A stretch of 64,000 bases of DNA, from assembly GCA_018304385.1 (NCBI GenBank), contig JAGVWJ010000014.1:1-64000 (forward strand). The letters are read 5' to 3'. This document shows, one piece after another, positions 1-64,000 of the stretch. Each line of letters begins with the position of its first letter. Position 1 is the stretch's first letter. Below the pieces are notes generated by a model, which ran no database searches, was not told the DNA's origin, and was given only the letters and a program-made list of their open reading frames with translations. A program made the position numbers and the translations under genes. This DNA is from Candidatus Micrarchaeota archaeon. GTDB taxonomy: Archaea; Micrarchaeota; Micrarchaeia; Anstonellales; Bilamarchaeaceae.

Positions 1-1
1 A

Positions 2-355
2 GTGCTAGTTCTGGATGAATATGGGTATAAAGAGGTGAAAAACATGAAACTACAGATAAAGAACTGGAGACCGATGCTGCCAAAGCCATTAGGCAAACCA
101 CGCTTGCTGCGCTTACTAGAAGAACTCGAGCTTATGCAGAGATTCAAAAGCAGCAAAGAGGAATTCGACAAAGGAAAACGCGAGGAAATGAAAGACAAGC
201 GAAAGAAAGAGGCTACTGACAAGAAAGAATATGCTGAGAGACATGGAGAACGAACAAAAAGCAGAGAAATGCTAAAAACAATGCAACGATTAAGGGATTT
301 GCTTGAGGATTTCAAAAATAGCATGCAATTCGGGTTAATGAGAAAATATGGATGA
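2..355 (+). CDS. Hypothetical K/E/R-rich protein, 5'-truncated by window edge
   Basis: Open frame from window start; charged coiled-coil-like sequence; no recognisable motif. Confidence 0.5.
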   Translation: MLVLDEYGYKEVKNMKLQIKNWRPMLPKPLGKPRLLRLLEELELMQRFKSSKEEFDKGKREEMKDKRKKEATDKKEYAERHGERTKSREMLKTMQRLRDLLEDFKNSMQFGLMRKYG

Positions 356-1280
356 ATGGTATTTTTTCATCTCGATAAATAAAGAGTATTGGTATGCTAT
401 CTTAGTTACAGCAAAGTACAGAGTTGTAAACAAAATATGGGACCTTGGGATAGAATCTTTAGAAAAAGACAGAGAAAAAGCTAAGAAAAAATATCCAAAA
501 ACTAGCAAGGTAACAGAGCTAGCAATACAGTATACATATGCGATAGGTATTGCATTCCTTGGAAAAGGATTAACCAAGGCACTGTTTGATGTCGATGCAT
601 TAGGATATGGTTTAGCTTACGTACATCCGTTTCTAATAAAAACAGGATACAGATATTTCCAACACCGAAAAAAAGAAGGAATGGAAAAATTTAGCATACT
701 AGGAGACCTGCAACCTAATATGTCTACATACAATGCTAGCTTTGCACTTATCGATTCTGTTTCAACAGCTATATTTCTATACAATGTTGAGAAGATAGTA
801 GAGACAAACAGCACGACAATTAACCCAACTACCGCAGCAATATCAATGCTGGTAGGAACTGTTATTGCATTTATTATTGAATACATCGCATTTAGACACA
901 TCTGGATAAGTAGAGTACTAGCAAATATGGAGAAAGGGAAGATAAGCGATGATATTAAAGGATTTACGAATGAGTTTAAGCGAACCTATTGCCCCAAGAA
1001 ACAAGAAAAACAATCAGCAGGTAATGCTAGTGAGTATGTGGGCCAGATATGGGGTGTAATAGAATCACACTGGATATGGATTCAGATAGTTAGAATCACA
1101 TTTGCAGCATTGATTGCAGCAATTTATCCTATTGCCCCAACAGAATTTCTAAAAGTGTACAATGACAAAAGTGCAGAATGGGGTAAGGTATATTTAGATA
1201 GTTTTATATCTGCTAAAAACTGGGCTGCAGTTCAGAAGAAACTAGACGAAAATAATGAGGCACTAAAAATAGAAAAATAA
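348..1280 (+). CDS. Hypothetical multi-pass membrane protein
   Basis: 310-aa ORF with several hydrophobic segments; overlaps upstream stop by 8 nt. Confidence 0.65.
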   Translation: MDEWYFFISINKEYWYAILVTAKYRVVNKIWDLGIESLEKDREKAKKKYPKTSKVTELAIQYTYAIGIAFLGKGLTKALFDVDALGYGLAYVHPFLIKTGYRYFQHRKKEGMEKFSILGDLQPNMSTYNASFALIDSVSTAIFLYNVEKIVETNSTTINPTTAAISMLVGTVIAFIIEYIAFRHIWISRVLANMEKGKISDDIKGFTNEFKRTYCPKKQEKQSAGNASEYVGQIWGVIESHWIWIQIVRITFAALIAAIYPIAPTEFLKVYNDKSAEWGKVYLDSFISAKNWAAVQKKLDENNEALKIEK

Positions 1281-1303
1281 GAAAAATAAAAGAAAAAAAG
1301 AAT

Positions 1304-1702
1304 TTACTTAGGTTGAGCAGCTGCTCCAAAGCTCTTCATAAGATCTATCAGAGAACCACTGCACATCTCTAAAGCTTTTTGGCTACCTAGGTCAGAACTA
1401 CCAGAGGAAAACGCTTCCAAATCTGCCTTTGGAACCTTGCAGTTCATCTCCTTATCCTTTAATATTGGAATCGGTGCGTCAAGTATTTTCATATTTATAG
1501 CACATTTGTCTCCTTCCCAACCTTTTACCAAACCTTCAACAGAAGTTCCTTTATCTGTTTTCTTTGCTGTTGCTGGTGTGCAGGTTTTCATTGCTTCTTT
1601 AAAGCATGCATCATCTGTACCGCAATCCTTTACCTTTGGTTCGTGGAAACAGCCTGCAATAAACAGTGCCAAGACCAGGGCAATTAATAATATTTTTTTC
1701 AC
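1304..1702 (-). CDS. Putative secreted lipoprotein-like Cys-rich protein (tandem paralogue 1)
   Basis: MKK + hydrophobic stretch + IAGC lipobox-like motif; shares FHEPKVKDCGTD..CF.EA.KTC and other Cys with 1723..2109. Confidence 0.8.
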   Translation of the reverse strand: MKKILLIALVLALFIAGCFHEPKVKDCGTDDACFKEAMKTCTPATAKKTDKGTSVEGLVKGWEGDKCAINMKILDAPIPILKDKEMNCKVPKADLEAFSSGSSDLGSQKALEMCSGSLIDLMKSFGAAAQPK

Positions 1703-1722
1703 TTTACATCACCTCAATTTTA

Positions 1723-2109
1723 TTAACTAACAGCTCCTAAACTCTTCAGTAAATCTATTAAAGAACCGCTACACCATCCCATGATAGTACTAGTGTCCAT
1801 TGCTGAGCCTTTACTAAGCCTAGCTGCTTCTTCAACTGGGATTTTACAATTCATTTCCTTATCTTTTAGTAAAGCCACTGGTGAATCAACAACCTTCATG
1901 TTCAGAACACATTTATCTCCTTCAAATCCTTTTAATAAAAATTCCATTGTACCAGATTCCTGTGTCTTTTTAAATTTTGCAGGGCCACATGTTTTGGCGG
2001 CCTCTTGGAAACACACTTCATCTGTACCACAATCCTTTACCTTTGGTTCGTGAAAACAACCTGCAATAAACAATGCCATTAGGATAACTAATAGATATAT
2101 TCTCCGCAT
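1723..2109 (-). CDS. Putative secreted lipoprotein-like Cys-rich protein (tandem paralogue 2)
   Basis: MRR + hydrophobic stretch + IAGC; clearly homologous to 1304..1702; GAGGTG RBS upstream. Confidence 0.8.
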   Translation of the reverse strand: MRRIYLLVILMALFIAGCFHEPKVKDCGTDEVCFQEAAKTCGPAKFKKTQESGTMEFLLKGFEGDKCVLNMKVVDSPVALLKDKEMNCKIPVEEAARLSKGSAMDTSTIMGWCSGSLIDLLKSLGAVS

Positions 2110-2251
2110 AAATGCACCTCTTTTATTAATGCTATGCGAAACGTTTCGATAATTAGATTTAAAATGTTATCCTAAGCTAATTAATTCTGTAATATGTTAT
2201 AAAAAATGACCAAAAACGAATATTTAAATACTTTTGCTGGGTAGTACTATA

Positions 2252-3211
2252 ATGAAAAACCTTAGAATAAACGATCTAAGACCAAGGCCAAGAACTTCTA
2301 ATCCTCTAGCGAATTTAGGAATACGAATTGTATTAGCTGTTTCTCCTTTTGCCGCATGCGCTGCACCAATGACTGAAGGCCCAAAAAGTTCTATAAGTGC
2401 TAAAGCACCAAAACAAGAAGAAAAACCTGATCCTGAAATTGATCCACTAATAAAAGATTTGCAGAGCCCAGATAAGGATACTCGATTTGGAGGTGCCTGG
2501 GAACTCATGAAAAAAACAGAACAAGGAAAAAAAGGCGAGCGAATTAAAAAAGCAATACCTGCACTTGTAAGAACACTTTCTGATGAGGATAATATTGTAG
2601 CAAGTAATGCTGCACGCGCAATAGCTAATTTTGCAGTGAAAGAAGATGTTTCTCAATTTGTAAAAGATATCGAGGCTGCATTAGAAAAATGTCCAGAAGC
2701 AGCCTGGCCTTTAATATGGCATTATGCAAAAAATGGTAAATGGACTGATGTTGAAAGGTTAGTGAGGCATCCGAATAGAGAGGCTAGAGGCTGGGGTGTA
2801 AGAGAACTTGGAGATGTTGCAGGCGAAGGTATAGATATATCTCCAATATTAGACATACTTGATAGTTTATTGCATGACCATTCAGTTGAAAAAACGCCAG
2901 AAGGTGATCTGCGCAAATATGATAAATTAAACATTGGTGAGGCACTAGTTGGAGCATTAAAAAATGAAAAAACAAGAGACAACGCATTCGGTATTCTTAT
3001 AAACGCATTACAGCAAGGAGATGAATTTACAAGATTTAACGCTGCTTTTGCATTAAAAGAAGCTGTCAAGGATGGAGTCGTAATTCCTAAAATGAAAGAG
3101 GAACTAACCAGGGCAATTGAAGCAGAAAGTAAAAGGGATGTTGATGATAGTAGTGGAGATGCAATACAGGTGCTTGATAAAGCCTTGAGGATGTTAGAAA
3201 GAAGGGAATAA
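2252..3211 (+). CDS. HEAT-repeat protein with N-terminal signal/lipobox-like segment
   Basis: HEAT-like motifs (DTRFGGAWEL, IPALVRTLSDED.IVASNAARAI); AAC after a hydrophobic stretch; ATG at 2252 preferred over 2234. Confidence 0.7.
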   Translation: MKNLRINDLRPRPRTSNPLANLGIRIVLAVSPFAACAAPMTEGPKSSISAKAPKQEEKPDPEIDPLIKDLQSPDKDTRFGGAWELMKKTEQGKKGERIKKAIPALVRTLSDEDNIVASNAARAIANFAVKEDVSQFVKDIEAALEKCPEAAWPLIWHYAKNGKWTDVERLVRHPNREARGWGVRELGDVAGEGIDISPILDILDSLLHDHSVEKTPEGDLRKYDKLNIGEALVGALKNEKTRDNAFGILINALQQGDEFTRFNAAFALKEAVKDGVVIPKMKEELTRAIEAESKRDVDDSSGDAIQVLDKALRMLERRE

Positions 3212-3219
3212 GAATAAAA

Positions 3220-4494
3220 TCAGAATCTTATTTTGTTTATCTTTTCGATTATTTTCTCCCCATTAACAGTCAAAATTTTCTTATCTCGCATAATAATTTT
3301 CCCATTAATTATTACGTCAGTTACATTCGCAGGTGAAGCAGCATAAACAATATTTGAAACTAAATCATGTTTTGGATTTAGATTTACTGCATTTGCATCA
3401 AGTAAAACAACATCCGCTAGTTTTCCTTTCTCTAACGAGCCAGCATTTATGCCAAGCGCTTTCGCTCCGTTAATTGTTGCGAAGTCCAAAAACGCCTGTG
3501 TAGGTAAAACATCGGCTTTCCAATAATGGTGCTTTTGTAATAAAGCGCTTAACTTAATGCTTTCGAACATGTTTAATGAATTATTGCTTGCTGGGCCATC
3601 TGTTCCAATGCAAACATTTGCCCCTTGTTGATAATATTCACGAACTGGGCAAATACCACCAGTTGCAAGCTTAAGGTTAGAAATCGGACAGTTAACGATT
3701 GTTGCTTTCTTTTTTCCAGCTAGCGCAATCTCTCTTTTTGTTACCCAACTTGCATGTGCTAAGATTGTGTTTTCATCCAACAAGCCGAGCGAATCCAAGT
3801 ATTCGATTGGATATTTCTTGGTTTTATTTAAACAATCAAATATTTCTTTTCGAGTTTCGCTTAAATGAATATGAAATTTTAATTTTTCTTTATCTGCAAG
3901 TTCTTTCCCTTTAATAAGCATTTCTTCTGTGCACGCGTAAATAGAATGAGCTGAGATATGCGGAGTCACAAACGTGCTTTTATTCTTCCATTTTTTTGCA
4001 AAAGAAGAAGCTCGATTAATATCATGCCCAGGGATATTAATTACTGCATCGCTCAAGCTTGCACGAATGCCAGTTTCCTCGCAAGCTTTAGCTATTTCAT
4101 CAACACCTGTTATATACATGTCAAGGAAACTAGTGATCCCAGAGCGAATCATTTCGCATGAGCCTAAAAGTGTGCCATGATAAACCTGCTCTGGTTTTAG
4201 CTTGGCTTCAGCTGGCCATATTTTTTCTTGAAGCCAACGCTGGAGTGGCAGGCCATCGCCATATCCACGAAACAAGGTCATTGCAATGTGCGTGTGCGCA
4301 TTTATGAGGCCTGGTAATACAATTTTACCATGGGCGTCTATAATAACATCTGCTTTTGGCCATTGGCCTTTAGCTTGTAGCCTCCTACCTATCGCTTCCA
4401 GCCTACTGCCTTCAATTAAAATATCACAATCATTAATTATCTCTCGATTTGCATTTTGTGTTATAACTGTTGCGGATTTTATTAGGATTGACAT
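3220..4494 (-). CDS. Amidohydrolase, 5'-methylthioadenosine/S-adenosylhomocysteine deaminase (MtaD/DadD-like)
   Basis: PGLINAHTH, HIHLSET, LAHASW, GTDGPASNNSLNMF motifs. Confidence 0.88.
   Translation of the reverse strand: MSILIKSATVITQNANREIINDCDILIEGSRLEAIGRRLQAKGQWPKADVIIDAHGKIVLPGLINAHTHIAMTLFRGYGDGLPLQRWLQEKIWPAEAKLKPEQVYHGTLLGSCEMIRSGITSFLDMYITGVDEIAKACEETGIRASLSDAVINIPGHDINRASSFAKKWKNKSTFVTPHISAHSIYACTEEMLIKGKELADKEKLKFHIHLSETRKEIFDCLNKTKKYPIEYLDSLGLLDENTILAHASWVTKREIALAGKKKATIVNCPISNLKLATGGICPVREYYQQGANVCIGTDGPASNNSLNMFESIKLSALLQKHHYWKADVLPTQAFLDFATINGAKALGINAGSLEKGKLADVVLLDANAVNLNPKHDLVSNIVYAASPANVTDVIINGKIIMRDKKILTVNGEKIIEKINKIRF
4352..4402 (-). repeat. Phased heptamer array inside amidohydrolase CDS
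   Basis: GCTGGAA GCGATAG GTAGGAG GCTACAA GCTAAAG GCCAATG GCCAAAA. Confidence 0.65.
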
Positions 4495-4546
4495 AATTTA
4501 AATTCCGATAAATCATTTATAAACCAATTCTTCTATCTTTATTACT

Positions 4547-5458
4547 ATGACTTCTATTACATGTGCAGGATCAATAGCATTGGATACGACGCGCACGCCA
4601 TTTAAAACAGTTGAACGCGTACTGGGTGGTGCAGCTAGTTTTTTTTCAATAGCTGCGAGCTTTTTTGCGCCAGTGCATGTTTGCAGCGTTGTTGGCAGTG
4701 ATTTCCCAGATGAGTATTGGCAATTGCTTGCAAAAAAAGCAAATCTGACCGGCGTGCAAAAAAAAGAAGGAAAAACATTCTTCTTTGATTCTACTTTTTC
4801 GTTTGATCTTTATCATCGCCATGCGAATAAAACAGAATTAAATGTGCTCGCTGATTTCGAACCAGTTTTACCAGAAGCTGCGCAACAAAGCGAGTTTATT
4901 TATCTAGCAACAATGCCACCTGAAAAGCAACTAAGCGTACTTAAGCAAGCGAAAAATAAAAAACTTGCATTTATGGATACTATTGAATTTTATATAAAGA
5001 GCGAGCGAGATGCATTACTTAAAACGATTGCTGCTGTTGATGGCGTTGTTCTCAATGATGTAGAGGCTAGAATGCTCACAGAAGAAGCGAACCTAATTAA
5101 ATGCGGTCGCAAGATTCATTCCTTTGGCCCAAAAATTGTTATTCTAAAGAAAGGCGAGCATGGTAGTATTTTATTTTACGAAAACAAAGTTATTCCATTT
5201 CCAGCATTTCCATTAGAAGTAATTGTTGATCCAACTGGCGCTGGTGATGCATTTGCAGGTGGATTTCTTGGATCGTTAGCTAAAAATTTGGCTCATGGCT
5301 CACTGCTCACTGCTCATGGCTTAAAGATAGCAATGGCATATGCAAACGTTATGGGTTCGCTTGCAGTAGAAGATTTTTCAGTAAATAGATTGGCAAATGC
5401 CACGAATAGCGAAATAGAAAGGAGATTTAAGGAATATTGCGAGTTACTGAGGATTTAG
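4547..5458 (+). CDS. PfkB-family carbohydrate/nucleoside kinase
   Basis: N-terminal GS.A.D and LGGAA; C-terminal VDPTGAGDAFAGGF PfkB signature. Confidence 0.9.
   Translation: MTSITCAGSIALDTTRTPFKTVERVLGGAASFFSIAASFFAPVHVCSVVGSDFPDEYWQLLAKKANLTGVQKKEGKTFFFDSTFSFDLYHRHANKTELNVLADFEPVLPEAAQQSEFIYLATMPPEKQLSVLKQAKNKKLAFMDTIEFYIKSERDALLKTIAAVDGVVLNDVEARMLTEEANLIKCGRKIHSFGPKIVILKKGEHGSILFYENKVIPFPAFPLEVIVDPTGAGDAFAGGFLGSLAKNLAHGSLLTAHGLKIAMAYANVMGSLAVEDFSVNRLANATNSEIERRFKEYCELLRI
5287..5321 (-). repeat. Phased heptamer array inside pfkB-family CDS
   Basis: GCCATGA GCAGTGA GCAGTGA GCCATGA GCCAAAT. Confidence 0.8.
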
Positions 5459-6618
5459 ATTAGAAAAATCTTGAAAACCAGCAATATTGTCGGTACAATC
5501 ACCGCGCCCATCAGATTAGTTCTTTCAACGCCAATTTTGATTGTCAAAAATCCTAAAGCGCTTGCTAAAGCGAAAATAATTATTCCAATTACCCCATCAA
5601 GCACAGCAATAATTATAAATAAATAAAGCGCAAGCAGGATATTAAATTTTGAAAAATCAATATTCGCTAGTTTTGCAATTAATTTTCTTGATAAATAAAC
5701 AATAGCAACAGCAATCGCAATTGCTATTAAAAATAAAACTAGGATTAATGTTAAATTCTGTTCAATATTAAAGATCTTATCAAGCGAGGCTGTTGCGCCA
5801 ACGCGAGATTTATTTATACTTGCAACAGTTGCAAATGAAAAGATTGCACTACTCATTGAGATAGAAGAAATGGTTGCTAGATAACTTATTGTATTTACAG
5901 GTAAAAAAATTGAAATAAAAATTGCAACCTGTGAAGGCGAGCTTATACCGGGAAGCAGGTCTGCAAACATACCTGCGATTGTTCCCAAGAATATGAATTT
6001 TAATAAATTAGAATCTGGCTCTATTTTTTCATCCTTTTGTCTTGGAATTTTTGATTTTTGATAATTTAAAATCGCAGCCATTGCAAACATACCTGAGAAT
6101 AAAGGCAAGAACGAGTCCTGCATTTTTGTATTTAGCGAATAAAATCCTAGCATCCCAGCAAGCAAGAAAATAAAAACTGAAAGTGCAGGATTTTTAGTGC
6201 GTAGAAGAAAAATTAAAGAAAAGATAACTAGGATGTACCCTACATATGGTCTAATAGTAGCATATACAAACTGAAAAAAAGAAAGTGATGGGTAAAATAA
6301 CGCAATCGAAATCAGGGCTGCAAGCAGCGAAGCTAGCAAAACAACCTTTAATGCAACTAATCCTTTTCCATCAAGAACAAGACGCTGACCAGGCAGTATG
6401 CTAATAACAGTTTGCTGTTCTGGAATTCCAAAGAATATAGATGGAATAAAAGAAATTATCAGATGCACTGGAAACAAAGCAATTATAAGAAATGCAAGCT
6501 GTTCGCTTTCTAAACCAAACGAAGAAAAGATAGAAATAATCGTATTAGAATGCAAACCTGGAATTAAACCCGACATGATGCCAAGAAAAATACCAAGAAG
6601 AAAAAATAGAAGGGACAT
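5455..6618 (-). CDS. TctA-like (tripartite tricarboxylate transporter permease) membrane protein
   Basis: GLIPGLHSNT and IPSIFFGIP motifs; polytopic; start moved to MSLLFF (6618) because the upstream in-frame part is a heptamer array. Confidence 0.8.
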   Translation of the reverse strand: MSLLFFLLGIFLGIMSGLIPGLHSNTIISIFSSFGLESEQLAFLIIALFPVHLIISFIPSIFFGIPEQQTVISILPGQRLVLDGKGLVALKVVLLASLLAALISIALFYPSLSFFQFVYATIRPYVGYILVIFSLIFLLRTKNPALSVFIFLLAGMLGFYSLNTKMQDSFLPLFSGMFAMAAILNYQKSKIPRQKDEKIEPDSNLLKFIFLGTIAGMFADLLPGISSPSQVAIFISIFLPVNTISYLATISSISMSSAIFSFATVASINKSRVGATASLDKIFNIEQNLTLILVLFLIAIAIAVAIVYLSRKLIAKLANIDFSKFNILLALYLFIIIAVLDGVIGIIIFALASALGFLTIKIGVERTNLMGAVIVPTILLVFKIFLI

Positions 6619-6628
6619 AAATATAATT

Positions 6629-6656
6629 GCTATGAGCAATGAGCAGTGGACCACAA
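6629..6656 (+). repeat. Phased heptamer array
   Basis: GCTATGA GCAATGA GCAGTGG ACCACAA. Confidence 0.7.
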
Positions 6657-6665
6657 AATGTTCAA

Positions 6666-7046
6666 TTAGCCAGGATGTTTAATCTCAACAAGAAACTTTT
6701 GAGCAACTGCCTTGTTAACTGCTTGATTTGTAAATTCAGATTTCATTCTTGCAAAAAGCTCCATTGCCTTAGCCTCTGCAATATCCTTTGGCCTTGCTAA
6801 CAGCTCTTTAACTACGCTTCCCGAAACAATGCCAATTTGCTTGACCTCAAAATAAACTTCATAATCGCCGTTTTCTTTTTTGAAAAATCTTGTTTTGTCT
6901 GCAAATGATTTTGTATTCAATCCCGCATAAGTATCTTTTGATAATGCAGTTTTAGTTGCGCCTCGCGCTGCCTGTTCTGTGCTGCTCTTTGCTTGACTTT
7001 GAACTCCACCTAAAACACTTTTGCCTATATCATCTAAGAATCCCAT
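6666..7046 (-). CDS. Hypothetical protein
   Basis: 126-aa ORF with GAGG upstream; MGFLDDIGK amphipathic start. Confidence 0.65.
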   Translation of the reverse strand: MGFLDDIGKSVLGGVQSQAKSSTEQAARGATKTALSKDTYAGLNTKSFADKTRFFKKENGDYEVYFEVKQIGIVSGSVVKELLARPKDIAEAKAMELFARMKSEFTNQAVNKAVAQKFLVEIKHPG

Positions 7047-7064
7047 TTAATCGACCTCTTATCT

Positions 7065-7223
7065 CTACAACCCAGACCAATTTGCGAATAGTGTACCACA
7101 ACCTGGGCATTTATAGCTTTTCCAAAAACCCTTGCAATTATTGCATAATGTATAACTTGCCTTGCATTTAGAGCAGCTCGTTGTAGTGCTCGTAAAACCT
7201 GAATTACATTTTGCGCATCCCAT
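7065..7223 (-). CDS. Small 52-aa double zinc-finger protein (four CxxC; DUF1610/HVO_2753-like), missed by the ORF track
   Basis: Manual translation MGCAKCNSGFTSTTTSCSKCKASYTLCNNCKGFWKSYKCPGCGTLFANWSGL*; GAGGTG RBS upstream. Confidence 0.8.
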   Translation of the reverse strand: MGCAKCNSGFTSTTTSCSKCKASYTLCNNCKGFWKSYKCPGCGTLFANWSGL

Positions 7224-7238
7224 ATAAAACACCTCAAA

Positions 7239-7496
7239 TTATACTTTACAAGATTTTATCTTTCCAATTACTTCCTGAGCTATAGCATCTCTCTCTTCAT
7301 CTGTAAGCTTTCTCATACCAGAGAATAAACGCTTTACGTTTTGAGCCATTTTCTCTTCATGTTGTTGCATATCTGCCAAATCATTTCTGCCCCACCAATG
7401 CAATTCCTTACCATCTACAAGAATATGTAAACGCTTAACACGCTCACCATATGTTTTTGTCTTTTCAATATCTTCTTCAAAACTAACACTTGCCAT
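7239..7496 (-). CDS. Hypothetical protein (85 aa)
   Basis: GGTGA RBS before ATG at 7496; the longer ORF-track start overlaps the divergent gene at 7611. Confidence 0.65.
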   Translation of the reverse strand: MASVSFEEDIEKTKTYGERVKRLHILVDGKELHWWGRNDLADMQQHEEKMAQNVKRLFSGMRKLTDEERDAIAQEVIGKIKSCKV

Positions 7497-7610
7497 AAGA
7501 TCACCCTTTTTGATGATAAAGGCTTCTATGAATAAATTTATAATTGTTATTACACTTATCATAGCAGATTGATTAACGATATATCTAATTTCTAATTTGG
7601 AGGGATTAAA

Positions 7611-9461
7611 ATGGCTGAGAATTATCCAACATGGGAACAAGTAGAAAAGAAAATGAGACAATTTTGGGTTGATAGCTATCCAAGAGAAAAAATAATAGAG
7701 GTAAAACAGACAAAAAAAGACTTGGAGATTGGAACTGAGCGCGTGGATAATAGCGTTGTAGAGTACCAACATGTTTATTATTACGGAGAAACTATTGTAA
7801 CTAAACCTGACGGAGGCAAATATTTATATCCAATGAGAATAGCTTTTTATCAGATCCCTGGTCAAACCCAATGGAATTTCCATTATGCATCACCAGGTAC
7901 TCACAAGGTTTTAGAGGAGGGTAAAGGTGAAGACCCATTAAAACCAACACAGGAAAAATTCCGTGATATACTCAAGCAGTACGTAGAATTAATGGTGAGT
8001 AAACATTTCCCAGCTTCTAAGTGGACTGATTATTGCAAGGCGAATAATGTAGAATTAAAGATAACAAAAGTAGATTATAAAAACCCAGCTGAAGTTGCTG
8101 ATAGTCTTCGGTTTGCAGATACTGAAAACCCAATAAGCTTCACCTTTTTTGTCGAAGGAACATATAAAGATAAGGCAGGCAGCTTTAAATTTAGAATTGA
8201 AAACTTAAATCCAGCTTTTAGAGCAAATTTAGATGGTGGCTTTTGGGGAATGGGATACCCTGCCAAACCAGTGGACCAATTAACCACGAATGATCTTTCT
8301 GAACTAAAGCAATATCTTCTTGAAACTGCAGAAGAACCCAGAAAGGCATTGGAACAATATATCCCAGAGGCTTCGCCAATGGAAAAAGCGCTTGCATTAA
8401 TGATGGATGAGGATCCAAATAAAAGATGTGATGGTATCGAAGAGCTTAAATGGATACAGGGTGTTGAAAACGATGAAATGGTAGTAGATACGCTCATTGG
8501 TTTGCTAAATGATCAAAATCAAACAGTAGTAGAATATGCAAACTCCGCACTTGATACCATCTATGCGAAAACAACAAGTGACGCAATAAAACAAAAATCA
8601 AAAGAAGCTGGAGATCCTATAGACCAGGCTTTAGTAAAACTTCAAAATCAAGATCCAAACGTAAGAATACAGGCGTGCGAAGTTCTTTACAGTTATGTCA
8701 AGGATATTGCAGATGACCCAAATATTGTAAATGCCTTATTAATGATATTACAAACAGACCAGGATGATGCAGTCGTAGACGCATCTTATAAGGTTCTTGA
8801 AAAAATAAAGTTCCAAACCCAACATCCTGGAATACAGCAAACAATGAAAATTTTGGACTATTTGAAATGCAGTTGGATGCTAAGAAGCCCTGAAGAAGCT
8901 GGAACGGCTTGGGGTAAAATTGATAAGAATCTACTTAAAACAGATCCAAAGACAATGATGTTGCTAATAGCAATTCTACAAAAAGGGGCAAGTGTTGGAT
9001 ATAGCACAAGAATATTAGAAGACATAAAAGCTTGGTTAGATACTGTTAGGGCGTATGATAAAGATAAAATTAGCCCTGAAATATTAGCGAAGATTAATGA
9101 AACGCTAGGTGTTGTTAGTACTGGGCCCAAAGATAAGGCATCTGCCCCAGCAACAAGCGCTGCACCAGCACAGCAGGTTGATGAATATGCACAAGCAACA
9201 GCAGATTTCAAAGATCCAAAAAAGGCAATGTACGCAGTCAGGAAAATCAAGGGTAAAAGAGAGTACAATGAAAAAATAGTGAAGGATGATGCTGCAATGG
9301 AATCGCTAATTAATATCTGGCTAAAAAAAGGAGAATTTGACAGCAGCGCGCGAAGCGAGGTAAGAGCGTTCTTAGATGGTGCAAGATCATATAGCAAGGA
9401 TAAACTAAATCCAGATGTATTGAAAAAAATTGAGGAAGCGTTTAAGACTGTGAGATCTTAA
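7611..9461 (+). CDS. Hypothetical protein with C-terminal HEAT-like repeats
   Basis: 616 aa; DEDPNKRCDGIEEL, LQNQDPNVRIQACEVL HEAT-like units; GGAGGG RBS. Confidence 0.75.
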   Translation: MAENYPTWEQVEKKMRQFWVDSYPREKIIEVKQTKKDLEIGTERVDNSVVEYQHVYYYGETIVTKPDGGKYLYPMRIAFYQIPGQTQWNFHYASPGTHKVLEEGKGEDPLKPTQEKFRDILKQYVELMVSKHFPASKWTDYCKANNVELKITKVDYKNPAEVADSLRFADTENPISFTFFVEGTYKDKAGSFKFRIENLNPAFRANLDGGFWGMGYPAKPVDQLTTNDLSELKQYLLETAEEPRKALEQYIPEASPMEKALALMMDEDPNKRCDGIEELKWIQGVENDEMVVDTLIGLLNDQNQTVVEYANSALDTIYAKTTSDAIKQKSKEAGDPIDQALVKLQNQDPNVRIQACEVLYSYVKDIADDPNIVNALLMILQTDQDDAVVDASYKVLEKIKFQTQHPGIQQTMKILDYLKCSWMLRSPEEAGTAWGKIDKNLLKTDPKTMMLLIAILQKGASVGYSTRILEDIKAWLDTVRAYDKDKISPEILAKINETLGVVSTGPKDKASAPATSAAPAQQVDEYAQATADFKDPKKAMYAVRKIKGKREYNEKIVKDDAAMESLINIWLKKGEFDSSARSEVRAFLDGARSYSKDKLNPDVLKKIEEAFKTVRS

Positions 9462-9485
9462 GCCCTGCGTTTGTAGTTTGATACT

Positions 9486-12400
9486 ATGCCACCTGATGAC
9501 GAACTAGTTAAGAATTTACAGCCTTTATACAAAGCAGTCGCAAAGAACATGCTTAATGCAATCGCTGCAAAGGCACCGAATGCAAAGCAAAAAGCAACGC
9601 TTATTGAGATCATAGAAACAGTTGCTGAGAAAAGCGGACAAAGGGCTATGTATTCTCTGAACCAGATGAACCAGATCATAAAAAATCCTAATTTTAAGTT
9701 GAGCACACTTGATTTCATAAAAATGCTTGCGGAAAAAAGCGAACAACCCGAACACGCAATATGGTTTTTAAGTGTTGCTCTCCAAAACAAGAATTTTAAG
9801 CCAGAAGCGCTAAATGAAGAATTCATAACCAAGTTATGCGCGATAGTCAGCGCTATATCACAAAAGGCTGGGAAAGACGCTGAGCTTGCTTTATCCCATT
9901 TTAACTCAGCCATGTTACATCCGAATTTTAAGGTAGAGATGCTAGATGACGTTTCTGTTATAATAGAAAAATCAGATAAAAAAATTCTGGAAGGATTATG
10001 GTGTTTAAAAGAAGCAATTAAGAATAGGGCAGATTATTCATTAAGCTGTTTCAAATCTTTATGCGAAAACCATAATTTTAAACCAGAAACACTTCAAACA
10101 ATTAAGAAAATCATTGAAAAGGCTACACAGCAAACACAATACCCTGCACTCTATATTTTGGAATCCTTTGAAAAAATACTAAAGAACAACAATTTTAAGC
10201 CAGAAATACTAGATATACTTAATCTGGTTGTTGAGAAGGGGCAGGGAAGGACAGATCAGGCTGCATATGACATGGCAAAGGTTATAGAAAGCAGTAATTT
10301 CGACTCTGGGCTGCTTGAAACCATAAATGGCATTGTTGAAAAAGACCCGGATGGCGTTATTTATGCCTTAGGCCAACTTGCGCAGATTAGCAATAGCACA
10401 AAATTTAGAAAAGAAATGATCGAACCTATCAAAGCTGTTATTGAAAAAACTGATAGATTATTAGATTATGCACTATGGAATGTTGGTGCGTTACTAAAAA
10501 ACCCTAATTTCACTGTAGACATGCTTAACGTACAGGTTGCCAATACATTGTCTGAAAATTTCAATTTAATAGTGAATAGTAATGAAAAAACTGCAAGAGA
10601 TATTCTTCCTTGCTTCAATTCATTATTAGAAAACCCAGGTTTTAAGGTAGACATAATTAATGCAGAATTTACCGGGAGCTTATCAGAAATAGTTAACGCT
10701 ATCACTACACAAAGATATGCCCTATTGTATTTAAACAGCATTCTAAAAAACAAGAATTTTAAGCCTGGGCTATTAGCTGCTATGAAGATGTTAATAGACA
10801 ATGCTAAAAAGAATAAGAATGAAGATTACATATCCTACTCCTTAAACTATATTGACTCCACACTTAAAAATTCAAACTTTAAGCCTGAGTTATTGGAAAC
10901 AATAAAACTTATAGCTGAAAAGAGCACTGAGGATGTATGGTCATTATGGCTTTTAACAATGGTTATTAAAAATAGAAATTTTAAACCTGAACTATTAGGC
11001 AAGGAATTCACAGATAGGCTATACAAGGTTGTTAATTTTGCCTTTGAGAAATCGGGAAATCGTGCTAAAGATGCGCTATTGCATATGGGATCTGTGCTTA
11101 AAAATCCGAATTTTAAGCAGGAAACATTTAGCGAAGAATTTGCTGAAAAGTTATGCAGCAATGTAAATCTTGTTTTTACAAAGGCCGGAGAACGCGATGC
11201 TGGAACAATTTTGTATTACTTAGGGATTCTAGCTGCAAACAAAAATTTTACACCAGATATGTTTATAGGGGAATTATCAGATAAACTATGTAACTTAGTC
11301 AAGATTATTGTTGAAAATTCGCAGCATGAAACCAGATCACCTTTCTGGTTCATAGAGCGAATTATTAAAAATCCAGAGATAAAACCAGCAACTGTCAATA
11401 ATCTTCAAATGCTTGCTGAAAAATCTGGTAAAGATATAATAAACACACTTTGGTTGTTTGGTGCAATCCTTGAAAATCCAAATACAAAAATTGATGTAAT
11501 AAACCAACAGTTTGTAGATGCTGTTTGTAATGTAACTAAATTTACCCTAACAACACTTGGAGAAGAAAAATTCCGTGCTTTTTATATATTGCCAGAACTA
11601 GCAAGAAACCCTAATTTTAAGCAGGAAATGCTAACCAAGGAATATGCAAAGAAGGTATGTGATACAATTAATCTTGTTTTTAGTTCTACTGGAGATCAAA
11701 CTGACGAAACGTTAGCGTACACCCGTAGAATTGTAGGAAATAAAAACTTCAATTTTGAAATGCTAGGCATTGTGAATTTTATTATTGAAAAAACAAACAG
11801 AAACGCAGGCGTTTCATTATCATTCTTAAACTTACTTTTAGAACAGCAAAACTTCAAGCCAGAAATGCTTGATATAATCAAACCAATAGTTGAAAAGATT
11901 GATAAAAAAGCAGATTATGCATTTGAATTTTTGGCCGCAGTGTTGGAAAACAAAAACTTTGAATCTGAAACAATTAATGCTACCTTTGTCGATAAACTTG
12001 CAAGCTTATTCAAATTCATAAGTGGAATCGCTGGAAATTTAGACGCTGAAGTACTTTTAGTGTTGAGTAATGCTGCAAAAAATCCGAACCTTACTCAAGA
12101 AATGCTTAATGAAGATTTTGCTGGGAAATTATATGACGCTGTCAATACGATTTTTGAGAAGAACGTACAAAAAGAAAAGGATTCTTTAGGGTTTTTATAT
12201 TCTGTCATTAAAGGCCCAAATTTTGTGAACGCAATCAATAAGGAATTTTCTAATAGGCTCTGCAGTATTGTTAATCTTGTATTTGAAAAACAAAAGAAAG
12301 CAACGGTTGCTATCAAACCACCATTATGGTACTTAAACGCAGCGGTTAGCAATGTAAATTTTAAACCAGAGATGCTTACTGAAGATTTTGCCACCAAATT

Positions 12401-13349
12401 ATTTGAAACTGTAGATAGTGTATTCTCAAAATCTTCCTTAAACCCTGATACGGTTATATGGTTTTTTGAAAAAATATTAAGGAATATTAATTTTAATCCA
12501 ACTATACTGAATGAGGAGTTTGCAGCCAAAACAGTTGAAACACTTAACTTTGCTGGCGGTTTAGGAACACAAACTGGGCAAACATTTGCGCTTAACTCTC
12601 TATTCTTGAATAGCAATATTGAAAGTATCTTATCATTGCCAGCGGATTATGAAAAAGCAAAGGAGTTTGCAAAATCTACCGAAGCAGAATACGAAAATCC
12701 TGCATTTGTCTTAAACTTTTATTATGGAGGTACAAACATTGGTGATATAAAAGCTAAAGAGCTTCATAACGCGCTAGGGTTAGAGTACTTTGCAAGATAC
12801 ACTGTAAAAACATTGGATGAAGTGCACCAGAATTTAGGCTCAACAGCAAACAAAAAGCCAGTACTATTGGTTGTTTTTAATAAGAATGATCACAACGGTG
12901 CATTTTATAGTGAAGGAACAAAATTAGAAGCGCTTACAAAATATTATAAACTATTGATAGCTGAAGCTGAAAACGAGCATGAATTTTATTCAAAAATTAG
13001 CTCAATTGAAAAGAAATATGGTAAAATAGATACGTTAATAATCGGTGGACATGGCGAAGCAGATTCAATATTACTTGGTATGGATAAAGAAGAAGGAAGA
13101 ATAGACCTCACAGATGAAGAAGAAATTTCGCAGTTACAAGGCCACTTTATCAGTAAACCAACAATAATACTAGTAGCATGTTCTACTGGAAGAAACGAGG
13201 GCTCAATAGGCGCATTACTCTCACGTGCGTTAAAGGCAGATCTATTCGCACCTACGAGAGAGTCATCAGAAACAAACTACCACCTAGATGCCATTGGTAA
13301 AATAGTTGATGTAACTTATAGCGTTAAAGGCAGGATATTTAAGCAATAA
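9486..13349 (+). CDS. Large alpha-solenoid repeat protein (N-x-N-F-K-P-E repeats) with C-terminal clan-CD/caspase-like protease domain
   Basis: About 24 NxNFKPE-type repeats; C-terminal LIIGGHG ... ILVACSTG His/Cys dyad. Confidence 0.8.
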   Translation: MPPDDELVKNLQPLYKAVAKNMLNAIAAKAPNAKQKATLIEIIETVAEKSGQRAMYSLNQMNQIIKNPNFKLSTLDFIKMLAEKSEQPEHAIWFLSVALQNKNFKPEALNEEFITKLCAIVSAISQKAGKDAELALSHFNSAMLHPNFKVEMLDDVSVIIEKSDKKILEGLWCLKEAIKNRADYSLSCFKSLCENHNFKPETLQTIKKIIEKATQQTQYPALYILESFEKILKNNNFKPEILDILNLVVEKGQGRTDQAAYDMAKVIESSNFDSGLLETINGIVEKDPDGVIYALGQLAQISNSTKFRKEMIEPIKAVIEKTDRLLDYALWNVGALLKNPNFTVDMLNVQVANTLSENFNLIVNSNEKTARDILPCFNSLLENPGFKVDIINAEFTGSLSEIVNAITTQRYALLYLNSILKNKNFKPGLLAAMKMLIDNAKKNKNEDYISYSLNYIDSTLKNSNFKPELLETIKLIAEKSTEDVWSLWLLTMVIKNRNFKPELLGKEFTDRLYKVVNFAFEKSGNRAKDALLHMGSVLKNPNFKQETFSEEFAEKLCSNVNLVFTKAGERDAGTILYYLGILAANKNFTPDMFIGELSDKLCNLVKIIVENSQHETRSPFWFIERIIKNPEIKPATVNNLQMLAEKSGKDIINTLWLFGAILENPNTKIDVINQQFVDAVCNVTKFTLTTLGEEKFRAFYILPELARNPNFKQEMLTKEYAKKVCDTINLVFSSTGDQTDETLAYTRRIVGNKNFNFEMLGIVNFIIEKTNRNAGVSLSFLNLLLEQQNFKPEMLDIIKPIVEKIDKKADYAFEFLAAVLENKNFESETINATFVDKLASLFKFISGIAGNLDAEVLLVLSNAAKNPNLTQEMLNEDFAGKLYDAVNTIFEKNVQKEKDSLGFLYSVIKGPNFVNAINKEFSNRLCSIVNLVFEKQKKATVAIKPPLWYLNAAVSNVNFKPEMLTEDFATKLFETVDSVFSKSSLNPDTVIWFFEKILRNINFNPTILNEEFAAKTVETLNFAGGLGTQTGQTFALNSLFLNSNIESILSLPADYEKAKEFAKSTEAEYENPAFVLNFYYGGTNIGDIKAKELHNALGLEYFARYTVKTLDEVHQNLGSTANKKPVLLVVFNKNDHNGAFYSEGTKLEALTKYYKLLIAEAENEHEFYSKISSIEKKYGKIDTLIIGGHGEADSILLGMDKEEGRIDLTDEEEISQLQGHFISKPTIILVACSTGRNEGSIGALLSRALKADLFAPTRESSETNYHLDAIGKIVDVTYSVKGRIFKQ

Positions 13350-14443
13350 TGGGGATCCGTATGCCAAAAGAAGCAAATATTGCAGATTGCGAAATCTGTA
13401 AGAATATTCCTCAAGAGTTTAGTAGTGAGGAAAAAATTCTTAAGCTTCTAACAGTTATTGAAATGAAAAGCTACTATGATTGTTGTGGGACAAGCATTAC
13501 TAAACTCTTAAAATGCCCAATTTGCAGCACTTATTATTACTATAATCACTACTCTGAAGACAGCCATTATCCTCATCATTTCGAATCTGATAGTTTAGAT
13601 ATCAGGCGCTATGACCCAGTAACTACAATTAAATTTCTTGAAGGAATTTCAAACAGCGCTGAAGGAACTCTGCCTGCCCCAACTGGCGCGCTCAAAGAAG
13701 CATTTGCTGAAGGAAGGCAAGTTTCTGAACCTGAGATTTCAGATAAGGCTAACCTAGCTAATGCTGCAAAAAATGAATTGGAAGTACTTACTAAGCGATA
13801 CGAAAATATTATAAAAAATTTAATTGAGATTATAAAAAAGAATGGTATTAACGGAAAAATTAAGCAATATATACTCGAGGCTCTTTGTAATCATTTCATG
13901 GATAAAGGTAAATTTAAAGACTTGGGATTTTTGCTTGACCATAATGACCCTTTCATAAGAGTTAAGACAGCGCATTATTTAGTAGGCGTTGCTACCCTAG
14001 ATGCTCCAGTAACAAAACTAATACACATCCCACCAGAGTTAAGAGAAAAGTTTAAGGTTGATTTTAATAAATTAATAAAGGTTTTCTTTGAGGTGCTATC
14101 TCCTGCTGCCAGTGCAATTGATGATCCCACAAGAATAGACATCAGATATACCGCGATCTATGGATTGAAGGTACTTGCAGGTAGAATAAAACCTGAAACG
14201 CTTAAAGAGAATATCTCTAACATTTTAGATATACTTAAAGAGGAAAAACTTGAATATGATGTTTATTGGCTTCTTAGAGATCTCATAGTAGATAAGAAGA
14301 AGAAAGAGGAGAAAGAAAAAAATGCAAAAATAATTCTTAATGAGATAGAAAAACTTGATGAGAAAAGAAGGGAGATTCTCTCTAAATATGAAAACAAATA
14401 TTGGTCTTTTTTAGAACTCAAAGAAGGAAAAGGAGTGAGTTGA
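13349..14443 (+). CDS. Hypothetical protein with N-terminal Cys/His cluster (CEIC, CPIC) and helical C-terminus
   Basis: TAATG overlap with upstream gene; two CxxC motifs. Confidence 0.7.
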   Translation: MGIRMPKEANIADCEICKNIPQEFSSEEKILKLLTVIEMKSYYDCCGTSITKLLKCPICSTYYYYNHYSEDSHYPHHFESDSLDIRRYDPVTTIKFLEGISNSAEGTLPAPTGALKEAFAEGRQVSEPEISDKANLANAAKNELEVLTKRYENIIKNLIEIIKKNGINGKIKQYILEALCNHFMDKGKFKDLGFLLDHNDPFIRVKTAHYLVGVATLDAPVTKLIHIPPELREKFKVDFNKLIKVFFEVLSPAASAIDDPTRIDIRYTAIYGLKVLAGRIKPETLKENISNILDILKEEKLEYDVYWLLRDLIVDKKKKEEKEKNAKIILNEIEKLDEKRREILSKYENKYWSFLELKEGKGVS

Positions 14444-14446
14444 ATT

Positions 14447-15763
14447 TTACCCCACCATCATATTGCTAACGCGAATATGCGGGCCACCATCGCTAACTGG
14501 CGCTTCCTGATTAAACTTTCCGCAAATACCTGGACTTGTATCGAAATCTTTGCCTACTAGTTCTACATGATTTAATGTTTCTAGAATATTCCCGCTAAGC
14601 GTAACATCGCGCAATAGCTTGCCGAGCTCTCCATTTTTTATTTCATATGCCTCTTCTGCCTTAAACATAAACCCTCCGCTAAAAATATCTACGCTTCCGC
14701 CTTTCATTCCTTTAAGATATATCCCATGTTTGATATCAAAAACATCTTCTCTGCTTGCCTTGCCTTGCATGAAATAGGTATTGCTCATGCGCACTATTGG
14801 TACTGCGTCAAAGCTATCTGCACGCGCGTGACCATTTGGCATAATGTTTAATCGCTCAGAAGTCTCGCGAGAATTTAGATAACCTTTAAGAATTCCATTC
14901 CTAACTAGCTCTGTTTTTTCTGCCTTAACACCTTCATCATCATAAGTGTAATTACCAAAATCTTCAGCTGTTGGGTCATCAATAATATTCACTAGCTCAT
15001 TACCGATTTTTTTATTTAGTTTTCCTGCAAGAATTGATTCACGGTCTATAATGCTATCTGCCTCAGTTGCGTGGCCCAATGCCTCATGACTAAATACGCC
15101 AGTCATTTCTGGATCAAGAACAACTGTGAATCTACCTTTTGGCGGTGCAACCGCATATAGCAATCGCTCTGCTTTTTCATCTGCTATTTTCGCAATCTTA
15201 TAAAGATCTATTTTATCAAATCCTTTAATTGATGCTGCATTTTCATAACCGCGTTGAACAAGCTCTCCGCTCTTTGTAATCGCAGTATAAGAAAGATAGG
15301 TGTAATCCTGTTCTTGAACGATTTCACTGCCAGTGGGATTGTGAAATTCTTTATTTAGATTAAAACTACTGCAAGAAATAATAGTACTTATAACGTGCTT
15401 GCCAGAGATTTCTTTTTTGGCATCAAGTAAAGAATTCAGTTTCTCTTCTATTGGTGTTTCCTTTGTTTTATTTTTAATTGTTTTTATCTCGCTTTTTGTT
15501 TCTTTTAATTTTATATTTCCTTTTTCCAATCTTGCTAGCTTGGTGGCTCTTTCTAAGAGCACAGCAACATCACAATTAATATTATTACTAGAAGCAAACC
15601 CCCAAGAATTACTTTCAAGCACGCGCGCAGATATTCCATAAAATGTTCCAGAAGAGGATTTTATTTCGTCATTAGTTATTCTTATTGCAGATTCACTGCC
15701 GTGGTGTATGCGTAGTTCTGCGTATTGATATTTAGAAAGTAAATTAGAGTAATCAGAACCCAT
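14447..15763 (-). CDS. tldD: TldD/PmbA-family metallopeptidase (TldD-type)
   Basis: HEALGHATEAD zinc motif, RMSNTY, C.KF.Q..PVSDGGP; GGAG RBS before ATG at 15763. Confidence 0.9.
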   Translation of the reverse strand: MGSDYSNLLSKYQYAELRIHHGSESAIRITNDEIKSSSGTFYGISARVLESNSWGFASSNNINCDVAVLLERATKLARLEKGNIKLKETKSEIKTIKNKTKETPIEEKLNSLLDAKKEISGKHVISTIISCSSFNLNKEFHNPTGSEIVQEQDYTYLSYTAITKSGELVQRGYENAASIKGFDKIDLYKIAKIADEKAERLLYAVAPPKGRFTVVLDPEMTGVFSHEALGHATEADSIIDRESILAGKLNKKIGNELVNIIDDPTAEDFGNYTYDDEGVKAEKTELVRNGILKGYLNSRETSERLNIMPNGHARADSFDAVPIVRMSNTYFMQGKASREDVFDIKHGIYLKGMKGGSVDIFSGGFMFKAEEAYEIKNGELGKLLRDVTLSGNILETLNHVELVGKDFDTSPGICGKFNQEAPVSDGGPHIRVSNMMVG

Positions 15764-15786
15764 AACCAAAAACTCCTAACCAAAAA

Positions 15787-16116
15787 CTAAACTATTTGTT
15801 TCAACTTATCTGCATATTCCTTTAACATTTTTTTCTGGTCTCTGCTTTTTACAACCCCACATAATAAGTAGCTTCCTACTGGTAATAGCACAAGAAATAG
15901 CCCTCCTGCGGATATTTCTATTTCTCGTTGTGTATCTTTTAATGTTTTAAGCAAGGCATCACATACATTTGAAAGCGAGGCAAATGTACTCGCACCGCTT
16001 TCGCTAAGCGAGATAGTAGAACTAATAAGAATACCGTCGTTTCGAACAACCGCACCAGTTATTCCATTATTGCGCATCTCTGCAAGCAAATCGTCAACAC
16101 TTTTAGTTTCTGCCAT
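15787..16116 (-). CDS. Roadblock/LC7-domain protein
   Basis: GITGAVVRNDGILISS motif; 109 aa. Confidence 0.75.
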   Translation of the reverse strand: MAETKSVDDLLAEMRNNGITGAVVRNDGILISSTISLSESGASTFASLSNVCDALLKTLKDTQREIEISAGGLFLVLLPVGSYLLCGVVKSRDQKKMLKEYADKLKQIV

Positions 16117-16243
16117 CTATGTTCTCCCCCTATTTTCTCCTTATTACGAAGCCGTCATTTTACTTATATTTTCTATAGTGACGCAGTCTTTTATAATCCT
16201 ATGCTGCGTCGGCCGTCTTCATGTTTTATATGTAAATAAAAAC
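16117..16243 (-). repeat. Dispersed hairpin leader element, copy 1 (upstream of roadblock gene)
   Basis: GTTTTTATTTACAT...GGCCGACGCAG-17nt-CTGCGTC-ACTATAGAAAATATAAGT...GGGGGAGAACATAG-ATG. Confidence 0.85.
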
Positions 16244-16271
16244 TAATGGCTCATTGCTGAATGCTCATTGC
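16244..16271 (-). repeat. Phased heptamer array abutting leader copy 1
   Basis: GCAATGA GCATTCA GCAATGA GCCATTA. Confidence 0.75.
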
Positions 16272-16276
16272 AGCAG

Positions 16277-16993
16277 TTATAATACCATTAGTCCACTTGG
16301 TCCAAGCTTAATTGGTAAGAATAAACTTTGCCCTGGAATATCCAACTCAAAGGATCCTCCTTTATCGACTATTATGTATTTTTCATCGATCATATGTTCA
16401 ACCATGCCTAGTAATTGCTTATCGTGCACCCCTTCTTCAACTAAGAATAAAACAGTTGCTCCAGCATTGCGCAGCCTACCGCTTACTACTTGTAAAAATT
16501 TAAGCATGGAATCTTTTGGATTATAAAGTAATAATGTCGAGAGCGAGCTGAATATAACGCGTAGTTTTTTTCCTGCAGTTTTATTTATGATATCTCCTAT
16601 GTTAAATGACATGTCCTCAAGTGCTTGCGGTCCAGAAACACTAGTAACGTTTGGCTCTTTGGAAGGACTACCTATTGTTTGTGAATAACAATCAACGAAA
16701 CTTATTTCTCCATTTAGATCAAGATCTATTGAAGATGCTTTTTCTTTAATGGCGGATGGAGTCAAATCTGAAGTTATAAATAGGATGTGCTCGTTCTTTG
16801 ATTTTAGACCTGCTGCTGCAAAATGGTAAGCTAATGCTGTTTTCTCTGTACAACTGGGGCCTAAAACCAAAACATTACCTGGATTAAGATAACCGCCTTC
16901 TAGGATTATATCTAAATCCTTAATGCCAGTAGATAGCCTATTTTTCTTTATTATTGGTAGATTTTCGTCTACACCTAATGGGGGTAATTCCAT
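16277..16993 (-). CDS. RAD55/KaiC-like RecA-fold ATPase with degenerate Walker motifs
   Basis: LSTGIKDLD..LEGG, GPSCTEKT, VDCYS, VEEGVHD motifs; likely start MELPP at 16993. Confidence 0.82.
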   Translation of the reverse strand: MELPPLGVDENLPIIKKNRLSTGIKDLDIILEGGYLNPGNVLVLGPSCTEKTALAYHFAAAGLKSKNEHILFITSDLTPSAIKEKASSIDLDLNGEISFVDCYSQTIGSPSKEPNVTSVSGPQALEDMSFNIGDIINKTAGKKLRVIFSSLSTLLLYNPKDSMLKFLQVVSGRLRNAGATVLFLVEEGVHDKQLLGMVEHMIDEKYIIVDKGGSFELDIPGQSLFLPIKLGPSGLMVL

Positions 16994-17017
16994 AAAAGTG
17001 ATATACAGCAATCGCTT

Positions 17018-17144
17018 AAAAATCTTTCCACAGAAAGTCATTAAATTGCCGACGCAGTATACGAAACCATAAGACTGCGTCACCATAGAAAACATAAGTA
17101 GAACGACTGCTTTATAAAAATGAGAAACAAGGAGGAGGACATAG
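17018..17144 (+). repeat. Dispersed hairpin leader element, copy 2 (upstream of FNR-like gene)
   Basis: GCCGACGCAG-17nt-CTGCGTC-ACCATAGAAAACATAAGTAGAACGAC...GGAGGAGGACATAG-ATG; 5' boundary approximate. Confidence 0.8.
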
Positions 17145-17849
17145 ATGGAGATAAAAAAATATAAGATTTCTAGTGTTAGAAATGATGGTACAAATGTAAA
17201 GATATTTACTTTAGAGAGTACCAATGGCCATAACGTACAGTTTAAACCCGGACAGTTTGTAAACCTTTACTTACTTGAAAATGGAAACTTTTCTATTTTT
17301 AGGCAGTTTTCTATTGCATCCGGCCCAAGCAGTGCTCAGTTGGAATTCTGTATAAAGATATTACAAGATGGAAAATTTACTAGCGCACTTGATAAACTAT
17401 CTATTGGTGCTGAGATCGGATTGGCTGGGCCATTTGGCCATTTCGTATACCAAGGGCAAAAAGAATGCGTGTTTATTGCTGCTGGCACAGGAATTGCACC
17501 TATGATGAGCATGCTCCGCTACATTAATGAGAATAAAATAGATGGCGAATTTATAGTATTATATACTAACAAAACAGAAGACTCTATAATATATTATAAT
17601 GAATTAAAGAAACTTCAGGCAGAGAATAAAAATATTAAAGTAGTGTTTACGCTTACCCAAGAGACGCCTGCACATTGGCAAGGAGAACTTGGAAGAATAA
17701 GCAGTGAGATGGTTGAAAAATACGTAACTAAGTCTAATGAAAGGATGTGGTTTTTCTGCGGGCCAGTGGAATTTGTTAAAACTATTAAAGAGCACGCATT
17801 AGGCAAGGGCGCTCAGCCTGATAAGATGAAAATAGAGGGATGGGGATAA
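17145..17849 (+). CDS. Ferredoxin-NADP+ reductase-like FAD/NAD(P)-binding oxidoreductase
   Basis: FKPGQF, RQFSIAS, GPFG.F, IAAGTGIAP, FCGP, terminal EGWG. Confidence 0.88.
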   Translation: MEIKKYKISSVRNDGTNVKIFTLESTNGHNVQFKPGQFVNLYLLENGNFSIFRQFSIASGPSSAQLEFCIKILQDGKFTSALDKLSIGAEIGLAGPFGHFVYQGQKECVFIAAGTGIAPMMSMLRYINENKIDGEFIVLYTNKTEDSIIYYNELKKLQAENKNIKVVFTLTQETPAHWQGELGRISSEMVEKYVTKSNERMWFFCGPVEFVKTIKEHALGKGAQPDKMKIEGWG

Positions 17850-17981
17850 AACATAAGCTTTTAAACTCTTTTTACCACAATATATACTATACTGAACCTC
17901 CAAAAAAAGTCGGATCAGTCTATTCATAACCAAAGAGATGACTTCCTCGGTTGTGAATTGACCAGAAAAAGGTAGTAGGTT

Positions 17982-19334
17982 GTGAATATGATTAGAATTA
18001 ATCTTAGCCCTCCGCAACAGCAAACACGACACCGTAGAGCTGGTGCTGTCCTGGCATTCGGTGCAGCTGCATTATTAGCTAGTGCCATAGGAATAGGAAC
18101 TGCTCATTATTTCAAATCTAGGGCACCTGCACAAGAACTTATACAACTAATAGATTTAGGAGAACCAATAGCTGAAGACCCAAATAAACCAAGATGCGAA
18201 GGCGAAGCAAAGAAAATAGTTGATATTTATGCAGATGGTATTGCAAGTTCAAGCAAACATAGAGTAAATAGGGCATTAGAGCAGATTGAAAAAAAGAGTA
18301 ATGACCCTAATGCTAAACAATTCCTTCATGAACTAGGATTATGTCTAAAAGAAAATGAGTATGTAGGCCCAATTGTAAATGCGTACTCATTTTCACGTGG
18401 CACGCCTGCAGGCGCTACCAATCTTGAACGGATAGCAGATGCAACCCTAGAAGTAAGAACTAATCCTGATGCAGAAAGAAGATATGGGAAAAAATTCTTT
18501 GAAGCAACTACAAAACCAAAAAAGGCAGAGAAAAAAGATGAAAATGGGCTAAGTTGGTACCATTTACTATTTGTTGGCATTATTGCTGCAGGATACGCAG
18601 TAATACGCATGATTACAAACATAAAACCTGAAGAAAAGAAAACAAAGGAACCTGATGTAGGCCACGAGGATATAGATACAGAACAACCACTTGATAGAAC
18701 TAGGGCAACAAGAAAGTTAGGAGGAAGTGAAACAGAAGCAGATCGATTATTACATGAAATATTTGATGATTTGGCGCCTCAAGAAAGACAGGAATTATTA
18801 CAAATCCAATACATGCTTTCATATCAAAGAACATTAGAGGAGTATCTATCAATGGAAGGGGTAATAGAACGGGGAGTTGCTGAAGTAACACTAAGAAGGG
18901 CAAAATATTTTGTAAAACTATCAGAAGATGCAAAGAGAGAGGTAATAGTGCTTACTGAGCAATTAGCAGACAGATTGCTAAGTTGGGCTAGAAGCGAATC
19001 AATAGATAGGTCTTTTAATTATCAAAGAGAAAAATACATATCTGCAATGCTCTGGGACATATTAAAATACGATGCGCACGTTGATGGCGCTGTTACAATT
19101 AAAAACCAAAGAAAGCCAGTATTTAATAATATCTCGGACTTGCAAGAAGCTTCTTTTATTAGAGATGCTGGAATAGATTTAAGTGTGCCAGAGCGATTAA
19201 CCGAAAGCGAGTTACAAACAATCATTGATAACTGCTATTTCGATGTCTCTCCAATCGGCCGTGGGCCAGATGTAAGGCTAAGGCAAGAGCTAACAATTCA
19301 GAGAATGAAGCAATGGTTTAAAAATGAGCAATAA
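17982..19334 (+). CDS. Hypothetical membrane protein (two predicted TM segments)
   Basis: 450 aa; hydrophobic segments near the N-terminus and at WYHLLFVGIIAAGYAVI. Confidence 0.65.
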   Translation: MNMIRINLSPPQQQTRHRRAGAVLAFGAAALLASAIGIGTAHYFKSRAPAQELIQLIDLGEPIAEDPNKPRCEGEAKKIVDIYADGIASSSKHRVNRALEQIEKKSNDPNAKQFLHELGLCLKENEYVGPIVNAYSFSRGTPAGATNLERIADATLEVRTNPDAERRYGKKFFEATTKPKKAEKKDENGLSWYHLLFVGIIAAGYAVIRMITNIKPEEKKTKEPDVGHEDIDTEQPLDRTRATRKLGGSETEADRLLHEIFDDLAPQERQELLQIQYMLSYQRTLEEYLSMEGVIERGVAEVTLRRAKYFVKLSEDAKREVIVLTEQLADRLLSWARSESIDRSFNYQREKYISAMLWDILKYDAHVDGAVTIKNQRKPVFNNISDLQEASFIRDAGIDLSVPERLTESELQTIIDNCYFDVSPIGRGPDVRLRQELTIQRMKQWFKNEQ

Positions 19335-19394
19335 TTAACTTTAAAAATCGAATATAATATACTAGTATCAACTAATTATTTAACAGGTGAATTT

Positions 19395-19865
19395 ATGGAT
19401 AAAACTATTGATGCAATTGTAGATGGCGGTAAAGCAACATCTGGCCCACCTTTAGGACCGGCACTTGGACCATTAGGTGTAAATGCGGGTCAGGTAGTTG
19501 CGAAAATAAACGAGGCAACAAGCTCATTCTCTGGTATGAAAGTACCAGTAAAAGTAATAGTAAATACCAAAACAAAGGAATTCAAAATTGAAATTGGCAC
19601 TCCACCAACAGCTGAGATAATCAAAAAAGAAGCTGGGATAGCAAAGGGAGCAGCTAGTAAAGATGCAAAGGCAGGGAATATTGAATTAGAAAAAATTATA
19701 AAAATCGCAAAACAAAAGAGCAACTCGCTAGGCAAAGACACAAAATCAGTTGTTAATGAAATACTGGGTACTTGCGTAAGCATGGGCGTTACTGTTAACG
19801 GAAAAGATGCCAAGTTGGTTATAAAAGAAATGAAAGAAGGAAAACATGAACCTTTACTGCCATGA
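19395..19865 (+). CDS. rpl11: 50S ribosomal protein L11
   Basis: GGKATSGPPLGPALGPLGVN; EILGTC.SMGVTV. Confidence 0.97.
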   Translation: MDKTIDAIVDGGKATSGPPLGPALGPLGVNAGQVVAKINEATSSFSGMKVPVKVIVNTKTKEFKIEIGTPPTAEIIKKEAGIAKGAASKDAKAGNIELEKIIKIAKQKSNSLGKDTKSVVNEILGTCVSMGVTVNGKDAKLVIKEMKEGKHEPLLP

Positions 19866-19902
19866 GCTGTGAGCAGTCAGCAATGGGCCCATGGCTCAGG
19901 GC
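19859..19902 (+). repeat. Phased heptamer array over rpl11 stop
   Basis: GCCATGA GCTGTGA GCAGTCA GCAATGG GCCCATG GCTCAGG. Confidence 0.8.
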
Positions 19903-19936
19903 AACAATATTTAAATATTATTTACTAGTTAATCTC

Positions 19937-21577
19937 ATGCAAAAAACAATACTCACAGCTTTTATCCTAATTTTATTTATATCCGCAGCCTTTGCAGAGG
20001 TTGAATGGGAGTATCATGCAGACGCAGGGATTTCATTAAAACCAATAGTATCAGGTAATAAAATATTTATTGCATCACAAGATGGCATTCTACATGCAGT
20101 ATCATTGAATACAGGAAAAATGCTATGGAAGCGGGCAATTGGAAAATTTGTATTACAACCTATTCTGTTTCAAAGTAATATAATTGTTGCAAATAACAAC
20201 GGTACAATAGCAAAAATAAAGCAGGACGGCACAGTTGAATCACAATTAAACATACCCTCGATTAATTCAAAAGTAACTACAATATACGGAATTGATAGTG
20301 CCACAAACAAGATATATCTAACAACAGATGGAGGAGTTTTTACATTAGAAGAGAATAATGTTTCTTCATTTTTTAACGCAACATCTTCAAAGACGTACAC
20401 AAGTCCAACTGTAAGCGGTTCTAAGATAGTTTTCGGTGCAGGTGATGAACTTATCGTCTTAAATACAAATAAACAAGTAGCCTGGCGAAAAAAGGTTGCT
20501 GAATTTTGGACTTCTAAACCAATAGTAGAGGGTTCTGTGATATATATAGGGGCACTGGATAATGCTATATACGCATTTGATTTAGATGACGGGAATTTAC
20601 TTTGGAGGTATGAAACCGATGGATGGGTTGCAAGCACACCATATATAGAAGGAAGCACCGTATACGTAGGAAGCAATGATGGATATGTTTACGCAATATC
20701 AAATGGATATTTACAATGGAAGGCAAAAACAGATCAGGCTGTTCAAACCATGCCAATAAGCGGGAGTTTTGCTGGTAGAGATGCTTTATTTGTTGGTAGT
20801 AGTGATGGAAAGCTTTATGCCGTAGAAAAAAATACAGGGAAAATATTATGGAGATTCTTAGCAGGAGACTGGGTTGCAAGCCCCGCAATTAGCGTGGATA
20901 AAATAATTGTAGGATCAAGAAATGGAATTGTATACAGTATAAAAACTGAAAGAGGTTGTACGATAAACGAGCCAGAAGAAAAATCAACAGTTGGTCAAAA
21001 AGAGGTAAGGTTAAAGGGCATTGCATTATCTAATAGCGGCTCTCCAAGTGTTAGTGTACGCATTGGCAATGATGGACCATGGAAATCAGCAAGCGTAAGC
21101 GGGGATGAATGGAAACTTAAGTTAGATCCTTCTGAAATGCGTGCTGGGCCAAATCGCATATTTTGCAAAGTAAGCGATGCTGGTGGCGAGGAAAGCGAGC
21201 CTTATTACTCTACAATATTACTAAAAAATCCTAGTATACCAAAATCAAAACTCATTGTAACTGCGCCAAAAAGTGTTAATGCAAATAAATTATTTGTAAT
21301 ATCTGTAAATGATGGTGATGATAATTCCCCAGTAGAAGAGTTTAAGATTATATACGAGGGTAAGGAAGAGATTGCCACTGGGAATATAACATTAAATATT
21401 ACAAAGGAAGGAAAATTCTCTGGGAATATAACTAAGACTGGATTTGAGGATACAAGTGTGCAATTAGATATTAAGGTGCCGAATCCATTGGTTGATATGG
21501 CTGTGCCTGCGATTGGCGGGTTATTATTACTAGCGATATTATACTTCTTTGTAGTTAGGAGATTATTTAGAAGATGA
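19937..21577 (+). CDS. Secreted PQQ-like beta-propeller protein with Ig-like domain and C-terminal TM anchor
   Basis: Signal peptide MQKTILTAF; repeated G..YA....G..LW; TM + RRLFRR tail; ORF-track extension is a heptamer array. Confidence 0.82.
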   Translation: MQKTILTAFILILFISAAFAEVEWEYHADAGISLKPIVSGNKIFIASQDGILHAVSLNTGKMLWKRAIGKFVLQPILFQSNIIVANNNGTIAKIKQDGTVESQLNIPSINSKVTTIYGIDSATNKIYLTTDGGVFTLEENNVSSFFNATSSKTYTSPTVSGSKIVFGAGDELIVLNTNKQVAWRKKVAEFWTSKPIVEGSVIYIGALDNAIYAFDLDDGNLLWRYETDGWVASTPYIEGSTVYVGSNDGYVYAISNGYLQWKAKTDQAVQTMPISGSFAGRDALFVGSSDGKLYAVEKNTGKILWRFLAGDWVASPAISVDKIIVGSRNGIVYSIKTERGCTINEPEEKSTVGQKEVRLKGIALSNSGSPSVSVRIGNDGPWKSASVSGDEWKLKLDPSEMRAGPNRIFCKVSDAGGEESEPYYSTILLKNPSIPKSKLIVTAPKSVNANKLFVISVNDGDDNSPVEEFKIIYEGKEEIATGNITLNITKEGKFSGNITKTGFEDTSVQLDIKVPNPLVDMAVPAIGGLLLLAILYFFVVRRLFRR

Positions 21578-22021
21578 TTATTGGCTGGAGCGATCTTCTT
21601 TTAAGACCGATAAAATTCGCAAAAATTCGGTTGGAGAAATAATTTTTATTCCTTCAAATTCCCTTAGCTTCAGCAGGTGCGCGGCATCGTACGTAATAAT
21701 ATAATCAGCTTTCGCTTCTATCGCGCACTCCAAAACTTTGTTATCATCTGGATCATCCTTAACAAAATCAATTTTCCGTTTTGGATCAACTATTTCACAG
21801 CTTTCTAATAATTTGATAATTACTGATTTTATTGCCAAATGCTTTTCTTCTATTTTTTCAATAATCTCTTCGCTATGCATAACTTTGTTGTATTCTTCCA
21901 AAATATCCTTAGAGAGAAAGCATCCTATCCTCTTCTGCTCGATTAATTGCATGATCTGATAGGCTTCACCTTCCCAAAACGTTCCGGATATGAGAACGTT
22001 GGTGTCCAAAACAACGTTCAT
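21578..22021 (-). CDS. PIN-domain toxin (VapC-like)
   Basis: VVLDTNVLIS, DPDDNKVLECA, IITYD..HLL. Confidence 0.9.
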   Translation of the reverse strand: MNVVLDTNVLISGTFWEGEAYQIMQLIEQKRIGCFLSKDILEEYNKVMHSEEIIEKIEEKHLAIKSVIIKLLESCEIVDPKRKIDFVKDDPDDNKVLECAIEAKADYIITYDAAHLLKLREFEGIKIISPTEFLRILSVLKEDRSSQ

Positions 22022-22266
22022 TTCTTTCGCATCTCGTGGATTAGTTTATCTACCTCTGTTTCGTTAATCTTCTTTTTAGCTTCTCGTAATGGTTGGGTAA
22101 CCTGCTTCCATGTCTGTACACTTACTTTTTTGATAAGCAGTGTATCCTCTTCTAAAAAGAAAAACACTCTGGCTCCTTCCTCCAAACCCATTTCCTTGCG
22201 GATATCTACAGGTATGGCTATCTGCCCTCTTGCACTTACTGTTCCCATCTCAAGCATCTCGCTCAT
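22018..22266 (-). CDS. AbrB/MazE/SpoVT-family antitoxin
   Basis: VSARGQIAIP.DIRKEMGL.EG; 4-nt overlap with PIN gene. Confidence 0.9.
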   Translation of the reverse strand: MSEMLEMGTVSARGQIAIPVDIRKEMGLEEGARVFFFLEEDTLLIKKVSVQTWKQVTQPLREAKKKINETEVDKLIHEMRKK

Positions 22267-22284
22267 ATAATCACCAAATCTTAT

Positions 22285-22313
22285 TAGTAAGACAGGTCTT
22301 ATAAATCTTACTA
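22285..22313. promoter_or_regulatory. Inverted repeat (TAGTAAGA-N13-TCTTACTA) straddling the TATA-like box of the AbrB-PIN operon
   Basis: Perfect 8-bp arms around minus-strand TTTATAAG, about 20-45 nt upstream of ATG. Confidence 0.55.
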
Positions 22314-22468
22314 CGGGCTTCTTAGTACCTCTTGTTTTGAGTAGGGTATAAAAATTAGGTCAAGTGGATTTATTCTTTTATGCAAGATCTTCAAATTCTA
22401 GGAATTTGGAGAGATCGAGAACGAAGTTCTCGGGATGGTTTATGTGTAGTAAACCAGAACAAGAAAAT

Positions 22469-22918
22469 TTATGCATATGCACAAGCTGCTGCAGGTGTTG
22501 GTTCCGTTACATCATTTGTACCTTGGATTGGTTCAAGTTTCCGAACGTAAAGTCCCTCACGTCTTAAAACACGAGCTAAATTTTTAGCAAGTTGCAATTC
22601 TAATTCGCTATCGTACCGTATTATCGGCCGCGAATCTTTCCAAACCCGTACCTGTAAAACAGTTTTTCCAGCTTCATTTTTTATATTAAGATCCGCACCA
22701 ACAATTTCGTCATGTGGTTTTGAAGCCCAGTGACTAGAAGGACGACTTCTGTAATATAAGTCATGAGATATTAAAGTCGGCCCAAAACCATAACGGGCTA
22801 TTGCAACTGCAATTGGTTCTACCATTACCTTAAAACCAGAAGGTAATGCTTTTCTTACAATGGCTTCAGCACTTTCTTGTCTTCTTGTTAAATTCCATGA
22901 ACGTAAACCAAGCATCAT
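22469..22918 (-). CDS. Hypothetical protein
   Basis: 149-aa ORF filling the gap downstream of glmS; no motif. Confidence 0.55.
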   Translation of the reverse strand: MMLGLRSWNLTRRQESAEAIVRKALPSGFKVMVEPIAVAIARYGFGPTLISHDLYYRSRPSSHWASKPHDEIVGADLNIKNEAGKTVLQVRVWKDSRPIIRYDSELELQLAKNLARVLRREGLYVRKLEPIQGTNDVTEPTPAAACAYA

Positions 22919-22985
22919 CTATACCACATATATATTTCAGGTAACCTCAATTTTAAATTCTTTCATTTTACCATTTTATTCGACT

Positions 22986-24755
22986 TTACTTAACAGTCAC
23001 GGATTTCGCCAAATTTCTTGGTTTATCTACATCTCTTCCGAGCGCAAGCGCAGTATAATAAGCAATAAGTTGTAATGGAATGGTTTCAAGCAATGGATAA
23101 AGAATCTCGTCTTCTTTGCTAAGCTCCGGAAGCTGAATCCACATGTTAAACGAAGGATGTGGCTTATCGCTTATACCAATTAGATACGCTCCGCGAGCCT
23201 TTGTTTCCAATCCATTGCTTATGCTATCATGGTAGGTATAATCTGTTGGGCAAATTAAAATAACTGGTACCCCGTGTTCTATTAATGCAAGCGTACCATG
23301 TTTAAGCTCGCCTGATGGCATGCCTTCTGCATGAATATAACTGATCTCTTTAAGTTTAAGCGCACCTTCTAATGCAATAGGAAAGTTTACTCCTTTACCA
23401 AGAATATAAACATGAACTTTATTCTTTAGATATTCTGCAATTTCTCGTGCTTTTAGATCAAAATAGGATATATTTTTATCGAGCATACCAATAACTGATT
23501 CTATTTTTTGTTTTTTAATTTCGCCAGAGAGTGCAAACGCAATTAAATAAAATGCCAAGATCTGATTGCTAAATGCTTTAGTAGATGCAACCGCTATTTC
23601 AGGTCCACAGTTTGTATAGAATACCTTATTACTGTCTCTTGCTAAAGAAGAGGAAGGTACATTCACTATACTTATTATTTTCAATCCGCGCTTCTTTGCC
23701 TTGCGAACGCACTCCATGACATCTGCAGTTTCACCGCTTTGAGAAACTGCCAATATTACAGTATCTTTGTCAATCTCATCAACAAAATAAGAAAACTCAT
23801 GCGCCATCATAACTTCGAGCGGGAATTTAGCGATCTTATTTAGAATATGTTTACCAATAACTGCAGAATGTCTCGCTGTTCCACAACCTATCGCAATTAC
23901 TTTCTTATTATGCATCTCATTTGCCAAATCCTGTGCTGAGTCTAGATTCATTCCTTGACGCATTACTACAGGTTGCTCAACTATCTCTTTTAGCATATAA
24001 TGTTTATATTCTCCAAGCTCGATCTTCTGGTTTTTCCAATCTAATTTAGTTGATTGCTTGGTAACAGAATTATTAGTAAGGTAGTTAAAAAATTCAAACG
24101 TTATTTTATTACCAGATTTTTTTGCTAAAGCAATATCCCCTTCTGTCAAAAATATTGCATCATCTGTTTGATCAATAAATGCAAGAGGATCGCTTGCAAA
24201 TATAGCTTCTTTTTCTGCAATGCCAATGGCTAACGGGCTCTCGTTCTTAATTGCCACAAGCTGATCGCTATATCTTGCATCCATGATAACAAGAGAAAAG
24301 GAACCTCTTAACATTGGCGCGATTTGTTTTGCACGTTCGAATAGATCGCCTTGTAATTTTTCGAAAAGATGTGTAACAACCTCACTGTCAGTTTGTGATT
24401 TGAAAGTGTGGCCTTCCTTAATGAGCTGCTCACGAAGTTCTAAGTAGTTTTCAATTATCCCATTGTGTACTATAGCGATCTGATTATTGCAATCAAGATG
24501 CGGGTGGGCGTTTGCCTCGGTTACATTTCCATGAGTTGCCCATCTTGTATGCCCTATAATAATACTAGCAGGATGATTAAATGTTGCTTTAGTTATCCTG
24601 CCTATTTTCTTTTCCATTACTATCCCTGAGCTATTGATTGATGCATAACCCCAGCTATCATACCCGCGATATTCTAGCCTCTTTAGGCCTTCCACAATAT
24701 CGTGTATACCTGAATCGCTTTCATTTAATTTTAGTAAACCTATAATTCCACACAT
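22986..24755 (-). CDS. glmS: Glutamine-fructose-6-phosphate aminotransferase (isomerizing)
   Basis: MCGIIG N-terminus, LEYRGYDS, GHTRWATHG, SQSGETAD, PRNLAKSVT. Confidence 0.97.
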   Translation of the reverse strand: MCGIIGLLKLNESDSGIHDIVEGLKRLEYRGYDSWGYASINSSGIVMEKKIGRITKATFNHPASIIIGHTRWATHGNVTEANAHPHLDCNNQIAIVHNGIIENYLELREQLIKEGHTFKSQTDSEVVTHLFEKLQGDLFERAKQIAPMLRGSFSLVIMDARYSDQLVAIKNESPLAIGIAEKEAIFASDPLAFIDQTDDAIFLTEGDIALAKKSGNKITFEFFNYLTNNSVTKQSTKLDWKNQKIELGEYKHYMLKEIVEQPVVMRQGMNLDSAQDLANEMHNKKVIAIGCGTARHSAVIGKHILNKIAKFPLEVMMAHEFSYFVDEIDKDTVILAVSQSGETADVMECVRKAKKRGLKIISIVNVPSSSLARDSNKVFYTNCGPEIAVASTKAFSNQILAFYLIAFALSGEIKKQKIESVIGMLDKNISYFDLKAREIAEYLKNKVHVYILGKGVNFPIALEGALKLKEISYIHAEGMPSGELKHGTLALIEHGVPVILICPTDYTYHDSISNGLETKARGAYLIGISDKPHPSFNMWIQLPELSKEDEILYPLLETIPLQLIAYYTALALGRDVDKPRNLAKSVTVK

Positions 24756-24886
24756 GCTATGTTCTACCCCTGTTTTCTCATTCTTATATAGACGTCGTAC
24801 TACTTATGTTCTCTATAGGGACGTGGTCTTATATATTCTGCATGCCACGTCGGCCGTTCTATGTCCTCCTCATGGAAGATAAAAAC
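24756..24886 (-). repeat. Dispersed hairpin leader element, copy 3 (upstream of glmS)
   Basis: GTTTTTATCTTCCAT...GGCCGACGTGG-18nt-CCACGTC-CCTATAGAGAACATAAGT...GGGGTAGAACATAGC-ATG. Confidence 0.85.
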
Positions 24887-24960
24887 TTAGAAACAAAACC
24901 TTTATAAAACCTATGTAAAAAAATTTTTATAACTACTAAAAAAATATTTTAGGTGGTAAC

Positions 24961-25854
24961 ATGAGACTAGTAAATGAAAATGGGGAAGCCCTTAGCTGTA
25001 TGGAAATAGATAACCAAAAGATTGCTGCATTATCCGAAGAAAGATTACAGATACTAAGGATGTTAACAAAGCAGCCCATGTACGCAGCAGAGATTGCGCG
25101 AGCACTTGGTATGGAGGAACAGGCGCTCTATTACCATATAAAGCTGCTACAAAAGGCAAGGTTAGTGAAGTTCACTGATTATGAAGAGAAAAAAGGAGGG
25201 GTGGCAAAAAAATTTATTGCTAGCTCTGAGAGTATTGCATTAGTGATAAGTAATAATTGGAAGCACTATACACATTCACAAATCTCAGTCCCAAAAATAT
25301 TCACTCAATTTATTGATGATGGAGCATTCAATGGAAAATTTATTGTTGGTTCTCCTGACCCACATGGAAAATATCGCGCACGTGCAAGCGAATTTCCAAT
25401 TTTAGAGTTGGCAATGCTACTGGGAAGCTATGCAACATTTTCTTTTCCACTTTATGTACTTGACACACAACTAAGTGAAGCTGATAAAAAACAGAATCTG
25501 ATAATAGCTGGTGGACCAAAGGTAAACATGCTAACTGCGGAAATAAATGATACATTGCCATTGCGCTTTGATAAAGCAACATTTGAAATTTATAGTAAAT
25601 TTTCCAAGAAAAGATATAGTGGGAACATTGGTGTTATAGAGCTATTGCCAAATCCATTTGCAAAAAATAAGCGAATAATGGTTGTTGGTGGATTGAATCA
25701 TCATGGCACGCGTGCTGCAATATTTGCGATAATTAAAAAGATGAAGGAAGTAGAATCAGGAAACATGCATAATCCCAAGGCAATCGCAAAAGTCGTCGAA
25801 GGTTTTGATGAGAATGGAGATGGAATAGTTGATGCTGTTGAGGTATTGGAATAG
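24961..25854 (+). CDS. ArsR-like winged-HTH regulator fused to an S-layer-like C-terminal domain
   Basis: RLQIL.ML...PMYAAEIARALG..EQ..YYHIK.L; NLIIAGGPKVN; terminal DENGDGIVD. Confidence 0.75.
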   Translation: MRLVNENGEALSCMEIDNQKIAALSEERLQILRMLTKQPMYAAEIARALGMEEQALYYHIKLLQKARLVKFTDYEEKKGGVAKKFIASSESIALVISNNWKHYTHSQISVPKIFTQFIDDGAFNGKFIVGSPDPHGKYRARASEFPILELAMLLGSYATFSFPLYVLDTQLSEADKKQNLIIAGGPKVNMLTAEINDTLPLRFDKATFEIYSKFSKKRYSGNIGVIELLPNPFAKNKRIMVVGGLNHHGTRAAIFAIIKKMKEVESGNMHNPKAIAKVVEGFDENGDGIVDAVEVLE

Positions 25855-25859
25855 TTACT

Positions 25860-25887
25860 GCCATGAGCTTTGGGCATTGAGCCAATG
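25860..25887 (+). repeat. Phased heptamer array before shared promoter motif of repeat-protein paralogue 1
   Basis: GCCATGA GCTTTGG GCATTGA GCCAATG. Confidence 0.78.
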
Positions 25888-25914
25888 CCTACCTTCTTAA
25901 TCCCTTGTTACCAC
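25887..25914 (+). promoter_or_regulatory. Shared ~28-bp upstream motif of repeat-protein family (copy 1)
   Basis: CTACCTTCTTAATCCCTTGTTACCACAA; near-identical copies at about 32517 and 36784; boundaries approximate. Confidence 0.7.
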
Positions 25915-25923
25915 AACTTCATC

Positions 25924-26874
25924 ATGCATAAAGCTTCAGTAACAGTAGTATTTGGTAGAGAACACGAAACAAGACGTATTAGAGCCCCACATTTAAGACT
26001 AATTCAGGGTGGTTTAGCCAATCATAAACCAGAACCAGAAGAAAGGTCAATTAACTCTTCAAGAACCGTAGAAACAGAATTCAAACGTTGGCTAGCCTTG
26101 TTTTTTATTAAGCGAGGATATTTTTGTATTACCAAGAAAGGTTGTGATGAGCTAGCGGAAATTATAAGAAATCGATATATGGAGAATGCAAGAGAATATT
26201 TAGGTATAAACCCTACTGATTCGTATAGGGATAATTATGTAATTACGGTAGTGGGAGTTTTAACAGATAGCAAGATTAAGGAAAGAATAAAAAGGCACAT
26301 TAAAAAAATGCTAGAAGAAGGAAAAGCTGAAGAATTATATGATAAAGGGTACATTGATCGTGCTAATGAAGTAGATTGGGAAAAAAAAGAGGTACGTATT
26401 GTTGTAATAAGAAAACTCCTAGAGATAACTAGCATTGAACCTAAGGATAGTAGTTATGACCTTTTTAATAATAGTGGTTTAGTTAGAGTACTTAAAAAAT
26501 ATCATAAAGATTCTCACTATAATGCTCTGGTAGAAGCAGGTTACGCATATTCTGAAGATGAGATTAAAGAACATGCAAGAACTATGCAATTTGGAACTGA
26601 AAGAATATATAAATGGGAGATGAAAAGCGTTGGAAATTACTTTTGGGAAAGTATAGACATGAGAACTGCCGCAACTAGATGGGTCATATGGAAATTAAAT
26701 AAAAATTCAAGAGAGATAATATTGGGTGATTTTAAAAATAATGGATTAGGCGGATTGTTAACTCATCATTACAAAGATTCTCCTTATGAAGCGCTTCTAG
26801 AAGCAGGTCTTGTCACTCCAGCAGATGAAGCACATATGCGCCGCTATGGCCAAGCAAGATTCAAAGAGGTCTAA
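25924..26874 (+). CDS. ~88-aa repeat protein family (DUF4046-like), paralogue 1 with one full repeat
   Basis: EFKRWLALFFI N-domain and SPYEALLEA C-cap shared with 32553 and 36820; start set by shared upstream motif. Confidence 0.8.
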   Translation: MHKASVTVVFGREHETRRIRAPHLRLIQGGLANHKPEPEERSINSSRTVETEFKRWLALFFIKRGYFCITKKGCDELAEIIRNRYMENAREYLGINPTDSYRDNYVITVVGVLTDSKIKERIKRHIKKMLEEGKAEELYDKGYIDRANEVDWEKKEVRIVVIRKLLEITSIEPKDSSYDLFNNSGLVRVLKKYHKDSHYNALVEAGYAYSEDEIKEHARTMQFGTERIYKWEMKSVGNYFWESIDMRTAATRWVIWKLNKNSREIILGDFKNNGLGGLLTHHYKDSPYEALLEAGLVTPADEAHMRRYGQARFKEV

Positions 26875-26927
26875 TTAACCTATAACATTTATAAATAAAC
26901 AAAGGAATAAGATAACTAGGTGGAATT

Positions 26928-27146
26928 ATGGAATACGTTCAAATTTCTAAAGAAGAATATGAAAAATTGCTAAAATACCGAGACATTGTAAACAACATTG
27001 AAGAGGATATTCATGAAGAGCTAAATGTAAAACCTATAACTGATAAGCGAGCAATAGAGAAACTAAAGCGATTGGATAAGGAGGTAAAGGAAGGCAAAAG
27101 AAAAACTTTTTCTAAGGAAGAATTCCTAGCTGAATTCGGTAAATGA
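26928..27146 (+). CDS. Putative antitoxin
   Basis: 72 aa, directly upstream of RelE-like gene; GGTGG RBS. Confidence 0.65.
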   Translation: MEYVQISKEEYEKLLKYRDIVNNIEEDIHEELNVKPITDKRAIEKLKRLDKEVKEGKRKTFSKEEFLAEFGK

Positions 27147-27155
27147 GTAGGTCTA

Positions 27156-27425
27156 ATGTATAACTTGGAATTCGAAAATGACTGGAGATCATATTTCAGA
27201 AATGTTCCCCTAGATATTCAAAATCGATTTAAGAAAAGACTAGACAAATATGAAACTTTTCCTAGCTTTGCTTTCAGACATGAAAAGCATGGTTTGGATT
27301 TCTTTGTAGATGAAATAAATCAGTATCGAGTTTTATTTACATCAGACGAAAAGTCAAAAATTAGAAGATTCTATTTTATTGGGGATCATAAAGAATATGA
27401 GAAATTTCTAGGGACTAGAAAATAG
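27156..27425 (+). CDS. RelE/ParE-like toxin
   Basis: 89 aa; MY.LEF...W, YRVLF, FIGDH.EY pattern. Confidence 0.7.
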   Translation: MYNLEFENDWRSYFRNVPLDIQNRFKKRLDKYETFPSFAFRHEKHGLDFFVDEINQYRVLFTSDEKSKIRRFYFIGDHKEYEKFLGTRK

Positions 27426-27433
27426 TTGATCTT

Positions 27434-28636
27434 ATGGCCGAAAGTCAGCAACTCTACGAATTCAAGAAAGCACTTAAACGCTTGGGTGAATTTCGAGGAA
27501 GCGGAACAGAATTAATATCTGCATACATAAACTCAGGCTCACCCTTGCATGATATGTCGAACCGCTTAAGAGAAGAAATGAATCAGGCAAGCAATATAAA
27601 ATCCAAAAGCACTAGGACAAATGTTATTGGCGCGCTAGAGCGCATCCTACAGCATTTCAAAATATACAAACAAACACCGCCAAATGGCTTAGCTGTTTTC
27701 TGCGGCAATATAAGCGATAATCCTTCAAAAACAGATATAGACATATTCGCAATAGAACCGCCATTCAAATTAGGTATTGGAACATACCGCTGCGATAGCA
27801 AATTCTTTTTAGAACCATTGCAAAAAATGATTGAAAATACTGATACATACGGTATAGTAGTATTAGATGGAAGAGAGGCAACGCTTGCAATTCTTAGAGG
27901 CACACAGGTTGATATACTTAAAAAAGTTACTTCAATGGCGCATGCAAAAATTAAGGTGGGTGGACAATCAGCTAGGAGATACCAACGCCTCATAGAAGAA
28001 AGCATAGAATATTATTATAAAAAAGTTGGAGAAAATATGGATGAATTTTTTGTTGGAAAAACAAAAGGCGTTATCGTTGGTGGACCAGGGCCTACCAAGG
28101 AATTTTTTATGAAAATGAAGCCTTTCAATTATCAAATAAAAGTTTTAGGGGTGGTTGATACTGGGTACACTGACGAATATGGTGTAAGCGAGGTCCTCAC
28201 AAAAAGCACAGATATACTCGCAGAACAAGAGACAATAAAAGAGAAAAAACTTATTGAAAACTTTATTAGGGAAATAGTAAATGATAGGCTAGCAACATAT
28301 GGAGAAAAACAAGTTAGAGATGCAATAGAAAATAATCAAGCAGACAAGGTATTGATATCTGAGGGATTAGAATACAAAAAAGCTACATACTCATGCAACG
28401 CTTGCGGTGCAAAACAGGATAAATTAACAAAAGAAAAAGCACAAGACAGGATTTCATGCAAATGCGGAAGTGAAATGAAACTAGAAAAAGAAACAGAACT
28501 ATTGGAAGAAATTGTAGAATTAGCTAGAGCACACAATATTGAGGTTGAAATTATATCAACAAATACTAGTGAAGGGTTGCAACTACTAAATGGATTTGGA
28601 GGGATTGGTGCATTTTTAAGATACCGAACCAAGTGA
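27434..28636 (+). CDS. prf1: Peptide chain release factor aRF1
   Basis: NIKS, YRCD, GGQSARR motifs; GFGGIGAFLRY. Confidence 0.97.
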   Translation: MAESQQLYEFKKALKRLGEFRGSGTELISAYINSGSPLHDMSNRLREEMNQASNIKSKSTRTNVIGALERILQHFKIYKQTPPNGLAVFCGNISDNPSKTDIDIFAIEPPFKLGIGTYRCDSKFFLEPLQKMIENTDTYGIVVLDGREATLAILRGTQVDILKKVTSMAHAKIKVGGQSARRYQRLIEESIEYYYKKVGENMDEFFVGKTKGVIVGGPGPTKEFFMKMKPFNYQIKVLGVVDTGYTDEYGVSEVLTKSTDILAEQETIKEKKLIENFIREIVNDRLATYGEKQVRDAIENNQADKVLISEGLEYKKATYSCNACGAKQDKLTKEKAQDRISCKCGSEMKLEKETELLEEIVELARAHNIEVEIISTNTSEGLQLLNGFGGIGAFLRYRTK

Positions 28637-28688
28637 GGTTCTTAAAAAGCTTGTGATGCATCACAGGATTTTTAAGATATAAGAAGAA

Positions 28689-29261
28689 CTAAGATGAATT
28701 TGTTTGATTATTTGGCTGAGAAGTGGGCACAGGTTCTGGCTGTGGGGTAGGCTCAGGTAATTTTATATTTATATTACACGAATTAGGCGCATACCCCTCG
28801 CTAATGCCAACCTCTAGTTTGGTTTTATAGAATTTACTTTGGTTTCCTTGTTTTATATTGATAATTGGGTTTGTTGCAGCATTTATTTTATTTAGACAGC
28901 TATTAAGATCAACAACACCATCTAATGTTGTGCATTCACTACCTTCTAAAGCAAAAATGGTTATGTTCTTTCCTACCAAACCTGTACTACCCGCAAAATC
29001 AATGCCGCATTGCTGAATATTTTTTCTAATTACATCACTATTAACATCCCGAAGATCTTGAATTATAAAAACATCACTAGATGCTAATAGCCCTTCAGCG
29101 AATACATCTGGTTCTACTGAACCATCACTGTTATCAGTTTTATTAATAGTATCATTAATTTTATTGTCATCAGCTTGTATGGATTTTGAGGGGTTTGCAA
29201 GAATCAGATAAGCAGCCACTAATGCCAGTACTACTAGTAAAATAGTTACAGTATTTTTCAT
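28689..29261 (-). CDS. Hypothetical membrane-anchored protein with Pro-rich tail
   Basis: N-terminal TM; PEPTPQPEPVP tail; GGAG RBS. Confidence 0.7.
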   Translation of the reverse strand: MKNTVTILLVVLALVAAYLILANPSKSIQADDNKINDTINKTDNSDGSVEPDVFAEGLLASSDVFIIQDLRDVNSDVIRKNIQQCGIDFAGSTGLVGKNITIFALEGSECTTLDGVVDLNSCLNKINAATNPIINIKQGNQSKFYKTKLEVGISEGYAPNSCNINIKLPEPTPQPEPVPTSQPNNQTNSS

Positions 29262-29270
29262 ATGTCTCCC

Positions 29271-31388
29271 TTATTTAAACAATGTTGATATGGTGCAGGA
29301 TTTATAATAAGCACTGTCACCATGCAAAAATGCTTTAGTATCATATATAGTTGAAAGAGCAGGTTTTTCTGGAACTGCAGAATAAGCAAGCACAAACGAG
29401 GTAGTATTCTTAAGCTCAATCTTGCAATCTGATTTATCTTTTACTATGTCAGCAGAGGAAGACTTAACAGTACACGTATCACCAAGCTCATAGATAAGCA
29501 CAGACTTATTATTAGCACGTAAACTATCTGCAATCATGTTGGCGCAGGATTTCATATTGTTGGCAGCATCATAATTAACACCCTGCAATTCTAGAGCAAT
29601 TGCAGAGGACTTTTTAGTATTAATATCATATATAAACTCTTCAATATCAGCTGCTGATGCAGTTTTAGTTAAGAATACATATAAAAAGACAGAGAATATT
29701 AAAAGGCCAATAATAAATATTCCATATCCGCCTAATAATACAAATTTTACTAAACCAGTTGCTAGTCTGAATTTTGCAAAGATACCAAAGAAAACAAATA
29801 AAGATAGGGCTGCTAGAGATAAGAATGTAATAGCTGCTACGCCTCCAAAAGAAAATAGCTTGTTAGATGCGAAATCACTTAGTGAAGTCAATTTAGTCAG
29901 AGATACAAGGCTTGCTAAACCGCTATTTATGCGTCTTGCGAATGACCTGAATTTAGAGCTTGCTAATTGGAATAAACCCTCTTTTTGTATCTTTAACAAT
30001 TCACTTGCCTGCTGTGAAACATTTGAATATGAAGCTGAAAGCTGCTGCAGCTCATTATCTGTTAGCCCTTTTGAAAAACTTGCATCTAAATTATTACTAA
30101 CATTTTTCAATTCATCTAGTCTTTTTCTATCTTTGCTACTCAAATCTTTTGTATCTAGAAGGAAGATTATTGCATTGGCAGTACTCTTTGTACTTAAAGA
30201 TTGGTTGTACAGTTGTAATACCTTTGGAATTAAAAGTTTGGTTTCAGAAATAGCCTCTTCATAGTCTGCAAGATCCTGCTCGATTGTTGAAAAATTGCGA
30301 AGTTCAATACTATTGTTTATTTTATTTGTAAGGTCATTTATTTTATTTAGGTTTATTCTTAAGGATTCATTGGAAACACTGTTTAATGCAGCAGATGTAT
30401 CTGCAGAAACTTCACCTGCACTTACTGATAATGGATCAAATAATGAAGAAAACTGGATTGCCTTTGTTTCAGAGGTCCTAAACAAGAATCTGGAAACTGT
30501 GTGGTTGTACACCTCAAAACTTATAGATTTGTGATTTACATAAGGTGCAGATTTGCTTAAAATTGAATTCGCATTGTTTTCTAAAAGATTAAGTTGACTA
30601 CCATTAAAAGATATGTCTGGGCACATCGCAAAACACTTTTCATCAATACATCTCTGAACTTCTGCAGGGTCAGTAGTTGGTGTTCTGACTCTTGTATTTT
30701 CTAAGGTAGATTTATGCGTTCTTAATTGAGGGACAATTGATTTTAGTTCGGTTAATGAGGATGCCAAGTTTTCATCGTTTATGTTTTCCATTAAAGATAA
30801 CGCATTTCTAACTAGTTTATCTGTTTCATCGCTTGCCTTTCCATATTCTTTTATTAAAGCAATCGTATCTTCAAAGCTTATTGTTTTTTTAATGCCTTTT
30901 GCATAACTCGCTGAATATAAGACTAGCGCTACTTTATAACAACCTTCATCACTATCACAATATATATACCCTGAACCATATTTGATCCCATTTAAAAGTA
31001 AAATTTGTCTACAAGCATATTCTTCTTTGCCAAGAAATCTTCCACCATCATTTCTACTAAGATTATAATCTAAAATTGCCTGTTTTAAAGATGCCAACTC
31101 CTCTGTTGAAGGATATGTTGTTTGCTTATAATACGCACCAAGAACACTTTTTATGTCGTTTTCAGTCTGCAATGGCTCTCCATTTTTTAGAAGGAAGAGG
31201 GGTTTTCCATCTAATTGGACTATAGAATAATTAATATTATCCAAGGTAAAGCTGCTTGCATTTAGTCTAGTTGCATTTTCTTTGTCATACAAAAAGTTTT
31301 TAGCATCAAAAGCAGCAAAACTAAAATAGGATAAAAGTAAAAGATAAAATATACACCTTGCCGCCTTGAACATACACATATTCCCCAC
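29271..31388 (-). CDS. Hypothetical secreted/membrane protein with coiled-coil region and two TM helices
   Basis: 705-aa ORF with signal-like N-terminus and a TM pair near the C-terminus; exact start uncertain. Confidence 0.7.
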   Translation of the reverse strand: MGNMCMFKAARCIFYLLLLSYFSFAAFDAKNFLYDKENATRLNASSFTLDNINYSIVQLDGKPLFLLKNGEPLQTENDIKSVLGAYYKQTTYPSTEELASLKQAILDYNLSRNDGGRFLGKEEYACRQILLLNGIKYGSGYIYCDSDEGCYKVALVLYSASYAKGIKKTISFEDTIALIKEYGKASDETDKLVRNALSLMENINDENLASSLTELKSIVPQLRTHKSTLENTRVRTPTTDPAEVQRCIDEKCFAMCPDISFNGSQLNLLENNANSILSKSAPYVNHKSISFEVYNHTVSRFLFRTSETKAIQFSSLFDPLSVSAGEVSADTSAALNSVSNESLRINLNKINDLTNKINNSIELRNFSTIEQDLADYEEAISETKLLIPKVLQLYNQSLSTKSTANAIIFLLDTKDLSSKDRKRLDELKNVSNNLDASFSKGLTDNELQQLSASYSNVSQQASELLKIQKEGLFQLASSKFRSFARRINSGLASLVSLTKLTSLSDFASNKLFSFGGVAAITFLSLAALSLFVFFGIFAKFRLATGLVKFVLLGGYGIFIIGLLIFSVFLYVFLTKTASAADIEEFIYDINTKKSSAIALELQGVNYDAANNMKSCANMIADSLRANNKSVLIYELGDTCTVKSSSADIVKDKSDCKIELKNTTSFVLAYSAVPEKPALSTIYDTKAFLHGDSAYYKSCTISTLFK

Positions 31389-31404
31389 ACAATATTTAAA
31401 TTAC

Positions 31405-32391
31405 TTATCCTTCGCGATTAATTACATATTCTGCAAGTTGGTTTAATGCTTTTTTTGCTTCAGAATCTTTTAAACCTTCTAATATCTTAAATGCCTTTGA
31501 TTTAAATTCCTCTGCTTTTTTATTTGCATAATCAATCGCACCAATACTTTTGAGTATTGATATGACCTTTTTTAAATCATCTTGATTTTTAGAATGAGAG
31601 GATAGAATTTTCTTTATAAACTGTTTTTCTTGTTCATTTGCATTTTTTAATGCATATATTATCATAAGTGTTCGCTTGCCTTCTGAGATGTCGCCTCCAA
31701 TCTCTTTTTTATACTTTTCAAAATCCCCAATAAGATTCAAAACATCATCTTTGATTTGAAAAGAAAACCCAAGATATTCACCGGCAGATTTTAGATTATT
31801 TATATCACTCTTATTTGCGCCGCCTAAGTAAGCACCGATTTCGCACGCTAAGCCAAGTAGCGCTGCTGTTTTTCCACTAATCATATTGATATAATCGCTT
31901 TCTGAGATATCAAAGTTATTTTTTGTATGCCAATTAAGCTCTATCCCTTGACCTTCGACTACGCGTCTAAAAGCGGTTCCATATAACTGAGCTATATGTA
32001 ATTTTTCCTTTTCTTTTAATTCTAAATTAATTATTTCCTGCCAAATAGATGTATAAAATGCATCGCCTGAGTTAAGCGCAACTGGTATACCATAAATCTT
32101 ATGAAGCGTCGGTTCGCCTCTTCGCATGTCAGAATTATCTTCTATATCGTCATGAATTAATGTAAAATTATGAAACAATTCGATAATGGCTGCTGGCTTG
32201 ATTATTTTTTTACTATCGCTGCCAAATGCTTCGCAGCATAGAAAAGTTAGAATAGGGCGAATGCGCTTTCCACCCCTCTTTATGTAAGGTAAGAGCATAT
32301 TATAGACTTCTTTAGGCTCTGCTGGAACCATTCTTTCAATTTCTTTCTCTAGTAATTCTAGCTCTTCTTTTACTAAATCATAAAATTGCAT
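31405..32391 (-). CDS. Polyprenyl (geranylgeranyl) diphosphate synthase
   Basis: GGKRIRP, LIHDDIED...RRG, KTAAL, FQIKDD, GDI.EGK.T. Confidence 0.93.
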   Translation of the reverse strand: MQFYDLVKEELELLEKEIERMVPAEPKEVYNMLLPYIKRGGKRIRPILTFLCCEAFGSDSKKIIKPAAIIELFHNFTLIHDDIEDNSDMRRGEPTLHKIYGIPVALNSGDAFYTSIWQEIINLELKEKEKLHIAQLYGTAFRRVVEGQGIELNWHTKNNFDISESDYINMISGKTAALLGLACEIGAYLGGANKSDINNLKSAGEYLGFSFQIKDDVLNLIGDFEKYKKEIGGDISEGKRTLMIIYALKNANEQEKQFIKKILSSHSKNQDDLKKVISILKSIGAIDYANKKAEEFKSKAFKILEGLKDSEAKKALNQLAEYVINREG

Positions 32392-32488
32392 GAGAAAAAT
32401 AAGCGAAGAGGGGTTTATAATTATTGCTTTGCAACAAGGTTTAGCCCCTAGGAAAGTTATTTTGATTATGAGCTAAACCTCGTTGTGA

Positions 32489-32627
32489 GCACTGAGCCAT
32501 GAGCAGTGGGCAAAGACTACCTTTTTAATCCCTTGTTACCACAATTAATGATATGAGAAGACAGGCAATTGGCAGTGGGCAATGTGCAGTGAGCCAAAGG
32601 CCAATAGCTAAGAGCCAAGTGCCACTA
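32489..32627 (+). repeat. Two phased heptamer arrays (32489-32516 intergenic; 32565-32627 coding)
   Basis: GCACTGA GCCATGA GCAGTGG GCAAAGA; GCAATTG GCAGTGG GCAATGT GCAGTGA GCCAAAG GCCAATA GCTAAGA GCCAAGT GCCACTA. Confidence 0.82.
32517..32544 (+). promoter_or_regulatory. Shared ~28-bp upstream motif of repeat-protein family (copy 2)
   Basis: CTACCTTTTTAATCCCTTGTTACCACAA, 8 nt before ATG. Confidence 0.7.
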
Positions 32628-34079
32628 ACTGACAAAATAGATAAATCAACTGAATTCAAACGTTGGTTAGCTTTATTCTTTATTGAAAGAGGGAGATATA
32701 AAATTACTGGTAAAGGTTATACTGAACTAGCGCCACAAGTTATTAGACAAAACCTAGAATTTGGAGAACCAGTCAGCGATAGAAAAAGAGAACCTAGGTT
32801 AGAAAGCACAAGACCATTAACTCCAAAAGAGATTAAGGAAACAGTAGCAGCCAGAGTAGAAGGAATGATTAGAGAGGGAAAGACTGAAGAATTACTTGAT
32901 GAAGGACATCTAGCTTATAAATCAAATTGGAAAAATAAACAAACTAGAATAACAGTAATAAAAAAACTATTAGAATTTTTAGGCGCTAGTCCTGCTAGAC
33001 TGGATAAATTAAGAGAAGAATTAGGTGAACTTATTCTAAAATCTGCAAGAGAAGAACCAACAGACACAAAAAGAATGCAAGAAGTTTTAGAAGAGATAAA
33101 AAGTAATTTAGAAAGAATTAGAAAACTAAGTTTCAACAATTTTAGATTTTATGGAATTTCTGGTATGACTGGTAAATACCATAGGAACTCTCCTTATTTA
33201 GTTTTAGTAGAAATAGGTTACGCTTATTCTGAGGAAGAAATTAGAGAACATGCTAGAACTGGAAAGTTTGGAACTGATAAAATATATCCTTGGGAAATGC
33301 AAAAAGTCGGAAGTGAAGTTTATAAAAATAATTCAATTAGGGTAGCTGCAATAAAATGGGTAGTTTGGAAATTGAAAAAGAAACCATCAGATATAAATAC
33401 AATTGATTTTCAAAGTAATTTAGGTGGATTATTAAGGTACTATAATGATTCTGTTTATTCTGCACTAGTCGACGCAGAATATGCACATACCACTGAAGAA
33501 ATATTAACCCAATCTAAAATTGGTATATTTAATGATAACAAAGCATACCCATGGGAACTAGAGAGAATGCCTTTTGGTCTATGGCCGAATAAAGAAATTA
33601 GAATAGCTGCTACTAAATGGTTAGTTTGGAAAACTAAAAAAGATCCAAGGGAGATAACTCATAAGGATTTTAACAATAATAGATTAAACGGATTATTAAA
33701 TCATTGCGAAGAATATGCTTATAGGGCATTAGTAGAAGCGGGTTATGTTTATTCTGAAGATAAAATTAAAGAGCATGCAGGAACTGGAGAATTTAAAACT
33801 GAAAAAATTTATCCCTGGGAGATGGACCCTGCTCCACATGGATTTTACGAAGAAAAAGAAAATAGAATAGCTGTAATAAAGTGGCTATTCTGGAAAACTA
33901 GAAAACAAGCAAAGGATATAATTCAACAGGATTTTATCAATAATGGGATTGCTACTATACTAAAATATTATAATGGCTCCCCCTATGAAGCACTTTTAGA
34001 AGCAGATCTAATAAGACCAGAAAATGAATCATACATGCGAAAGCGTGGATATCTAAATCTACAAAAAAGACACAGTTAA
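32553..34079 (+). CDS. ~88-aa repeat protein family (DUF4046-like), paralogue 2 with three full repeats
   Basis: Three YPWE...KW..WK units plus C-cap; N-terminus encoded by a heptamer array. Confidence 0.85.
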   Translation: MRRQAIGSGQCAVSQRPIAKSQVPLTDKIDKSTEFKRWLALFFIERGRYKITGKGYTELAPQVIRQNLEFGEPVSDRKREPRLESTRPLTPKEIKETVAARVEGMIREGKTEELLDEGHLAYKSNWKNKQTRITVIKKLLEFLGASPARLDKLREELGELILKSAREEPTDTKRMQEVLEEIKSNLERIRKLSFNNFRFYGISGMTGKYHRNSPYLVLVEIGYAYSEEEIREHARTGKFGTDKIYPWEMQKVGSEVYKNNSIRVAAIKWVVWKLKKKPSDINTIDFQSNLGGLLRYYNDSVYSALVDAEYAHTTEEILTQSKIGIFNDNKAYPWELERMPFGLWPNKEIRIAATKWLVWKTKKDPREITHKDFNNNRLNGLLNHCEEYAYRALVEAGYVYSEDKIKEHAGTGEFKTEKIYPWEMDPAPHGFYEEKENRIAVIKWLFWKTRKQAKDIIQQDFINNGIATILKYYNGSPYEALLEADLIRPENESYMRKRGYLNLQKRHS

Positions 34080-34378
34080 ATTCTCCTCTTATTTCCGCAT
34101 TTTCCACACTTTAAGTAAAATGAATTATGCTTTGCATCAAAAATAGCTTTGGCATTGCCATTAACTATCAAAAATGATAAACATTTCCTACAGAATTTTT
34201 TCTTCTGATCCTTGGTTAATCTAATTTTATATTTCTTTACCAATGCCCAGAGCATTTCTATGTAGCGCTTTGTACGATCAGGGTGCGAAGCTGTATTTTC
34301 TTCTGCTTGCGCTAGCAAAATTGCAATTGCATCTTTAGTTGTATTTTTTATCAGGCGTTTCTTAGCTTGAATGTTCAT
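34076..34378 (-). CDS. rnp4: Ribonuclease P protein component 4 (Rpp21)
   Basis: RY.E.L.....KYKIRL....KKKFCRKC...C.KCG..RR. Confidence 0.88.
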   Translation of the reverse strand: MNIQAKKRLIKNTTKDAIAILLAQAEENTASHPDRTKRYIEMLWALVKKYKIRLTKDQKKKFCRKCLSFLIVNGNAKAIFDAKHNSFYLKCGKCGNKRRI

Positions 34379-34431
34379 TGCTTTCGAAATATTGGTCTAA
34401 TATTATAAATCTTATGATTGATCATTATGAT

Positions 34432-35289
34432 ATGACTGGACCCGTAGGCAACACTGGGAATTTTATAGAGGATTATTTCATTCACCCATTAGTTTCACAA
34501 ACTGGGTATAATCCAGTAAATACTGCAGTATATGCGATAATTGCAATAATTGCCCTTTATTTTATTTGGGATATCTTTAAACGCAAAAAAATAGTTATTG
34601 ACAAAAAATTTGTTTATGCTGTTTTACCTTTTATTTTATTAGGATCGACAATGCGTGTTGTAACTGATTCAATAGATAATAATAAATTCAAGGCAATAAC
34701 ACCTATCCATGAGGCAATAATAAATTCTCACATTTATGACTATGGTTACCTTACTGTTACCCCGGGAGTATATTTAGTTACTGCAGCGATATTATTTATA
34801 TCAATGGGAGTTCTGCACTTAATTAAAAAATCGCAATATCTTGGACATGTTGGATTAATTCTGTGGCTATTCCATTTTCTTTTATTAGTACCGTTTATGC
34901 AGTATATTATGGATGCAATCCCAATATTGATTCTAGCTCTAATTCCAACAATAATCGCTTGGAAATATTTAAAGAATGAGATTTACGCATTAATTGTTGC
35001 TGGACACGCACTTGACGGCGCTGCAACTTTTTATGTTATTGATGTTTTTGGACCAAAGATTGGCAAGCTGTATTTTGAACAACACGTTGTTGGTGGATTT
35101 ATTGGTGCAGTATTTGGAACATTTTTTGCATTTTATTTAGTAAAGTTAGCAATAAGCTTTGGAGTTGCGCATCTGCTTAAGAAAGAAAAGGAAGACGAAA
35201 ATTTCAAGAACTTTATCGCATTAGCAATTATGATAATGGGTTTTGCACCAGGCATAAGAGATGTGCTTAGAATGGTTGTTGGTGCGTAA
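34432..35289 (+). CDS. DUF63-family membrane protein
   Basis: GYNPVNT..YA, GH.LDG.AT, GF.PG.RD motifs; start uncertain (34414 or 34432). Confidence 0.75.
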   Translation: MTGPVGNTGNFIEDYFIHPLVSQTGYNPVNTAVYAIIAIIALYFIWDIFKRKKIVIDKKFVYAVLPFILLGSTMRVVTDSIDNNKFKAITPIHEAIINSHIYDYGYLTVTPGVYLVTAAILFISMGVLHLIKKSQYLGHVGLILWLFHFLLLVPFMQYIMDAIPILILALIPTIIAWKYLKNEIYALIVAGHALDGAATFYVIDVFGPKIGKLYFEQHVVGGFIGAVFGTFFAFYLVKLAISFGVAHLLKKEKEDENFKNFIALAIMIMGFAPGIRDVLRMVVGA

Positions 35290-35292
35290 TTA

Positions 35293-36030
35293 ATGCAAAT
35301 AAATAACGAACGCTTTCTAGAAATAGACTTTCTACGCGGCATCGGAATAGTAATGGTTGTAATTTTTCATTTATTTTTTGATTTTGATTATTTTGGAATT
35401 TTGCAAAATGAGATGTACGAAGGATCTTGGTTAATCTTCCAAAGAAGTACCGCTAGCTTACTAATTTTGGTATTCGGTATTTCACTGGTATTGAGTTATG
35501 ATAGGGTAAAAGATAAAATAGAGAACCCATTCCTAAAATTTGGGAAACGCGCATTATTTCTTGCTGGAATAGCATCGTTAATCACATTAATAACTTGGAT
35601 TTATCCGCATAAAGGGTTTATAGTATTTGGAATAATTCATTTCTTAGCAATATCAGTTATTCTTGGGTATTTTTTCCTTAGATACTATTATATTAATTTA
35701 TTGCTGGGCATTGCAACAGTTATTATTGGCCTGCAATTTAGTGAGTTAACAGTAGATACTAATTTATTATTTTGGCTTGGTCTGTCTTTCAAAGGATTTT
35801 ATACATTAGACTACTTTCCTATTTTTCCATGGTTTGGGATTGTTTTAATTGGAATGTTCTTTGGTAAGCGCTTTTATATTGGTGCTAAGAAAAACTTGGA
35901 TTCTGGTATTGGGCAATCTTGGATCACAGATATGCTATCTTACTTAGGAAGAAAATCACTTCTAATTTATTTAATCCATCAGCCAATAATAATTGGGCTT
36001 TTACAGGTTTATTTGATAGCGAGCGGTTAG
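35293..36030 (+). CDS. DUF1624/HGSNAT-like membrane acyltransferase
   Basis: RF.EIDFLRGI.IV.MV.FH; FGIIHFL; DYFPIFPWFG; YLIHQP. Confidence 0.85.
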   Translation: MQINNERFLEIDFLRGIGIVMVVIFHLFFDFDYFGILQNEMYEGSWLIFQRSTASLLILVFGISLVLSYDRVKDKIENPFLKFGKRALFLAGIASLITLITWIYPHKGFIVFGIIHFLAISVILGYFFLRYYYINLLLGIATVIIGLQFSELTVDTNLLFWLGLSFKGFYTLDYFPIFPWFGIVLIGMFFGKRFYIGAKKNLDSGIGQSWITDMLSYLGRKSLLIYLIHQPIIIGLLQVYLIASG

Positions 36031-36068
36031 CCAGAGAGGATTAAAAATATTGTGCTGGAATTGGTATA

Positions 36069-36767
36069 ATGCGACTTGAAATTTTAGAAATTTCAAGGCT
36101 ATTGGCCCGCAGGCCAATCAGCCCTGATAAAAACAATTTAGTCCCTAATATTTTAGCGATAGGTGGTCTGCTTCTTATATTTCTAGTGCCTTATTTTTAC
36201 GCACAAGATACCGCTAACAAGCTACCTGAGATTCTACTTCTATTATACTTCGTACCTACATTTTTCGTATATTCAAACATGGATGAACGTAAATTTATCC
36301 TTGCAGTAATATTTATCGCTGGGATGGCAGAATCAATGAACGTTGGTTTTGGAGATTATAAATATCTAGATGCAATAAAGGTTCCGAATTGGGTATTCAT
36401 AGGATGGGCGGATACTGCCTGGGCATTGATAACATTAAATAAAATGCTAAAACCAAATACAAACCGAAATTTAACGTTAGGAGCAATAGTTACTATTTTT
36501 GCTATTTACGCGATATTTGCTTCGCATTCTATTGAAGGATTTTTTATAAATTGCTTTATAATGTCAGCTATATTCTTTGCGATCAAGCCAAAATCATATA
36601 ATATATTCCTAATCGCTGTTGTATTTGGAATGGTTATAGAATACTCTGGTGTCTTCCTTTTTGGAGCATGGAGTTATGCAATTAGCCCACCAGATCTAAG
36701 CAGGCTTGGTGCAATGTATTCTTTTATTTATTTCTTAGCTGCTATGATTTCGAGATATGAATTATAG
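36069..36767 (+). CDS. Hypothetical polytopic membrane protein
   Basis: Six to seven hydrophobic segments; internal E...V..G.(Y/W).Y duplication. Confidence 0.7.
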   Translation: MRLEILEISRLLARRPISPDKNNLVPNILAIGGLLLIFLVPYFYAQDTANKLPEILLLLYFVPTFFVYSNMDERKFILAVIFIAGMAESMNVGFGDYKYLDAIKVPNWVFIGWADTAWALITLNKMLKPNTNRNLTLGAIVTIFAIYAIFASHSIEGFFINCFIMSAIFFAIKPKSYNIFLIAVVFGMVIEYSGVFLFGAWSYAISPPDLSRLGAMYSFIYFLAAMISRYEL

Positions 36768-36783
36768 AAGCATTGAGTATATA

Positions 36784-36810
36784 CTACCTTTTATTCCTTT
36801 GTTACCACAA
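36784..36810 (+). promoter_or_regulatory. Shared ~28-bp upstream motif of repeat-protein family (copy 3)
   Basis: CTACCTTTTATTCCTTTGTTACCACAA, 9 nt before ATG at 36820. Confidence 0.65.
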
Positions 36811-36819
36811 TTTATAGGT

Positions 36820-38094
36820 ATGACAAGACGTACTGCAATGAGCCATGAGCCTTGGGCAGTGGGCAAAACACGAAACGCTGGACGTGAGACTACAATAAGC
36901 CAACAGCCACTAACTGATCAAATAGAAAAATCAGCAGAATTTAAGCGACGGTTAGCTTTATTCTTTATTGAAATAGGGAGATACAAGATTACTGATAAAG
37001 GATATGAAGAACTAGCACCTGTAGTATTTAGGCAAAATCTAGAATTTGGAGAACCTGTTAGTGATAGAGTTAGAGAACCAAGGTTAGAAAGTAAAAGACC
37101 ATTAACTCCAAAAGAGATTAAGGAAACAGTAGCAGCGAAAGTAGAAGGAATGATTAGAGAGGGAAAGACTGAAGAATTACTTGATGAGGGGCATATAATA
37201 TATAAAGCAGATTGGAAAGAAAAAAGAACTAGAATTAAAGTAATAAAAAAACTATTAGAATTTTTAGGAGCTAGTCCTGTTAGATTGGATGGATTAAGAG
37301 AAGAATTAAGCGAACTTATTCTAAAATCTGCCAGAGAAGAAAAGACAGATACAAAAAGAATGCAAGAGGTTTTAGAAGAGATTCAAAGAAATTTGGAGAG
37401 AGTTAGAAAAATAACCAAAGATGATTTTATTAACAATGGATTAGGTGGGTTGTTAATAAGTCATTACAAAAACTCTCCGCATTCTGCGTTAGTAGAAGCT
37501 GGATATGCTTACTCTGAAAATGAAATAAAGGAGCATGCTAGAACTGGAGAATTTGGAACTGATAAGATATATCCTTGGGAACATAACCAAACCGTACATA
37601 AGTTTTATAAAAAATCTGAAATTAGGGTGGCAGCTATTGAATGGCTTATTTGGAGACTAAAGAAAGATCCAAAGGAAATAAATACTGACGATTTCAGGAA
37701 CAATGGGTTAAGTGGATTGCTAAATCACTATAATGGTTCTCCCTATGCTGCACTACTAGAAGCTGGTTATGCTTATTCTGAAGATGAAATCTTAGAACAT
37801 GCTAAAAAAATGGAGTTCAGAACTGATAGGATTTATCCTTGGGAACTAACAAAAATGCCTGTTGAACTATGGCCTAATAAAGAAATCAGAATAGCAGCAA
37901 CCAAATGGTTGCTTTGGAAGTTAAAAAAAGAAGAACCAAGAGAAATAACCAGAAGGGATTTTATTAAAAACGGGCTCCAAGGCTTATTAGATAGATACGA
38001 TGGCTCTCCCTATGAAGCACTTCTAGAAGCCAGCCTAGTAGCGCCCACAGATGAATCTTACATGCGAGAACGAGGATACAGAAACTTAATATAG
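36820..38094 (+). CDS. ~88-aa repeat protein family (DUF4046-like), paralogue 3 with two full repeats
   Basis: Closely similar to 32553 over the N-domain; start set by shared upstream motif. Confidence 0.85.
   Translation: MTRRTAMSHEPWAVGKTRNAGRETTISQQPLTDQIEKSAEFKRRLALFFIEIGRYKITDKGYEELAPVVFRQNLEFGEPVSDRVREPRLESKRPLTPKEIKETVAAKVEGMIREGKTEELLDEGHIIYKADWKEKRTRIKVIKKLLEFLGASPVRLDGLREELSELILKSAREEKTDTKRMQEVLEEIQRNLERVRKITKDDFINNGLGGLLISHYKNSPHSALVEAGYAYSENEIKEHARTGEFGTDKIYPWEHNQTVHKFYKKSEIRVAAIEWLIWRLKKDPKEINTDDFRNNGLSGLLNHYNGSPYAALLEAGYAYSEDEILEHAKKMEFRTDRIYPWELTKMPVELWPNKEIRIAATKWLLWKLKKEEPREITRRDFIKNGLQGLLDRYDGSPYEALLEASLVAPTDESYMRERGYRNLI
36835..36912 (+). repeat. Phased heptamer array encoding N-terminus of repeat-protein paralogue 3
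   Basis: GCAATGA GCCATGA GCCTTGG GCAGTGG GCAAAAC ... GCCAACA GCCACTA. Confidence 0.78.
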
Positions 38095-38102
38095 CCAGAA
38101 TA

Positions 38103-38477
38103 CTACTTAGAAATCGATTTTTTCAAAACCTCTAAGCTAAGCAATGCACACTTAAGTCGCGAAGGATTTTTACTAAGATCAACCTTTATCATTTGTAAAA
38201 TATCCTCTTTTTGCATTTTTGCAAGCTCATCTAATGTTTTTCCTTTTATTTCTTCTGTGAGCAGGCTTGCAGATGCTTGACTAATCGCACACCCACTACC
38301 AATGAACTTTACTTCTGATACTTTTTTCTCACCATTGAGTTTAACAAAAATTTCTACCTTGTCACCGCATAGTGGATTAAAGCTTTCAGCATGCAGATCT
38401 GCATTTTCCATTTTCCCAAAATTAATTGGGTTCTTGTATAATTCTAAAATGAATTCTTGATATATCTCAGAAGACAT
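38103..38477 (-). CDS. sufU: SufU/IscU-type Fe-S scaffold/sulfur acceptor
   Basis: NPLCGD, G.GCAISQASAS, R.KCA.L. Confidence 0.92.
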   Translation of the reverse strand: MSSEIYQEFILELYKNPINFGKMENADLHAESFNPLCGDKVEIFVKLNGEKKVSEVKFIGSGCAISQASASLLTEEIKGKTLDELAKMQKEDILQMIKVDLSKNPSRLKCALLSLEVLKKSISK

Positions 38478-39689
38478 TTAATCAACTTTAAATATTTTTT
38501 TCGCTTCTTTAATCCCATCACAAAGCTTATCCACATCTTTTTTATCATTATAAATATAGAAACTAGCTCTACTGCTAGCTGGCAATGCTAAACGCTCGTG
38601 CAATGGCATAGCACAATGATGACCACTTCTAATAGCTACATTATATTCATCTAAGATGGAGGCAAGATCATGCGGATGAACACCATTAACAGTAAATGCA
38701 ATAACACCTGCACGCTTTTCTGGATTTTTAGGACCAAAAATATTAACCCCGTTTATTTCTGTCATTTTTTGCAGTGCGTATTGAGTAATAATCTGTTCAT
38801 GTTTTCTTATATTTTCCATTCCAAGTTTTCCAAGATAATCTATTGCAGCTCCTAAGCCAATCACACTGGAAGCTGGAGGCGTGCCTGACTCAAACTTAAA
38901 CGGTAATTCGTTCCATTTTGACTCTTCCACATGTACTTCAGAAATCATGTCCCCACCATACAAAAACGGATCCGTCTCTTCCAGCACTTGCTCTTTGCCG
39001 TATAATATACCTACACCAGTTGGACCAAGCATTTTATGACCTGAAAAAGCAAAAAAATCGCAATCAATTGCGCTAGCGTCTATTTGCATATGAGGGATAC
39101 TTTGTGCGCCATCAACTAATACTTTTGCGCCCGCATCATGAGCAAGCTTACACAGTTTATTTACATTATTTAGAGTTCCAAGAACATTAGACACATGTGT
39201 GATCGCTAGTAATTTTGCACCTTTTATTTTTTCAAAATCAGATTCTTTTAGTTCGCCTTCTTCATTTATGTCAATTATCTCAAGTTTTGCGCCTTTTTGT
39301 TTTGCTAATTGCTGCCATGGCACGAAATTACTATGATGCTCCATTATTGAAATAACTATTTTATCTCCTTTTTTGATATTTTTTTCTCCCCAACCGCGCA
39401 TAACTAGATTTATGGATTCAGTAGTATTTTTCGTGAAAATAATCTCTTGCTCGCTTTTGGCAGATATAAAATCACGAACCTTGGTTCTTACATTCTCAAA
39501 TTTCTCGCTAGCTTCTTCACTTATTTTGTATATCCCGCGGTGTACATTTGCATTATAATTAGTATAAAATTCATTTACTGCATCTATTACTTGTTGCGGT
39601 CGCTGAGAGGTGGCTGCAGAATCCAGATAAACAAGTGTGGGATTATTTTTAAAAATAGGAAAATCTTCTTTTATTTTATCGATGTTCAT
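38478..39689 (-). CDS. sufS: Cysteine desulfurase, SufS type
   Basis: YLDSAAT, VDGAQS, FSGHKMLGPTG, RSGHHCA. Confidence 0.95.
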   Translation of the reverse strand: MNIDKIKEDFPIFKNNPTLVYLDSAATSQRPQQVIDAVNEFYTNYNANVHRGIYKISEEASEKFENVRTKVRDFISAKSEQEIIFTKNTTESINLVMRGWGEKNIKKGDKIVISIMEHHSNFVPWQQLAKQKGAKLEIIDINEEGELKESDFEKIKGAKLLAITHVSNVLGTLNNVNKLCKLAHDAGAKVLVDGAQSIPHMQIDASAIDCDFFAFSGHKMLGPTGVGILYGKEQVLEETDPFLYGGDMISEVHVEESKWNELPFKFESGTPPASSVIGLGAAIDYLGKLGMENIRKHEQIITQYALQKMTEINGVNIFGPKNPEKRAGVIAFTVNGVHPHDLASILDEYNVAIRSGHHCAMPLHERLALPASSRASFYIYNDKKDVDKLCDGIKEAKKIFKVD

Positions 39690-39722
39690 ATTGCTCATTG
39701 CTCAAAGCCCATTGCTCACGGC
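39688..39722 (-). repeat. Phased heptamer array spanning the sufC-sufS junction
   Basis: GCCGTGA GCAATGG GCTTTGA GCAATGA GCAATAT. Confidence 0.8.
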
Positions 39723-40454
39723 AGTTAAACCTTTGTATCCTTTCTCTTCTAGTTCGTGTGCTAATTTCGCATCTCCAGATTTTACTATCTTTCCATCGAC
39801 CATAATATGTACAAAATCTGGTATGATATATTCTAATATTCTTTTATAATGTGTTATTAATAAAAAGCAACGGTCTATAGAACGCATTTCATTGATTGTT
39901 TTTGCAACATGCTTTAATGCATCTATATCTAAGCCAGAATCAATTTCATCAAGTATAATCACTTTTGGTTTTAAAACTGCCATTTGTAGTATTTCATTAC
40001 GTTTTTTCTCCCCGCCAGAAAAACCAACATTTAAATCACGCTTTGCAAAATCTTTTGATATCCCAATGTTATGCGTTGCTTCATCAATTTCTTTTTGTAT
40101 CTTCAGCATCTCATCTAAAACTTTTCTTTTGTCCTTTTCTTCTCCAAGCTTTGCTTTTCTTAACAAATTAGCAACTGTCACGCCTTCTATCTCTTGAGGA
40201 TTTTGAAATGCTAGGAACATGCCTTTTCTTGCACGCTCATCTGTTCGCAAATGAGAAACATTTTCACCATTAAGCAATATTTCACCGCTAATATCAAATG
40301 TAGGATTACCAAGTAATGAAGACGCTAACGTACTTTTGCCTGCGCCATTCGGCCCCATGATTGCATGGAGCTCTCCATTTTTTATTTTTAGATTTAAGTC
40401 CTTGATAATCTGCTTATCCCCAATGCTAACAGTAAAGTTTTTGATTTCAAACAT
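39702..40454 (-). CDS. sufC: Fe-S cluster assembly ATPase SufC
   Basis: GPNGAGKST, LNVGFSGGEKKRNE, LDEIDSGLDID, ITHY.RIL. Confidence 0.96.
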   Translation of the reverse strand: MFEIKNFTVSIGDKQIIKDLNLKIKNGELHAIMGPNGAGKSTLASSLLGNPTFDISGEILLNGENVSHLRTDERARKGMFLAFQNPQEIEGVTVANLLRKAKLGEEKDKRKVLDEMLKIQKEIDEATHNIGISKDFAKRDLNVGFSGGEKKRNEILQMAVLKPKVIILDEIDSGLDIDALKHVAKTINEMRSIDRCFLLITHYKRILEYIIPDFVHIMVDGKIVKSGDAKLAHELEEKGYKGLTAVSNGL

Positions 40455-40572
40455 CGTCTTATGCCCTCCTTATGCTCAAGCACTAGAGTATCTCTTAGGT
40501 TAGCCGCAGGACCCACCGCAAAGCGGTTCCCCCGCGGCGGCCTTCTTATGTATTCATTATGTAAATAAAACC
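40455..40572 (-). repeat. Dispersed hairpin leader element, copy 4 (divergent, extended hairpin; upstream of sufC)
   Basis: GGTTTTATTTACAT...GGCCGCCGCGG-22nt (inner ACCGC-TTT-GCGGT)-CTGCGGC...GGAGGGCATAAGACG-ATG. Confidence 0.7.
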
Positions 40573-40605
40573 TTGGCCCAAAGCTCATGGCTCATTGCTC
40601 ATGGC
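40571..40605 (-). repeat. Phased heptamer array abutting leader copy 4
   Basis: GCCATGA GCAATGA GCCATGA GCTTTGG GCCAAGG. Confidence 0.8.
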
Positions 40606-40610
40606 AGTAT

Positions 40611-40630
40611 AATTTAGGTATGCCTAAATT
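40611..40630. promoter_or_regulatory. Inverted repeat AATTTAGG-TATG-CCTAAATT in the sufC/sufB divergent promoter
   Basis: Perfect 8-bp arms immediately upstream of a TTTTAAA box before sufB. Confidence 0.45.
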
Positions 40631-40667
40631 TTTAAACTTAAGCATAGATATTCATATAGTTGATTTT

Positions 40668-42059
40668 ATGGCACTGGAAGAACTGCAGGATTATAAGTAT
40701 GGTTTTAGTGATGACCACAAATATACTTACAAAACTGAGAAGGGATTAAACGAGGAAATAGTAAAACAAATTTCAAAAATAAAGGGTGAACCAGAGTGGA
40801 TGCTAGAAAAGCGCTTACTAGCTTATAAAATATTTAGGAGCAAACCAATGCCAACGTGGGGTGCTGACTTAAGTCCAATTAACTTTGATGATATTACCTA
40901 TTATGCTAGACCAACTGATAAGAACGTTGATGCATGGGAAATGGTTCCAGATGATATAAAGAAAACATTTGATAAGATTGGAATTCCAGAAGCAGAAAAA
41001 AAATTTTTAGGCGGTGCGAGCGCACAATATGATAGCGAAGTTGTGTACCATAACTTAAAGAAAGAATGGGAAGAACAAGGAGTTATATTCACGGATATGG
41101 ACTCTGGATTAAGAGAATACCCTGAAATAGTAAAAAAATATTTTGGAACAGTTATACCGATTACAGATAATAAATTCGCTGCGCTTAATACCTCCGTATG
41201 GAGTGGTGGCAGTTTTGTTTATGTCCCAGAAGGCGTACATGTTGAAATTCCATTGCAGGCATATTTTAGAATAAATGCAGAGAAAGTCGGGCAGTTTGAA
41301 AGAACTTTGATTATTGCTGAGAAAGGAAGTAAAGTACATTACGTGGAGGGGTGTACCGCGCCAATCTATTCCGCTTCTTCTTTGCATAGTGCAGTAGTTG
41401 AATTACTCGCAATGGAAAATTCGCATATACGATATACTACCATTCAAAACTGGAGCAATAATGTTTTCAATCTAGTTACGAAACGCGCAGTTGCTTATAA
41501 GAATGCATTTGTTGAATGGCTCGATGGGAATATAGGTTCTCAAATCACAATGAAATTTCCATGTGTTATGCTTAAGGGTGAAGGAGCACGCGGTGATGTA
41601 GTCAGCGTTGCATATGCTGGCAAAGGACAATGCCAAGACGCTGGCGGGAAAATGATTCATCTTGCACCAAATACTACTTCTAGAATTATTTCGAAAAGTA
41701 TTTCGCAGGGTGGTGGACGCACTAGCTATCGCGGTCTTGTTAAAATTGTTAAAGGTGCAAAGAACTGCAAAAACTTTGTACAATGCGATGCATACATGCT
41801 TGATGAAAAATCAAGAAGCGATACCTATCCAACCGTGCAGGTAGATGAGGATACTGCAACTATTGGCCATGAAGCAAAAGTAGGCAAAATTGGCAATGAT
41901 AAACTATTCTACTTAATGTCTCGCGGAATTCCAGAACAAGAGGCACTCGCAATGATTGTACAGGGATTCTTAGAACCATTCACAAAGGAATTGCCAATGG
42001 AATATGCTGTTGAATTGAATAGATTAATTCAAATACAATTAGAAAATGCTGTTGGATAG
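40668..42059 (+). CDS. sufB: Fe-S cluster assembly protein SufB
   Basis: [35 protein letters not shown]; start MALEE at 40668. Confidence 0.96.
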
Positions 42060-42068
42060 GCAAGTTTT

Positions 42069-42818
42069 ATGGATATTGAAAATAATTCTAATATAACTAT
42101 TAGCATAAATGATGTCAAAGATGGACAAATAGCTATAGGTACTAATGCAAAAGTAAATCTAATTGGCGAGCTCGATAACGATCGTAAAATTGAAATTATT
42201 GTTGGCGAGAACAGCGAATTAAAAAGCTACATAATCCAAAAAAATGGATCGCTCGAGCAACGCAACATTGCGAAACAATATGCGCGCATCTATACAAATA
42301 TTATTTATTTTGGAGGAGGAAACGCGAAAATTGTTAATACACTTGAAGGCGACAGCAGTGAAGCTTACGATTTGCAAGTATTTGCAATTGATGATGGAAA
42401 AAGATTAGTTATTGACACTACACTACTACATATTGGAAAGAATACTAGCGGGAATATTCTAGTAAAAGGAACTGCAAAGGATACTGCAATTGCAAAAATA
42501 GATGGAATGATAAAAATTGAAAAACATGCAAGCGGTTCAAACTCATTTTTAGATGAACATGTTATGCTGCTTAATCCTGGCGCAAGAGCAGATACTAACC
42601 CGCAATTAGAAATAGAAAACAATGATGTAAGCTCCAGGCATGCGGCTTCAGTTAGCCAGATAGATGAGAACAAAATATTCTATATGATGGCACGTGGATT
42701 AAAGCGTGAGGATGCGAGAAAACTAATCGTTGAAGGGTTTTTAGGTTCTGCTGTTGAAAAAATTGATAATAAAGAAATTAAAGAAAAGGTTAGCGAACTG
42801 ATTGCAGAGAGTTTTTAA
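42069..42818 (+). CDS. sufD: SufD-family Fe-S assembly protein (short)
   Basis: P.LEIENNDV...H.ASV.QIDE...FYMMARG. Confidence 0.88.
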   Translation: MDIENNSNITISINDVKDGQIAIGTNAKVNLIGELDNDRKIEIIVGENSELKSYIIQKNGSLEQRNIAKQYARIYTNIIYFGGGNAKIVNTLEGDSSEAYDLQVFAIDDGKRLVIDTTLLHIGKNTSGNILVKGTAKDTAIAKIDGMIKIEKHASGSNSFLDEHVMLLNPGARADTNPQLEIENNDVSSRHAASVSQIDENKIFYMMARGLKREDARKLIVEGFLGSAVEKIDNKEIKEKVSELIAESF

Positions 42819-42896
42819 ATCTATCCAATCAAATTAATCTTACTTATTTCTAGTCACATTTTTGTGGCGAGCCTTATTGGCGAAAGAGTGATAACA

Positions 42897-43262
42897 ATGT
42901 CCAAAAATAAAATTCGATTCATTAGAAAGGATAACTCACAGCTAGTATCTCTAATCCAAAAACTGCGCATTGCGAATAAGCTTATTTGGAAAAAAGTAGC
43001 TTATGAACTTGCTAAGCCAAGGCGCATGCGCATTGAGGTTAATCTAAACAAACTCGATGAATATGCCAAAAACGGTGAAACAGTTTTAGTACCTGGAAAG
43101 GTATTGGGCTCTGGCCAGATATCTAAAAAAGCAACTGTAGCTGCATTTGCTTTCAGCGAAAGCGCGAAACAGCTTATTGCGCAAGCAGGTGGAAAAACCA
43201 TTTCGGTTGAAGAACTCTTTGCATCAAATCCAGAAGGAAAAAATGTATTAATATTAACGTGA
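42897..43262 (+). CDS. rpl18e: 50S ribosomal protein L18e
   Basis: IWK.VA.EL.KPRR...EVNL.KL; VLVPGKVLGSG. Confidence 0.95.
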   Translation: MSKNKIRFIRKDNSQLVSLIQKLRIANKLIWKKVAYELAKPRRMRIEVNLNKLDEYAKNGETVLVPGKVLGSGQISKKATVAAFAFSESAKQLIAQAGGKTISVEELFASNPEGKNVLILT

Positions 43263-43678
43263 TAAACATGCTCGCTATAGATGGAACAAATCTTGTACTC
43301 GGACGCGCTGCCTCGCAGATTGCAAAAAAACTATTGCAAGGCGAGCAAGTGCATTTAGTAAACGCTGAGAGTATGATTATACATGGGAATCCAAAACAAA
43401 TTATAGAGAAATATACACAACGAAGACGCATTCAGCATAAAGGAACTCCAGAAAAATCGCCATCCTGGCCAAAGATACCAAATTTGCTCGTTAGAAGAAT
43501 AATCAGAGGTATGCTACCTTGGAAAAGATCAAGAGGGAAAGATGCTTATAAGAAATTATTTGTTTATGTTGGCAATCCGAAAAAATTAGAAGCAAAAAAA
43601 TTAGATAATGCGGAATTTAAATCTGCAAACCGCCATATAACGATTTTGGAGCTTTGTAAGAATTTTGGTTATGCATAA
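43259..43678 (+). CDS. rpl13: 50S ribosomal protein L13
   Basis: LGRAAS.IAK.LL.GE; RRIIRGMLP. Confidence 0.95.
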   Translation: MINMLAIDGTNLVLGRAASQIAKKLLQGEQVHLVNAESMIIHGNPKQIIEKYTQRRRIQHKGTPEKSPSWPKIPNLLVRRIIRGMLPWKRSRGKDAYKKLFVYVGNPKKLEAKKLDNAEFKSANRHITILELCKNFGYA

Positions 43679-43688
43679 AGTGATTTTT

Positions 43689-44252
43689 ATGGAAGAAACA
43701 AAAAAAGAGGAGATAAAGGAAGAAGCAGTAGCACCAACAACAGCTAAAAAAGAGCGAAAGCCAAGAAAAAAGAAAGAAGAAACAGTAAAAAGCGAGGCTG
43801 GAGCAGAAGAACCTAAAAAAGAGGAAACGAAATCAAAGAAAAAAAAGAAAAAACAGGCTTTGGTTCTACGTGGCAAAAGAAAAGAGAGCATTGCACGAGC
43901 AACAATACGTGCAGGAAAAGGAAATGTTCGCATAAATCATATGAAATTAGAAGCTTATTATTCTAACAAATATATTAGAGATATAGTAAGACAACCATTA
44001 AGCTATCTTGGCCCAGAGACACTTAGCATTGATATCAGTATAGATGTAATTGGTGGCGGTATGATGGGCCAAGCACAGGCAGCAAGAACTGCTATTGCAA
44101 ATGCGCTAGTTGAATATTTCCCAGATCAAAATCTAAAAGAAAAATTCTTAAGTATAGATAGGTCACTATTAATAGAAGATGTTAGACGCGTTGAACCAAA
44201 GAAATTCAAAGGGCCAAAGGCTCGAGCAAGATTCCAGAAGTCGTACAGGTGA
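43689..44252 (+). CDS. rps9: 30S ribosomal protein S9 with K/E-rich N-terminal extension
   Basis: GKRK.SIARA, GGG.MGQA.AARTAIA, PKK..GPKARAR.QKSYR. Confidence 0.96.
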   Translation: MEETKKEEIKEEAVAPTTAKKERKPRKKKEETVKSEAGAEEPKKEETKSKKKKKKQALVLRGKRKESIARATIRAGKGNVRINHMKLEAYYSNKYIRDIVRQPLSYLGPETLSIDISIDVIGGGMMGQAQAARTAIANALVEYFPDQNLKEKFLSIDRSLLIEDVRRVEPKKFKGPKARARFQKSYR

Positions 44253-44254
44253 CT

Positions 44255-44275
44255 GCCTTGGGCAGTGAGCCATTG
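44255..44275 (+). repeat. Phased heptamer array abutting leader copy 5
   Basis: GCCTTGG GCAGTGA GCCATTG. Confidence 0.72.
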
Positions 44276-44407
44276 GGTTTTATATTACATAAGGTTTCAT
44301 AGAACGGCCGACGCGACCATAAAGAAAATACGTGTGTCGCGTCCCTAAAGGTTTCATAGGTAAAACGACGGCTTTGTTAGAATGGGAGAACAGAAGGAGG
44401 TCATAGC
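44276..44407 (+). repeat. Dispersed hairpin leader element, copy 5 (between rps9 and rpoN)
   Basis: GGTTTTATATTACAT...GGCCGACGCGAC-18nt-GTCGCGTC-CCTAAAGG...GAAGGAGGTCATAGC-ATG. Confidence 0.85.
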
Positions 44408-44602
44408 ATGGAATTCCCAATAAGATGTTTTAGTTGTGGCGGAGTTATCGGAGATTTATACGAACAATACAAATCATTATCAAAAGATAAAGGTCCTGAA
44501 GCAGCACTTAACGATCTTGGATTAGATAGATATTGTTGTAGAAGAATGTTTGTTTCACATATCGAAATTACAGATAAGATATCGAAGTATCCAAGAATTT
44601 AG
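44408..44602 (+). CDS. rpoN: DNA-directed RNA polymerase subunit N (Rpo10)
   Basis: FPIRCFSCG; RYCCRRM. Confidence 0.97.
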   Translation: MEFPIRCFSCGGVIGDLYEQYKSLSKDKGPEAALNDLGLDRYCCRRMFVSHIEITDKISKYPRI

Positions 44603-44636
44603 CAGTGAGCTTTGGGCAGTGGGCCTTGAGCCACTG
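44602..44636 (+). repeat. Phased heptamer array abutting leader copy 6
   Basis: GCAGTGA GCTTTGG GCAGTGG GCCTTGA GCCACTG. Confidence 0.8.
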
Positions 44637-44766
44637 GGTTTTATTAACATAAGTAATACCTAGGACGACCGACGTGGCATTAAGAAAATATAAGACCACG
44701 TCCCTATAGAGAATATAAGTAGAACGACGAATATGTAAGAATGAGAAAACAAAAGTATAATACAGC
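44637..44766 (+). repeat. Dispersed hairpin leader element, copy 6 (between rpoN and tRNA-Pro)
   Basis: GGTTTTATTAACAT...GACCGACGTGG-18nt-CCACGTC-CCTATAGAGAATATAAGTAGAACGACG; very similar to copy 3. Confidence 0.85.
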
Positions 44767-44898
44767 GGGATCGTGAGGTAACCTGGCATCCTGCGAGCTT
44801 GGGGTGTTCGTTATCTGAGTGCGCTTTTTAGGTAAAAAGTGCCCAAAAACTGGGACGCTAACTAAAAAGTCCCAGAAATTCAAATCTCAGCGGTCCCA
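44767..44898 (+). tRNA. tRNA-Pro(GGG) with a 59-nt intron at position 53/54 (44820..44878)
   Basis: Acceptor stem GGGATCG/CGGTCCC, anticodon stem CGAGC/GTTCG with loop TTGGGGT, T-stem CTGAG/CTCAG; removing the intron gives a 73-nt cloverleaf; expected position after rpoN. Confidence 0.88.
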
Positions 44899-44991
44899 TT
44901 TATTTTAATAAACTCACTACAAAGACAAGGTAAATGACCTTAGTAAAGGATCGCAGTATACTAAATTTGGAGTTTAATAGAGGTGCATAAA

Positions 44992-45618
44992 ATGGTAGAG
45001 AAAACAGGATTGTTAGTAAAGCAGGAAAATTATTTGGAAGCAGGAATACATATAGGAACGAAAATACGAACGTATGATATGCGCAGATTCGTATTTAAAC
45101 GCAGGGATGATGGCTTATTTATCTTGGATTTACGTAAAGCTGATCAAAAACTTTTGCACGCTGCAAAGCTTCTTGCAAGATATAAACCAGAGGAAGTTTT
45201 AATAGTTGCGTCACGCGCATATTCTGGAAACCCAGCTGCAAAATTTTCTAAATTAACTGGAATCAGTACATGTAAAGGAAGATATACTCCAGGAACTATG
45301 ACAAATCTTTCATATAAACAATTTGCAGAGCCAAAAATATTATTTGTATGCGATCCAAAAGGTGAGAGGCAAGCTATTGCTGAAGCAGCGGCAAATGGAG
45401 TGCCAGTTATTGCGCTCTGTGATACAGATAATGAAACAAAGTTTATTGATTTAATAGTTCCGGTAAATAATAAAGGAAAACGCTCGCTAGCGCTTATCTT
45501 TTACATATTAACTAGAGAGATAATGCTTGCACAAGGAAAAATTAATTCTTATGAAGAATTTACTCATGATATGAGCTATTTCGAGCAGGCAGAAGAAGCA
45601 GCGAAGAAAGCAGAATAG
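44992..45618 (+). CDS. rps2: 30S ribosomal protein S2
   Basis: YLEAGIHIGT, GRYTPGTMTN, DTDN, P.NNKG.RSLAL. Confidence 0.96.
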   Translation: MVEKTGLLVKQENYLEAGIHIGTKIRTYDMRRFVFKRRDDGLFILDLRKADQKLLHAAKLLARYKPEEVLIVASRAYSGNPAAKFSKLTGISTCKGRYTPGTMTNLSYKQFAEPKILFVCDPKGERQAIAEAAANGVPVIALCDTDNETKFIDLIVPVNNKGKRSLALIFYILTREIMLAQGKINSYEEFTHDMSYFEQAEEAAKKAE

Positions 45619-45619
45619 A

Positions 45620-46882
45620 TTATTTATAATTAGTCCTGCAGAAGTTTACATCAACTTGGTTATCTTGTAGATCGCAAACAGTTACATTCTGCTCTAATTT
45701 TGCAGCATTTGTATAACATCTAACATCCCATTCATCGCTAGAAAGATTTGCACAGTTTTCATGCCTTAATTTTAGATTATCTTGAATTGATGCTCGATAG
45801 CAGACATCCCTGGAACCTGGGTCAAAATTTAAATATTCGCATGCCTGCGGATTTCCGTATTCCTTTCCAACATCAATAAAACAATGCTCCTTTGCGATAG
45901 GCGCATATCTAGTAATCTGAATACATCCTTGTAAATCGCTAGTCTCAATTGCATATTTTTTGTAGCAATCCCATCGCTTTAGAAGTTCTACTCCGTCACA
46001 AACAGCAGGATTCTTATCTCTTTTTGCAAAATGCGCGTAACAATTAACTGCATAAATCGTATCTTTTTTAGTTAGATCGTCACATGCACCGGGTCTATCT
46101 GTTTTTACTGCGTAAAGCGCTCGGCATGCATCAATTTCATCATCCTTTGGTAACCCATTACATTCATCCTTTTTTAAGGCAATACTAACACAAGCGTTCT
46201 GCTTGAAACGAATACCTAAATCAGCACAAGCTTCAGCATTCACTGTTTGCTGCGCATATGCAAAGATGCATTCTTCATTTTTTTCACAGAAACTATAATT
46301 GTTATTTGCAAGTGCCTTGCATAATGGTTTCTCATCAAGTTTTTTATAGAAACAAGAATCCACCTTTTCTATACACGGTCTTCTATCGTCCATTTCTAGA
46401 TTACTACACAAATCAAGATTATCCAATTTTACAGCGTGGGACCCAACACAAGTTTTCTTCTGGCTATAATCTGCTAGTTTCAGGCACGCCTCAACTGAAT
46501 CTGTTGCTAATGCAACGAAGCAGTCTTGCTTCTTAGTTTCATTGGATATACTATCACAGGTTGTTGCGACTTTGGTTGATAACGCATTTTGCAATTGACA
46601 ATCATCATCACAAACAGTGCTAACTGAAACATTTGGTTTTGTTACATTAGGGATAGCAATATTAGTACTTCCATTATCTGCTGGTTTTTTTCCAAAAAAT
46701 AAGAAAAATATTGCGATTGTAATTATTAGAATAACTACAACAGTACCTAAATTAGTATATACTTTTCTTTTTTGTTTTTCTACTGGTTTCATATACTTGT
46801 ATTTTTTTCCTTTGCTTGTTGGGATAATGGGAGAGATACTAAGTATGTCATCTTCTACCTTAGGGATCTGGTCTTTTGGCAT
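45620..46882 (-). CDS. Type II membrane protein with extracellular Cys-rich ~25-aa repeats
   Basis: Basic N-terminus, single TM, then repeated C..L.....C...A pattern; ORF-track extension is the inverted heptamer array. Confidence 0.8.
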   Translation of the reverse strand: MPKDQIPKVEDDILSISPIIPTSKGKKYKYMKPVEKQKRKVYTNLGTVVVILIITIAIFFLFFGKKPADNGSTNIAIPNVTKPNVSVSTVCDDDCQLQNALSTKVATTCDSISNETKKQDCFVALATDSVEACLKLADYSQKKTCVGSHAVKLDNLDLCSNLEMDDRRPCIEKVDSCFYKKLDEKPLCKALANNNYSFCEKNEECIFAYAQQTVNAEACADLGIRFKQNACVSIALKKDECNGLPKDDEIDACRALYAVKTDRPGACDDLTKKDTIYAVNCYAHFAKRDKNPAVCDGVELLKRWDCYKKYAIETSDLQGCIQITRYAPIAKEHCFIDVGKEYGNPQACEYLNFDPGSRDVCYRASIQDNLKLRHENCANLSSDEWDVRCYTNAAKLEQNVTVCDLQDNQVDVNFCRTNYK

Positions 46883-46912
46883 GTTTAATACTAAAAAGTA
46901 AATATTTAATAA

Positions 46913-46986
46913 GCCATGAGCAGTGGGCAGTGAGCCGTGGGCCAACTCGTTTGGTGGCTCACTGCTCATGGCCCAATGCCCAAGGC
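46913..46986. repeat. Two oppositely oriented heptamer arrays forming an imperfect long inverted repeat
   Basis: Plus: GCCATGA GCAGTGG GCAGTGA GCCGTGG GCCAACT; minus: GCCTTGG GCATTGG GCCATGA GCAGTGA GCCACCA. Confidence 0.8.
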
Positions 46987-47136
46987 AGAAATTATAATTT
47001 ATGTTCTTTTGTTATTTTAAATCTACGAATAAAAAGGGGAACTATATAAATATTTTCTTGAAAGAAATGATGCTCAAAAGATTTAGAGAGAATTTAAAGT
47101 GGGAGGTGAGGTGGAGCTTCGGCAAACCACCTCGCT

Positions 47137-47463
47137 TCAAAAAACTGAAAAAAAGTAAAGAATTAGAATAAAAAGGGACAAAAACAACTTTACCAACCAA
47201 AAATCAAATCTGTGTTTATTTTTCATATCGCAAAATTTTGGTGACCAAACTAAAAACGCTATACCTGCCAAAAGGATGCGGCTTATTAATTTGAAATTGA
47301 ACCCAAATACAAAAACTTCAAAAATAGACTCTATTACTAAAAAAAACAAAATTAATTGTATAAATAACGGAAGACGATTAGCTGAATGATAAAGCACATC
47401 ATTCGTATTATAAAACCAGGGCTTGCCTTTATCCCAATAGTCAAACATAATATTTGATCTCAA
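47137..47463 (-). CDS. Hypothetical small membrane protein
   Basis: 108 aa with about three hydrophobic segments. Confidence 0.5.
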   Translation of the reverse strand: MRSNIMFDYWDKGKPWFYNTNDVLYHSANRLPLFIQLILFFLVIESIFEVFVFGFNFKLISRILLAGIAFLVWSPKFCDMKNKHRFDFWLVKLFLSLFILILYFFSVF

Positions 47464-47578
47464 AGGTTAGATTTAAAAACATCTCGTTACTATATTCTGT
47501 TATCTATTTTTAGGTCGATAAGCATATATCACCTAGAAAATATTACTATTTAGAATATTTAATGGAGGAAAGATTAAT

Positions 47579-48856
47579 ATGGCAAAGAAAGAACACCTAA
47601 ACATAGTATTTATCGGACATGTTGACTCAGGTAAATCAACAACAGTTGGAAGAGTGCTATATGAAACTGGAGCTATTAGCGAGCAGGTTTTGAACAAATT
47701 AAAGGATGAAGCAGCCAAAGTAGGTAAGGCAACATTTGAATTCGCGTTCGTTATGGATGAGCTAAAAGAAGAACGTGAACGCGGCGTTACCATTGACATT
47801 TCGCACAGAGAATTCGAAACTGCTAAATATTATTTCACAATTATAGATGCACCTGGTCACAGAGACTTTGTTAAAAACATGATTACTGGTACATCACAGG
47901 CAGATGCTGCAGTACTTGTAGTTTCTGTTAAAGATGGCATCCAACCACAAACAAGAGAACACGCATTCTTAGCAAAGGTTCTTGGTCTTAATCAACTAAT
48001 TGTAAACTTAAACAAAATGGATGCAGTTGGGTATAAACAAGAAGAATATAACAAAGTAAAAGGAGAGGTTGAGAAACTCCTAACTGGCATTGGATACAAA
48101 ACTGCAGGAGTGCACTTTGTACCTTGTTCAGGATATGTAGGTGACAACGTAACAAAGAAATCTCCAAATATGGCGTGGTATACTGGCCCTTCATTAATAG
48201 AAGTTTTAGATTCATTAATTGCTCCACCAAAACCAACTGATAAACCATTGAGGCTTCCAATTCAGGATGTTTTAACAGTAACTGGACATGGTACTGTCCC
48301 AGTAGGTAGAATAGAAACAGGTAAATTAAAACCAGGTGATCAATTAGTGTTTATGCCATCTGGTGCAAAAGGAGAAGTAAAGAAAATTGAAATGCATCAC
48401 AAGGAATTACCTGAAGGATTACCTGGCGACAATGTTGGATTTAACGTTAAGGGTGTTGAAAAGAAAGACATTAAAAGAGGAGATGTTGCAGGCCCAGTTA
48501 GCGCACCACCAACAGTTGCTGCAGAGTTTACTGCGCAGATAGTAGTTCTAAACCATCCAACAGCAATTGCAGCTGGCTACACACCTGTGTTTCACATTTG
48601 TACAGCGCAGTTCGCTGGGCAAATTGTCGAGATTGTTGAAAAGAAAGACCCAAAAACTGGCCAAACACTACAACAAAAACCAGACTTTATTAAAACAGGT
48701 GATGTTGCGATAGTAAAAATAAAACCAATGAAGCCTGTTGTTGTGGAAAAATTCCAAGAATACGCACCATTAGGCAGATTGGCTATCCGTGATATGGGTC
48801 AGACCGTTGCAGCAGGCGTAGTACTAAGCATAGTACCAAAAGCTGCAGAGAAATAA
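47579..48856 (+). CDS. tuf: Translation elongation factor EF-1alpha
   Basis: [46 protein letters not shown]. Confidence 0.98.
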
Positions 48857-48924
48857 TCTTCTAATTTTTAAATTTTCTTTTTCTCTTTTATTTATTTTCT
48901 TTAATTAGCTAATAGTGTAGTTTT

Positions 48925-50235
48925 TTATTCCCCATCAGTTCCTGTTGGTCGGGAATCAATAAAATCAGCTCTAAGAGATTCAGCTGCTGGATCAATAATT
49001 TGTGCTCGTCTTTTTGCAGCTAGTTCTTCTTGCAATTTTCTTAATCTATCTAAAAACTTATCTATTCTCCTTCTTGTTTGCCTACGAGTATCTCCTGACA
49101 ACCCAGTAACTGCATATATTGAATCTTTGGCATCAAGATCAAAATAACCTCTGAACAAACTTCTTCCGCTCCTAAACTCTAAATTAAGATCCGCACAAAG
49201 TGCCCTCAGTCTTTCCAAATTATGCCCATTTCCTATCCTAGGTAAACCTATTTCTAAAAGATCATGCGCATAGACTCTGGCTAAATCTATATAAACAGTT
49301 ATTACTGCATTGGTTGGATGTTGAATAGGGATTTCTTCACTTACCATTTTAAAATCTAATTGATCGCGTGGTCTACATACTACGACCTTTTTTTCTTGTT
49401 GTGCTGCAATCTCATCCCTAAGGTCTGGAACAGTCATACCATGCATAGCTAAGAAATGGGCCATTAGCTCATAGAGGTCCCAGTCTATTCTTGCTGCTAT
49501 TTTTATTAGTTCTATGTCTTCTGCTAATTTTCTTGCCCTGCTAGCAGGTGATAAATGCTCAATATCAGATAGATTATCAATAGCATCAGCTAATTTTATT
49601 GGAAATGTAGAAATACCATCTGCACTTAAAAGACCGTCAAAATAGACTCTTCGCATTTCTCTGTAAACCTCAGGAGGATAAGATTCATCTTTGCTTCTAT
49701 AAAAATCAGGAGCAAAATTAAATACGCTATGCGTAGCAGGTATCCAAATATGCGTGGTTTCTCCTTCTGTTGGATTAGGCCTTGGTCTAACGCACCTCGG
49801 CGTTGTTAGAAGTGCGACACCTCTTGATATCTGCTCTCCAAATTCTAATCTAAGTGAAGCATAATTTACAGCTAGTCTCCTCTTTGGACCATCTTCAATT
49901 ACATCATGCATTAGCGCTCGTGCACCAGAGATATAAGAACCGTTTAAAATCACCAAAACGTAAAATGCTACGCCTAACGGATGAAAAATAACATCTCGGT
50001 CCCCACCTTTTCTTTTTTGACCATCAAAAATCTGCGAGGCTGTATCAAAAGCCTTTCTTAATGATGCTTCGCCTCCATTCCCGTTACGAACATTTGGTGC
50101 TTGTGCTAAAATCATTTCAAAAGTAGCGCGCGGATCATGAAGAGGCTCGAATAATTTGAAAGTACTATGTCTGGATGAGGTCCCGTTACCTCCTGCTGTT
50201 CTAACTGTGGCCCTAGCCAAGTGTCCTTCAACCAT
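48925..50235 (-). CDS. RelA/SpoT-type HD hydrolase (Mesh1-like) with N- and C-terminal extensions
   Basis: HPLGVA, ALMHDVIED, IKLADAIDNL; no synthetase motifs seen. Confidence 0.75.
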   Translation of the reverse strand: MVEGHLARATVRTAGGNGTSSRHSTFKLFEPLHDPRATFEMILAQAPNVRNGNGGEASLRKAFDTASQIFDGQKRKGGDRDVIFHPLGVAFYVLVILNGSYISGARALMHDVIEDGPKRRLAVNYASLRLEFGEQISRGVALLTTPRCVRPRPNPTEGETTHIWIPATHSVFNFAPDFYRSKDESYPPEVYREMRRVYFDGLLSADGISTFPIKLADAIDNLSDIEHLSPASRARKLAEDIELIKIAARIDWDLYELMAHFLAMHGMTVPDLRDEIAAQQEKKVVVCRPRDQLDFKMVSEEIPIQHPTNAVITVYIDLARVYAHDLLEIGLPRIGNGHNLERLRALCADLNLEFRSGRSLFRGYFDLDAKDSIYAVTGLSGDTRRQTRRRIDKFLDRLRKLQEELAAKRRAQIIDPAAESLRADFIDSRPTGTDGE

Positions 50236-50506
50236 AACCCCACCATAAAGCGCATAAATTCTTAAAAATTAGGGTTATATGCGCCTAATAAATTTTAAAT
50301 AACGTTTTTTAAACCTAATGGTTTTAAACTTCGGCATTTGTCAAACGTCGAAAAATTTAACATATTAACACTTATCAACTGGCGCTAATGCCCTTTCTTA
50401 ATTTTTAATTAATAACATATACACTAATAATCCTTTTAAATACTCGCTTTTACGCTTTTTTTAACACAAAATAACAAATATAATTATTACCAACCCATTA
50501 TAGATC

Positions 50507-51814
50507 ATGGAAATTATTAACATCTCAGATATACTTTTGGAAAAACTAGAAGGTAAACAAATAACCATACGTGGATGGGTTTATCGCCATCGTCTTGGTG
50601 GTGGAGGTAGCATGGTATTTGCTGTTTTGCGCGATGCAACAGGCATAATGCAAGCTACAGTTAAGAAAGAAAAAACAGATGAACAAAGTTTTAAGCACGC
50701 GAGCGATGCTTATGTTGAAAGCTCGGTAATTGCTAGCGGAACAGTTAAAAAAGATGATCGAGCGCCTGGCGGCTATGAGATTGCTGTTGAAAAATTTGAA
50801 ACAGTGCACAGAGGCGAACCGTTTCCAGTTGCAAAAGATTTAAGCGAAGAATTCTTGCTTGATATTAGGCATCTTTGGATTCGCTCGCAAAAGCTAACAA
50901 GAATAATGAAAATAAGAAGCACGCTTATACAAGCGATTCATGAATTTTTTCAAAAAAGAGGATATACACTATTCGATCCACCTCTATTAACACCCAATGC
51001 GTGTGAAGGTAAAATGACTTTATTCGAAGTGAAATATTTTGATAGTAAAATGTATCTAAGCCAGAGCTGGCAACTGTATGCAGAAGCAGCAATATTTGCA
51101 CTAGGAAAAATTTATGATGTTGCACCAACTTTCAGGGCAGAGAAAAGTAAAACTGCAAAACATTTGGCAGAATTTTGGATGGCAGAAATGGAAGCTGCTT
51201 GGATGGAGCTTGATGAACTAGTGCAGATTGCAAAGGATGAAACAAAATTTCTTGTTGAACGAGTATTGGAAAAACATGAGGAAGATCTAAAGTTTCTTGG
51301 AAGGGACGTAGCGAAATTAAATAGCCAAATTTCAAAGCCGTTTCCAACGATCACTTATACTGAAGCACTTAAAATGTTAAAAGAAAAAGAAGGAATGGAT
51401 GTAAAATGGGGAGAAGATTTACACGCAACTGAAGAGGAAAAACTAATGAAACATTTTGATACTCCGATAGTAATAACGAATTATCCAATAGAGATTATGG
51501 CATTCTATAAACCTCACGATCCAAAAGATCCAAAAACTGCATTATGCTTTGATATGCTTGCACCAGAAGGATATGGTGAGATAGTTGGTGGGTCACAACG
51601 CAGCTTAGATGTTGAAGACATTGTAAAAAGAATAGAAAAAGAGGGCGGGAGTATAAAAGATTATGCCTGGTATCTTGATCTAAGAAAATATGGAAGCGTT
51701 CCACACAGCGGGTATGGTGTTGGTGTTGAACGCGTGCTGCGCTGGATATGCGGATTAGATAATATAAAGGATACCATCGCTTTTCCTAGGACTATGAGCA
51801 GGAGTTATCCTTAG
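50507..51814 (+). CDS. asnS: Asparagine-tRNA ligase
   Basis: OB-fold start, LSQS.QLY.E, FRAEKS.T..HL.EFW, GSVPH.G.G.G.ER. Confidence 0.88.
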   Translation: MEIINISDILLEKLEGKQITIRGWVYRHRLGGGGSMVFAVLRDATGIMQATVKKEKTDEQSFKHASDAYVESSVIASGTVKKDDRAPGGYEIAVEKFETVHRGEPFPVAKDLSEEFLLDIRHLWIRSQKLTRIMKIRSTLIQAIHEFFQKRGYTLFDPPLLTPNACEGKMTLFEVKYFDSKMYLSQSWQLYAEAAIFALGKIYDVAPTFRAEKSKTAKHLAEFWMAEMEAAWMELDELVQIAKDETKFLVERVLEKHEEDLKFLGRDVAKLNSQISKPFPTITYTEALKMLKEKEGMDVKWGEDLHATEEEKLMKHFDTPIVITNYPIEIMAFYKPHDPKDPKTALCFDMLAPEGYGEIVGGSQRSLDVEDIVKRIEKEGGSIKDYAWYLDLRKYGSVPHSGYGVGVERVLRWICGLDNIKDTIAFPRTMSRSYP

Positions 51815-51816
51815 TT

Positions 51817-52737
51817 TTAATTACCATAAAAATCAATCAGATTCTGGATTCCCTCTTCTAGACTAATTTTTGACCTAAACCCCAATTCCTTTTCTGCCTT
51901 TTTTGTGTCCGCCATAGTTCTTGCAACATAATTAGTTACTTTGTTTTCTATATATTTTGGTTTTATTGCCTTTGCGAGCTTTTTATTAATAATTCCAATC
52001 ATGTCATTAATACTTGTTTCCTTACCATTACCTACATTATAAATACCGAATTTTATGTTCGCTCTTGCTGCGAGTATATTCGCCTCGACAACATCAGTTA
52101 CATAAGTAAAATCTCTTGTTTGTTTGCCATCACCATATATAACTGGTTGCTCATTATTTTTCATGGCTAATAAAAATTGAGTTACTAGGTTAGCATACTG
52201 CTTCTTTGATAATTCATTCGGACCATAAACACTGAAATACCTAAGGGCTATTATCGATAGCCCATATAGTTTATTATAGAGTTCGGCCATCCTCTCCATA
52301 GCATACCTTGCTTCCGTATAGTGGTCTGTTACTTTTACTTGCATTGACTCCTTATGGGGTGGATCATGACCATTGTATAGGGATGAAGTAGATGCCCATA
52401 CAATTTTTATATCGTACCGCCTTGCGAATTCCAGCAATTTTAGAAAATCTTCGATACACCTTGCAGTAAGCAACGGATTTTCCTTGTACATTGGAGAAGA
52501 CGAATATATCCCTTGATGAAATAGAATGTCATAACTTTTTTCGAATTTTTCGCAATCTCCGCTTGAACACTTTATGATTTTTATACTATTTTTAAATTTT
52601 CTAAGATTGTCCTCGCTCCCAGTATGAAAATTATCAACAACAGTAATGTTATTTTTTTCTCTTGAAAGCCTTTCGACTAAGCTTGATCCAATAAAACCTG
52701 CGCCACCAGTTATCAATATATCCACAAAAATCACCAA
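51817..52737 (-). CDS. NAD-dependent epimerase/dehydratase (extended SDR)
   Basis: TGGAGFIGS, Y...R, LRYF.VYGP, GDG.QTRDF. Confidence 0.9.
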   Translation of the reverse strand: MVIFVDILITGGAGFIGSSLVERLSREKNNITVVDNFHTGSEDNLRKFKNSIKIIKCSSGDCEKFEKSYDILFHQGIYSSSPMYKENPLLTARCIEDFLKLLEFARRYDIKIVWASTSSLYNGHDPPHKESMQVKVTDHYTEARYAMERMAELYNKLYGLSIIALRYFSVYGPNELSKKQYANLVTQFLLAMKNNEQPVIYGDGKQTRDFTYVTDVVEANILAARANIKFGIYNVGNGKETSINDMIGIINKKLAKAIKPKYIENKVTNYVARTMADTKKAEKELGFRSKISLEEGIQNLIDFYGN

Positions 52738-52810
52738 TAATCAGATTATAATTAATGCATTAATATCTTCTATAGAGATAATTTTAAAAGGAACATTATT
52801 AAATCTTAAT

Positions 52811-53371
52811 ATGACCAAAATTCGTGCTATTAGAAAAACAGATTCTGCAAAAGCATTGAAATCTATCAGATTTCAAAATTTGACGCGATTTTCTCGCCCT
52901 CGCGTCAAAGCTTTTCTGGACTTTATCTGCGAGCTTATTGATGAAAACGTCTACATACAAATAAACAAAAAACCTACATTGAAATGGGAGAAAGCATGGC
53001 TAAAAGATTTGAAGAAAAAAATAAAAGATGGAGAAGCTGTCTGGTTAGGCGCTTGGGAAGGAAAAAAACTGATTGCAAGCACACAAGCTCGTAGAGGACT
53101 TTGGAATGAAAGAGATAATGCAAGTATAGGTCTTTCAGTGCTGAAAAGTTATCGTCGCAAAGGTCTGGGAGAAAAACTAATGAGAATGATAATAAGGATA
53201 GCAAAGAAGAGATTAAACCCAAAAAACATCTATTTAAGTGTTGCAACTCCAAATCTACCAGCGCTTTCACTATATAGAAAAGTCGGATTCAAGAAATTTG
53301 CAAGATTTCCTAACTGGGCTAAGAAGAACAATAAATATTTTGATGTTTTGTATATGCTATTAAAGAAGTGA
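52811..53371 (+). CDS. GNAT-family N-acetyltransferase
   Basis: YRRKGLGEKL acetyl-CoA motif, N.PAL.LY.K.GF; start at 52811. Confidence 0.85.
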   Translation: MTKIRAIRKTDSAKALKSIRFQNLTRFSRPRVKAFLDFICELIDENVYIQINKKPTLKWEKAWLKDLKKKIKDGEAVWLGAWEGKKLIASTQARRGLWNERDNASIGLSVLKSYRRKGLGEKLMRMIIRIAKKRLNPKNIYLSVATPNLPALSLYRKVGFKKFARFPNWAKKNNKYFDVLYMLLKK

Positions 53372-53375
53372 AAAA

Positions 53376-53909
53376 ATGAAAGAAACAATCAAAAAACTTT
53401 ATCTAATGCAAGTTCGCGAAAACGGTATTAGCAGCGAAAGCTATGAAAAGTTAAATGAAGATGAAAAAGCGCTTTTGGAAAAAGAGGCCAACGGCTACCA
53501 GCTAACAGCCAAAGGTAGACAACAAATAAAAGTAGTAATGACAGGTGGGGCATTTGATATTCTGCATATGGGGCATGTTTACACGCTTAATGAAGCAAAA
53601 AAGCACGGTGATATTTTAGTTGTAAGTGTTGCTACGGATGAATTAATAAAAAAGAAAAAGGGCAAACTCGTGCACGCACAAGAGTATAGAGCAAAAATGG
53701 TCGAATTCTTAAAACCAGTTGATCTTGCTTTGCTTGGAATAGAATCACCAGAAAAAACATTAGAACGAGTGAAACCAGATGTAATTGTTTATGGTTATGA
53801 CCAGAAATCATTTTTACAGCCAGAAGGTGTAAAGATTGTGCAATTAAAAGAAAATCTGGACGAGCATCAGCTTAAAACTAGTAAAATAATAAGGGAACTA
53901 GGATTATAA
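53376..53909 (+). CDS. Cytidylyltransferase-family protein (archaeal FAD synthase RibL-like)
   Basis: GGAFDILHMGH (HIGH-like), L.V.VA.D, PD.IV.GYDQ. Confidence 0.8.
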   Translation: MKETIKKLYLMQVRENGISSESYEKLNEDEKALLEKEANGYQLTAKGRQQIKVVMTGGAFDILHMGHVYTLNEAKKHGDILVVSVATDELIKKKKGKLVHAQEYRAKMVEFLKPVDLALLGIESPEKTLERVKPDVIVYGYDQKSFLQPEGVKIVQLKENLDEHQLKTSKIIRELGL

Positions 53910-54311
53910 ATTGCTCTTTATTCTCTCTGCAGTCATCTTAAAATCAGTCTCTTTATATTTTTCATGCGGGAACATCCTTACGCCATCATTTTCGTATCTT
54001 GGAATAATGTGCATATGATAATGAAAAACCTCTTGCCCTGCTGCCTTTTTGTTTGAATTTAACAAGTTCACGCCGCTTGCATTTAAACCATGAAAAACAG
54101 CACTAGCAACTTTTTTTGCAGTTGCCATAACTGCCTTGGCATCTTCTTCTTTCATATCAAAAATATCAGTACAATGCTGCTTTGGAATAACCAACGTATG
54201 CCCTTTTGTTACTGGGTTTATATCTAAAAAAGCAAGCGTATGCTCGTCTTCATAAACTTTAGACGAAGGAATCTCGCTTTTTATGATTTTACAAAAAATG
54301 CAGTCTGTCAT
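53904..54311 (-). CDS. HIT-family hydrolase
   Basis: DCIFCKI, AFLDINP...GH.LVIPK, HYHMHIIPR. Confidence 0.93.
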   Translation of the reverse strand: MTDCIFCKIIKSEIPSSKVYEDEHTLAFLDINPVTKGHTLVIPKQHCTDIFDMKEEDAKAVMATAKKVASAVFHGLNASGVNLLNSNKKAAGQEVFHYHMHIIPRYENDGVRMFPHEKYKETDFKMTAERIKSNL

Positions 54312-54370
54312 AGCTTTTTTCTAAGGAGAAAGGCTTTTAAATGCTAAATTAATATTAATTTCGTGATCCC

Positions 54371-54712
54371 ATGGTACTCGCTTGGTTTTTAGGTTTGATG
54401 AAATTTAAAGAAAAGGATGAAGAAGAAAAAGAAGAAGTTAAAGTTACTCAGGAAAAATCAGAATCCTTTGATAAGTTTGTAAAAACTACGGAATCGAAAA
54501 AATTTGTTTCAGAATGGCAGGAAAAAAAGAAATTTACCAGAAGAGGCATTGAAAAATTACTTAAAGTACTATTTCTCCAGCATGATTCTAATAAAAAAGT
54601 ACTAAAGGCTGCTAGTGATATTTTATCATCATTAACAGGAGAAGATGGCTTGTTAAAAGTACTAACTGGATTCAAACTTGTGCCAGAGGGATTGAGAAAA
54701 CTGCTTGGTTAG
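54371..54712 (+). CDS. Hypothetical protein
   Basis: 113-aa ORF abutting arsC. Confidence 0.55.
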   Translation: MVLAWFLGLMKFKEKDEEEKEEVKVTQEKSESFDKFVKTTESKKFVSEWQEKKKFTRRGIEKLLKVLFLQHDSNKKVLKAASDILSSLTGEDGLLKVLTGFKLVPEGLRKLLG

Positions 54713-55111
54713 ATGAAACACATTTTATTTGTGTGCACTGAGAACTCCGCAAGAAGTCAGATGGCAGAAGGCTTCTTTAACTTTTATAATAAGAATCCAG
54801 AATACCTCGCAATTAGCGCTGGGATTAAACCTACTATTTCTGTAAAGTCCTCTGCTATAGAAGTTATGAAAGAAAAAGGAATTGATTTATCGAAACAAAG
54901 ACCAAAAATGCTTACTCTAGAGATGGCTAAAAAAGCGCATAAGATTTACACTATGGGTTGTATTGAAAGCTGCCCACTAACCCCACCTGAAAAAACAGAA
55001 GATTGGAAACTAGAGAATCCTGCTGGCGGATCAATTGGTAAATTCAGAGAAGTAAGAGACGAAATAGAAAGAAGAATAAAAAAATTAATTTCTGAACTTA
55101 GACTTAGATAA
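54713..55111 (+). CDS. Arsenate reductase/low-molecular-weight phosphatase family protein
   Basis: LFVCTENSARSQMAE (CX5R-like) and SAG motif. Confidence 0.88.
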   Translation: MKHILFVCTENSARSQMAEGFFNFYNKNPEYLAISAGIKPTISVKSSAIEVMKEKGIDLSKQRPKMLTLEMAKKAHKIYTMGCIESCPLTPPEKTEDWKLENPAGGSIGKFREVRDEIERRIKKLISELRLR

Positions 55112-55255
55112 AATTATATGCTTTTTTATTTTTTCAAATCTGTTTCTGGAATCTCTACTATTATTGCATGGTCTGAGATAAACAAAAGGTAACGTAGTTT
55201 TCTATTTCGATAAGGTTTAAAAACAAGACAAAGCATAATAAAATTAGGTGAAACT

Positions 55256-55453
55256 ATGGGCGAATACGAAACTGTAACTCTAAATGATATCTATAAAGAA
55301 TTAAAGTACATTCATAAAAAGGTAGACGAACTAGAGCATATAATGATTCCAATAGAAAAAATGACTGAAGAAGACAAAAATGATCTTGATGAAGCCGTTA
55401 AAGAATACAAGGCAGGGAAAACAGTTAAATTTAGAGATATAAAGAAGGATTAA
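55256..55453 (+). CDS. Putative antitoxin
   Basis: 65 aa upstream of RelE-like gene; EA..EYK.GK.V.F tail; GGTGA RBS. Confidence 0.65.
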   Translation: MGEYETVTLNDIYKELKYIHKKVDELEHIMIPIEKMTEEDKNDLDEAVKEYKAGKTVKFRDIKKD

Positions 55454-55454
55454 A

Positions 55455-55721
55455 ATGTACGTCGTAAGATTAACCCGAAAAGCTCAGAAAGGTTATGATT
55501 CTCTTTTTCCTGTTGATTACAGAAAAAAAGTTAATGAATTGCTAATTGTTCTTGAAACTAATATTCGACCGGCAAAACTTTATGACATGATCCAATTAGC
55601 CGGGAATACATACAGGGTAAGATTAGGTAGAATTAGGGTGCAATATAATATTTTCGAAGAAGATAAGGTGGTTTTAGTATACAAAATAGGTTTGCGTGAT
55701 GATTCTACCTATAAACCATGA
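55455..55721 (+). CDS. RelE/ParE-family toxin
   Basis: MY.V.LT.KA.K, YRVRLG.IRV.Y, V..IG.R..TY. Confidence 0.85.
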   Translation: MYVVRLTRKAQKGYDSLFPVDYRKKVNELLIVLETNIRPAKLYDMIQLAGNTYRVRLGRIRVQYNIFEEDKVVLVYKIGLRDDSTYKP

Positions 55722-56548
55722 TTGCTGATTCTATGAATGACACAAAATGGAGAATAATCCCACTAGAAGAGCACGACGCATTTACAAACATGGCTTTAGA
55801 CGAAGCAGCTAGCGAAGCATTGTCGCGAGGGCAAAAAAATCGCGACAATATTCGTCATGATGAACATGACGAAGCTATTGCCTCTGACAGCGAAGCACCA
55901 ACGATCAGATTCTATAAATGGAAACCAAGCGCAGTTAGCATTGGCTGCTTTCAAAGCATGGAAGATGAGATAGACCTAGATGTTTGTAAAAAACTTAATG
56001 TTGATACTGTGCGACGCAGAACTGGCGGCGGAGCAGTTTACCACGATAATTTTGGCGAGATCACGTATAGCGTTATTGCTCCAGAAAGTATGTTTCCAAA
56101 AAATATTATTGAAAGCTATAAGATTATTTGTGGTTGGATAATTGATAGCTTAGCACTCATTGGGTTACAAGCTAGCTTTATTCCAATAAATGATATCATT
56201 GTCAATAACAAAAAAATATCTGGAAATGCACAAACTAGACGAAATCGTATTTTACTTCAGCACGGTACAATCCTTTATGATGTAGATGTTAAGAAGATGT
56301 TCTCTTTGCTACGAGTGCCGGATGAAAAAATAAGGGACAAGATGATTGCTACAGTTGAAGAACGAGTAACTAGCATAACTAAACAGAATAATGCAATTAC
56401 TAAGGACCATTTGTACGAAGCATTAGTGAAAGGATTTACAAATAACAAACAATGGCAATTCGGAAAATGGAGCGATAGCGAAATGCAACGGGCGCAAGAA
56501 CTTGCTAAAATAAGATACTCAACTAAGGATTGGAACTTTAGTAGATGA
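55718..56548 (+). CDS. Lipoate-protein ligase A family protein
   Basis: NMALDEA, PTIRFY.W, RRRTGGGAVYHD, NDI....KKISGNAQ, LQHGT. Confidence 0.9.
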   Translation: MIADSMNDTKWRIIPLEEHDAFTNMALDEAASEALSRGQKNRDNIRHDEHDEAIASDSEAPTIRFYKWKPSAVSIGCFQSMEDEIDLDVCKKLNVDTVRRRTGGGAVYHDNFGEITYSVIAPESMFPKNIIESYKIICGWIIDSLALIGLQASFIPINDIIVNNKKISGNAQTRRNRILLQHGTILYDVDVKKMFSLLRVPDEKIRDKMIATVEERVTSITKQNNAITKDHLYEALVKGFTNNKQWQFGKWSDSEMQRAQELAKIRYSTKDWNFSR

Positions 56549-56550
56549 AA

Positions 56551-57645
56551 CTAAGGAAGTACCAATACCCCACCAAAGTTCCTTGAAATTTCTTTTGCAT
56601 GGCTATCTGGTGACTCATCAGAAGATAAATCTAATTTTAACCTGTTTTCCCTTCTAACAAATCTAGTAAACATAGGCTCAGTCATAGCCAAATCTAGTAA
56701 ATCGTCTAATGTTATCATTCTTTCACGATTTAGTACTACTCGAGTCCTTACTCGCTCAACTAACTCCTTAGCGTTCTCTAAACTTATATTATAAATTCCT
56801 TTAAGTAAATATGGAAAAAGTAAAGGATCAACTTCTGTGCCAACAACTGTTAATGCAAATGCAATAGATTTTTCTAAGGTATCAACACTATCCGCTTCGT
56901 CATTAGGAACACGATAATACCTTTTTAATCTAGCACTAAGTAAATCGCAAAGTTTTAGAATTCGTTGATGAAGCTGCAGTTCACTTCCTATTATCAGCTT
57001 TCCATCCATGCCGGGTAATTCGCCGTAACTTGGGCTTCTTGGATGATTAAGGCCACTGAAATTTATATGGTGGCACCCTACATTATCAGTAATAAGCCTA
57101 CTTACAGAATCCCCATTGTCCTCTATTTGCAGTTCTTCTAATAACGCAACTCCGGCCTGTAGATGCCCGTATCTAATAAAATCTCTTTCAGAATCAGTTA
57201 ACCTGCCCCAAAGCTCTTTTCCTAATAGACCACGAGGTATGAAACTCTTGCCAATATCATGAACATAGCCAGATAACTGCATAAGTGCAGCAATGTCTTC
57301 AGGTAAGTAATTAAGCAAACCTGCTTGTTGAAGCTCTCTTGCTAAGATATATGCAAGATCACCAACTTCTCTGCAATGCATATATGTATAGGGAAGAAAT
57401 GGAGACCGATCATTTGGGCCAACTAGCTCTCTTCTTGTAAAGGTTGAAAATGAGGATGTTGTAAAATGCTTATGGCCATCATCGAGTTGTTCTAGTCTGT
57501 CGAATACTCTTTTAAAAATACCACGAAGAATCTTTTTTCTATATTCATCTGAAGAACTGGTTCTTTGTAATGTTGCTATATATAACCTTTCAGTAATTCT
57601 GGGCCTTCTGCCTTGCCACACCCCCCTATGGTCAAGAAATTGCAT
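56551..57645 (-). CDS. HD-GYP-like phosphohydrolase
   Basis: H...V..LA..LA, HDIGK, H..G..LL, HH...SG, RILKLCD. Confidence 0.75.
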   Translation of the reverse strand: MQFLDHRGVWQGRRPRITERLYIATLQRTSSSDEYRKKILRGIFKRVFDRLEQLDDGHKHFTTSSFSTFTRRELVGPNDRSPFLPYTYMHCREVGDLAYILARELQQAGLLNYLPEDIAALMQLSGYVHDIGKSFIPRGLLGKELWGRLTDSERDFIRYGHLQAGVALLEELQIEDNGDSVSRLITDNVGCHHINFSGLNHPRSPSYGELPGMDGKLIIGSELQLHQRILKLCDLLSARLKRYYRVPNDEADSVDTLEKSIAFALTVVGTEVDPLLFPYLLKGIYNISLENAKELVERVRTRVVLNRERMITLDDLLDLAMTEPMFTRFVRRENRLKLDLSSDESPDSHAKEISRNFGGVLVLP

Positions 57646-57701
57646 ATGGGTAGTATGTTACGTAAAAAATATAAAGATGTAGTCACTTTATTAGTTGTTA
57701 A

Positions 57702-58178
57702 TTATTTGAGATATCGAGAACCTATAAATTTCGTTATCCAAAGATACGGGATATGAAGAAGGATAATCATTATAAGAACACCTATAAATTGTAGGGGAGA
57801 AGCACACATCGATAGAGAATAAAGTGCTCTTCCTATACTACCTTCTGGATAATCCTCTTGCTTTGGACAACCGGAAGTATCAATATTAAGTGTTTTTACT
57901 ATTACTGGCGCGAATAAATAAAACACAATTAATAATATTACAAAAATTCCCCAAAACTTTATTAATGAAGAGATAATAGATTTAGTTTCATCACTGGTAT
58001 TAAAATGTCTGATAATCTTCCAGAATAAAAATGGACTGGTGATAAGTAAAATTAAAAAAAGCGAGTTAAGAGCTGTAAGAAAAATCATAAAAAAGAATAA
58101 TATAATAAGTGGTAGACCAATAACTGCAATCTTTATTTTCGAAATTTTTATTTTTTCTTTCTTTATTTCTTTTGCCAT
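57702..58178 (-). CDS. Hypothetical membrane protein
   Basis: Three to four TM segments; one Cys pair. Confidence 0.6.
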   Translation of the reverse strand: MAKEIKKEKIKISKIKIAVIGLPLIILFFFMIFLTALNSLFLILLITSPFLFWKIIRHFNTSDETKSIISSLIKFWGIFVILLIVFYLFAPVIVKTLNIDTSGCPKQEDYPEGSIGRALYSLSMCASPLQFIGVLIMIILLHIPYLWITKFIGSRYLK

Positions 58179-59587
58179 ACATGTATCGCCCTTCCTAATG
58201 TTGCTTCTGCAGCCTCCATTAATGCTTCTGGGAATGTTGGATGCGGATGGATTGTCAATGCTAAATCCTCTAATGTGAATCCCATTTCAATACCTAATGA
58301 AGCTGCACTTATCATATCCCCAGCATGCGGACCAACTATTTGTATTCCCAATATAAGCTGTGACTCATCTGCGATTATTTTTACAAATCCTTCGCTTTTT
58401 CCAACGCTTACTGCACGACCAAGAGCAGAGAATGGAAATCTGCCTACTTTAATCTTAATTCCTTGTTCTTGGGCTGCTCTTTCAGTTAAACCAACCTCTG
58501 CAATTTCCGGGTCAGAGAATATAACAGCAGGTACGCTTGCTGGATTATATGCAGAAGGCAAACCTGCAATGCATTCCGCAGCAATCTTACCTTCTAAAAA
58601 CGCCTTATGCGCAAGCATTGGTCCAGGTGTTATGTCTCCTATTGCATAAATGAACGGGTCAGTTGTACGACGCTTTTCATCTACTTTCACAAATCCTTTT
58701 TCATCTAATTGAACTTTTGTTTTTTCCAACCCGATATTCTGCGTGTTTGGTTTGCGACCTATTGATAGCATAACGAGCTCTGCATCTACTGCGAATGAGC
58801 CTTTTTCTTTTGAATTAATAAAAATAGTTACTTTATCCTGATCTTTTACCATACGTTCTGGTGTTGCGTATTCGTAAATATCGACTCCAAGTTCTTTACA
58901 CCGATCGTAAACTGGTTTTACTAGATCGCGATCAAGATGTGATGCAAGCACACTACGCGCAAGAAATGTTACTTTCGTACCTAACTTTGCATACATAAGC
59001 CCCAATTCTAATGCAATATATCCTGCACCAAGAACAATCATGCTTTTTGGTATATAATCAAGCTTAAGCGCCTCTGTTGATGTAATTATTTGTTTATTAT
59101 CTACTTCAAATCCTGGAAGCGTTTGCGTTGAAGAACCTGTTGCAATTATTACCTTTTCATATTCAACATAAGTTGGGCCATGCGGAGTATTAACATGCAA
59201 ACGCTTTGAGTTTTCGAAAAATGCCTCACCTTGTATTACATTTATTCCATATTTTTTCATAAGCATTGCTATGCCGTTTGTTAATTTGTTTATGCTATCC
59301 TCTTTCCAAGCCTGGAGTTTTTTTAAATCAAAGTTTATTTTCTCGAATGTTAATCCGAATTGCGGGAAATCCTTTTGTGCTGAATGGTATTGATCTATTG
59401 CATAAATTAGTGCTTTGCTTGGGATACAACCATGATGCAAACATATTCCGCCTAAGCCATTCGCTTCTTTTTCGATTAGAATAACATCTTTGCCAAGCTG
59501 CGCTGCGCGTATTGCTGCTACGTAGCCGCCTGGTCCGCCTCCAATAATTGCAACTTGACATCCGTTTGCTATGTCGCCTACTACCAT
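58163..59587 (-). CDS. lpdA: Dihydrolipoyl dehydrogenase
   Basis: GGGPGGYVAA, GGICL..GCIPSK, IATGS, AIGD..PGPMLAHKA, HPHPT..E. Confidence 0.95.
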   Translation of the reverse strand: MVVGDIANGCQVAIIGGGPGGYVAAIRAAQLGKDVILIEKEANGLGGICLHHGCIPSKALIYAIDQYHSAQKDFPQFGLTFEKINFDLKKLQAWKEDSINKLTNGIAMLMKKYGINVIQGEAFFENSKRLHVNTPHGPTYVEYEKVIIATGSSTQTLPGFEVDNKQIITSTEALKLDYIPKSMIVLGAGYIALELGLMYAKLGTKVTFLARSVLASHLDRDLVKPVYDRCKELGVDIYEYATPERMVKDQDKVTIFINSKEKGSFAVDAELVMLSIGRKPNTQNIGLEKTKVQLDEKGFVKVDEKRRTTDPFIYAIGDITPGPMLAHKAFLEGKIAAECIAGLPSAYNPASVPAVIFSDPEIAEVGLTERAAQEQGIKIKVGRFPFSALGRAVSVGKSEGFVKIIADESQLILGIQIVGPHAGDMISAASLGIEMGFTLEDLALTIHPHPTFPEALMEAAEATLGRAIHVWQKK

Positions 59588-59662
59588 ATGATGATCACCT
59601 AATCGTTTCCAGTTTTCAGTTTCGAGTCTTGAGTCCCCATGTATTACCTGTTTTGGGGTTGC

Positions 59663-59709
59663 GCTAGCCCTTTTTCCCTGATTTTTCTTGAGATTCTAAA
59701 AGGGCTGGC
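59663..59709. other. 12-bp stem hairpin between trmB-like gene and lpdA (possible terminator or leader structure)
   Basis: GCTAGCCCTTTT ... AAAAGGGCTGGC arms. Confidence 0.4.
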
Positions 59710-59737
59710 ATTTGAGATTTATTCGGAAATAAGGTAT

Positions 59738-60499
59738 TTAAGGTTTGGGTTCTTTCCCTAATCCCCATAAAAGATTAAAATAATGTAGATAACTATCAGC
59801 AATTTCCTTATTCTTTATTAGTATACAGAGTTTTTGTTTCTCAGTTACAACCATTACCCCAACATATTCTTTAAAGATATGGATAAATGCGGGTGTTCTT
59901 ATGCCTTCAGGCAAATATCTTTGTTCTGCGTGTGACCTCGCCTCTCTTTTTTTCCAGAACCACGTATCATAATCATATAAAATTTTAGCACGTATACCTT
60001 TCTTTGCAATTTTTTTGTGATAATCCTTAAAATAAGCATTTAATAGTTGGCTGGCTAATATAGGGTACCCCATGGTATACATTTCATCGCCTTTATGGGC
60101 AATATCTAGAGAAATATCATAAACTGTTTTGATTCCTCTAAGCCCTTCCAGTAGCTCCACAGAATATTCTTTCTTCTCAGCAAGAAATTCTTGTTCTAGT
60201 GATGGCAAAATACTTTCTAATTCCTGTTTCAACTTTTCAGTTTCTTGCTCACGGATGTCCAACAAATGCCTTAAAATAGCGGGTCTATTCGCCCTAAAGA
60301 GCTTGACCTTGCCCTCAATGATATAACTAACAATACCTTTGCTTATCAACGAGTCTAACACATGATATATCTTGGATGATGGAATTGTGGATTTCTTAAC
60401 TAAAGGTCCCGTAGTTGTTTGACCTAGCTCTAAAAGTGACAGGTAAATGCGAATTTCGTTACCGTCCAACCCTAATTTTCTTAATATTTCCGTGTTCAT
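59738..60499 (-). CDS. TrmB-family transcriptional regulator
   Basis: L.KLGL...E..IY..LL.LG..T...L.K.S.IP.SKIY..L.SL..KG.V. Confidence 0.88.
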   Translation of the reverse strand: MNTEILRKLGLDGNEIRIYLSLLELGQTTTGPLVKKSTIPSSKIYHVLDSLISKGIVSYIIEGKVKLFRANRPAILRHLLDIREQETEKLKQELESILPSLEQEFLAEKKEYSVELLEGLRGIKTVYDISLDIAHKGDEMYTMGYPILASQLLNAYFKDYHKKIAKKGIRAKILYDYDTWFWKKREARSHAEQRYLPEGIRTPAFIHIFKEYVGVMVVTEKQKLCILIKNKEIADSYLHYFNLLWGLGKEPKP

Positions 60500-60522
60500 A
60501 CTACTACCTTATAGTAGTAGTA
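60499..60522. promoter_or_regulatory. Inverted repeat TACTACTAC-CTTATA-GTAGTAGTA in the trmB/HD divergent promoter
   Basis: Perfect 9-bp arms touching the trmB start codon. Confidence 0.55.
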
Positions 60523-60556
60523 AACAAATATATTTTAAAGCGTACCCAACCTTATT

Positions 60557-61183
60557 ATGTCCTACACATACAATCCGATCTATACACATTTCAAAGGAGA
60601 TAAAATTTCTCGCTGTGAATTAATTGAGCGGAAAGTAATAGAGATAATTTTGAAAAGTAAAATGCAGGATGAAAAGCGCGCGTGGAGCAAAACTTTTGAA
60701 CTGAAACATAGTTCAGCAGTAACGCAGATTGGACGGATTCTGGCACAAAAACGTGGACTAGACTCTGAACTCGGCGCTATTATTTGCACTATGCACGACA
60801 TTTATGTCTTCACTACTGGCCGTGTTACTGACCATGCACATAAAGGCGCACCTATTGCTGAAAGAATATTACAGCAAACCAAAAAATTCACACCTAAAGA
60901 GATAAAACTCATTACTACGGCGATTTACAATCACAGTGATAAACACGTGGTTTCCAAAAATCCCTATGTTGAATTAGTTAAGGACGCTGATGTGCTGGAC
61001 TGCGGCCTGTACGATGGGGTGCATGACGCATATGTATACGAAAAATCCCAAGAGAACTGCAAACGCTATTTTGCGCGTATTAAGAACGTTCGCAAAGAAC
61101 TCGGTTTGCCTAGAGATCCAAAATGGGACAGTACTGACTACGTAGAGCAAGGAAAGACATATTATGAAAAGAATAAGAAATGA
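60557..61183 (+). CDS. HD-domain phosphohydrolase
   Basis: HS..V, MHDI, HA..GA, H, DAD.LD. Confidence 0.85.
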   Translation: MSYTYNPIYTHFKGDKISRCELIERKVIEIILKSKMQDEKRAWSKTFELKHSSAVTQIGRILAQKRGLDSELGAIICTMHDIYVFTTGRVTDHAHKGAPIAERILQQTKKFTPKEIKLITTAIYNHSDKHVVSKNPYVELVKDADVLDCGLYDGVHDAYVYEKSQENCKRYFARIKNVRKELGLPRDPKWDSTDYVEQGKTYYEKNKK

Positions 61184-61186
61184 TAT

Positions 61187-62587
61187 ATGAAAGATGTGAT
61201 AGTTATGACTGAAAACATTTGGTTCCATTGGGAAAGAAATGCAACGTTCACGCCAATTTTTATGTGCATGGAGGCATGGGGCCAGCCTACCGCAAAATAT
61301 TGGGGAGTTTCATGGCCAACAACAATTTGCGTGTGGAAAAACGATATTATTTCCTGGAATAATAAAAACCAGGACTTCTATGAAATGGGAAAAATATTAG
61401 TTGAGAATTTTCTAAAGAACGGTTGGGGTAAATTTGAAGATGAGATAAACGAAACAGCTATAAAAATAACTAAGTTTATGAGAGAATGTAATCCGATTGC
61501 TGACATGAGCGAACATGAATTAGTAAGGAAATTTAAGGAATTGCACAACTTATGGATACACTGGTTTGTGCTAGGAGTTACAGAACCTCCAGGTGTTTAC
61601 GGAGAAAAAATACTTGAAGAATTATCAAAGGATAAAAAGAATTTTTCATTATTAACATCACCTATTAGAAAATCATTTTCAAGGAGAGAATTTGAAGATC
61701 TTTTACAAGTTAAAAATGATAAAGAACTGGAGAATCATGCAAAAAAGTATTTTTGGCTTCATAATAATTATTTCACTACAGAAACCATTAGTAAGGAATT
61801 TTTCCAAGATGAATTGAAAAAACTAAGAGAGAAATATTCTGATTCAGCTAACTATCTAAATGAAGTAGAGAGAAATGATAAAGAGCTGTTAGTAGAAAAA
61901 GAAAAAATAATGAATCAGTTAAACTTTAGCGAACGAGAAAAGAAACTGGTGACCTTGATGGAATTCTTTGCATGGTTTCAGGATTATAGAAAAGAATACA
62001 CAATGCAAATGCTTCACTATCTAGATAAAATACTCGAGGCAATTGGCAAGATCCACGGACTTAGCCTAAAAGAGATGAAACATGTACTGCCAGAAGAAAT
62101 ATTGAATAACAAGATAGATAGAAATTTAATAAGAGAAAGAATGGAACATTTCATGGTTATATGGGACAGTGATCGCGCTAAGTTTGAATTAATCTTAGAT
62201 ACAGATGAAATTGAACAAAAGAAAAAACAAATTTTTGGAGAGAAGCAGCAAACTAAAGAGATAATAGAAATAGAAGGTCAGATAGCAAGCAAGGGCCGCT
62301 TAAAAGGAAGAGCTTTTGTAACTATGAGTGCGCACGATGCTAAAAACATTAAACCAGGTGAGATACTCGTAACTTCAATGACATCACCTGATTTTATAGT
62401 TGCAATAAAAAGAGCAGCTGCAATAGTGACAAACGAAGGCGGGATACTCTGCCATGCAGCTATTGTTTCCAGAGAGTTTGGAATTCCATGCATTGTGGGA
62501 ACACAAAATGCAACTCGATTAATTAAAAATGGGGATTTAATAGAAGTAGATGGGAATCATGGATTTGTGAGAATACTGAAAAATTAA
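61187..62587 (+). CDS. PEP-utilising enzyme mobile (swivel) domain protein with uncharacterised N-terminus
   Basis: GEILVT.MTSPD, AIVTNEGG.LCHAAIVSRE.GIPC.VG, ..VDG..G.V. Confidence 0.88.
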   Translation: MKDVIVMTENIWFHWERNATFTPIFMCMEAWGQPTAKYWGVSWPTTICVWKNDIISWNNKNQDFYEMGKILVENFLKNGWGKFEDEINETAIKITKFMRECNPIADMSEHELVRKFKELHNLWIHWFVLGVTEPPGVYGEKILEELSKDKKNFSLLTSPIRKSFSRREFEDLLQVKNDKELENHAKKYFWLHNNYFTTETISKEFFQDELKKLREKYSDSANYLNEVERNDKELLVEKEKIMNQLNFSEREKKLVTLMEFFAWFQDYRKEYTMQMLHYLDKILEAIGKIHGLSLKEMKHVLPEEILNNKIDRNLIRERMEHFMVIWDSDRAKFELILDTDEIEQKKKQIFGEKQQTKEIIEIEGQIASKGRLKGRAFVTMSAHDAKNIKPGEILVTSMTSPDFIVAIKRAAAIVTNEGGILCHAAIVSREFGIPCIVGTQNATRLIKNGDLIEVDGNHGFVRILKN

Positions 62588-62982
62588 TATCTAAAAACAG
62601 TTTTATTATCCTTAAAGGTTATTTCAAAATTATCAAAAACGTCTTTTCTTCCCAGAACCAAAGGAACTTCCTCAATAAGACACCATGCAATATCTGCTTC
62701 GATTTTTTTATTACCAATCTGAAGATTTATTTTTTTAAGAACAATTTGAACATTCTGTTCACCAACACCTTTGACTTCTTTTATCGAATCATTATCAATC
62801 TTAAAACCAAGATAATCACCAACTGATTTTGGAATCAAAGTAAGATCAGCACCAGAGTCTACAATCATGTGATATAATAATTCCTTGCCCTCATTTTGCA
62901 GTATTACATCAGCGAACGGTCTTAAGATTTTTCCAAAAATTCGTGAATGGCCTTCTCTAAATTTGAATTCTATTTCTTGCAT
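62584..62982 (-). CDS. Retropepsin-like aspartyl protease
   Basis: IVDSGAD and LVLGRKD motifs. Confidence 0.8.
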   Translation of the reverse strand: MQEIEFKFREGHSRIFGKILRPFADVILQNEGKELLYHMIVDSGADLTLIPKSVGDYLGFKIDNDSIKEVKGVGEQNVQIVLKKINLQIGNKKIEADIAWCLIEEVPLVLGRKDVFDNFEITFKDNKTVFRY

Positions 62983-63185
62983 TTTATCGCCATAAAAATA
63001 AAGGTATCTTCAGTTGGAACCTTAGCCAGCGTAGGTTTTTTACCAGTCTTTCTTTCTGCTTCTTCTATTACTTGCTTAGCATTATCTCCACTAGCAACTA
63101 TACTCTCATCAACAATAGCGATATATTTACCTTCGTATTTATGGAGATCAGCTTTTAAAAAAAATTCATATTCTTTGCTTGCCAT
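62970..63185 (-). CDS. DUF5678-like small protein
   Basis: L.KY.GKYIAIVD..IVASG....EV motif; overlaps protease start. Confidence 0.7.
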   Translation of the reverse strand: MASKEYEFFLKADLHKYEGKYIAIVDESIVASGDNAKQVIEEAERKTGKKPTLAKVPTEDTFIFMAIKCKK

Positions 63186-63280
63186 AATATCTATATTAAC
63201 TAATTAGACTTAAAACTTTATCTTTTACTCATCCATCCGCCCATAGACAACTGAAGGTGGATTTCTGGGTGGGGTTTTGG

Positions 63281-63997
63281 TTAACCGTCATCGCCTTTTT
63301 TACGTGGTATCCATTTTAGATATTCTGTACTCATAACCGTGTATTCCACACTTAAAATTTTTCCATCTTCCTGTAGTATGTATCTTTTTACGGCTGCTTC
63401 AATTTCGGGTGCAAAAAGATGGGCATTCCATACGTCTGACATCATCTCGCCCATGGAATCACCTTTTGCCCCTGTAAAGCATGACTCCAATATCATTGTT
63501 GGATCATCCACAAAATATTTTCTTAGTTTGCTTAATTCTTGTTTATCCGTAAGGTCCAAGTTGCCCTTCTCACCATGTCTGCCATCCAATAATATGCTAT
63601 CTATAGCACCATGGCCTCCTATGATCATAGTATCTATCTGCCCATAATCTCTGGCAACTCCAGCTACAGAATCATAAAATGCATCTTCTGTACTTACCTC
63701 AACTACAACTATTCTATAATATTTTGTCAGCGTCTCAAGCTTTTCACTATCATGATAAAAAGCCCCGTTCTTATCGTCCTTATTATGTGCTACAAGCAAA
63801 ACTGGTTTTTCTGAAGTTTGTTTGTCTTCGATTCTGTTATACATCTCGTCAAGCAACTTGTCACTATATCTGATAAAATATCCAATTCCAAAATTCTTGT
63901 AAAGTTCTGTAACCTTTTTTTTGCCCAGTTTCATTATTCCATATGTAAAATTGATGACTTCATCTCCTGTTGGGGTTGCTATTTTCAATTCTTTCAT
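63281..63997 (-). CDS. Clan-CD/caspase-like protease domain protein, probably 5'-truncated by window edge
   Basis: Homologous to C-terminus of 9486..13349 (KPVLLV, D.NGAF, IIGGHG, ILESCFTG); frame still open at 64000. Confidence 0.78.
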   Translation of the reverse strand: MKELKIATPTGDEVINFTYGIMKLGKKKVTELYKNFGIGYFIRYSDKLLDEMYNRIEDKQTSEKPVLLVAHNKDDKNGAFYHDSEKLETLTKYYRIVVVEVSTEDAFYDSVAGVARDYGQIDTMIIGGHGAIDSILLDGRHGEKGNLDLTDKQELSKLRKYFVDDPTMILESCFTGAKGDSMGEMMSDVWNAHLFAPEIEAAVKRYILQEDGKILSVEYTVMSTEYLKWIPRKKGDDG

Positions 63998-64000
63998 TAG

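Follow-up and report, generated by a model that had tools for sequence, protein, structure and literature searches.

Recurrent structured sequences suggest one portable upstream leader shared by unrelated housekeeping genes in a micrarchaeal genome

Six similar intergenic segments within a 64,000-nucleotide stretch of a Candidatus Micrarchaeota assembly (the window) raise the question of why unrelated genes should begin directly behind what looks like the same sequence. A preliminary description, made from the letters of the window, had reported six copies of one structured element, and all six segments do exist (Table 1), although they are not all of one kind. Five belong to a family that we call type A and are matched by the covariance model R1, built from 29 full copies, at E values of 1e-20 to 1e-29. 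The segment ahead of sufC (copy 4) has no match from R1 and belongs to a second, related family, type B. Copies 2 and 4 had both been regarded as partial matches; copy 4 indeed lies outside the model, but copy 2 is a full copy.

Table 1. Leader copies, hairpins and neighbouring features in the window
Feature	Position	Strand	Basis
Copy 1, type A	16115..16243	-	R1 16115-16228, E 1.5e-25
Copy 1 hairpin arms	16180-16186 / 16204-16210	-	
109-aa ORF after copy 1	15787-16116		
Copy 2, type A	17018..17146	+	R1 17033-17146, E 1.3e-25, 112 bits
Copy 2 hairpin arms	17051-17057 / 17075-17081	+	
FNR-like oxidoreductase gene	17145-17849		Pfam NAD_binding_1, FAD_binding_6
Copy 3, type A	24755..24886	-	R1 24755-24869, E 6e-29
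Copy 3 hairpin arms	24820-24826 / 24845-24851	-	
glmS	22986-24755		Pfam SIS, GATase
Copy 4, type B	40455..40574	-	type B profile, E 1.8e-30
Copy 4 hairpin	40503-40538		
sufC-like ABC ATPase gene	39702-40454		Pfam
Copy 5, type A	44276..44408	+	R1 44292-44408, E 3e-20
Copy 5 hairpin, 8 bp	44310-44317 / 44336-44343	+	
rpoN	44408-44602		Pfam RNA_pol_N
Copy 6, type A, without SD	44637..44766	+	R1 44653-44767, E 7e-28
Copy 6 hairpin arms	44671-44677 / 44696-44702	+	
tRNA-Pro(GGG), gene after copy 6	44767..44898	+	ARAGORN
tRNA-Pro(GGG) intron	44820-44878		
Heptamer array (TGRGCNN)n, directly past rpoN stop codon	44606..44631	+	
Further heptamer array	44253-44275		
Further heptamer array	40576-40601	-	
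Further heptamer array	16244-16280	-	

Searches of the 1.53-Mb genome with nhmmer and R1 recover about 44 copies of the type A leader, 115–150 bases long, with E values down to 4e-29. Type B has about five copies genome-wide, copy 4 and some four others found with its own profile, and shares with type A the 5′ part and the Shine-Dalgarno (SD)-ATG end. The placement of these sequences has several consistent features. First, all copies are intergenic and each assessable one is oriented into the following gene; copies occur on both strands, their direction always being that of the downstream gene rather than that of the replication strand, and no reverse-oriented or gene-3′-end copy was seen in this genome. 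Second, the leader ends in ..YAG 0–3 nt 5′ of an ATG or of tRNA base 1. The ATG lies at −4 to +1 relative to the end of the R1 model in 23 copies (ahead of S27e, in one copy besides these, it lies 9 nt beyond the leader), and an RNA gene or RNA-like sequence begins 0–3 nt past the model end in nine. A long leader removed by RNase P would not need so constant a distance to tRNA base 1; the distance fits a promoter with its start site in YAG. Third, the downstream genes fall, apart from tRNAs, into over 20 unrelated Pfam families, and include those for ribosomal proteins, aIF2-gamma, TBP, Spt4, RpoN, GlmS and SufC. Finally, the median pairwise identity among copies is 67%, and only 1.5% of pairs reach at least 80% across the whole element; the copies are old and do not stem from a recent burst.

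Within the window, Pfam confirms most of the downstream genes that had been named. Copy 1 (..CATAG) abuts the ATG of a 109-aa ORF with an SD duplex energy of −8.3 kcal/mol; this ORF had been called a roadblock protein, but no Pfam family matches it. Copy 2 ends at the ATG of the FNR-like oxidoreductase gene (−8.6 kcal/mol) and copy 3 at that of glmS, and copy 4, with a longer, GC-rich hairpin, meets through ..AAGACG the ATG of a sufC-like ABC ATPase gene that neighbours SufBD (Pfam). Copy 5 sits between rps9 (Pfam Ribosomal_S9) and rpoN and ends at the rpoN ATG. Copy 6 had been said to end exactly at G1 of tRNA-Pro. The gene is tRNA-Pro(GGG), called by ARAGORN only with a 59-nt intron between T-stem and T-loop removed, but the leader (..ACAGC, SD duplex +0.6 kcal/mol) stops one base short of G1. 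The window also contains the heptamer arrays of Table 1, which were considered as the 5′ part of the leader and rejected: they are an independent repeat with 73 arrays genome-wide, 49 of them directly past the stop codon of a co-directional gene and only about nine adjoining a leader copy.

From its 5′ end, the leader carries a TATA-like box, TTYAYTTACATAAG, and about 19 nt further on a hairpin of 7 bp whose loop measures about 19 nt (in most copies the box lies 19–25 nt before the hairpin base). There follow conserved purine-rich blocks (CTATAGA, ACGACG and AATGAGAAA), a second A/T-rich stretch, an SD in front of protein genes only, and YAG. The stems quoted in the preliminary description are correct, and pairing is kept while the sequence changes. 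Across the 29 copies of this genome the hairpin is 99% paired, five of its seven pairs have changes on both sides, and its score was reached by none of 500 shuffles. The 46 copies from other genera are 95.8% paired, against 73% in shuffles and 26–44% when the partners are slid, and the covariation spans four genera. One copy accommodates a 44-nt insertion in the hairpin loop, and type B has a hairpin of unrelated sequence in the same place. In eight or nine copies a tandem G·A/A·G substitutes two inner pairs, an arrangement that is stable on the sense strand only, because its complement would be C·U/U·C. The hairpin is under selection on the gene-sense strand and behaves there like a fold of single-stranded nucleic acid, as had been argued from the six copies. 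G·U pairs are nearly absent from the helix (two cells in this genus and two in A3), an uncommon feature in an RNA helix, although the sample contains few independent substitution events.

Neither an all-pairs covariation screen nor RNAalifold gave a second helix. An outer AUAG/CUAU helix and an alternative CGACG/CGTC pairing were rejected, as they do not covary, and K-turn, K-loop, C/D, H/ACA and hammerhead-like readings were rejected by eye, since the conserved positions fit none of them. An upstream ORF in the leader was rejected on either strand, because the ATG of AATGAGA is not conserved (A, T or G occurs there) and single-base indels are present. In agreement with the view that this is no described RNA family, Rfam gave no hits on the window at gathering score and, at E ≤ 0.1 for 11 copy-bearing loci, only a tRNA and, outside the element, a weak match to SRP.

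The SD is where copies ahead of protein genes and RNA genes part. Measured against the organism's own anti-SD at the 3′ end of 16S rRNA (..GAUCACCUCC), an SD is present in 23 of 23 protein-gene copies and in none of nine RNA-gene copies, with mean duplex energies of −7.2 and −0.9 kcal/mol, respectively, and no overlap (p = 8e-6). A tree of the element body, from which the SD window was left out, is star-like, and the two classes are fully interleaved on it (8 changes for 8 rows). At the level of sequence, this shows that the presence of the SD tracks gene class independently of element lineage, in agreement with an SD-led 5′ leader, for which a selected SD 5–10 nt before the ATG is expected. 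Strong SDs are also found in copies facing away from their upstream neighbour, where read-through is not possible. Elsewhere in the genome, TATA hexamers peak at −30 to −27 relative to the ATG, and an SD accompanies only about 15% of the genes concerned; most other promoter-bearing genes look leaderless, with predicted TATA boxes about 29 nt before the ATG. Within the leader, two TATA-like stretches have a geometry suited to an archaeal core promoter (BRE/TATA about 26 nt before the start site), one 19 nt before the hairpin and one 35 nt before the gene. Against the genome's own promoter profile both score moderately and inconsistently, the upstream box included, and a scan of the copies with this profile singled out neither.

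Comparison of related genomes shows gain, loss or replacement of the leader at orthologous junctions. In the sister species G001, the junctions rps9–rpoN (9 nt) and rpoN–tRNA-Pro (11 nt) are element-free, and these together with the junctions upstream of aIF2-gamma and FEN1 measure 1–11 nt, compared with 150–195 nt including the element in G000. A second sister genome, G002, has the orthologue of copy 6 before tRNA-Pro, and there a type B leader precedes glmS and FEN1. At glmS four genomes retain an ancestral TATA box, and the element is situated downstream of it, ahead of the ATG. At the filled and empty junctions rps9–rpoN, rpoN–tRNA-Pro and glmS, the native spacer is replaced and the flank is not duplicated. 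Contigs of four DNA runs compared with positions 39500-45700 gave no joint that cleanly skips an element, the matches being to the same strain or partial and unrelated.

We propose, as the account that we find probable by a modest measure, that the element is a portable cassette of 5′ leader and RBS which is transcribed and whose hairpin is functional as RNA. A cassette of this type had been among the models put forward at the outset, and the class-tracking SD, the empty sister junctions and the position of the glmS TATA box fit it best. The module would be transcribed as the 5′ leader of whichever gene it precedes, and the hairpin would act in RNA, at or near the transcript 5′ end, as a stability, processing or protein-binding signal. 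Spread may have proceeded by recombination or replacement of upstream regions with no transposase, and would have put some 40 genes under one common cis signal. Since genes with their own promoters are mostly leaderless by prediction, acquisition of the leader would turn its target into an SD-led, leadered gene. A more speculative proposal, to which we give only a minor chance, is that the leader is a regulon mark, read by a trans factor through the hairpin and purine blocks and installed at transcript 5′ ends by an undescribed start-site-targeting mechanism. The targets of installation would be the ATG of leaderless genes and base 1 of tRNAs, and one factor would co-control tRNAs, ribosomal proteins, aIF2-gamma, TBP, Spt4, RpoN and, besides these, some genes of metabolism, the host being a DPANN archaeon with a reduced genome and few classical regulators.

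It is unlikely, though a serious alternative, that the segment is a promoter acting in DNA only. The A/T-rich stretch about 35 nt upstream of the gene would then be the TATA box, with the start in YAG, mRNAs would be near-leaderless and tRNAs short-leadered, and the palindrome would be a protein-bound upstream control region. This would account for the equal spacing to ATGs and tRNA base 1: TTTATAAG at −35 to −28 places the start at the A of CATAG by the genome's own geometry, and the internal stretch, at 35–36 nt before the gene, is within the range of native tRNA genes here (TATA hexamers at −31 to −40). Its TATA score is also higher before RNA genes than before others (medians 3.1 and −1.1, p = 0.04), and in genus g6, where units stand in tandem, tRNA base 1 follows the unit end CTTAAGAA at a distance of 22 nt; tandem promoter repeats likewise precede haloarchaeal rRNA operons. 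However, the SD would then fall outside the mRNA, yet it is restricted to protein-gene copies whatever their lineage and is present even behind divergent neighbours. Moreover, no part of the leader is less conserved than the internal A/T-rich stretch, many protein-gene copies have no TATA-like word there and g6 copies lack the segment altogether. Paired changes and a sense-only tandem G·A are unexpected for a double-stranded operator bound by one protein, and at glmS a native TATA box is conserved upstream.

The leader could also be a small-RNA gene of its own, starting at the hairpin, co-transcribed and freed by RNase P or another nuclease, which we consider improbable. The position of the upstream TATA-like box agrees with this, as does a further such box between the tandem g6 units; relatives that have few copies mostly carry them ahead of RNA genes, and the genome has an RNase P RNA candidate. 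Nanoarchaeum, moreover, has dicistronic tRNA-sRNA precursors and mobile C/D sRNAs (PMC3491384). Nonetheless, neither Rfam nor inspection by eye of the leader consensus and alignments revealed a known sRNA signature: C (RUGAUGA) and D (CUGA) boxes and an H/ACA pocket with ACA box are not conserved, and neither a terminator nor a defined 3′ end can be made out. In this genome the majority of copies stand before protein genes and provide them with the SD, so that the RNA must stay attached for translation.

About equally doubtful is a selfish, non-autonomous mobile element (MITE/PATE/REP-like) surviving where it is harmless, between promoter and gene and in the SD-offering orientation. The preliminary description had envisaged spread of this kind, and the distribution lends it some credit. 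Related copies are patchy: of 98 other genomes in the same taxonomic family 11 have them, in four of 23 genera, and among close relatives the copy number ranges from 0 to 44. Sites occupied in one species are vacant at the orthologous position in another, and the tree is star-like. Tandem duplicates of the element occur. The hallmarks of transposition do not bear this out: terminal inverted repeats are absent (the best ungapped identity of the consensus ends is 50%), filled and empty junctions show no target-site duplication, and neither a Y1 transposase (TnpA/RAYT, PF01797), the partner of IS200/IS605-derived PATE or REP elements, nor TnpB (PF07282), which often accompanies it, was matched in this genome, where, at 89% completeness, absence is not proof. 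The single orientation at gene starts also argues against it. Finally, the blocks and helix are conserved in these old copies, in G001 and in other genera, which therefore points to host- or element-level selection on more than the SD. One RVT_1 reverse transcriptase is encoded at C2:18553-18969, and nothing ties it to the leader. A riboswitch or other ligand-sensing leader, although a conserved structured element in 5′ leaders might suggest one, is scarcely credible, as had been anticipated, since the downstream genes share no pathway and include tRNAs, and there is a single simple helix with no second covarying one and no Rfam family.

Returning to the transcribed cassette, about 3% of the genes in a 1.5-Mb archaeal genome, tRNAs and core information-processing genes included, are served by a single structured module of old age, and sister species differ by gains, losses or swaps of its copies. 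Most known cases of promoter or leader reuse are pairs of bacterial sequences that are nearly identical. If the leader is a functional RNA, the genes that bear it would pass from leaderless initiation to a mode that depends on the SD, and would gain a common control point. The family is also a clean candidate for a new Rfam entry.

The closest known systems each share part of this organization. Elements such as Correia and ERIC are about 100–150 nt long, may carry promoters and are co-transcribed, with RNA hairpins that affect processing or stability; they are MITE-like inverted repeats flanked by target duplications and occur in both orientations, at the 5′ as well as the 3′ ends of genes. 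Both Correia (CREE/NEMIS, Neisseria) and ERIC (enterobacteria) are cited among dispersed intergenic repeats in a commentary (PMC3575422) on putative mobile promoters (PMPs), which are homologous non-coding sequences upstream of unrelated genes (Matus-Garcia, Nijveen & van Passel 2012). The leader resembles Correia and ERIC in its dispersed intergenic location and its length, but has no terminal inverted repeats or target duplications, keeps a single orientation and stops precisely where the gene begins. Most PMP families consist of two members about 92% identical, and the screen for them covered positions −150 to −50 (PMC3575422). Like PMPs, the leader recurs before unrelated, non-homologous genes of one genome with no known mobile element attached. 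The PMP definition demands identity of 80% or more across 50 nt or more, and at a median identity of 67% the leader copies would therefore mostly fall below that threshold. The leader further differs in having about 44 copies, in abutting the start codon or tRNA 5′ end, in its covarying hairpin and SD, and in being archaeal.

In Nanoarchaeum equitans, a short conserved box A lies 26 nt before the start at tRNA genes and tRNA halves (PMC3491384). That organism and this one are both DPANN archaea with fragmented or intron-rich tRNAs and an upstream signal at fixed spacing from RNA gene starts, and in both systems small RNA units are shuffled around genes. In contrast to box A, the leader has about 115 conserved nt and a hairpin and precedes tRNAs and protein genes alike; it is without C/D boxes, and its host has an RNase P RNA candidate. 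The 5′-terminal stem-loops of the E. coli ompA and the B. subtilis aprE and ermC leaders are mRNA stabilisers and single-gene features. Like the leader, they have a hairpin close to or at the 5′ end and, behind it, a single-stranded stretch and the SD, although for the leader the 5′-terminal position is predicted from TATA spacing only. Unlike these stabilisers, the leader places one hairpin family across some 40 genes, tRNAs included.

The six intergenic segments of the preliminary description were all recovered, with a mutual alignment spanning about 130 nt. A profile built from five of them located some 40 more copies in the window's own genome (G000; 1.53 Mb in 65 contigs, 36.5% G+C, 89% completeness), and a covariance model (R1) made from 29 full-length copies (alignment A2) finds 44 places there at E ≤ 0.01, 41 of them at E ≤ 3e-9. 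The treatment of the six as a single element needs amending: R1 scores five, which belong to the main family (type A), and the one preceding sufC is part of a related second family (type B). No Rfam match was found on the window at gathering scores, nor one to the element in 11 copy-holding loci at E ≤ 0.1, in keeping with the suggestion that this is not a described RNA family, and literature searches returned nothing relevant and no account of it. Pairwise identity between copies within G000 has a median of 67%; the type A family is therefore old, and its conserved blocks and helix therefore mirror selection and not recency. The family is real, strongly non-random and apparently undescribed.

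The type A consensus begins with TTYAYTTACATAAG and about 19 nt, followed by a hairpin (arms GACGYRG and CYRCGTC around a loop of about 19 nt), the block (A/C)CTATAGAGAAYATAAGTAGTACGACG, some 10 nt of variable, A/T-rich sequence, AATGAGAAAA, either a Shine-Dalgarno sequence (SD) or an A/T-rich segment, and finally (A)CATAG, which lies 0-3 nt from the gene. Written as RNA, a stretch of the element outside the hairpin reads CUAUAGA..AAUGAGAAA. The sense strand is 70% purine, and comparison of the type A ends revealed no terminal inverted repeats. In four G000 copies an additional module, about 45 nt long and containing two small hairpins (CCAGAGACC..GGTCTCTAG and TCTTCAAG..CTTGAAGA), lies between a TATA-like box and the main hairpin. 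Type B is smaller, with about five copies in G000; it shares with type A the 5′ part (TTTTATTTACATAA..CATAAGAAGGCCG) and the SD-ATG end, but differs in the hairpin, which is variable in sequence, and in the middle part, and its 3′ end reads ..TGCTTGAGCAyWAGGAG..AGACG-ATG. Locations are listed in the table.

Locations of leader copies and associated features. C-numbers are contigs; G001 is a relative of the same genus as G000.
Feature	Sequence	Location	Remark
Type B copy	window	40455-40574(-)	before sufC
Type B copy	G000 C12	37971-38073	
Type B copy	G000 C42	12194-12287	
Type B copy	G000 C3	2393-2482	
Type B copy	G000 C65	6323-6387	
Extra module	G000 C46	24600-24653	
Extra module	G000 C26	18350-18404	
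Extra module	G000 C12	67385-67436	
Extra module	G000 C51	12170-12221	
Copy with loop insertion	G000 C33	21025-21183	before HerA-like ATPase
Tandem copies	G000 C12	67437-67701	before RNA-like sequence
Tandem copies	G001 C10	9172-9385	before RNA-like sequence
97-nt head-to-tail arrays	G110	L109, L110, L112, L113	before tRNA genes
97-nt head-to-tail array	G111	L117	before tRNA gene
tRNA-Pro(GGG)	window	44767-44898	
16S rRNA gene	G000 C3	28631-30388(-)	
Heptamer array	window	5291-5316(-)	3-5 units, as in all window arrays
Heptamer array	window	25864-25882	
Heptamer array	window	32486-32511	
Heptamer array	window	36839-36864	
Heptamer array	window	39693-39718(-)	
Heptamer array	window	40576-40601(-)	
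Heptamer array	window	44606-44631	
Heptamer arrays	window	46917-46942 with 46957-46982(-)	
RVT_1 domain	G000 C2	18553-18969(-)	E 1.9e-13

All copies are intergenic, though G000 is about 90% coding. At 23 of them an open reading frame of at least 45 codons begins at -4 to +1 of the R1 end, usually as ..CATAG(C)ATG, and one additional copy lies 9 nt upstream of the ribosomal protein S27e ATG; at nine, an RNA gene or RNA-like sequence begins 0-3 nt past the R1 end. About ten degenerate or partial copies have no assigned downstream gene. The products encoded downstream (GlmS, an FNR-like reductase, a SufC-like ATPase, RpoN, TadC, a KH protein, Spt4, FEN1, a PIN protein, S27e, aIF2-gamma, L30, a HerA-like ATPase, S8e, PyrI, a glycosyltransferase, TBP, a GNAT protein and others) are mutually unrelated, with information-processing genes prominent. 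The tRNA-Pro(GGG) in the window is confirmed once a 59-nt intron between T-stem and T-loop is removed; its orthologue in G002, a second relative of the same genus, has an additional D-loop insertion. Standard tools detect hardly any tRNAs in the 89%-complete G000 (four with RF00005, two with ARAGORN). Two tandem copies precede an RNA-like sequence (GGGC..CTGGTT..) in both G000 and G001, an arrangement older than their split.

Several observations bear on the strand in which the hairpin acts. First, the 7-bp helix is 99% paired in A2, with double-sided changes at five pairs, a value that neither shuffles nor slid registers approach. Second, among 46 copies from other genera (alignment A3, which was fitted to R1 and so leans towards structure) pairing is 95.8%, against 73% for shuffles and 26-44% for slid registers, and the outer pairs vary as well (G-C/C-G/U-A; A-U/C-G). 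Third, type B copies also have a hairpin at this position, with a sequence unrelated to that of type A, and the copy before the HerA-like ATPase has a 44-nt self-complementary insertion inside the loop. Finally, in eight or nine copies from three genomes 5′-GA-3′/5′-GA-3′ replaces two inner pairs, on outer stems of three kinds (GACG, GAGC and GTGC); tandem G·A is stable on the sense strand only, because its complement is a set of pyrimidine-pyrimidine mismatches, and the mirror variant was not seen among the copies. Together these features point to folding of the gene-sense strand, as first proposed, and speak against a double-stranded operator. The helix has hardly any G·U pairs, which may perhaps reflect just few independent substitutions; a second covarying helix was sought in the alignments and not found.

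The 16S rRNA of G000 ends in ..GAUCACCUCC; its gene spans 1758 nt, compared with 1478 model positions, implying one or more insertions or introns. When this tail is paired with the 22 nt immediately upstream of the gene, the duplex energy averages -7.2 kcal/mol for the 23 copies before protein genes (all ≤ -3.1) and -0.9 kcal/mol for the nine before RNA genes (all ≥ -1.6; Mann-Whitney U = 0, p = 8e-6, a value that overstates independence because the copies are related). In a maximum-likelihood tree of the element body, with the SD window left out, the two classes are fully interleaved (8 changes for 8 rows, shuffled mean 7.1) and two supported sister pairs mix them: the SD tracks gene class, not element lineage. 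Strong SDs are also present in protein-gene copies whose upstream neighbor is divergent, where read-through is impossible, and from this class-bound distribution we conclude that in the protein-gene copies the SD probably lies within the mRNA, with transcription starting upstream of it. Element-free genes with upstream spacers of at least 60-70 nt have a sharp TATA-like hexamer peak at -30 to -27 from the ATG, favor T at -1, and have an SD in only about 15% of cases; the mRNAs of genes with their own promoters thus appear to be predominantly leaderless as the norm. Element-bearing genes are a distinct, SD-led class.

Orthologous junctions in G001 and G002, whose proteins are 64-84% identical to those of G000, were found filled, empty or swapped, indicating that genes acquire, lose and exchange the element at their 5′ junctions. 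The G001 junctions rps9/rpoN (9 nt), rpoN/tRNA-Pro (11 nt) and those before aIF2-gamma and FEN1 (1-4 nt) correspond to 150-195 nt in G000, element included. G002 has an orthologous copy at rpoN/tRNA-Pro with a different stem (GCAG against GUGG), and just a 62-nt remnant resembling the element's 3′ half at rps9/rpoN. Four genomes share a conserved TATA box (..TTTATAAAGG..) upstream of glmS; the ATG follows it by 25-32 nt in G001 and in genome G004, and between box and ATG lies type A in G000 and type B in G002. FEN1 likewise has type A in G000 and type B in G002, and at S8e the element occurs in G000 only among the genomes compared. The element takes the place of the native spacer as far as the start codon, with no target duplication, and its position downstream of a retained native promoter would make it, at glmS at least, a transcribed leader.

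We therefore lean moderately towards the view that the element is a portable, transcribed 5′ leader and RBS cassette with a predicted functional hairpin in the sense strand. By the genome's own spacing, the upstream TATA-like box puts the start at the hairpin base, so that the hairpin would be 5′-terminal; the internal A/T-rich stretch would put it at the A of CATAG. The latter stretch is 35-36 nt from the gene, within the native tRNA-gene range, and its score is somewhat higher in front of RNA genes (p = 0.04); neither it nor the upstream box scores consistently against the genome's promoter profile. Protein-gene copies would be transcribed as long leaders, starting from the upstream box or a native promoter, and RNA-gene copies may use either start; a candidate RNase P RNA (69 bits, below the gathering score) means that long tRNA leaders could be removed. 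Were the element only a promoter module acting as DNA, its common spacing to the gene would be accounted for, but the class-specific SD and the sense-strand covariation would be unexplained, and the supposed TATA box is weakly conserved. A selfish repeat agrees with the patchy distribution and the empty sites; no inverted repeats, target duplications or, in the 89%-complete genome, transposase were found, however, and conservation across genera at 67% identity would be left unexplained. A free small RNA conflicts with SD use and the element has no known sRNA signature, and a metabolite riboswitch, already thought unlikely, is excluded by the downstream gene set and the single simple helix.

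Outside G000, R1 hits number 11-12 in G002, which is 75% complete, and four in G001. A wider search with R1 over the 98 other genomes of the family detects copies in 11, between 1 and 15 in each, representing four of 23 genera. Most other-genus copies, and those of G001, precede a tRNA or other RNA; the RNA-gene association may thus be the older state, with spread to protein genes recent in the G000 lineage. In genus g6 a 97-nt unit without the CGACG..TAAT segment forms head-to-tail arrays of 2-5 units before tRNAs; 22 nt separate its end (CTTAAGAA) from tRNA base 1, and about 25 nt separate it from the hairpin of the following unit. Some 97-nt units in G111 are followed by the apparent 3′ end of an opposite-strand tRNA.

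The heptamer arrays, (TGRGCNN)n, that lie immediately 5′ of several copies do not belong to the element. The strict pattern occurs at 73 loci in G000; 49 of these are within a few bases past the stop of a gene in the same direction, and only about nine adjoin a leader copy. The arrays may be a lineage-specific 3′-end or terminator signal. Several arrays are paired inversely and could form long intergenic hairpins. A lone reverse-transcriptase domain lies near one array; no link between it and the leader element was found.

Among known systems, Nanoarchaeum has box A promoters at a fixed distance and shuffled sRNA units (PMC3491384), but nothing of such length or shared with protein genes. Correia and ERIC elements have co-transcription and hairpins in common with the leader element but, unlike it, are inverted-repeat MITEs. 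The nearest concept is that of putative mobile promoters (PMC3575422); the present family is set apart from these by its copy number, age, structure and domain of life, and by its exact abutment to gene starts.
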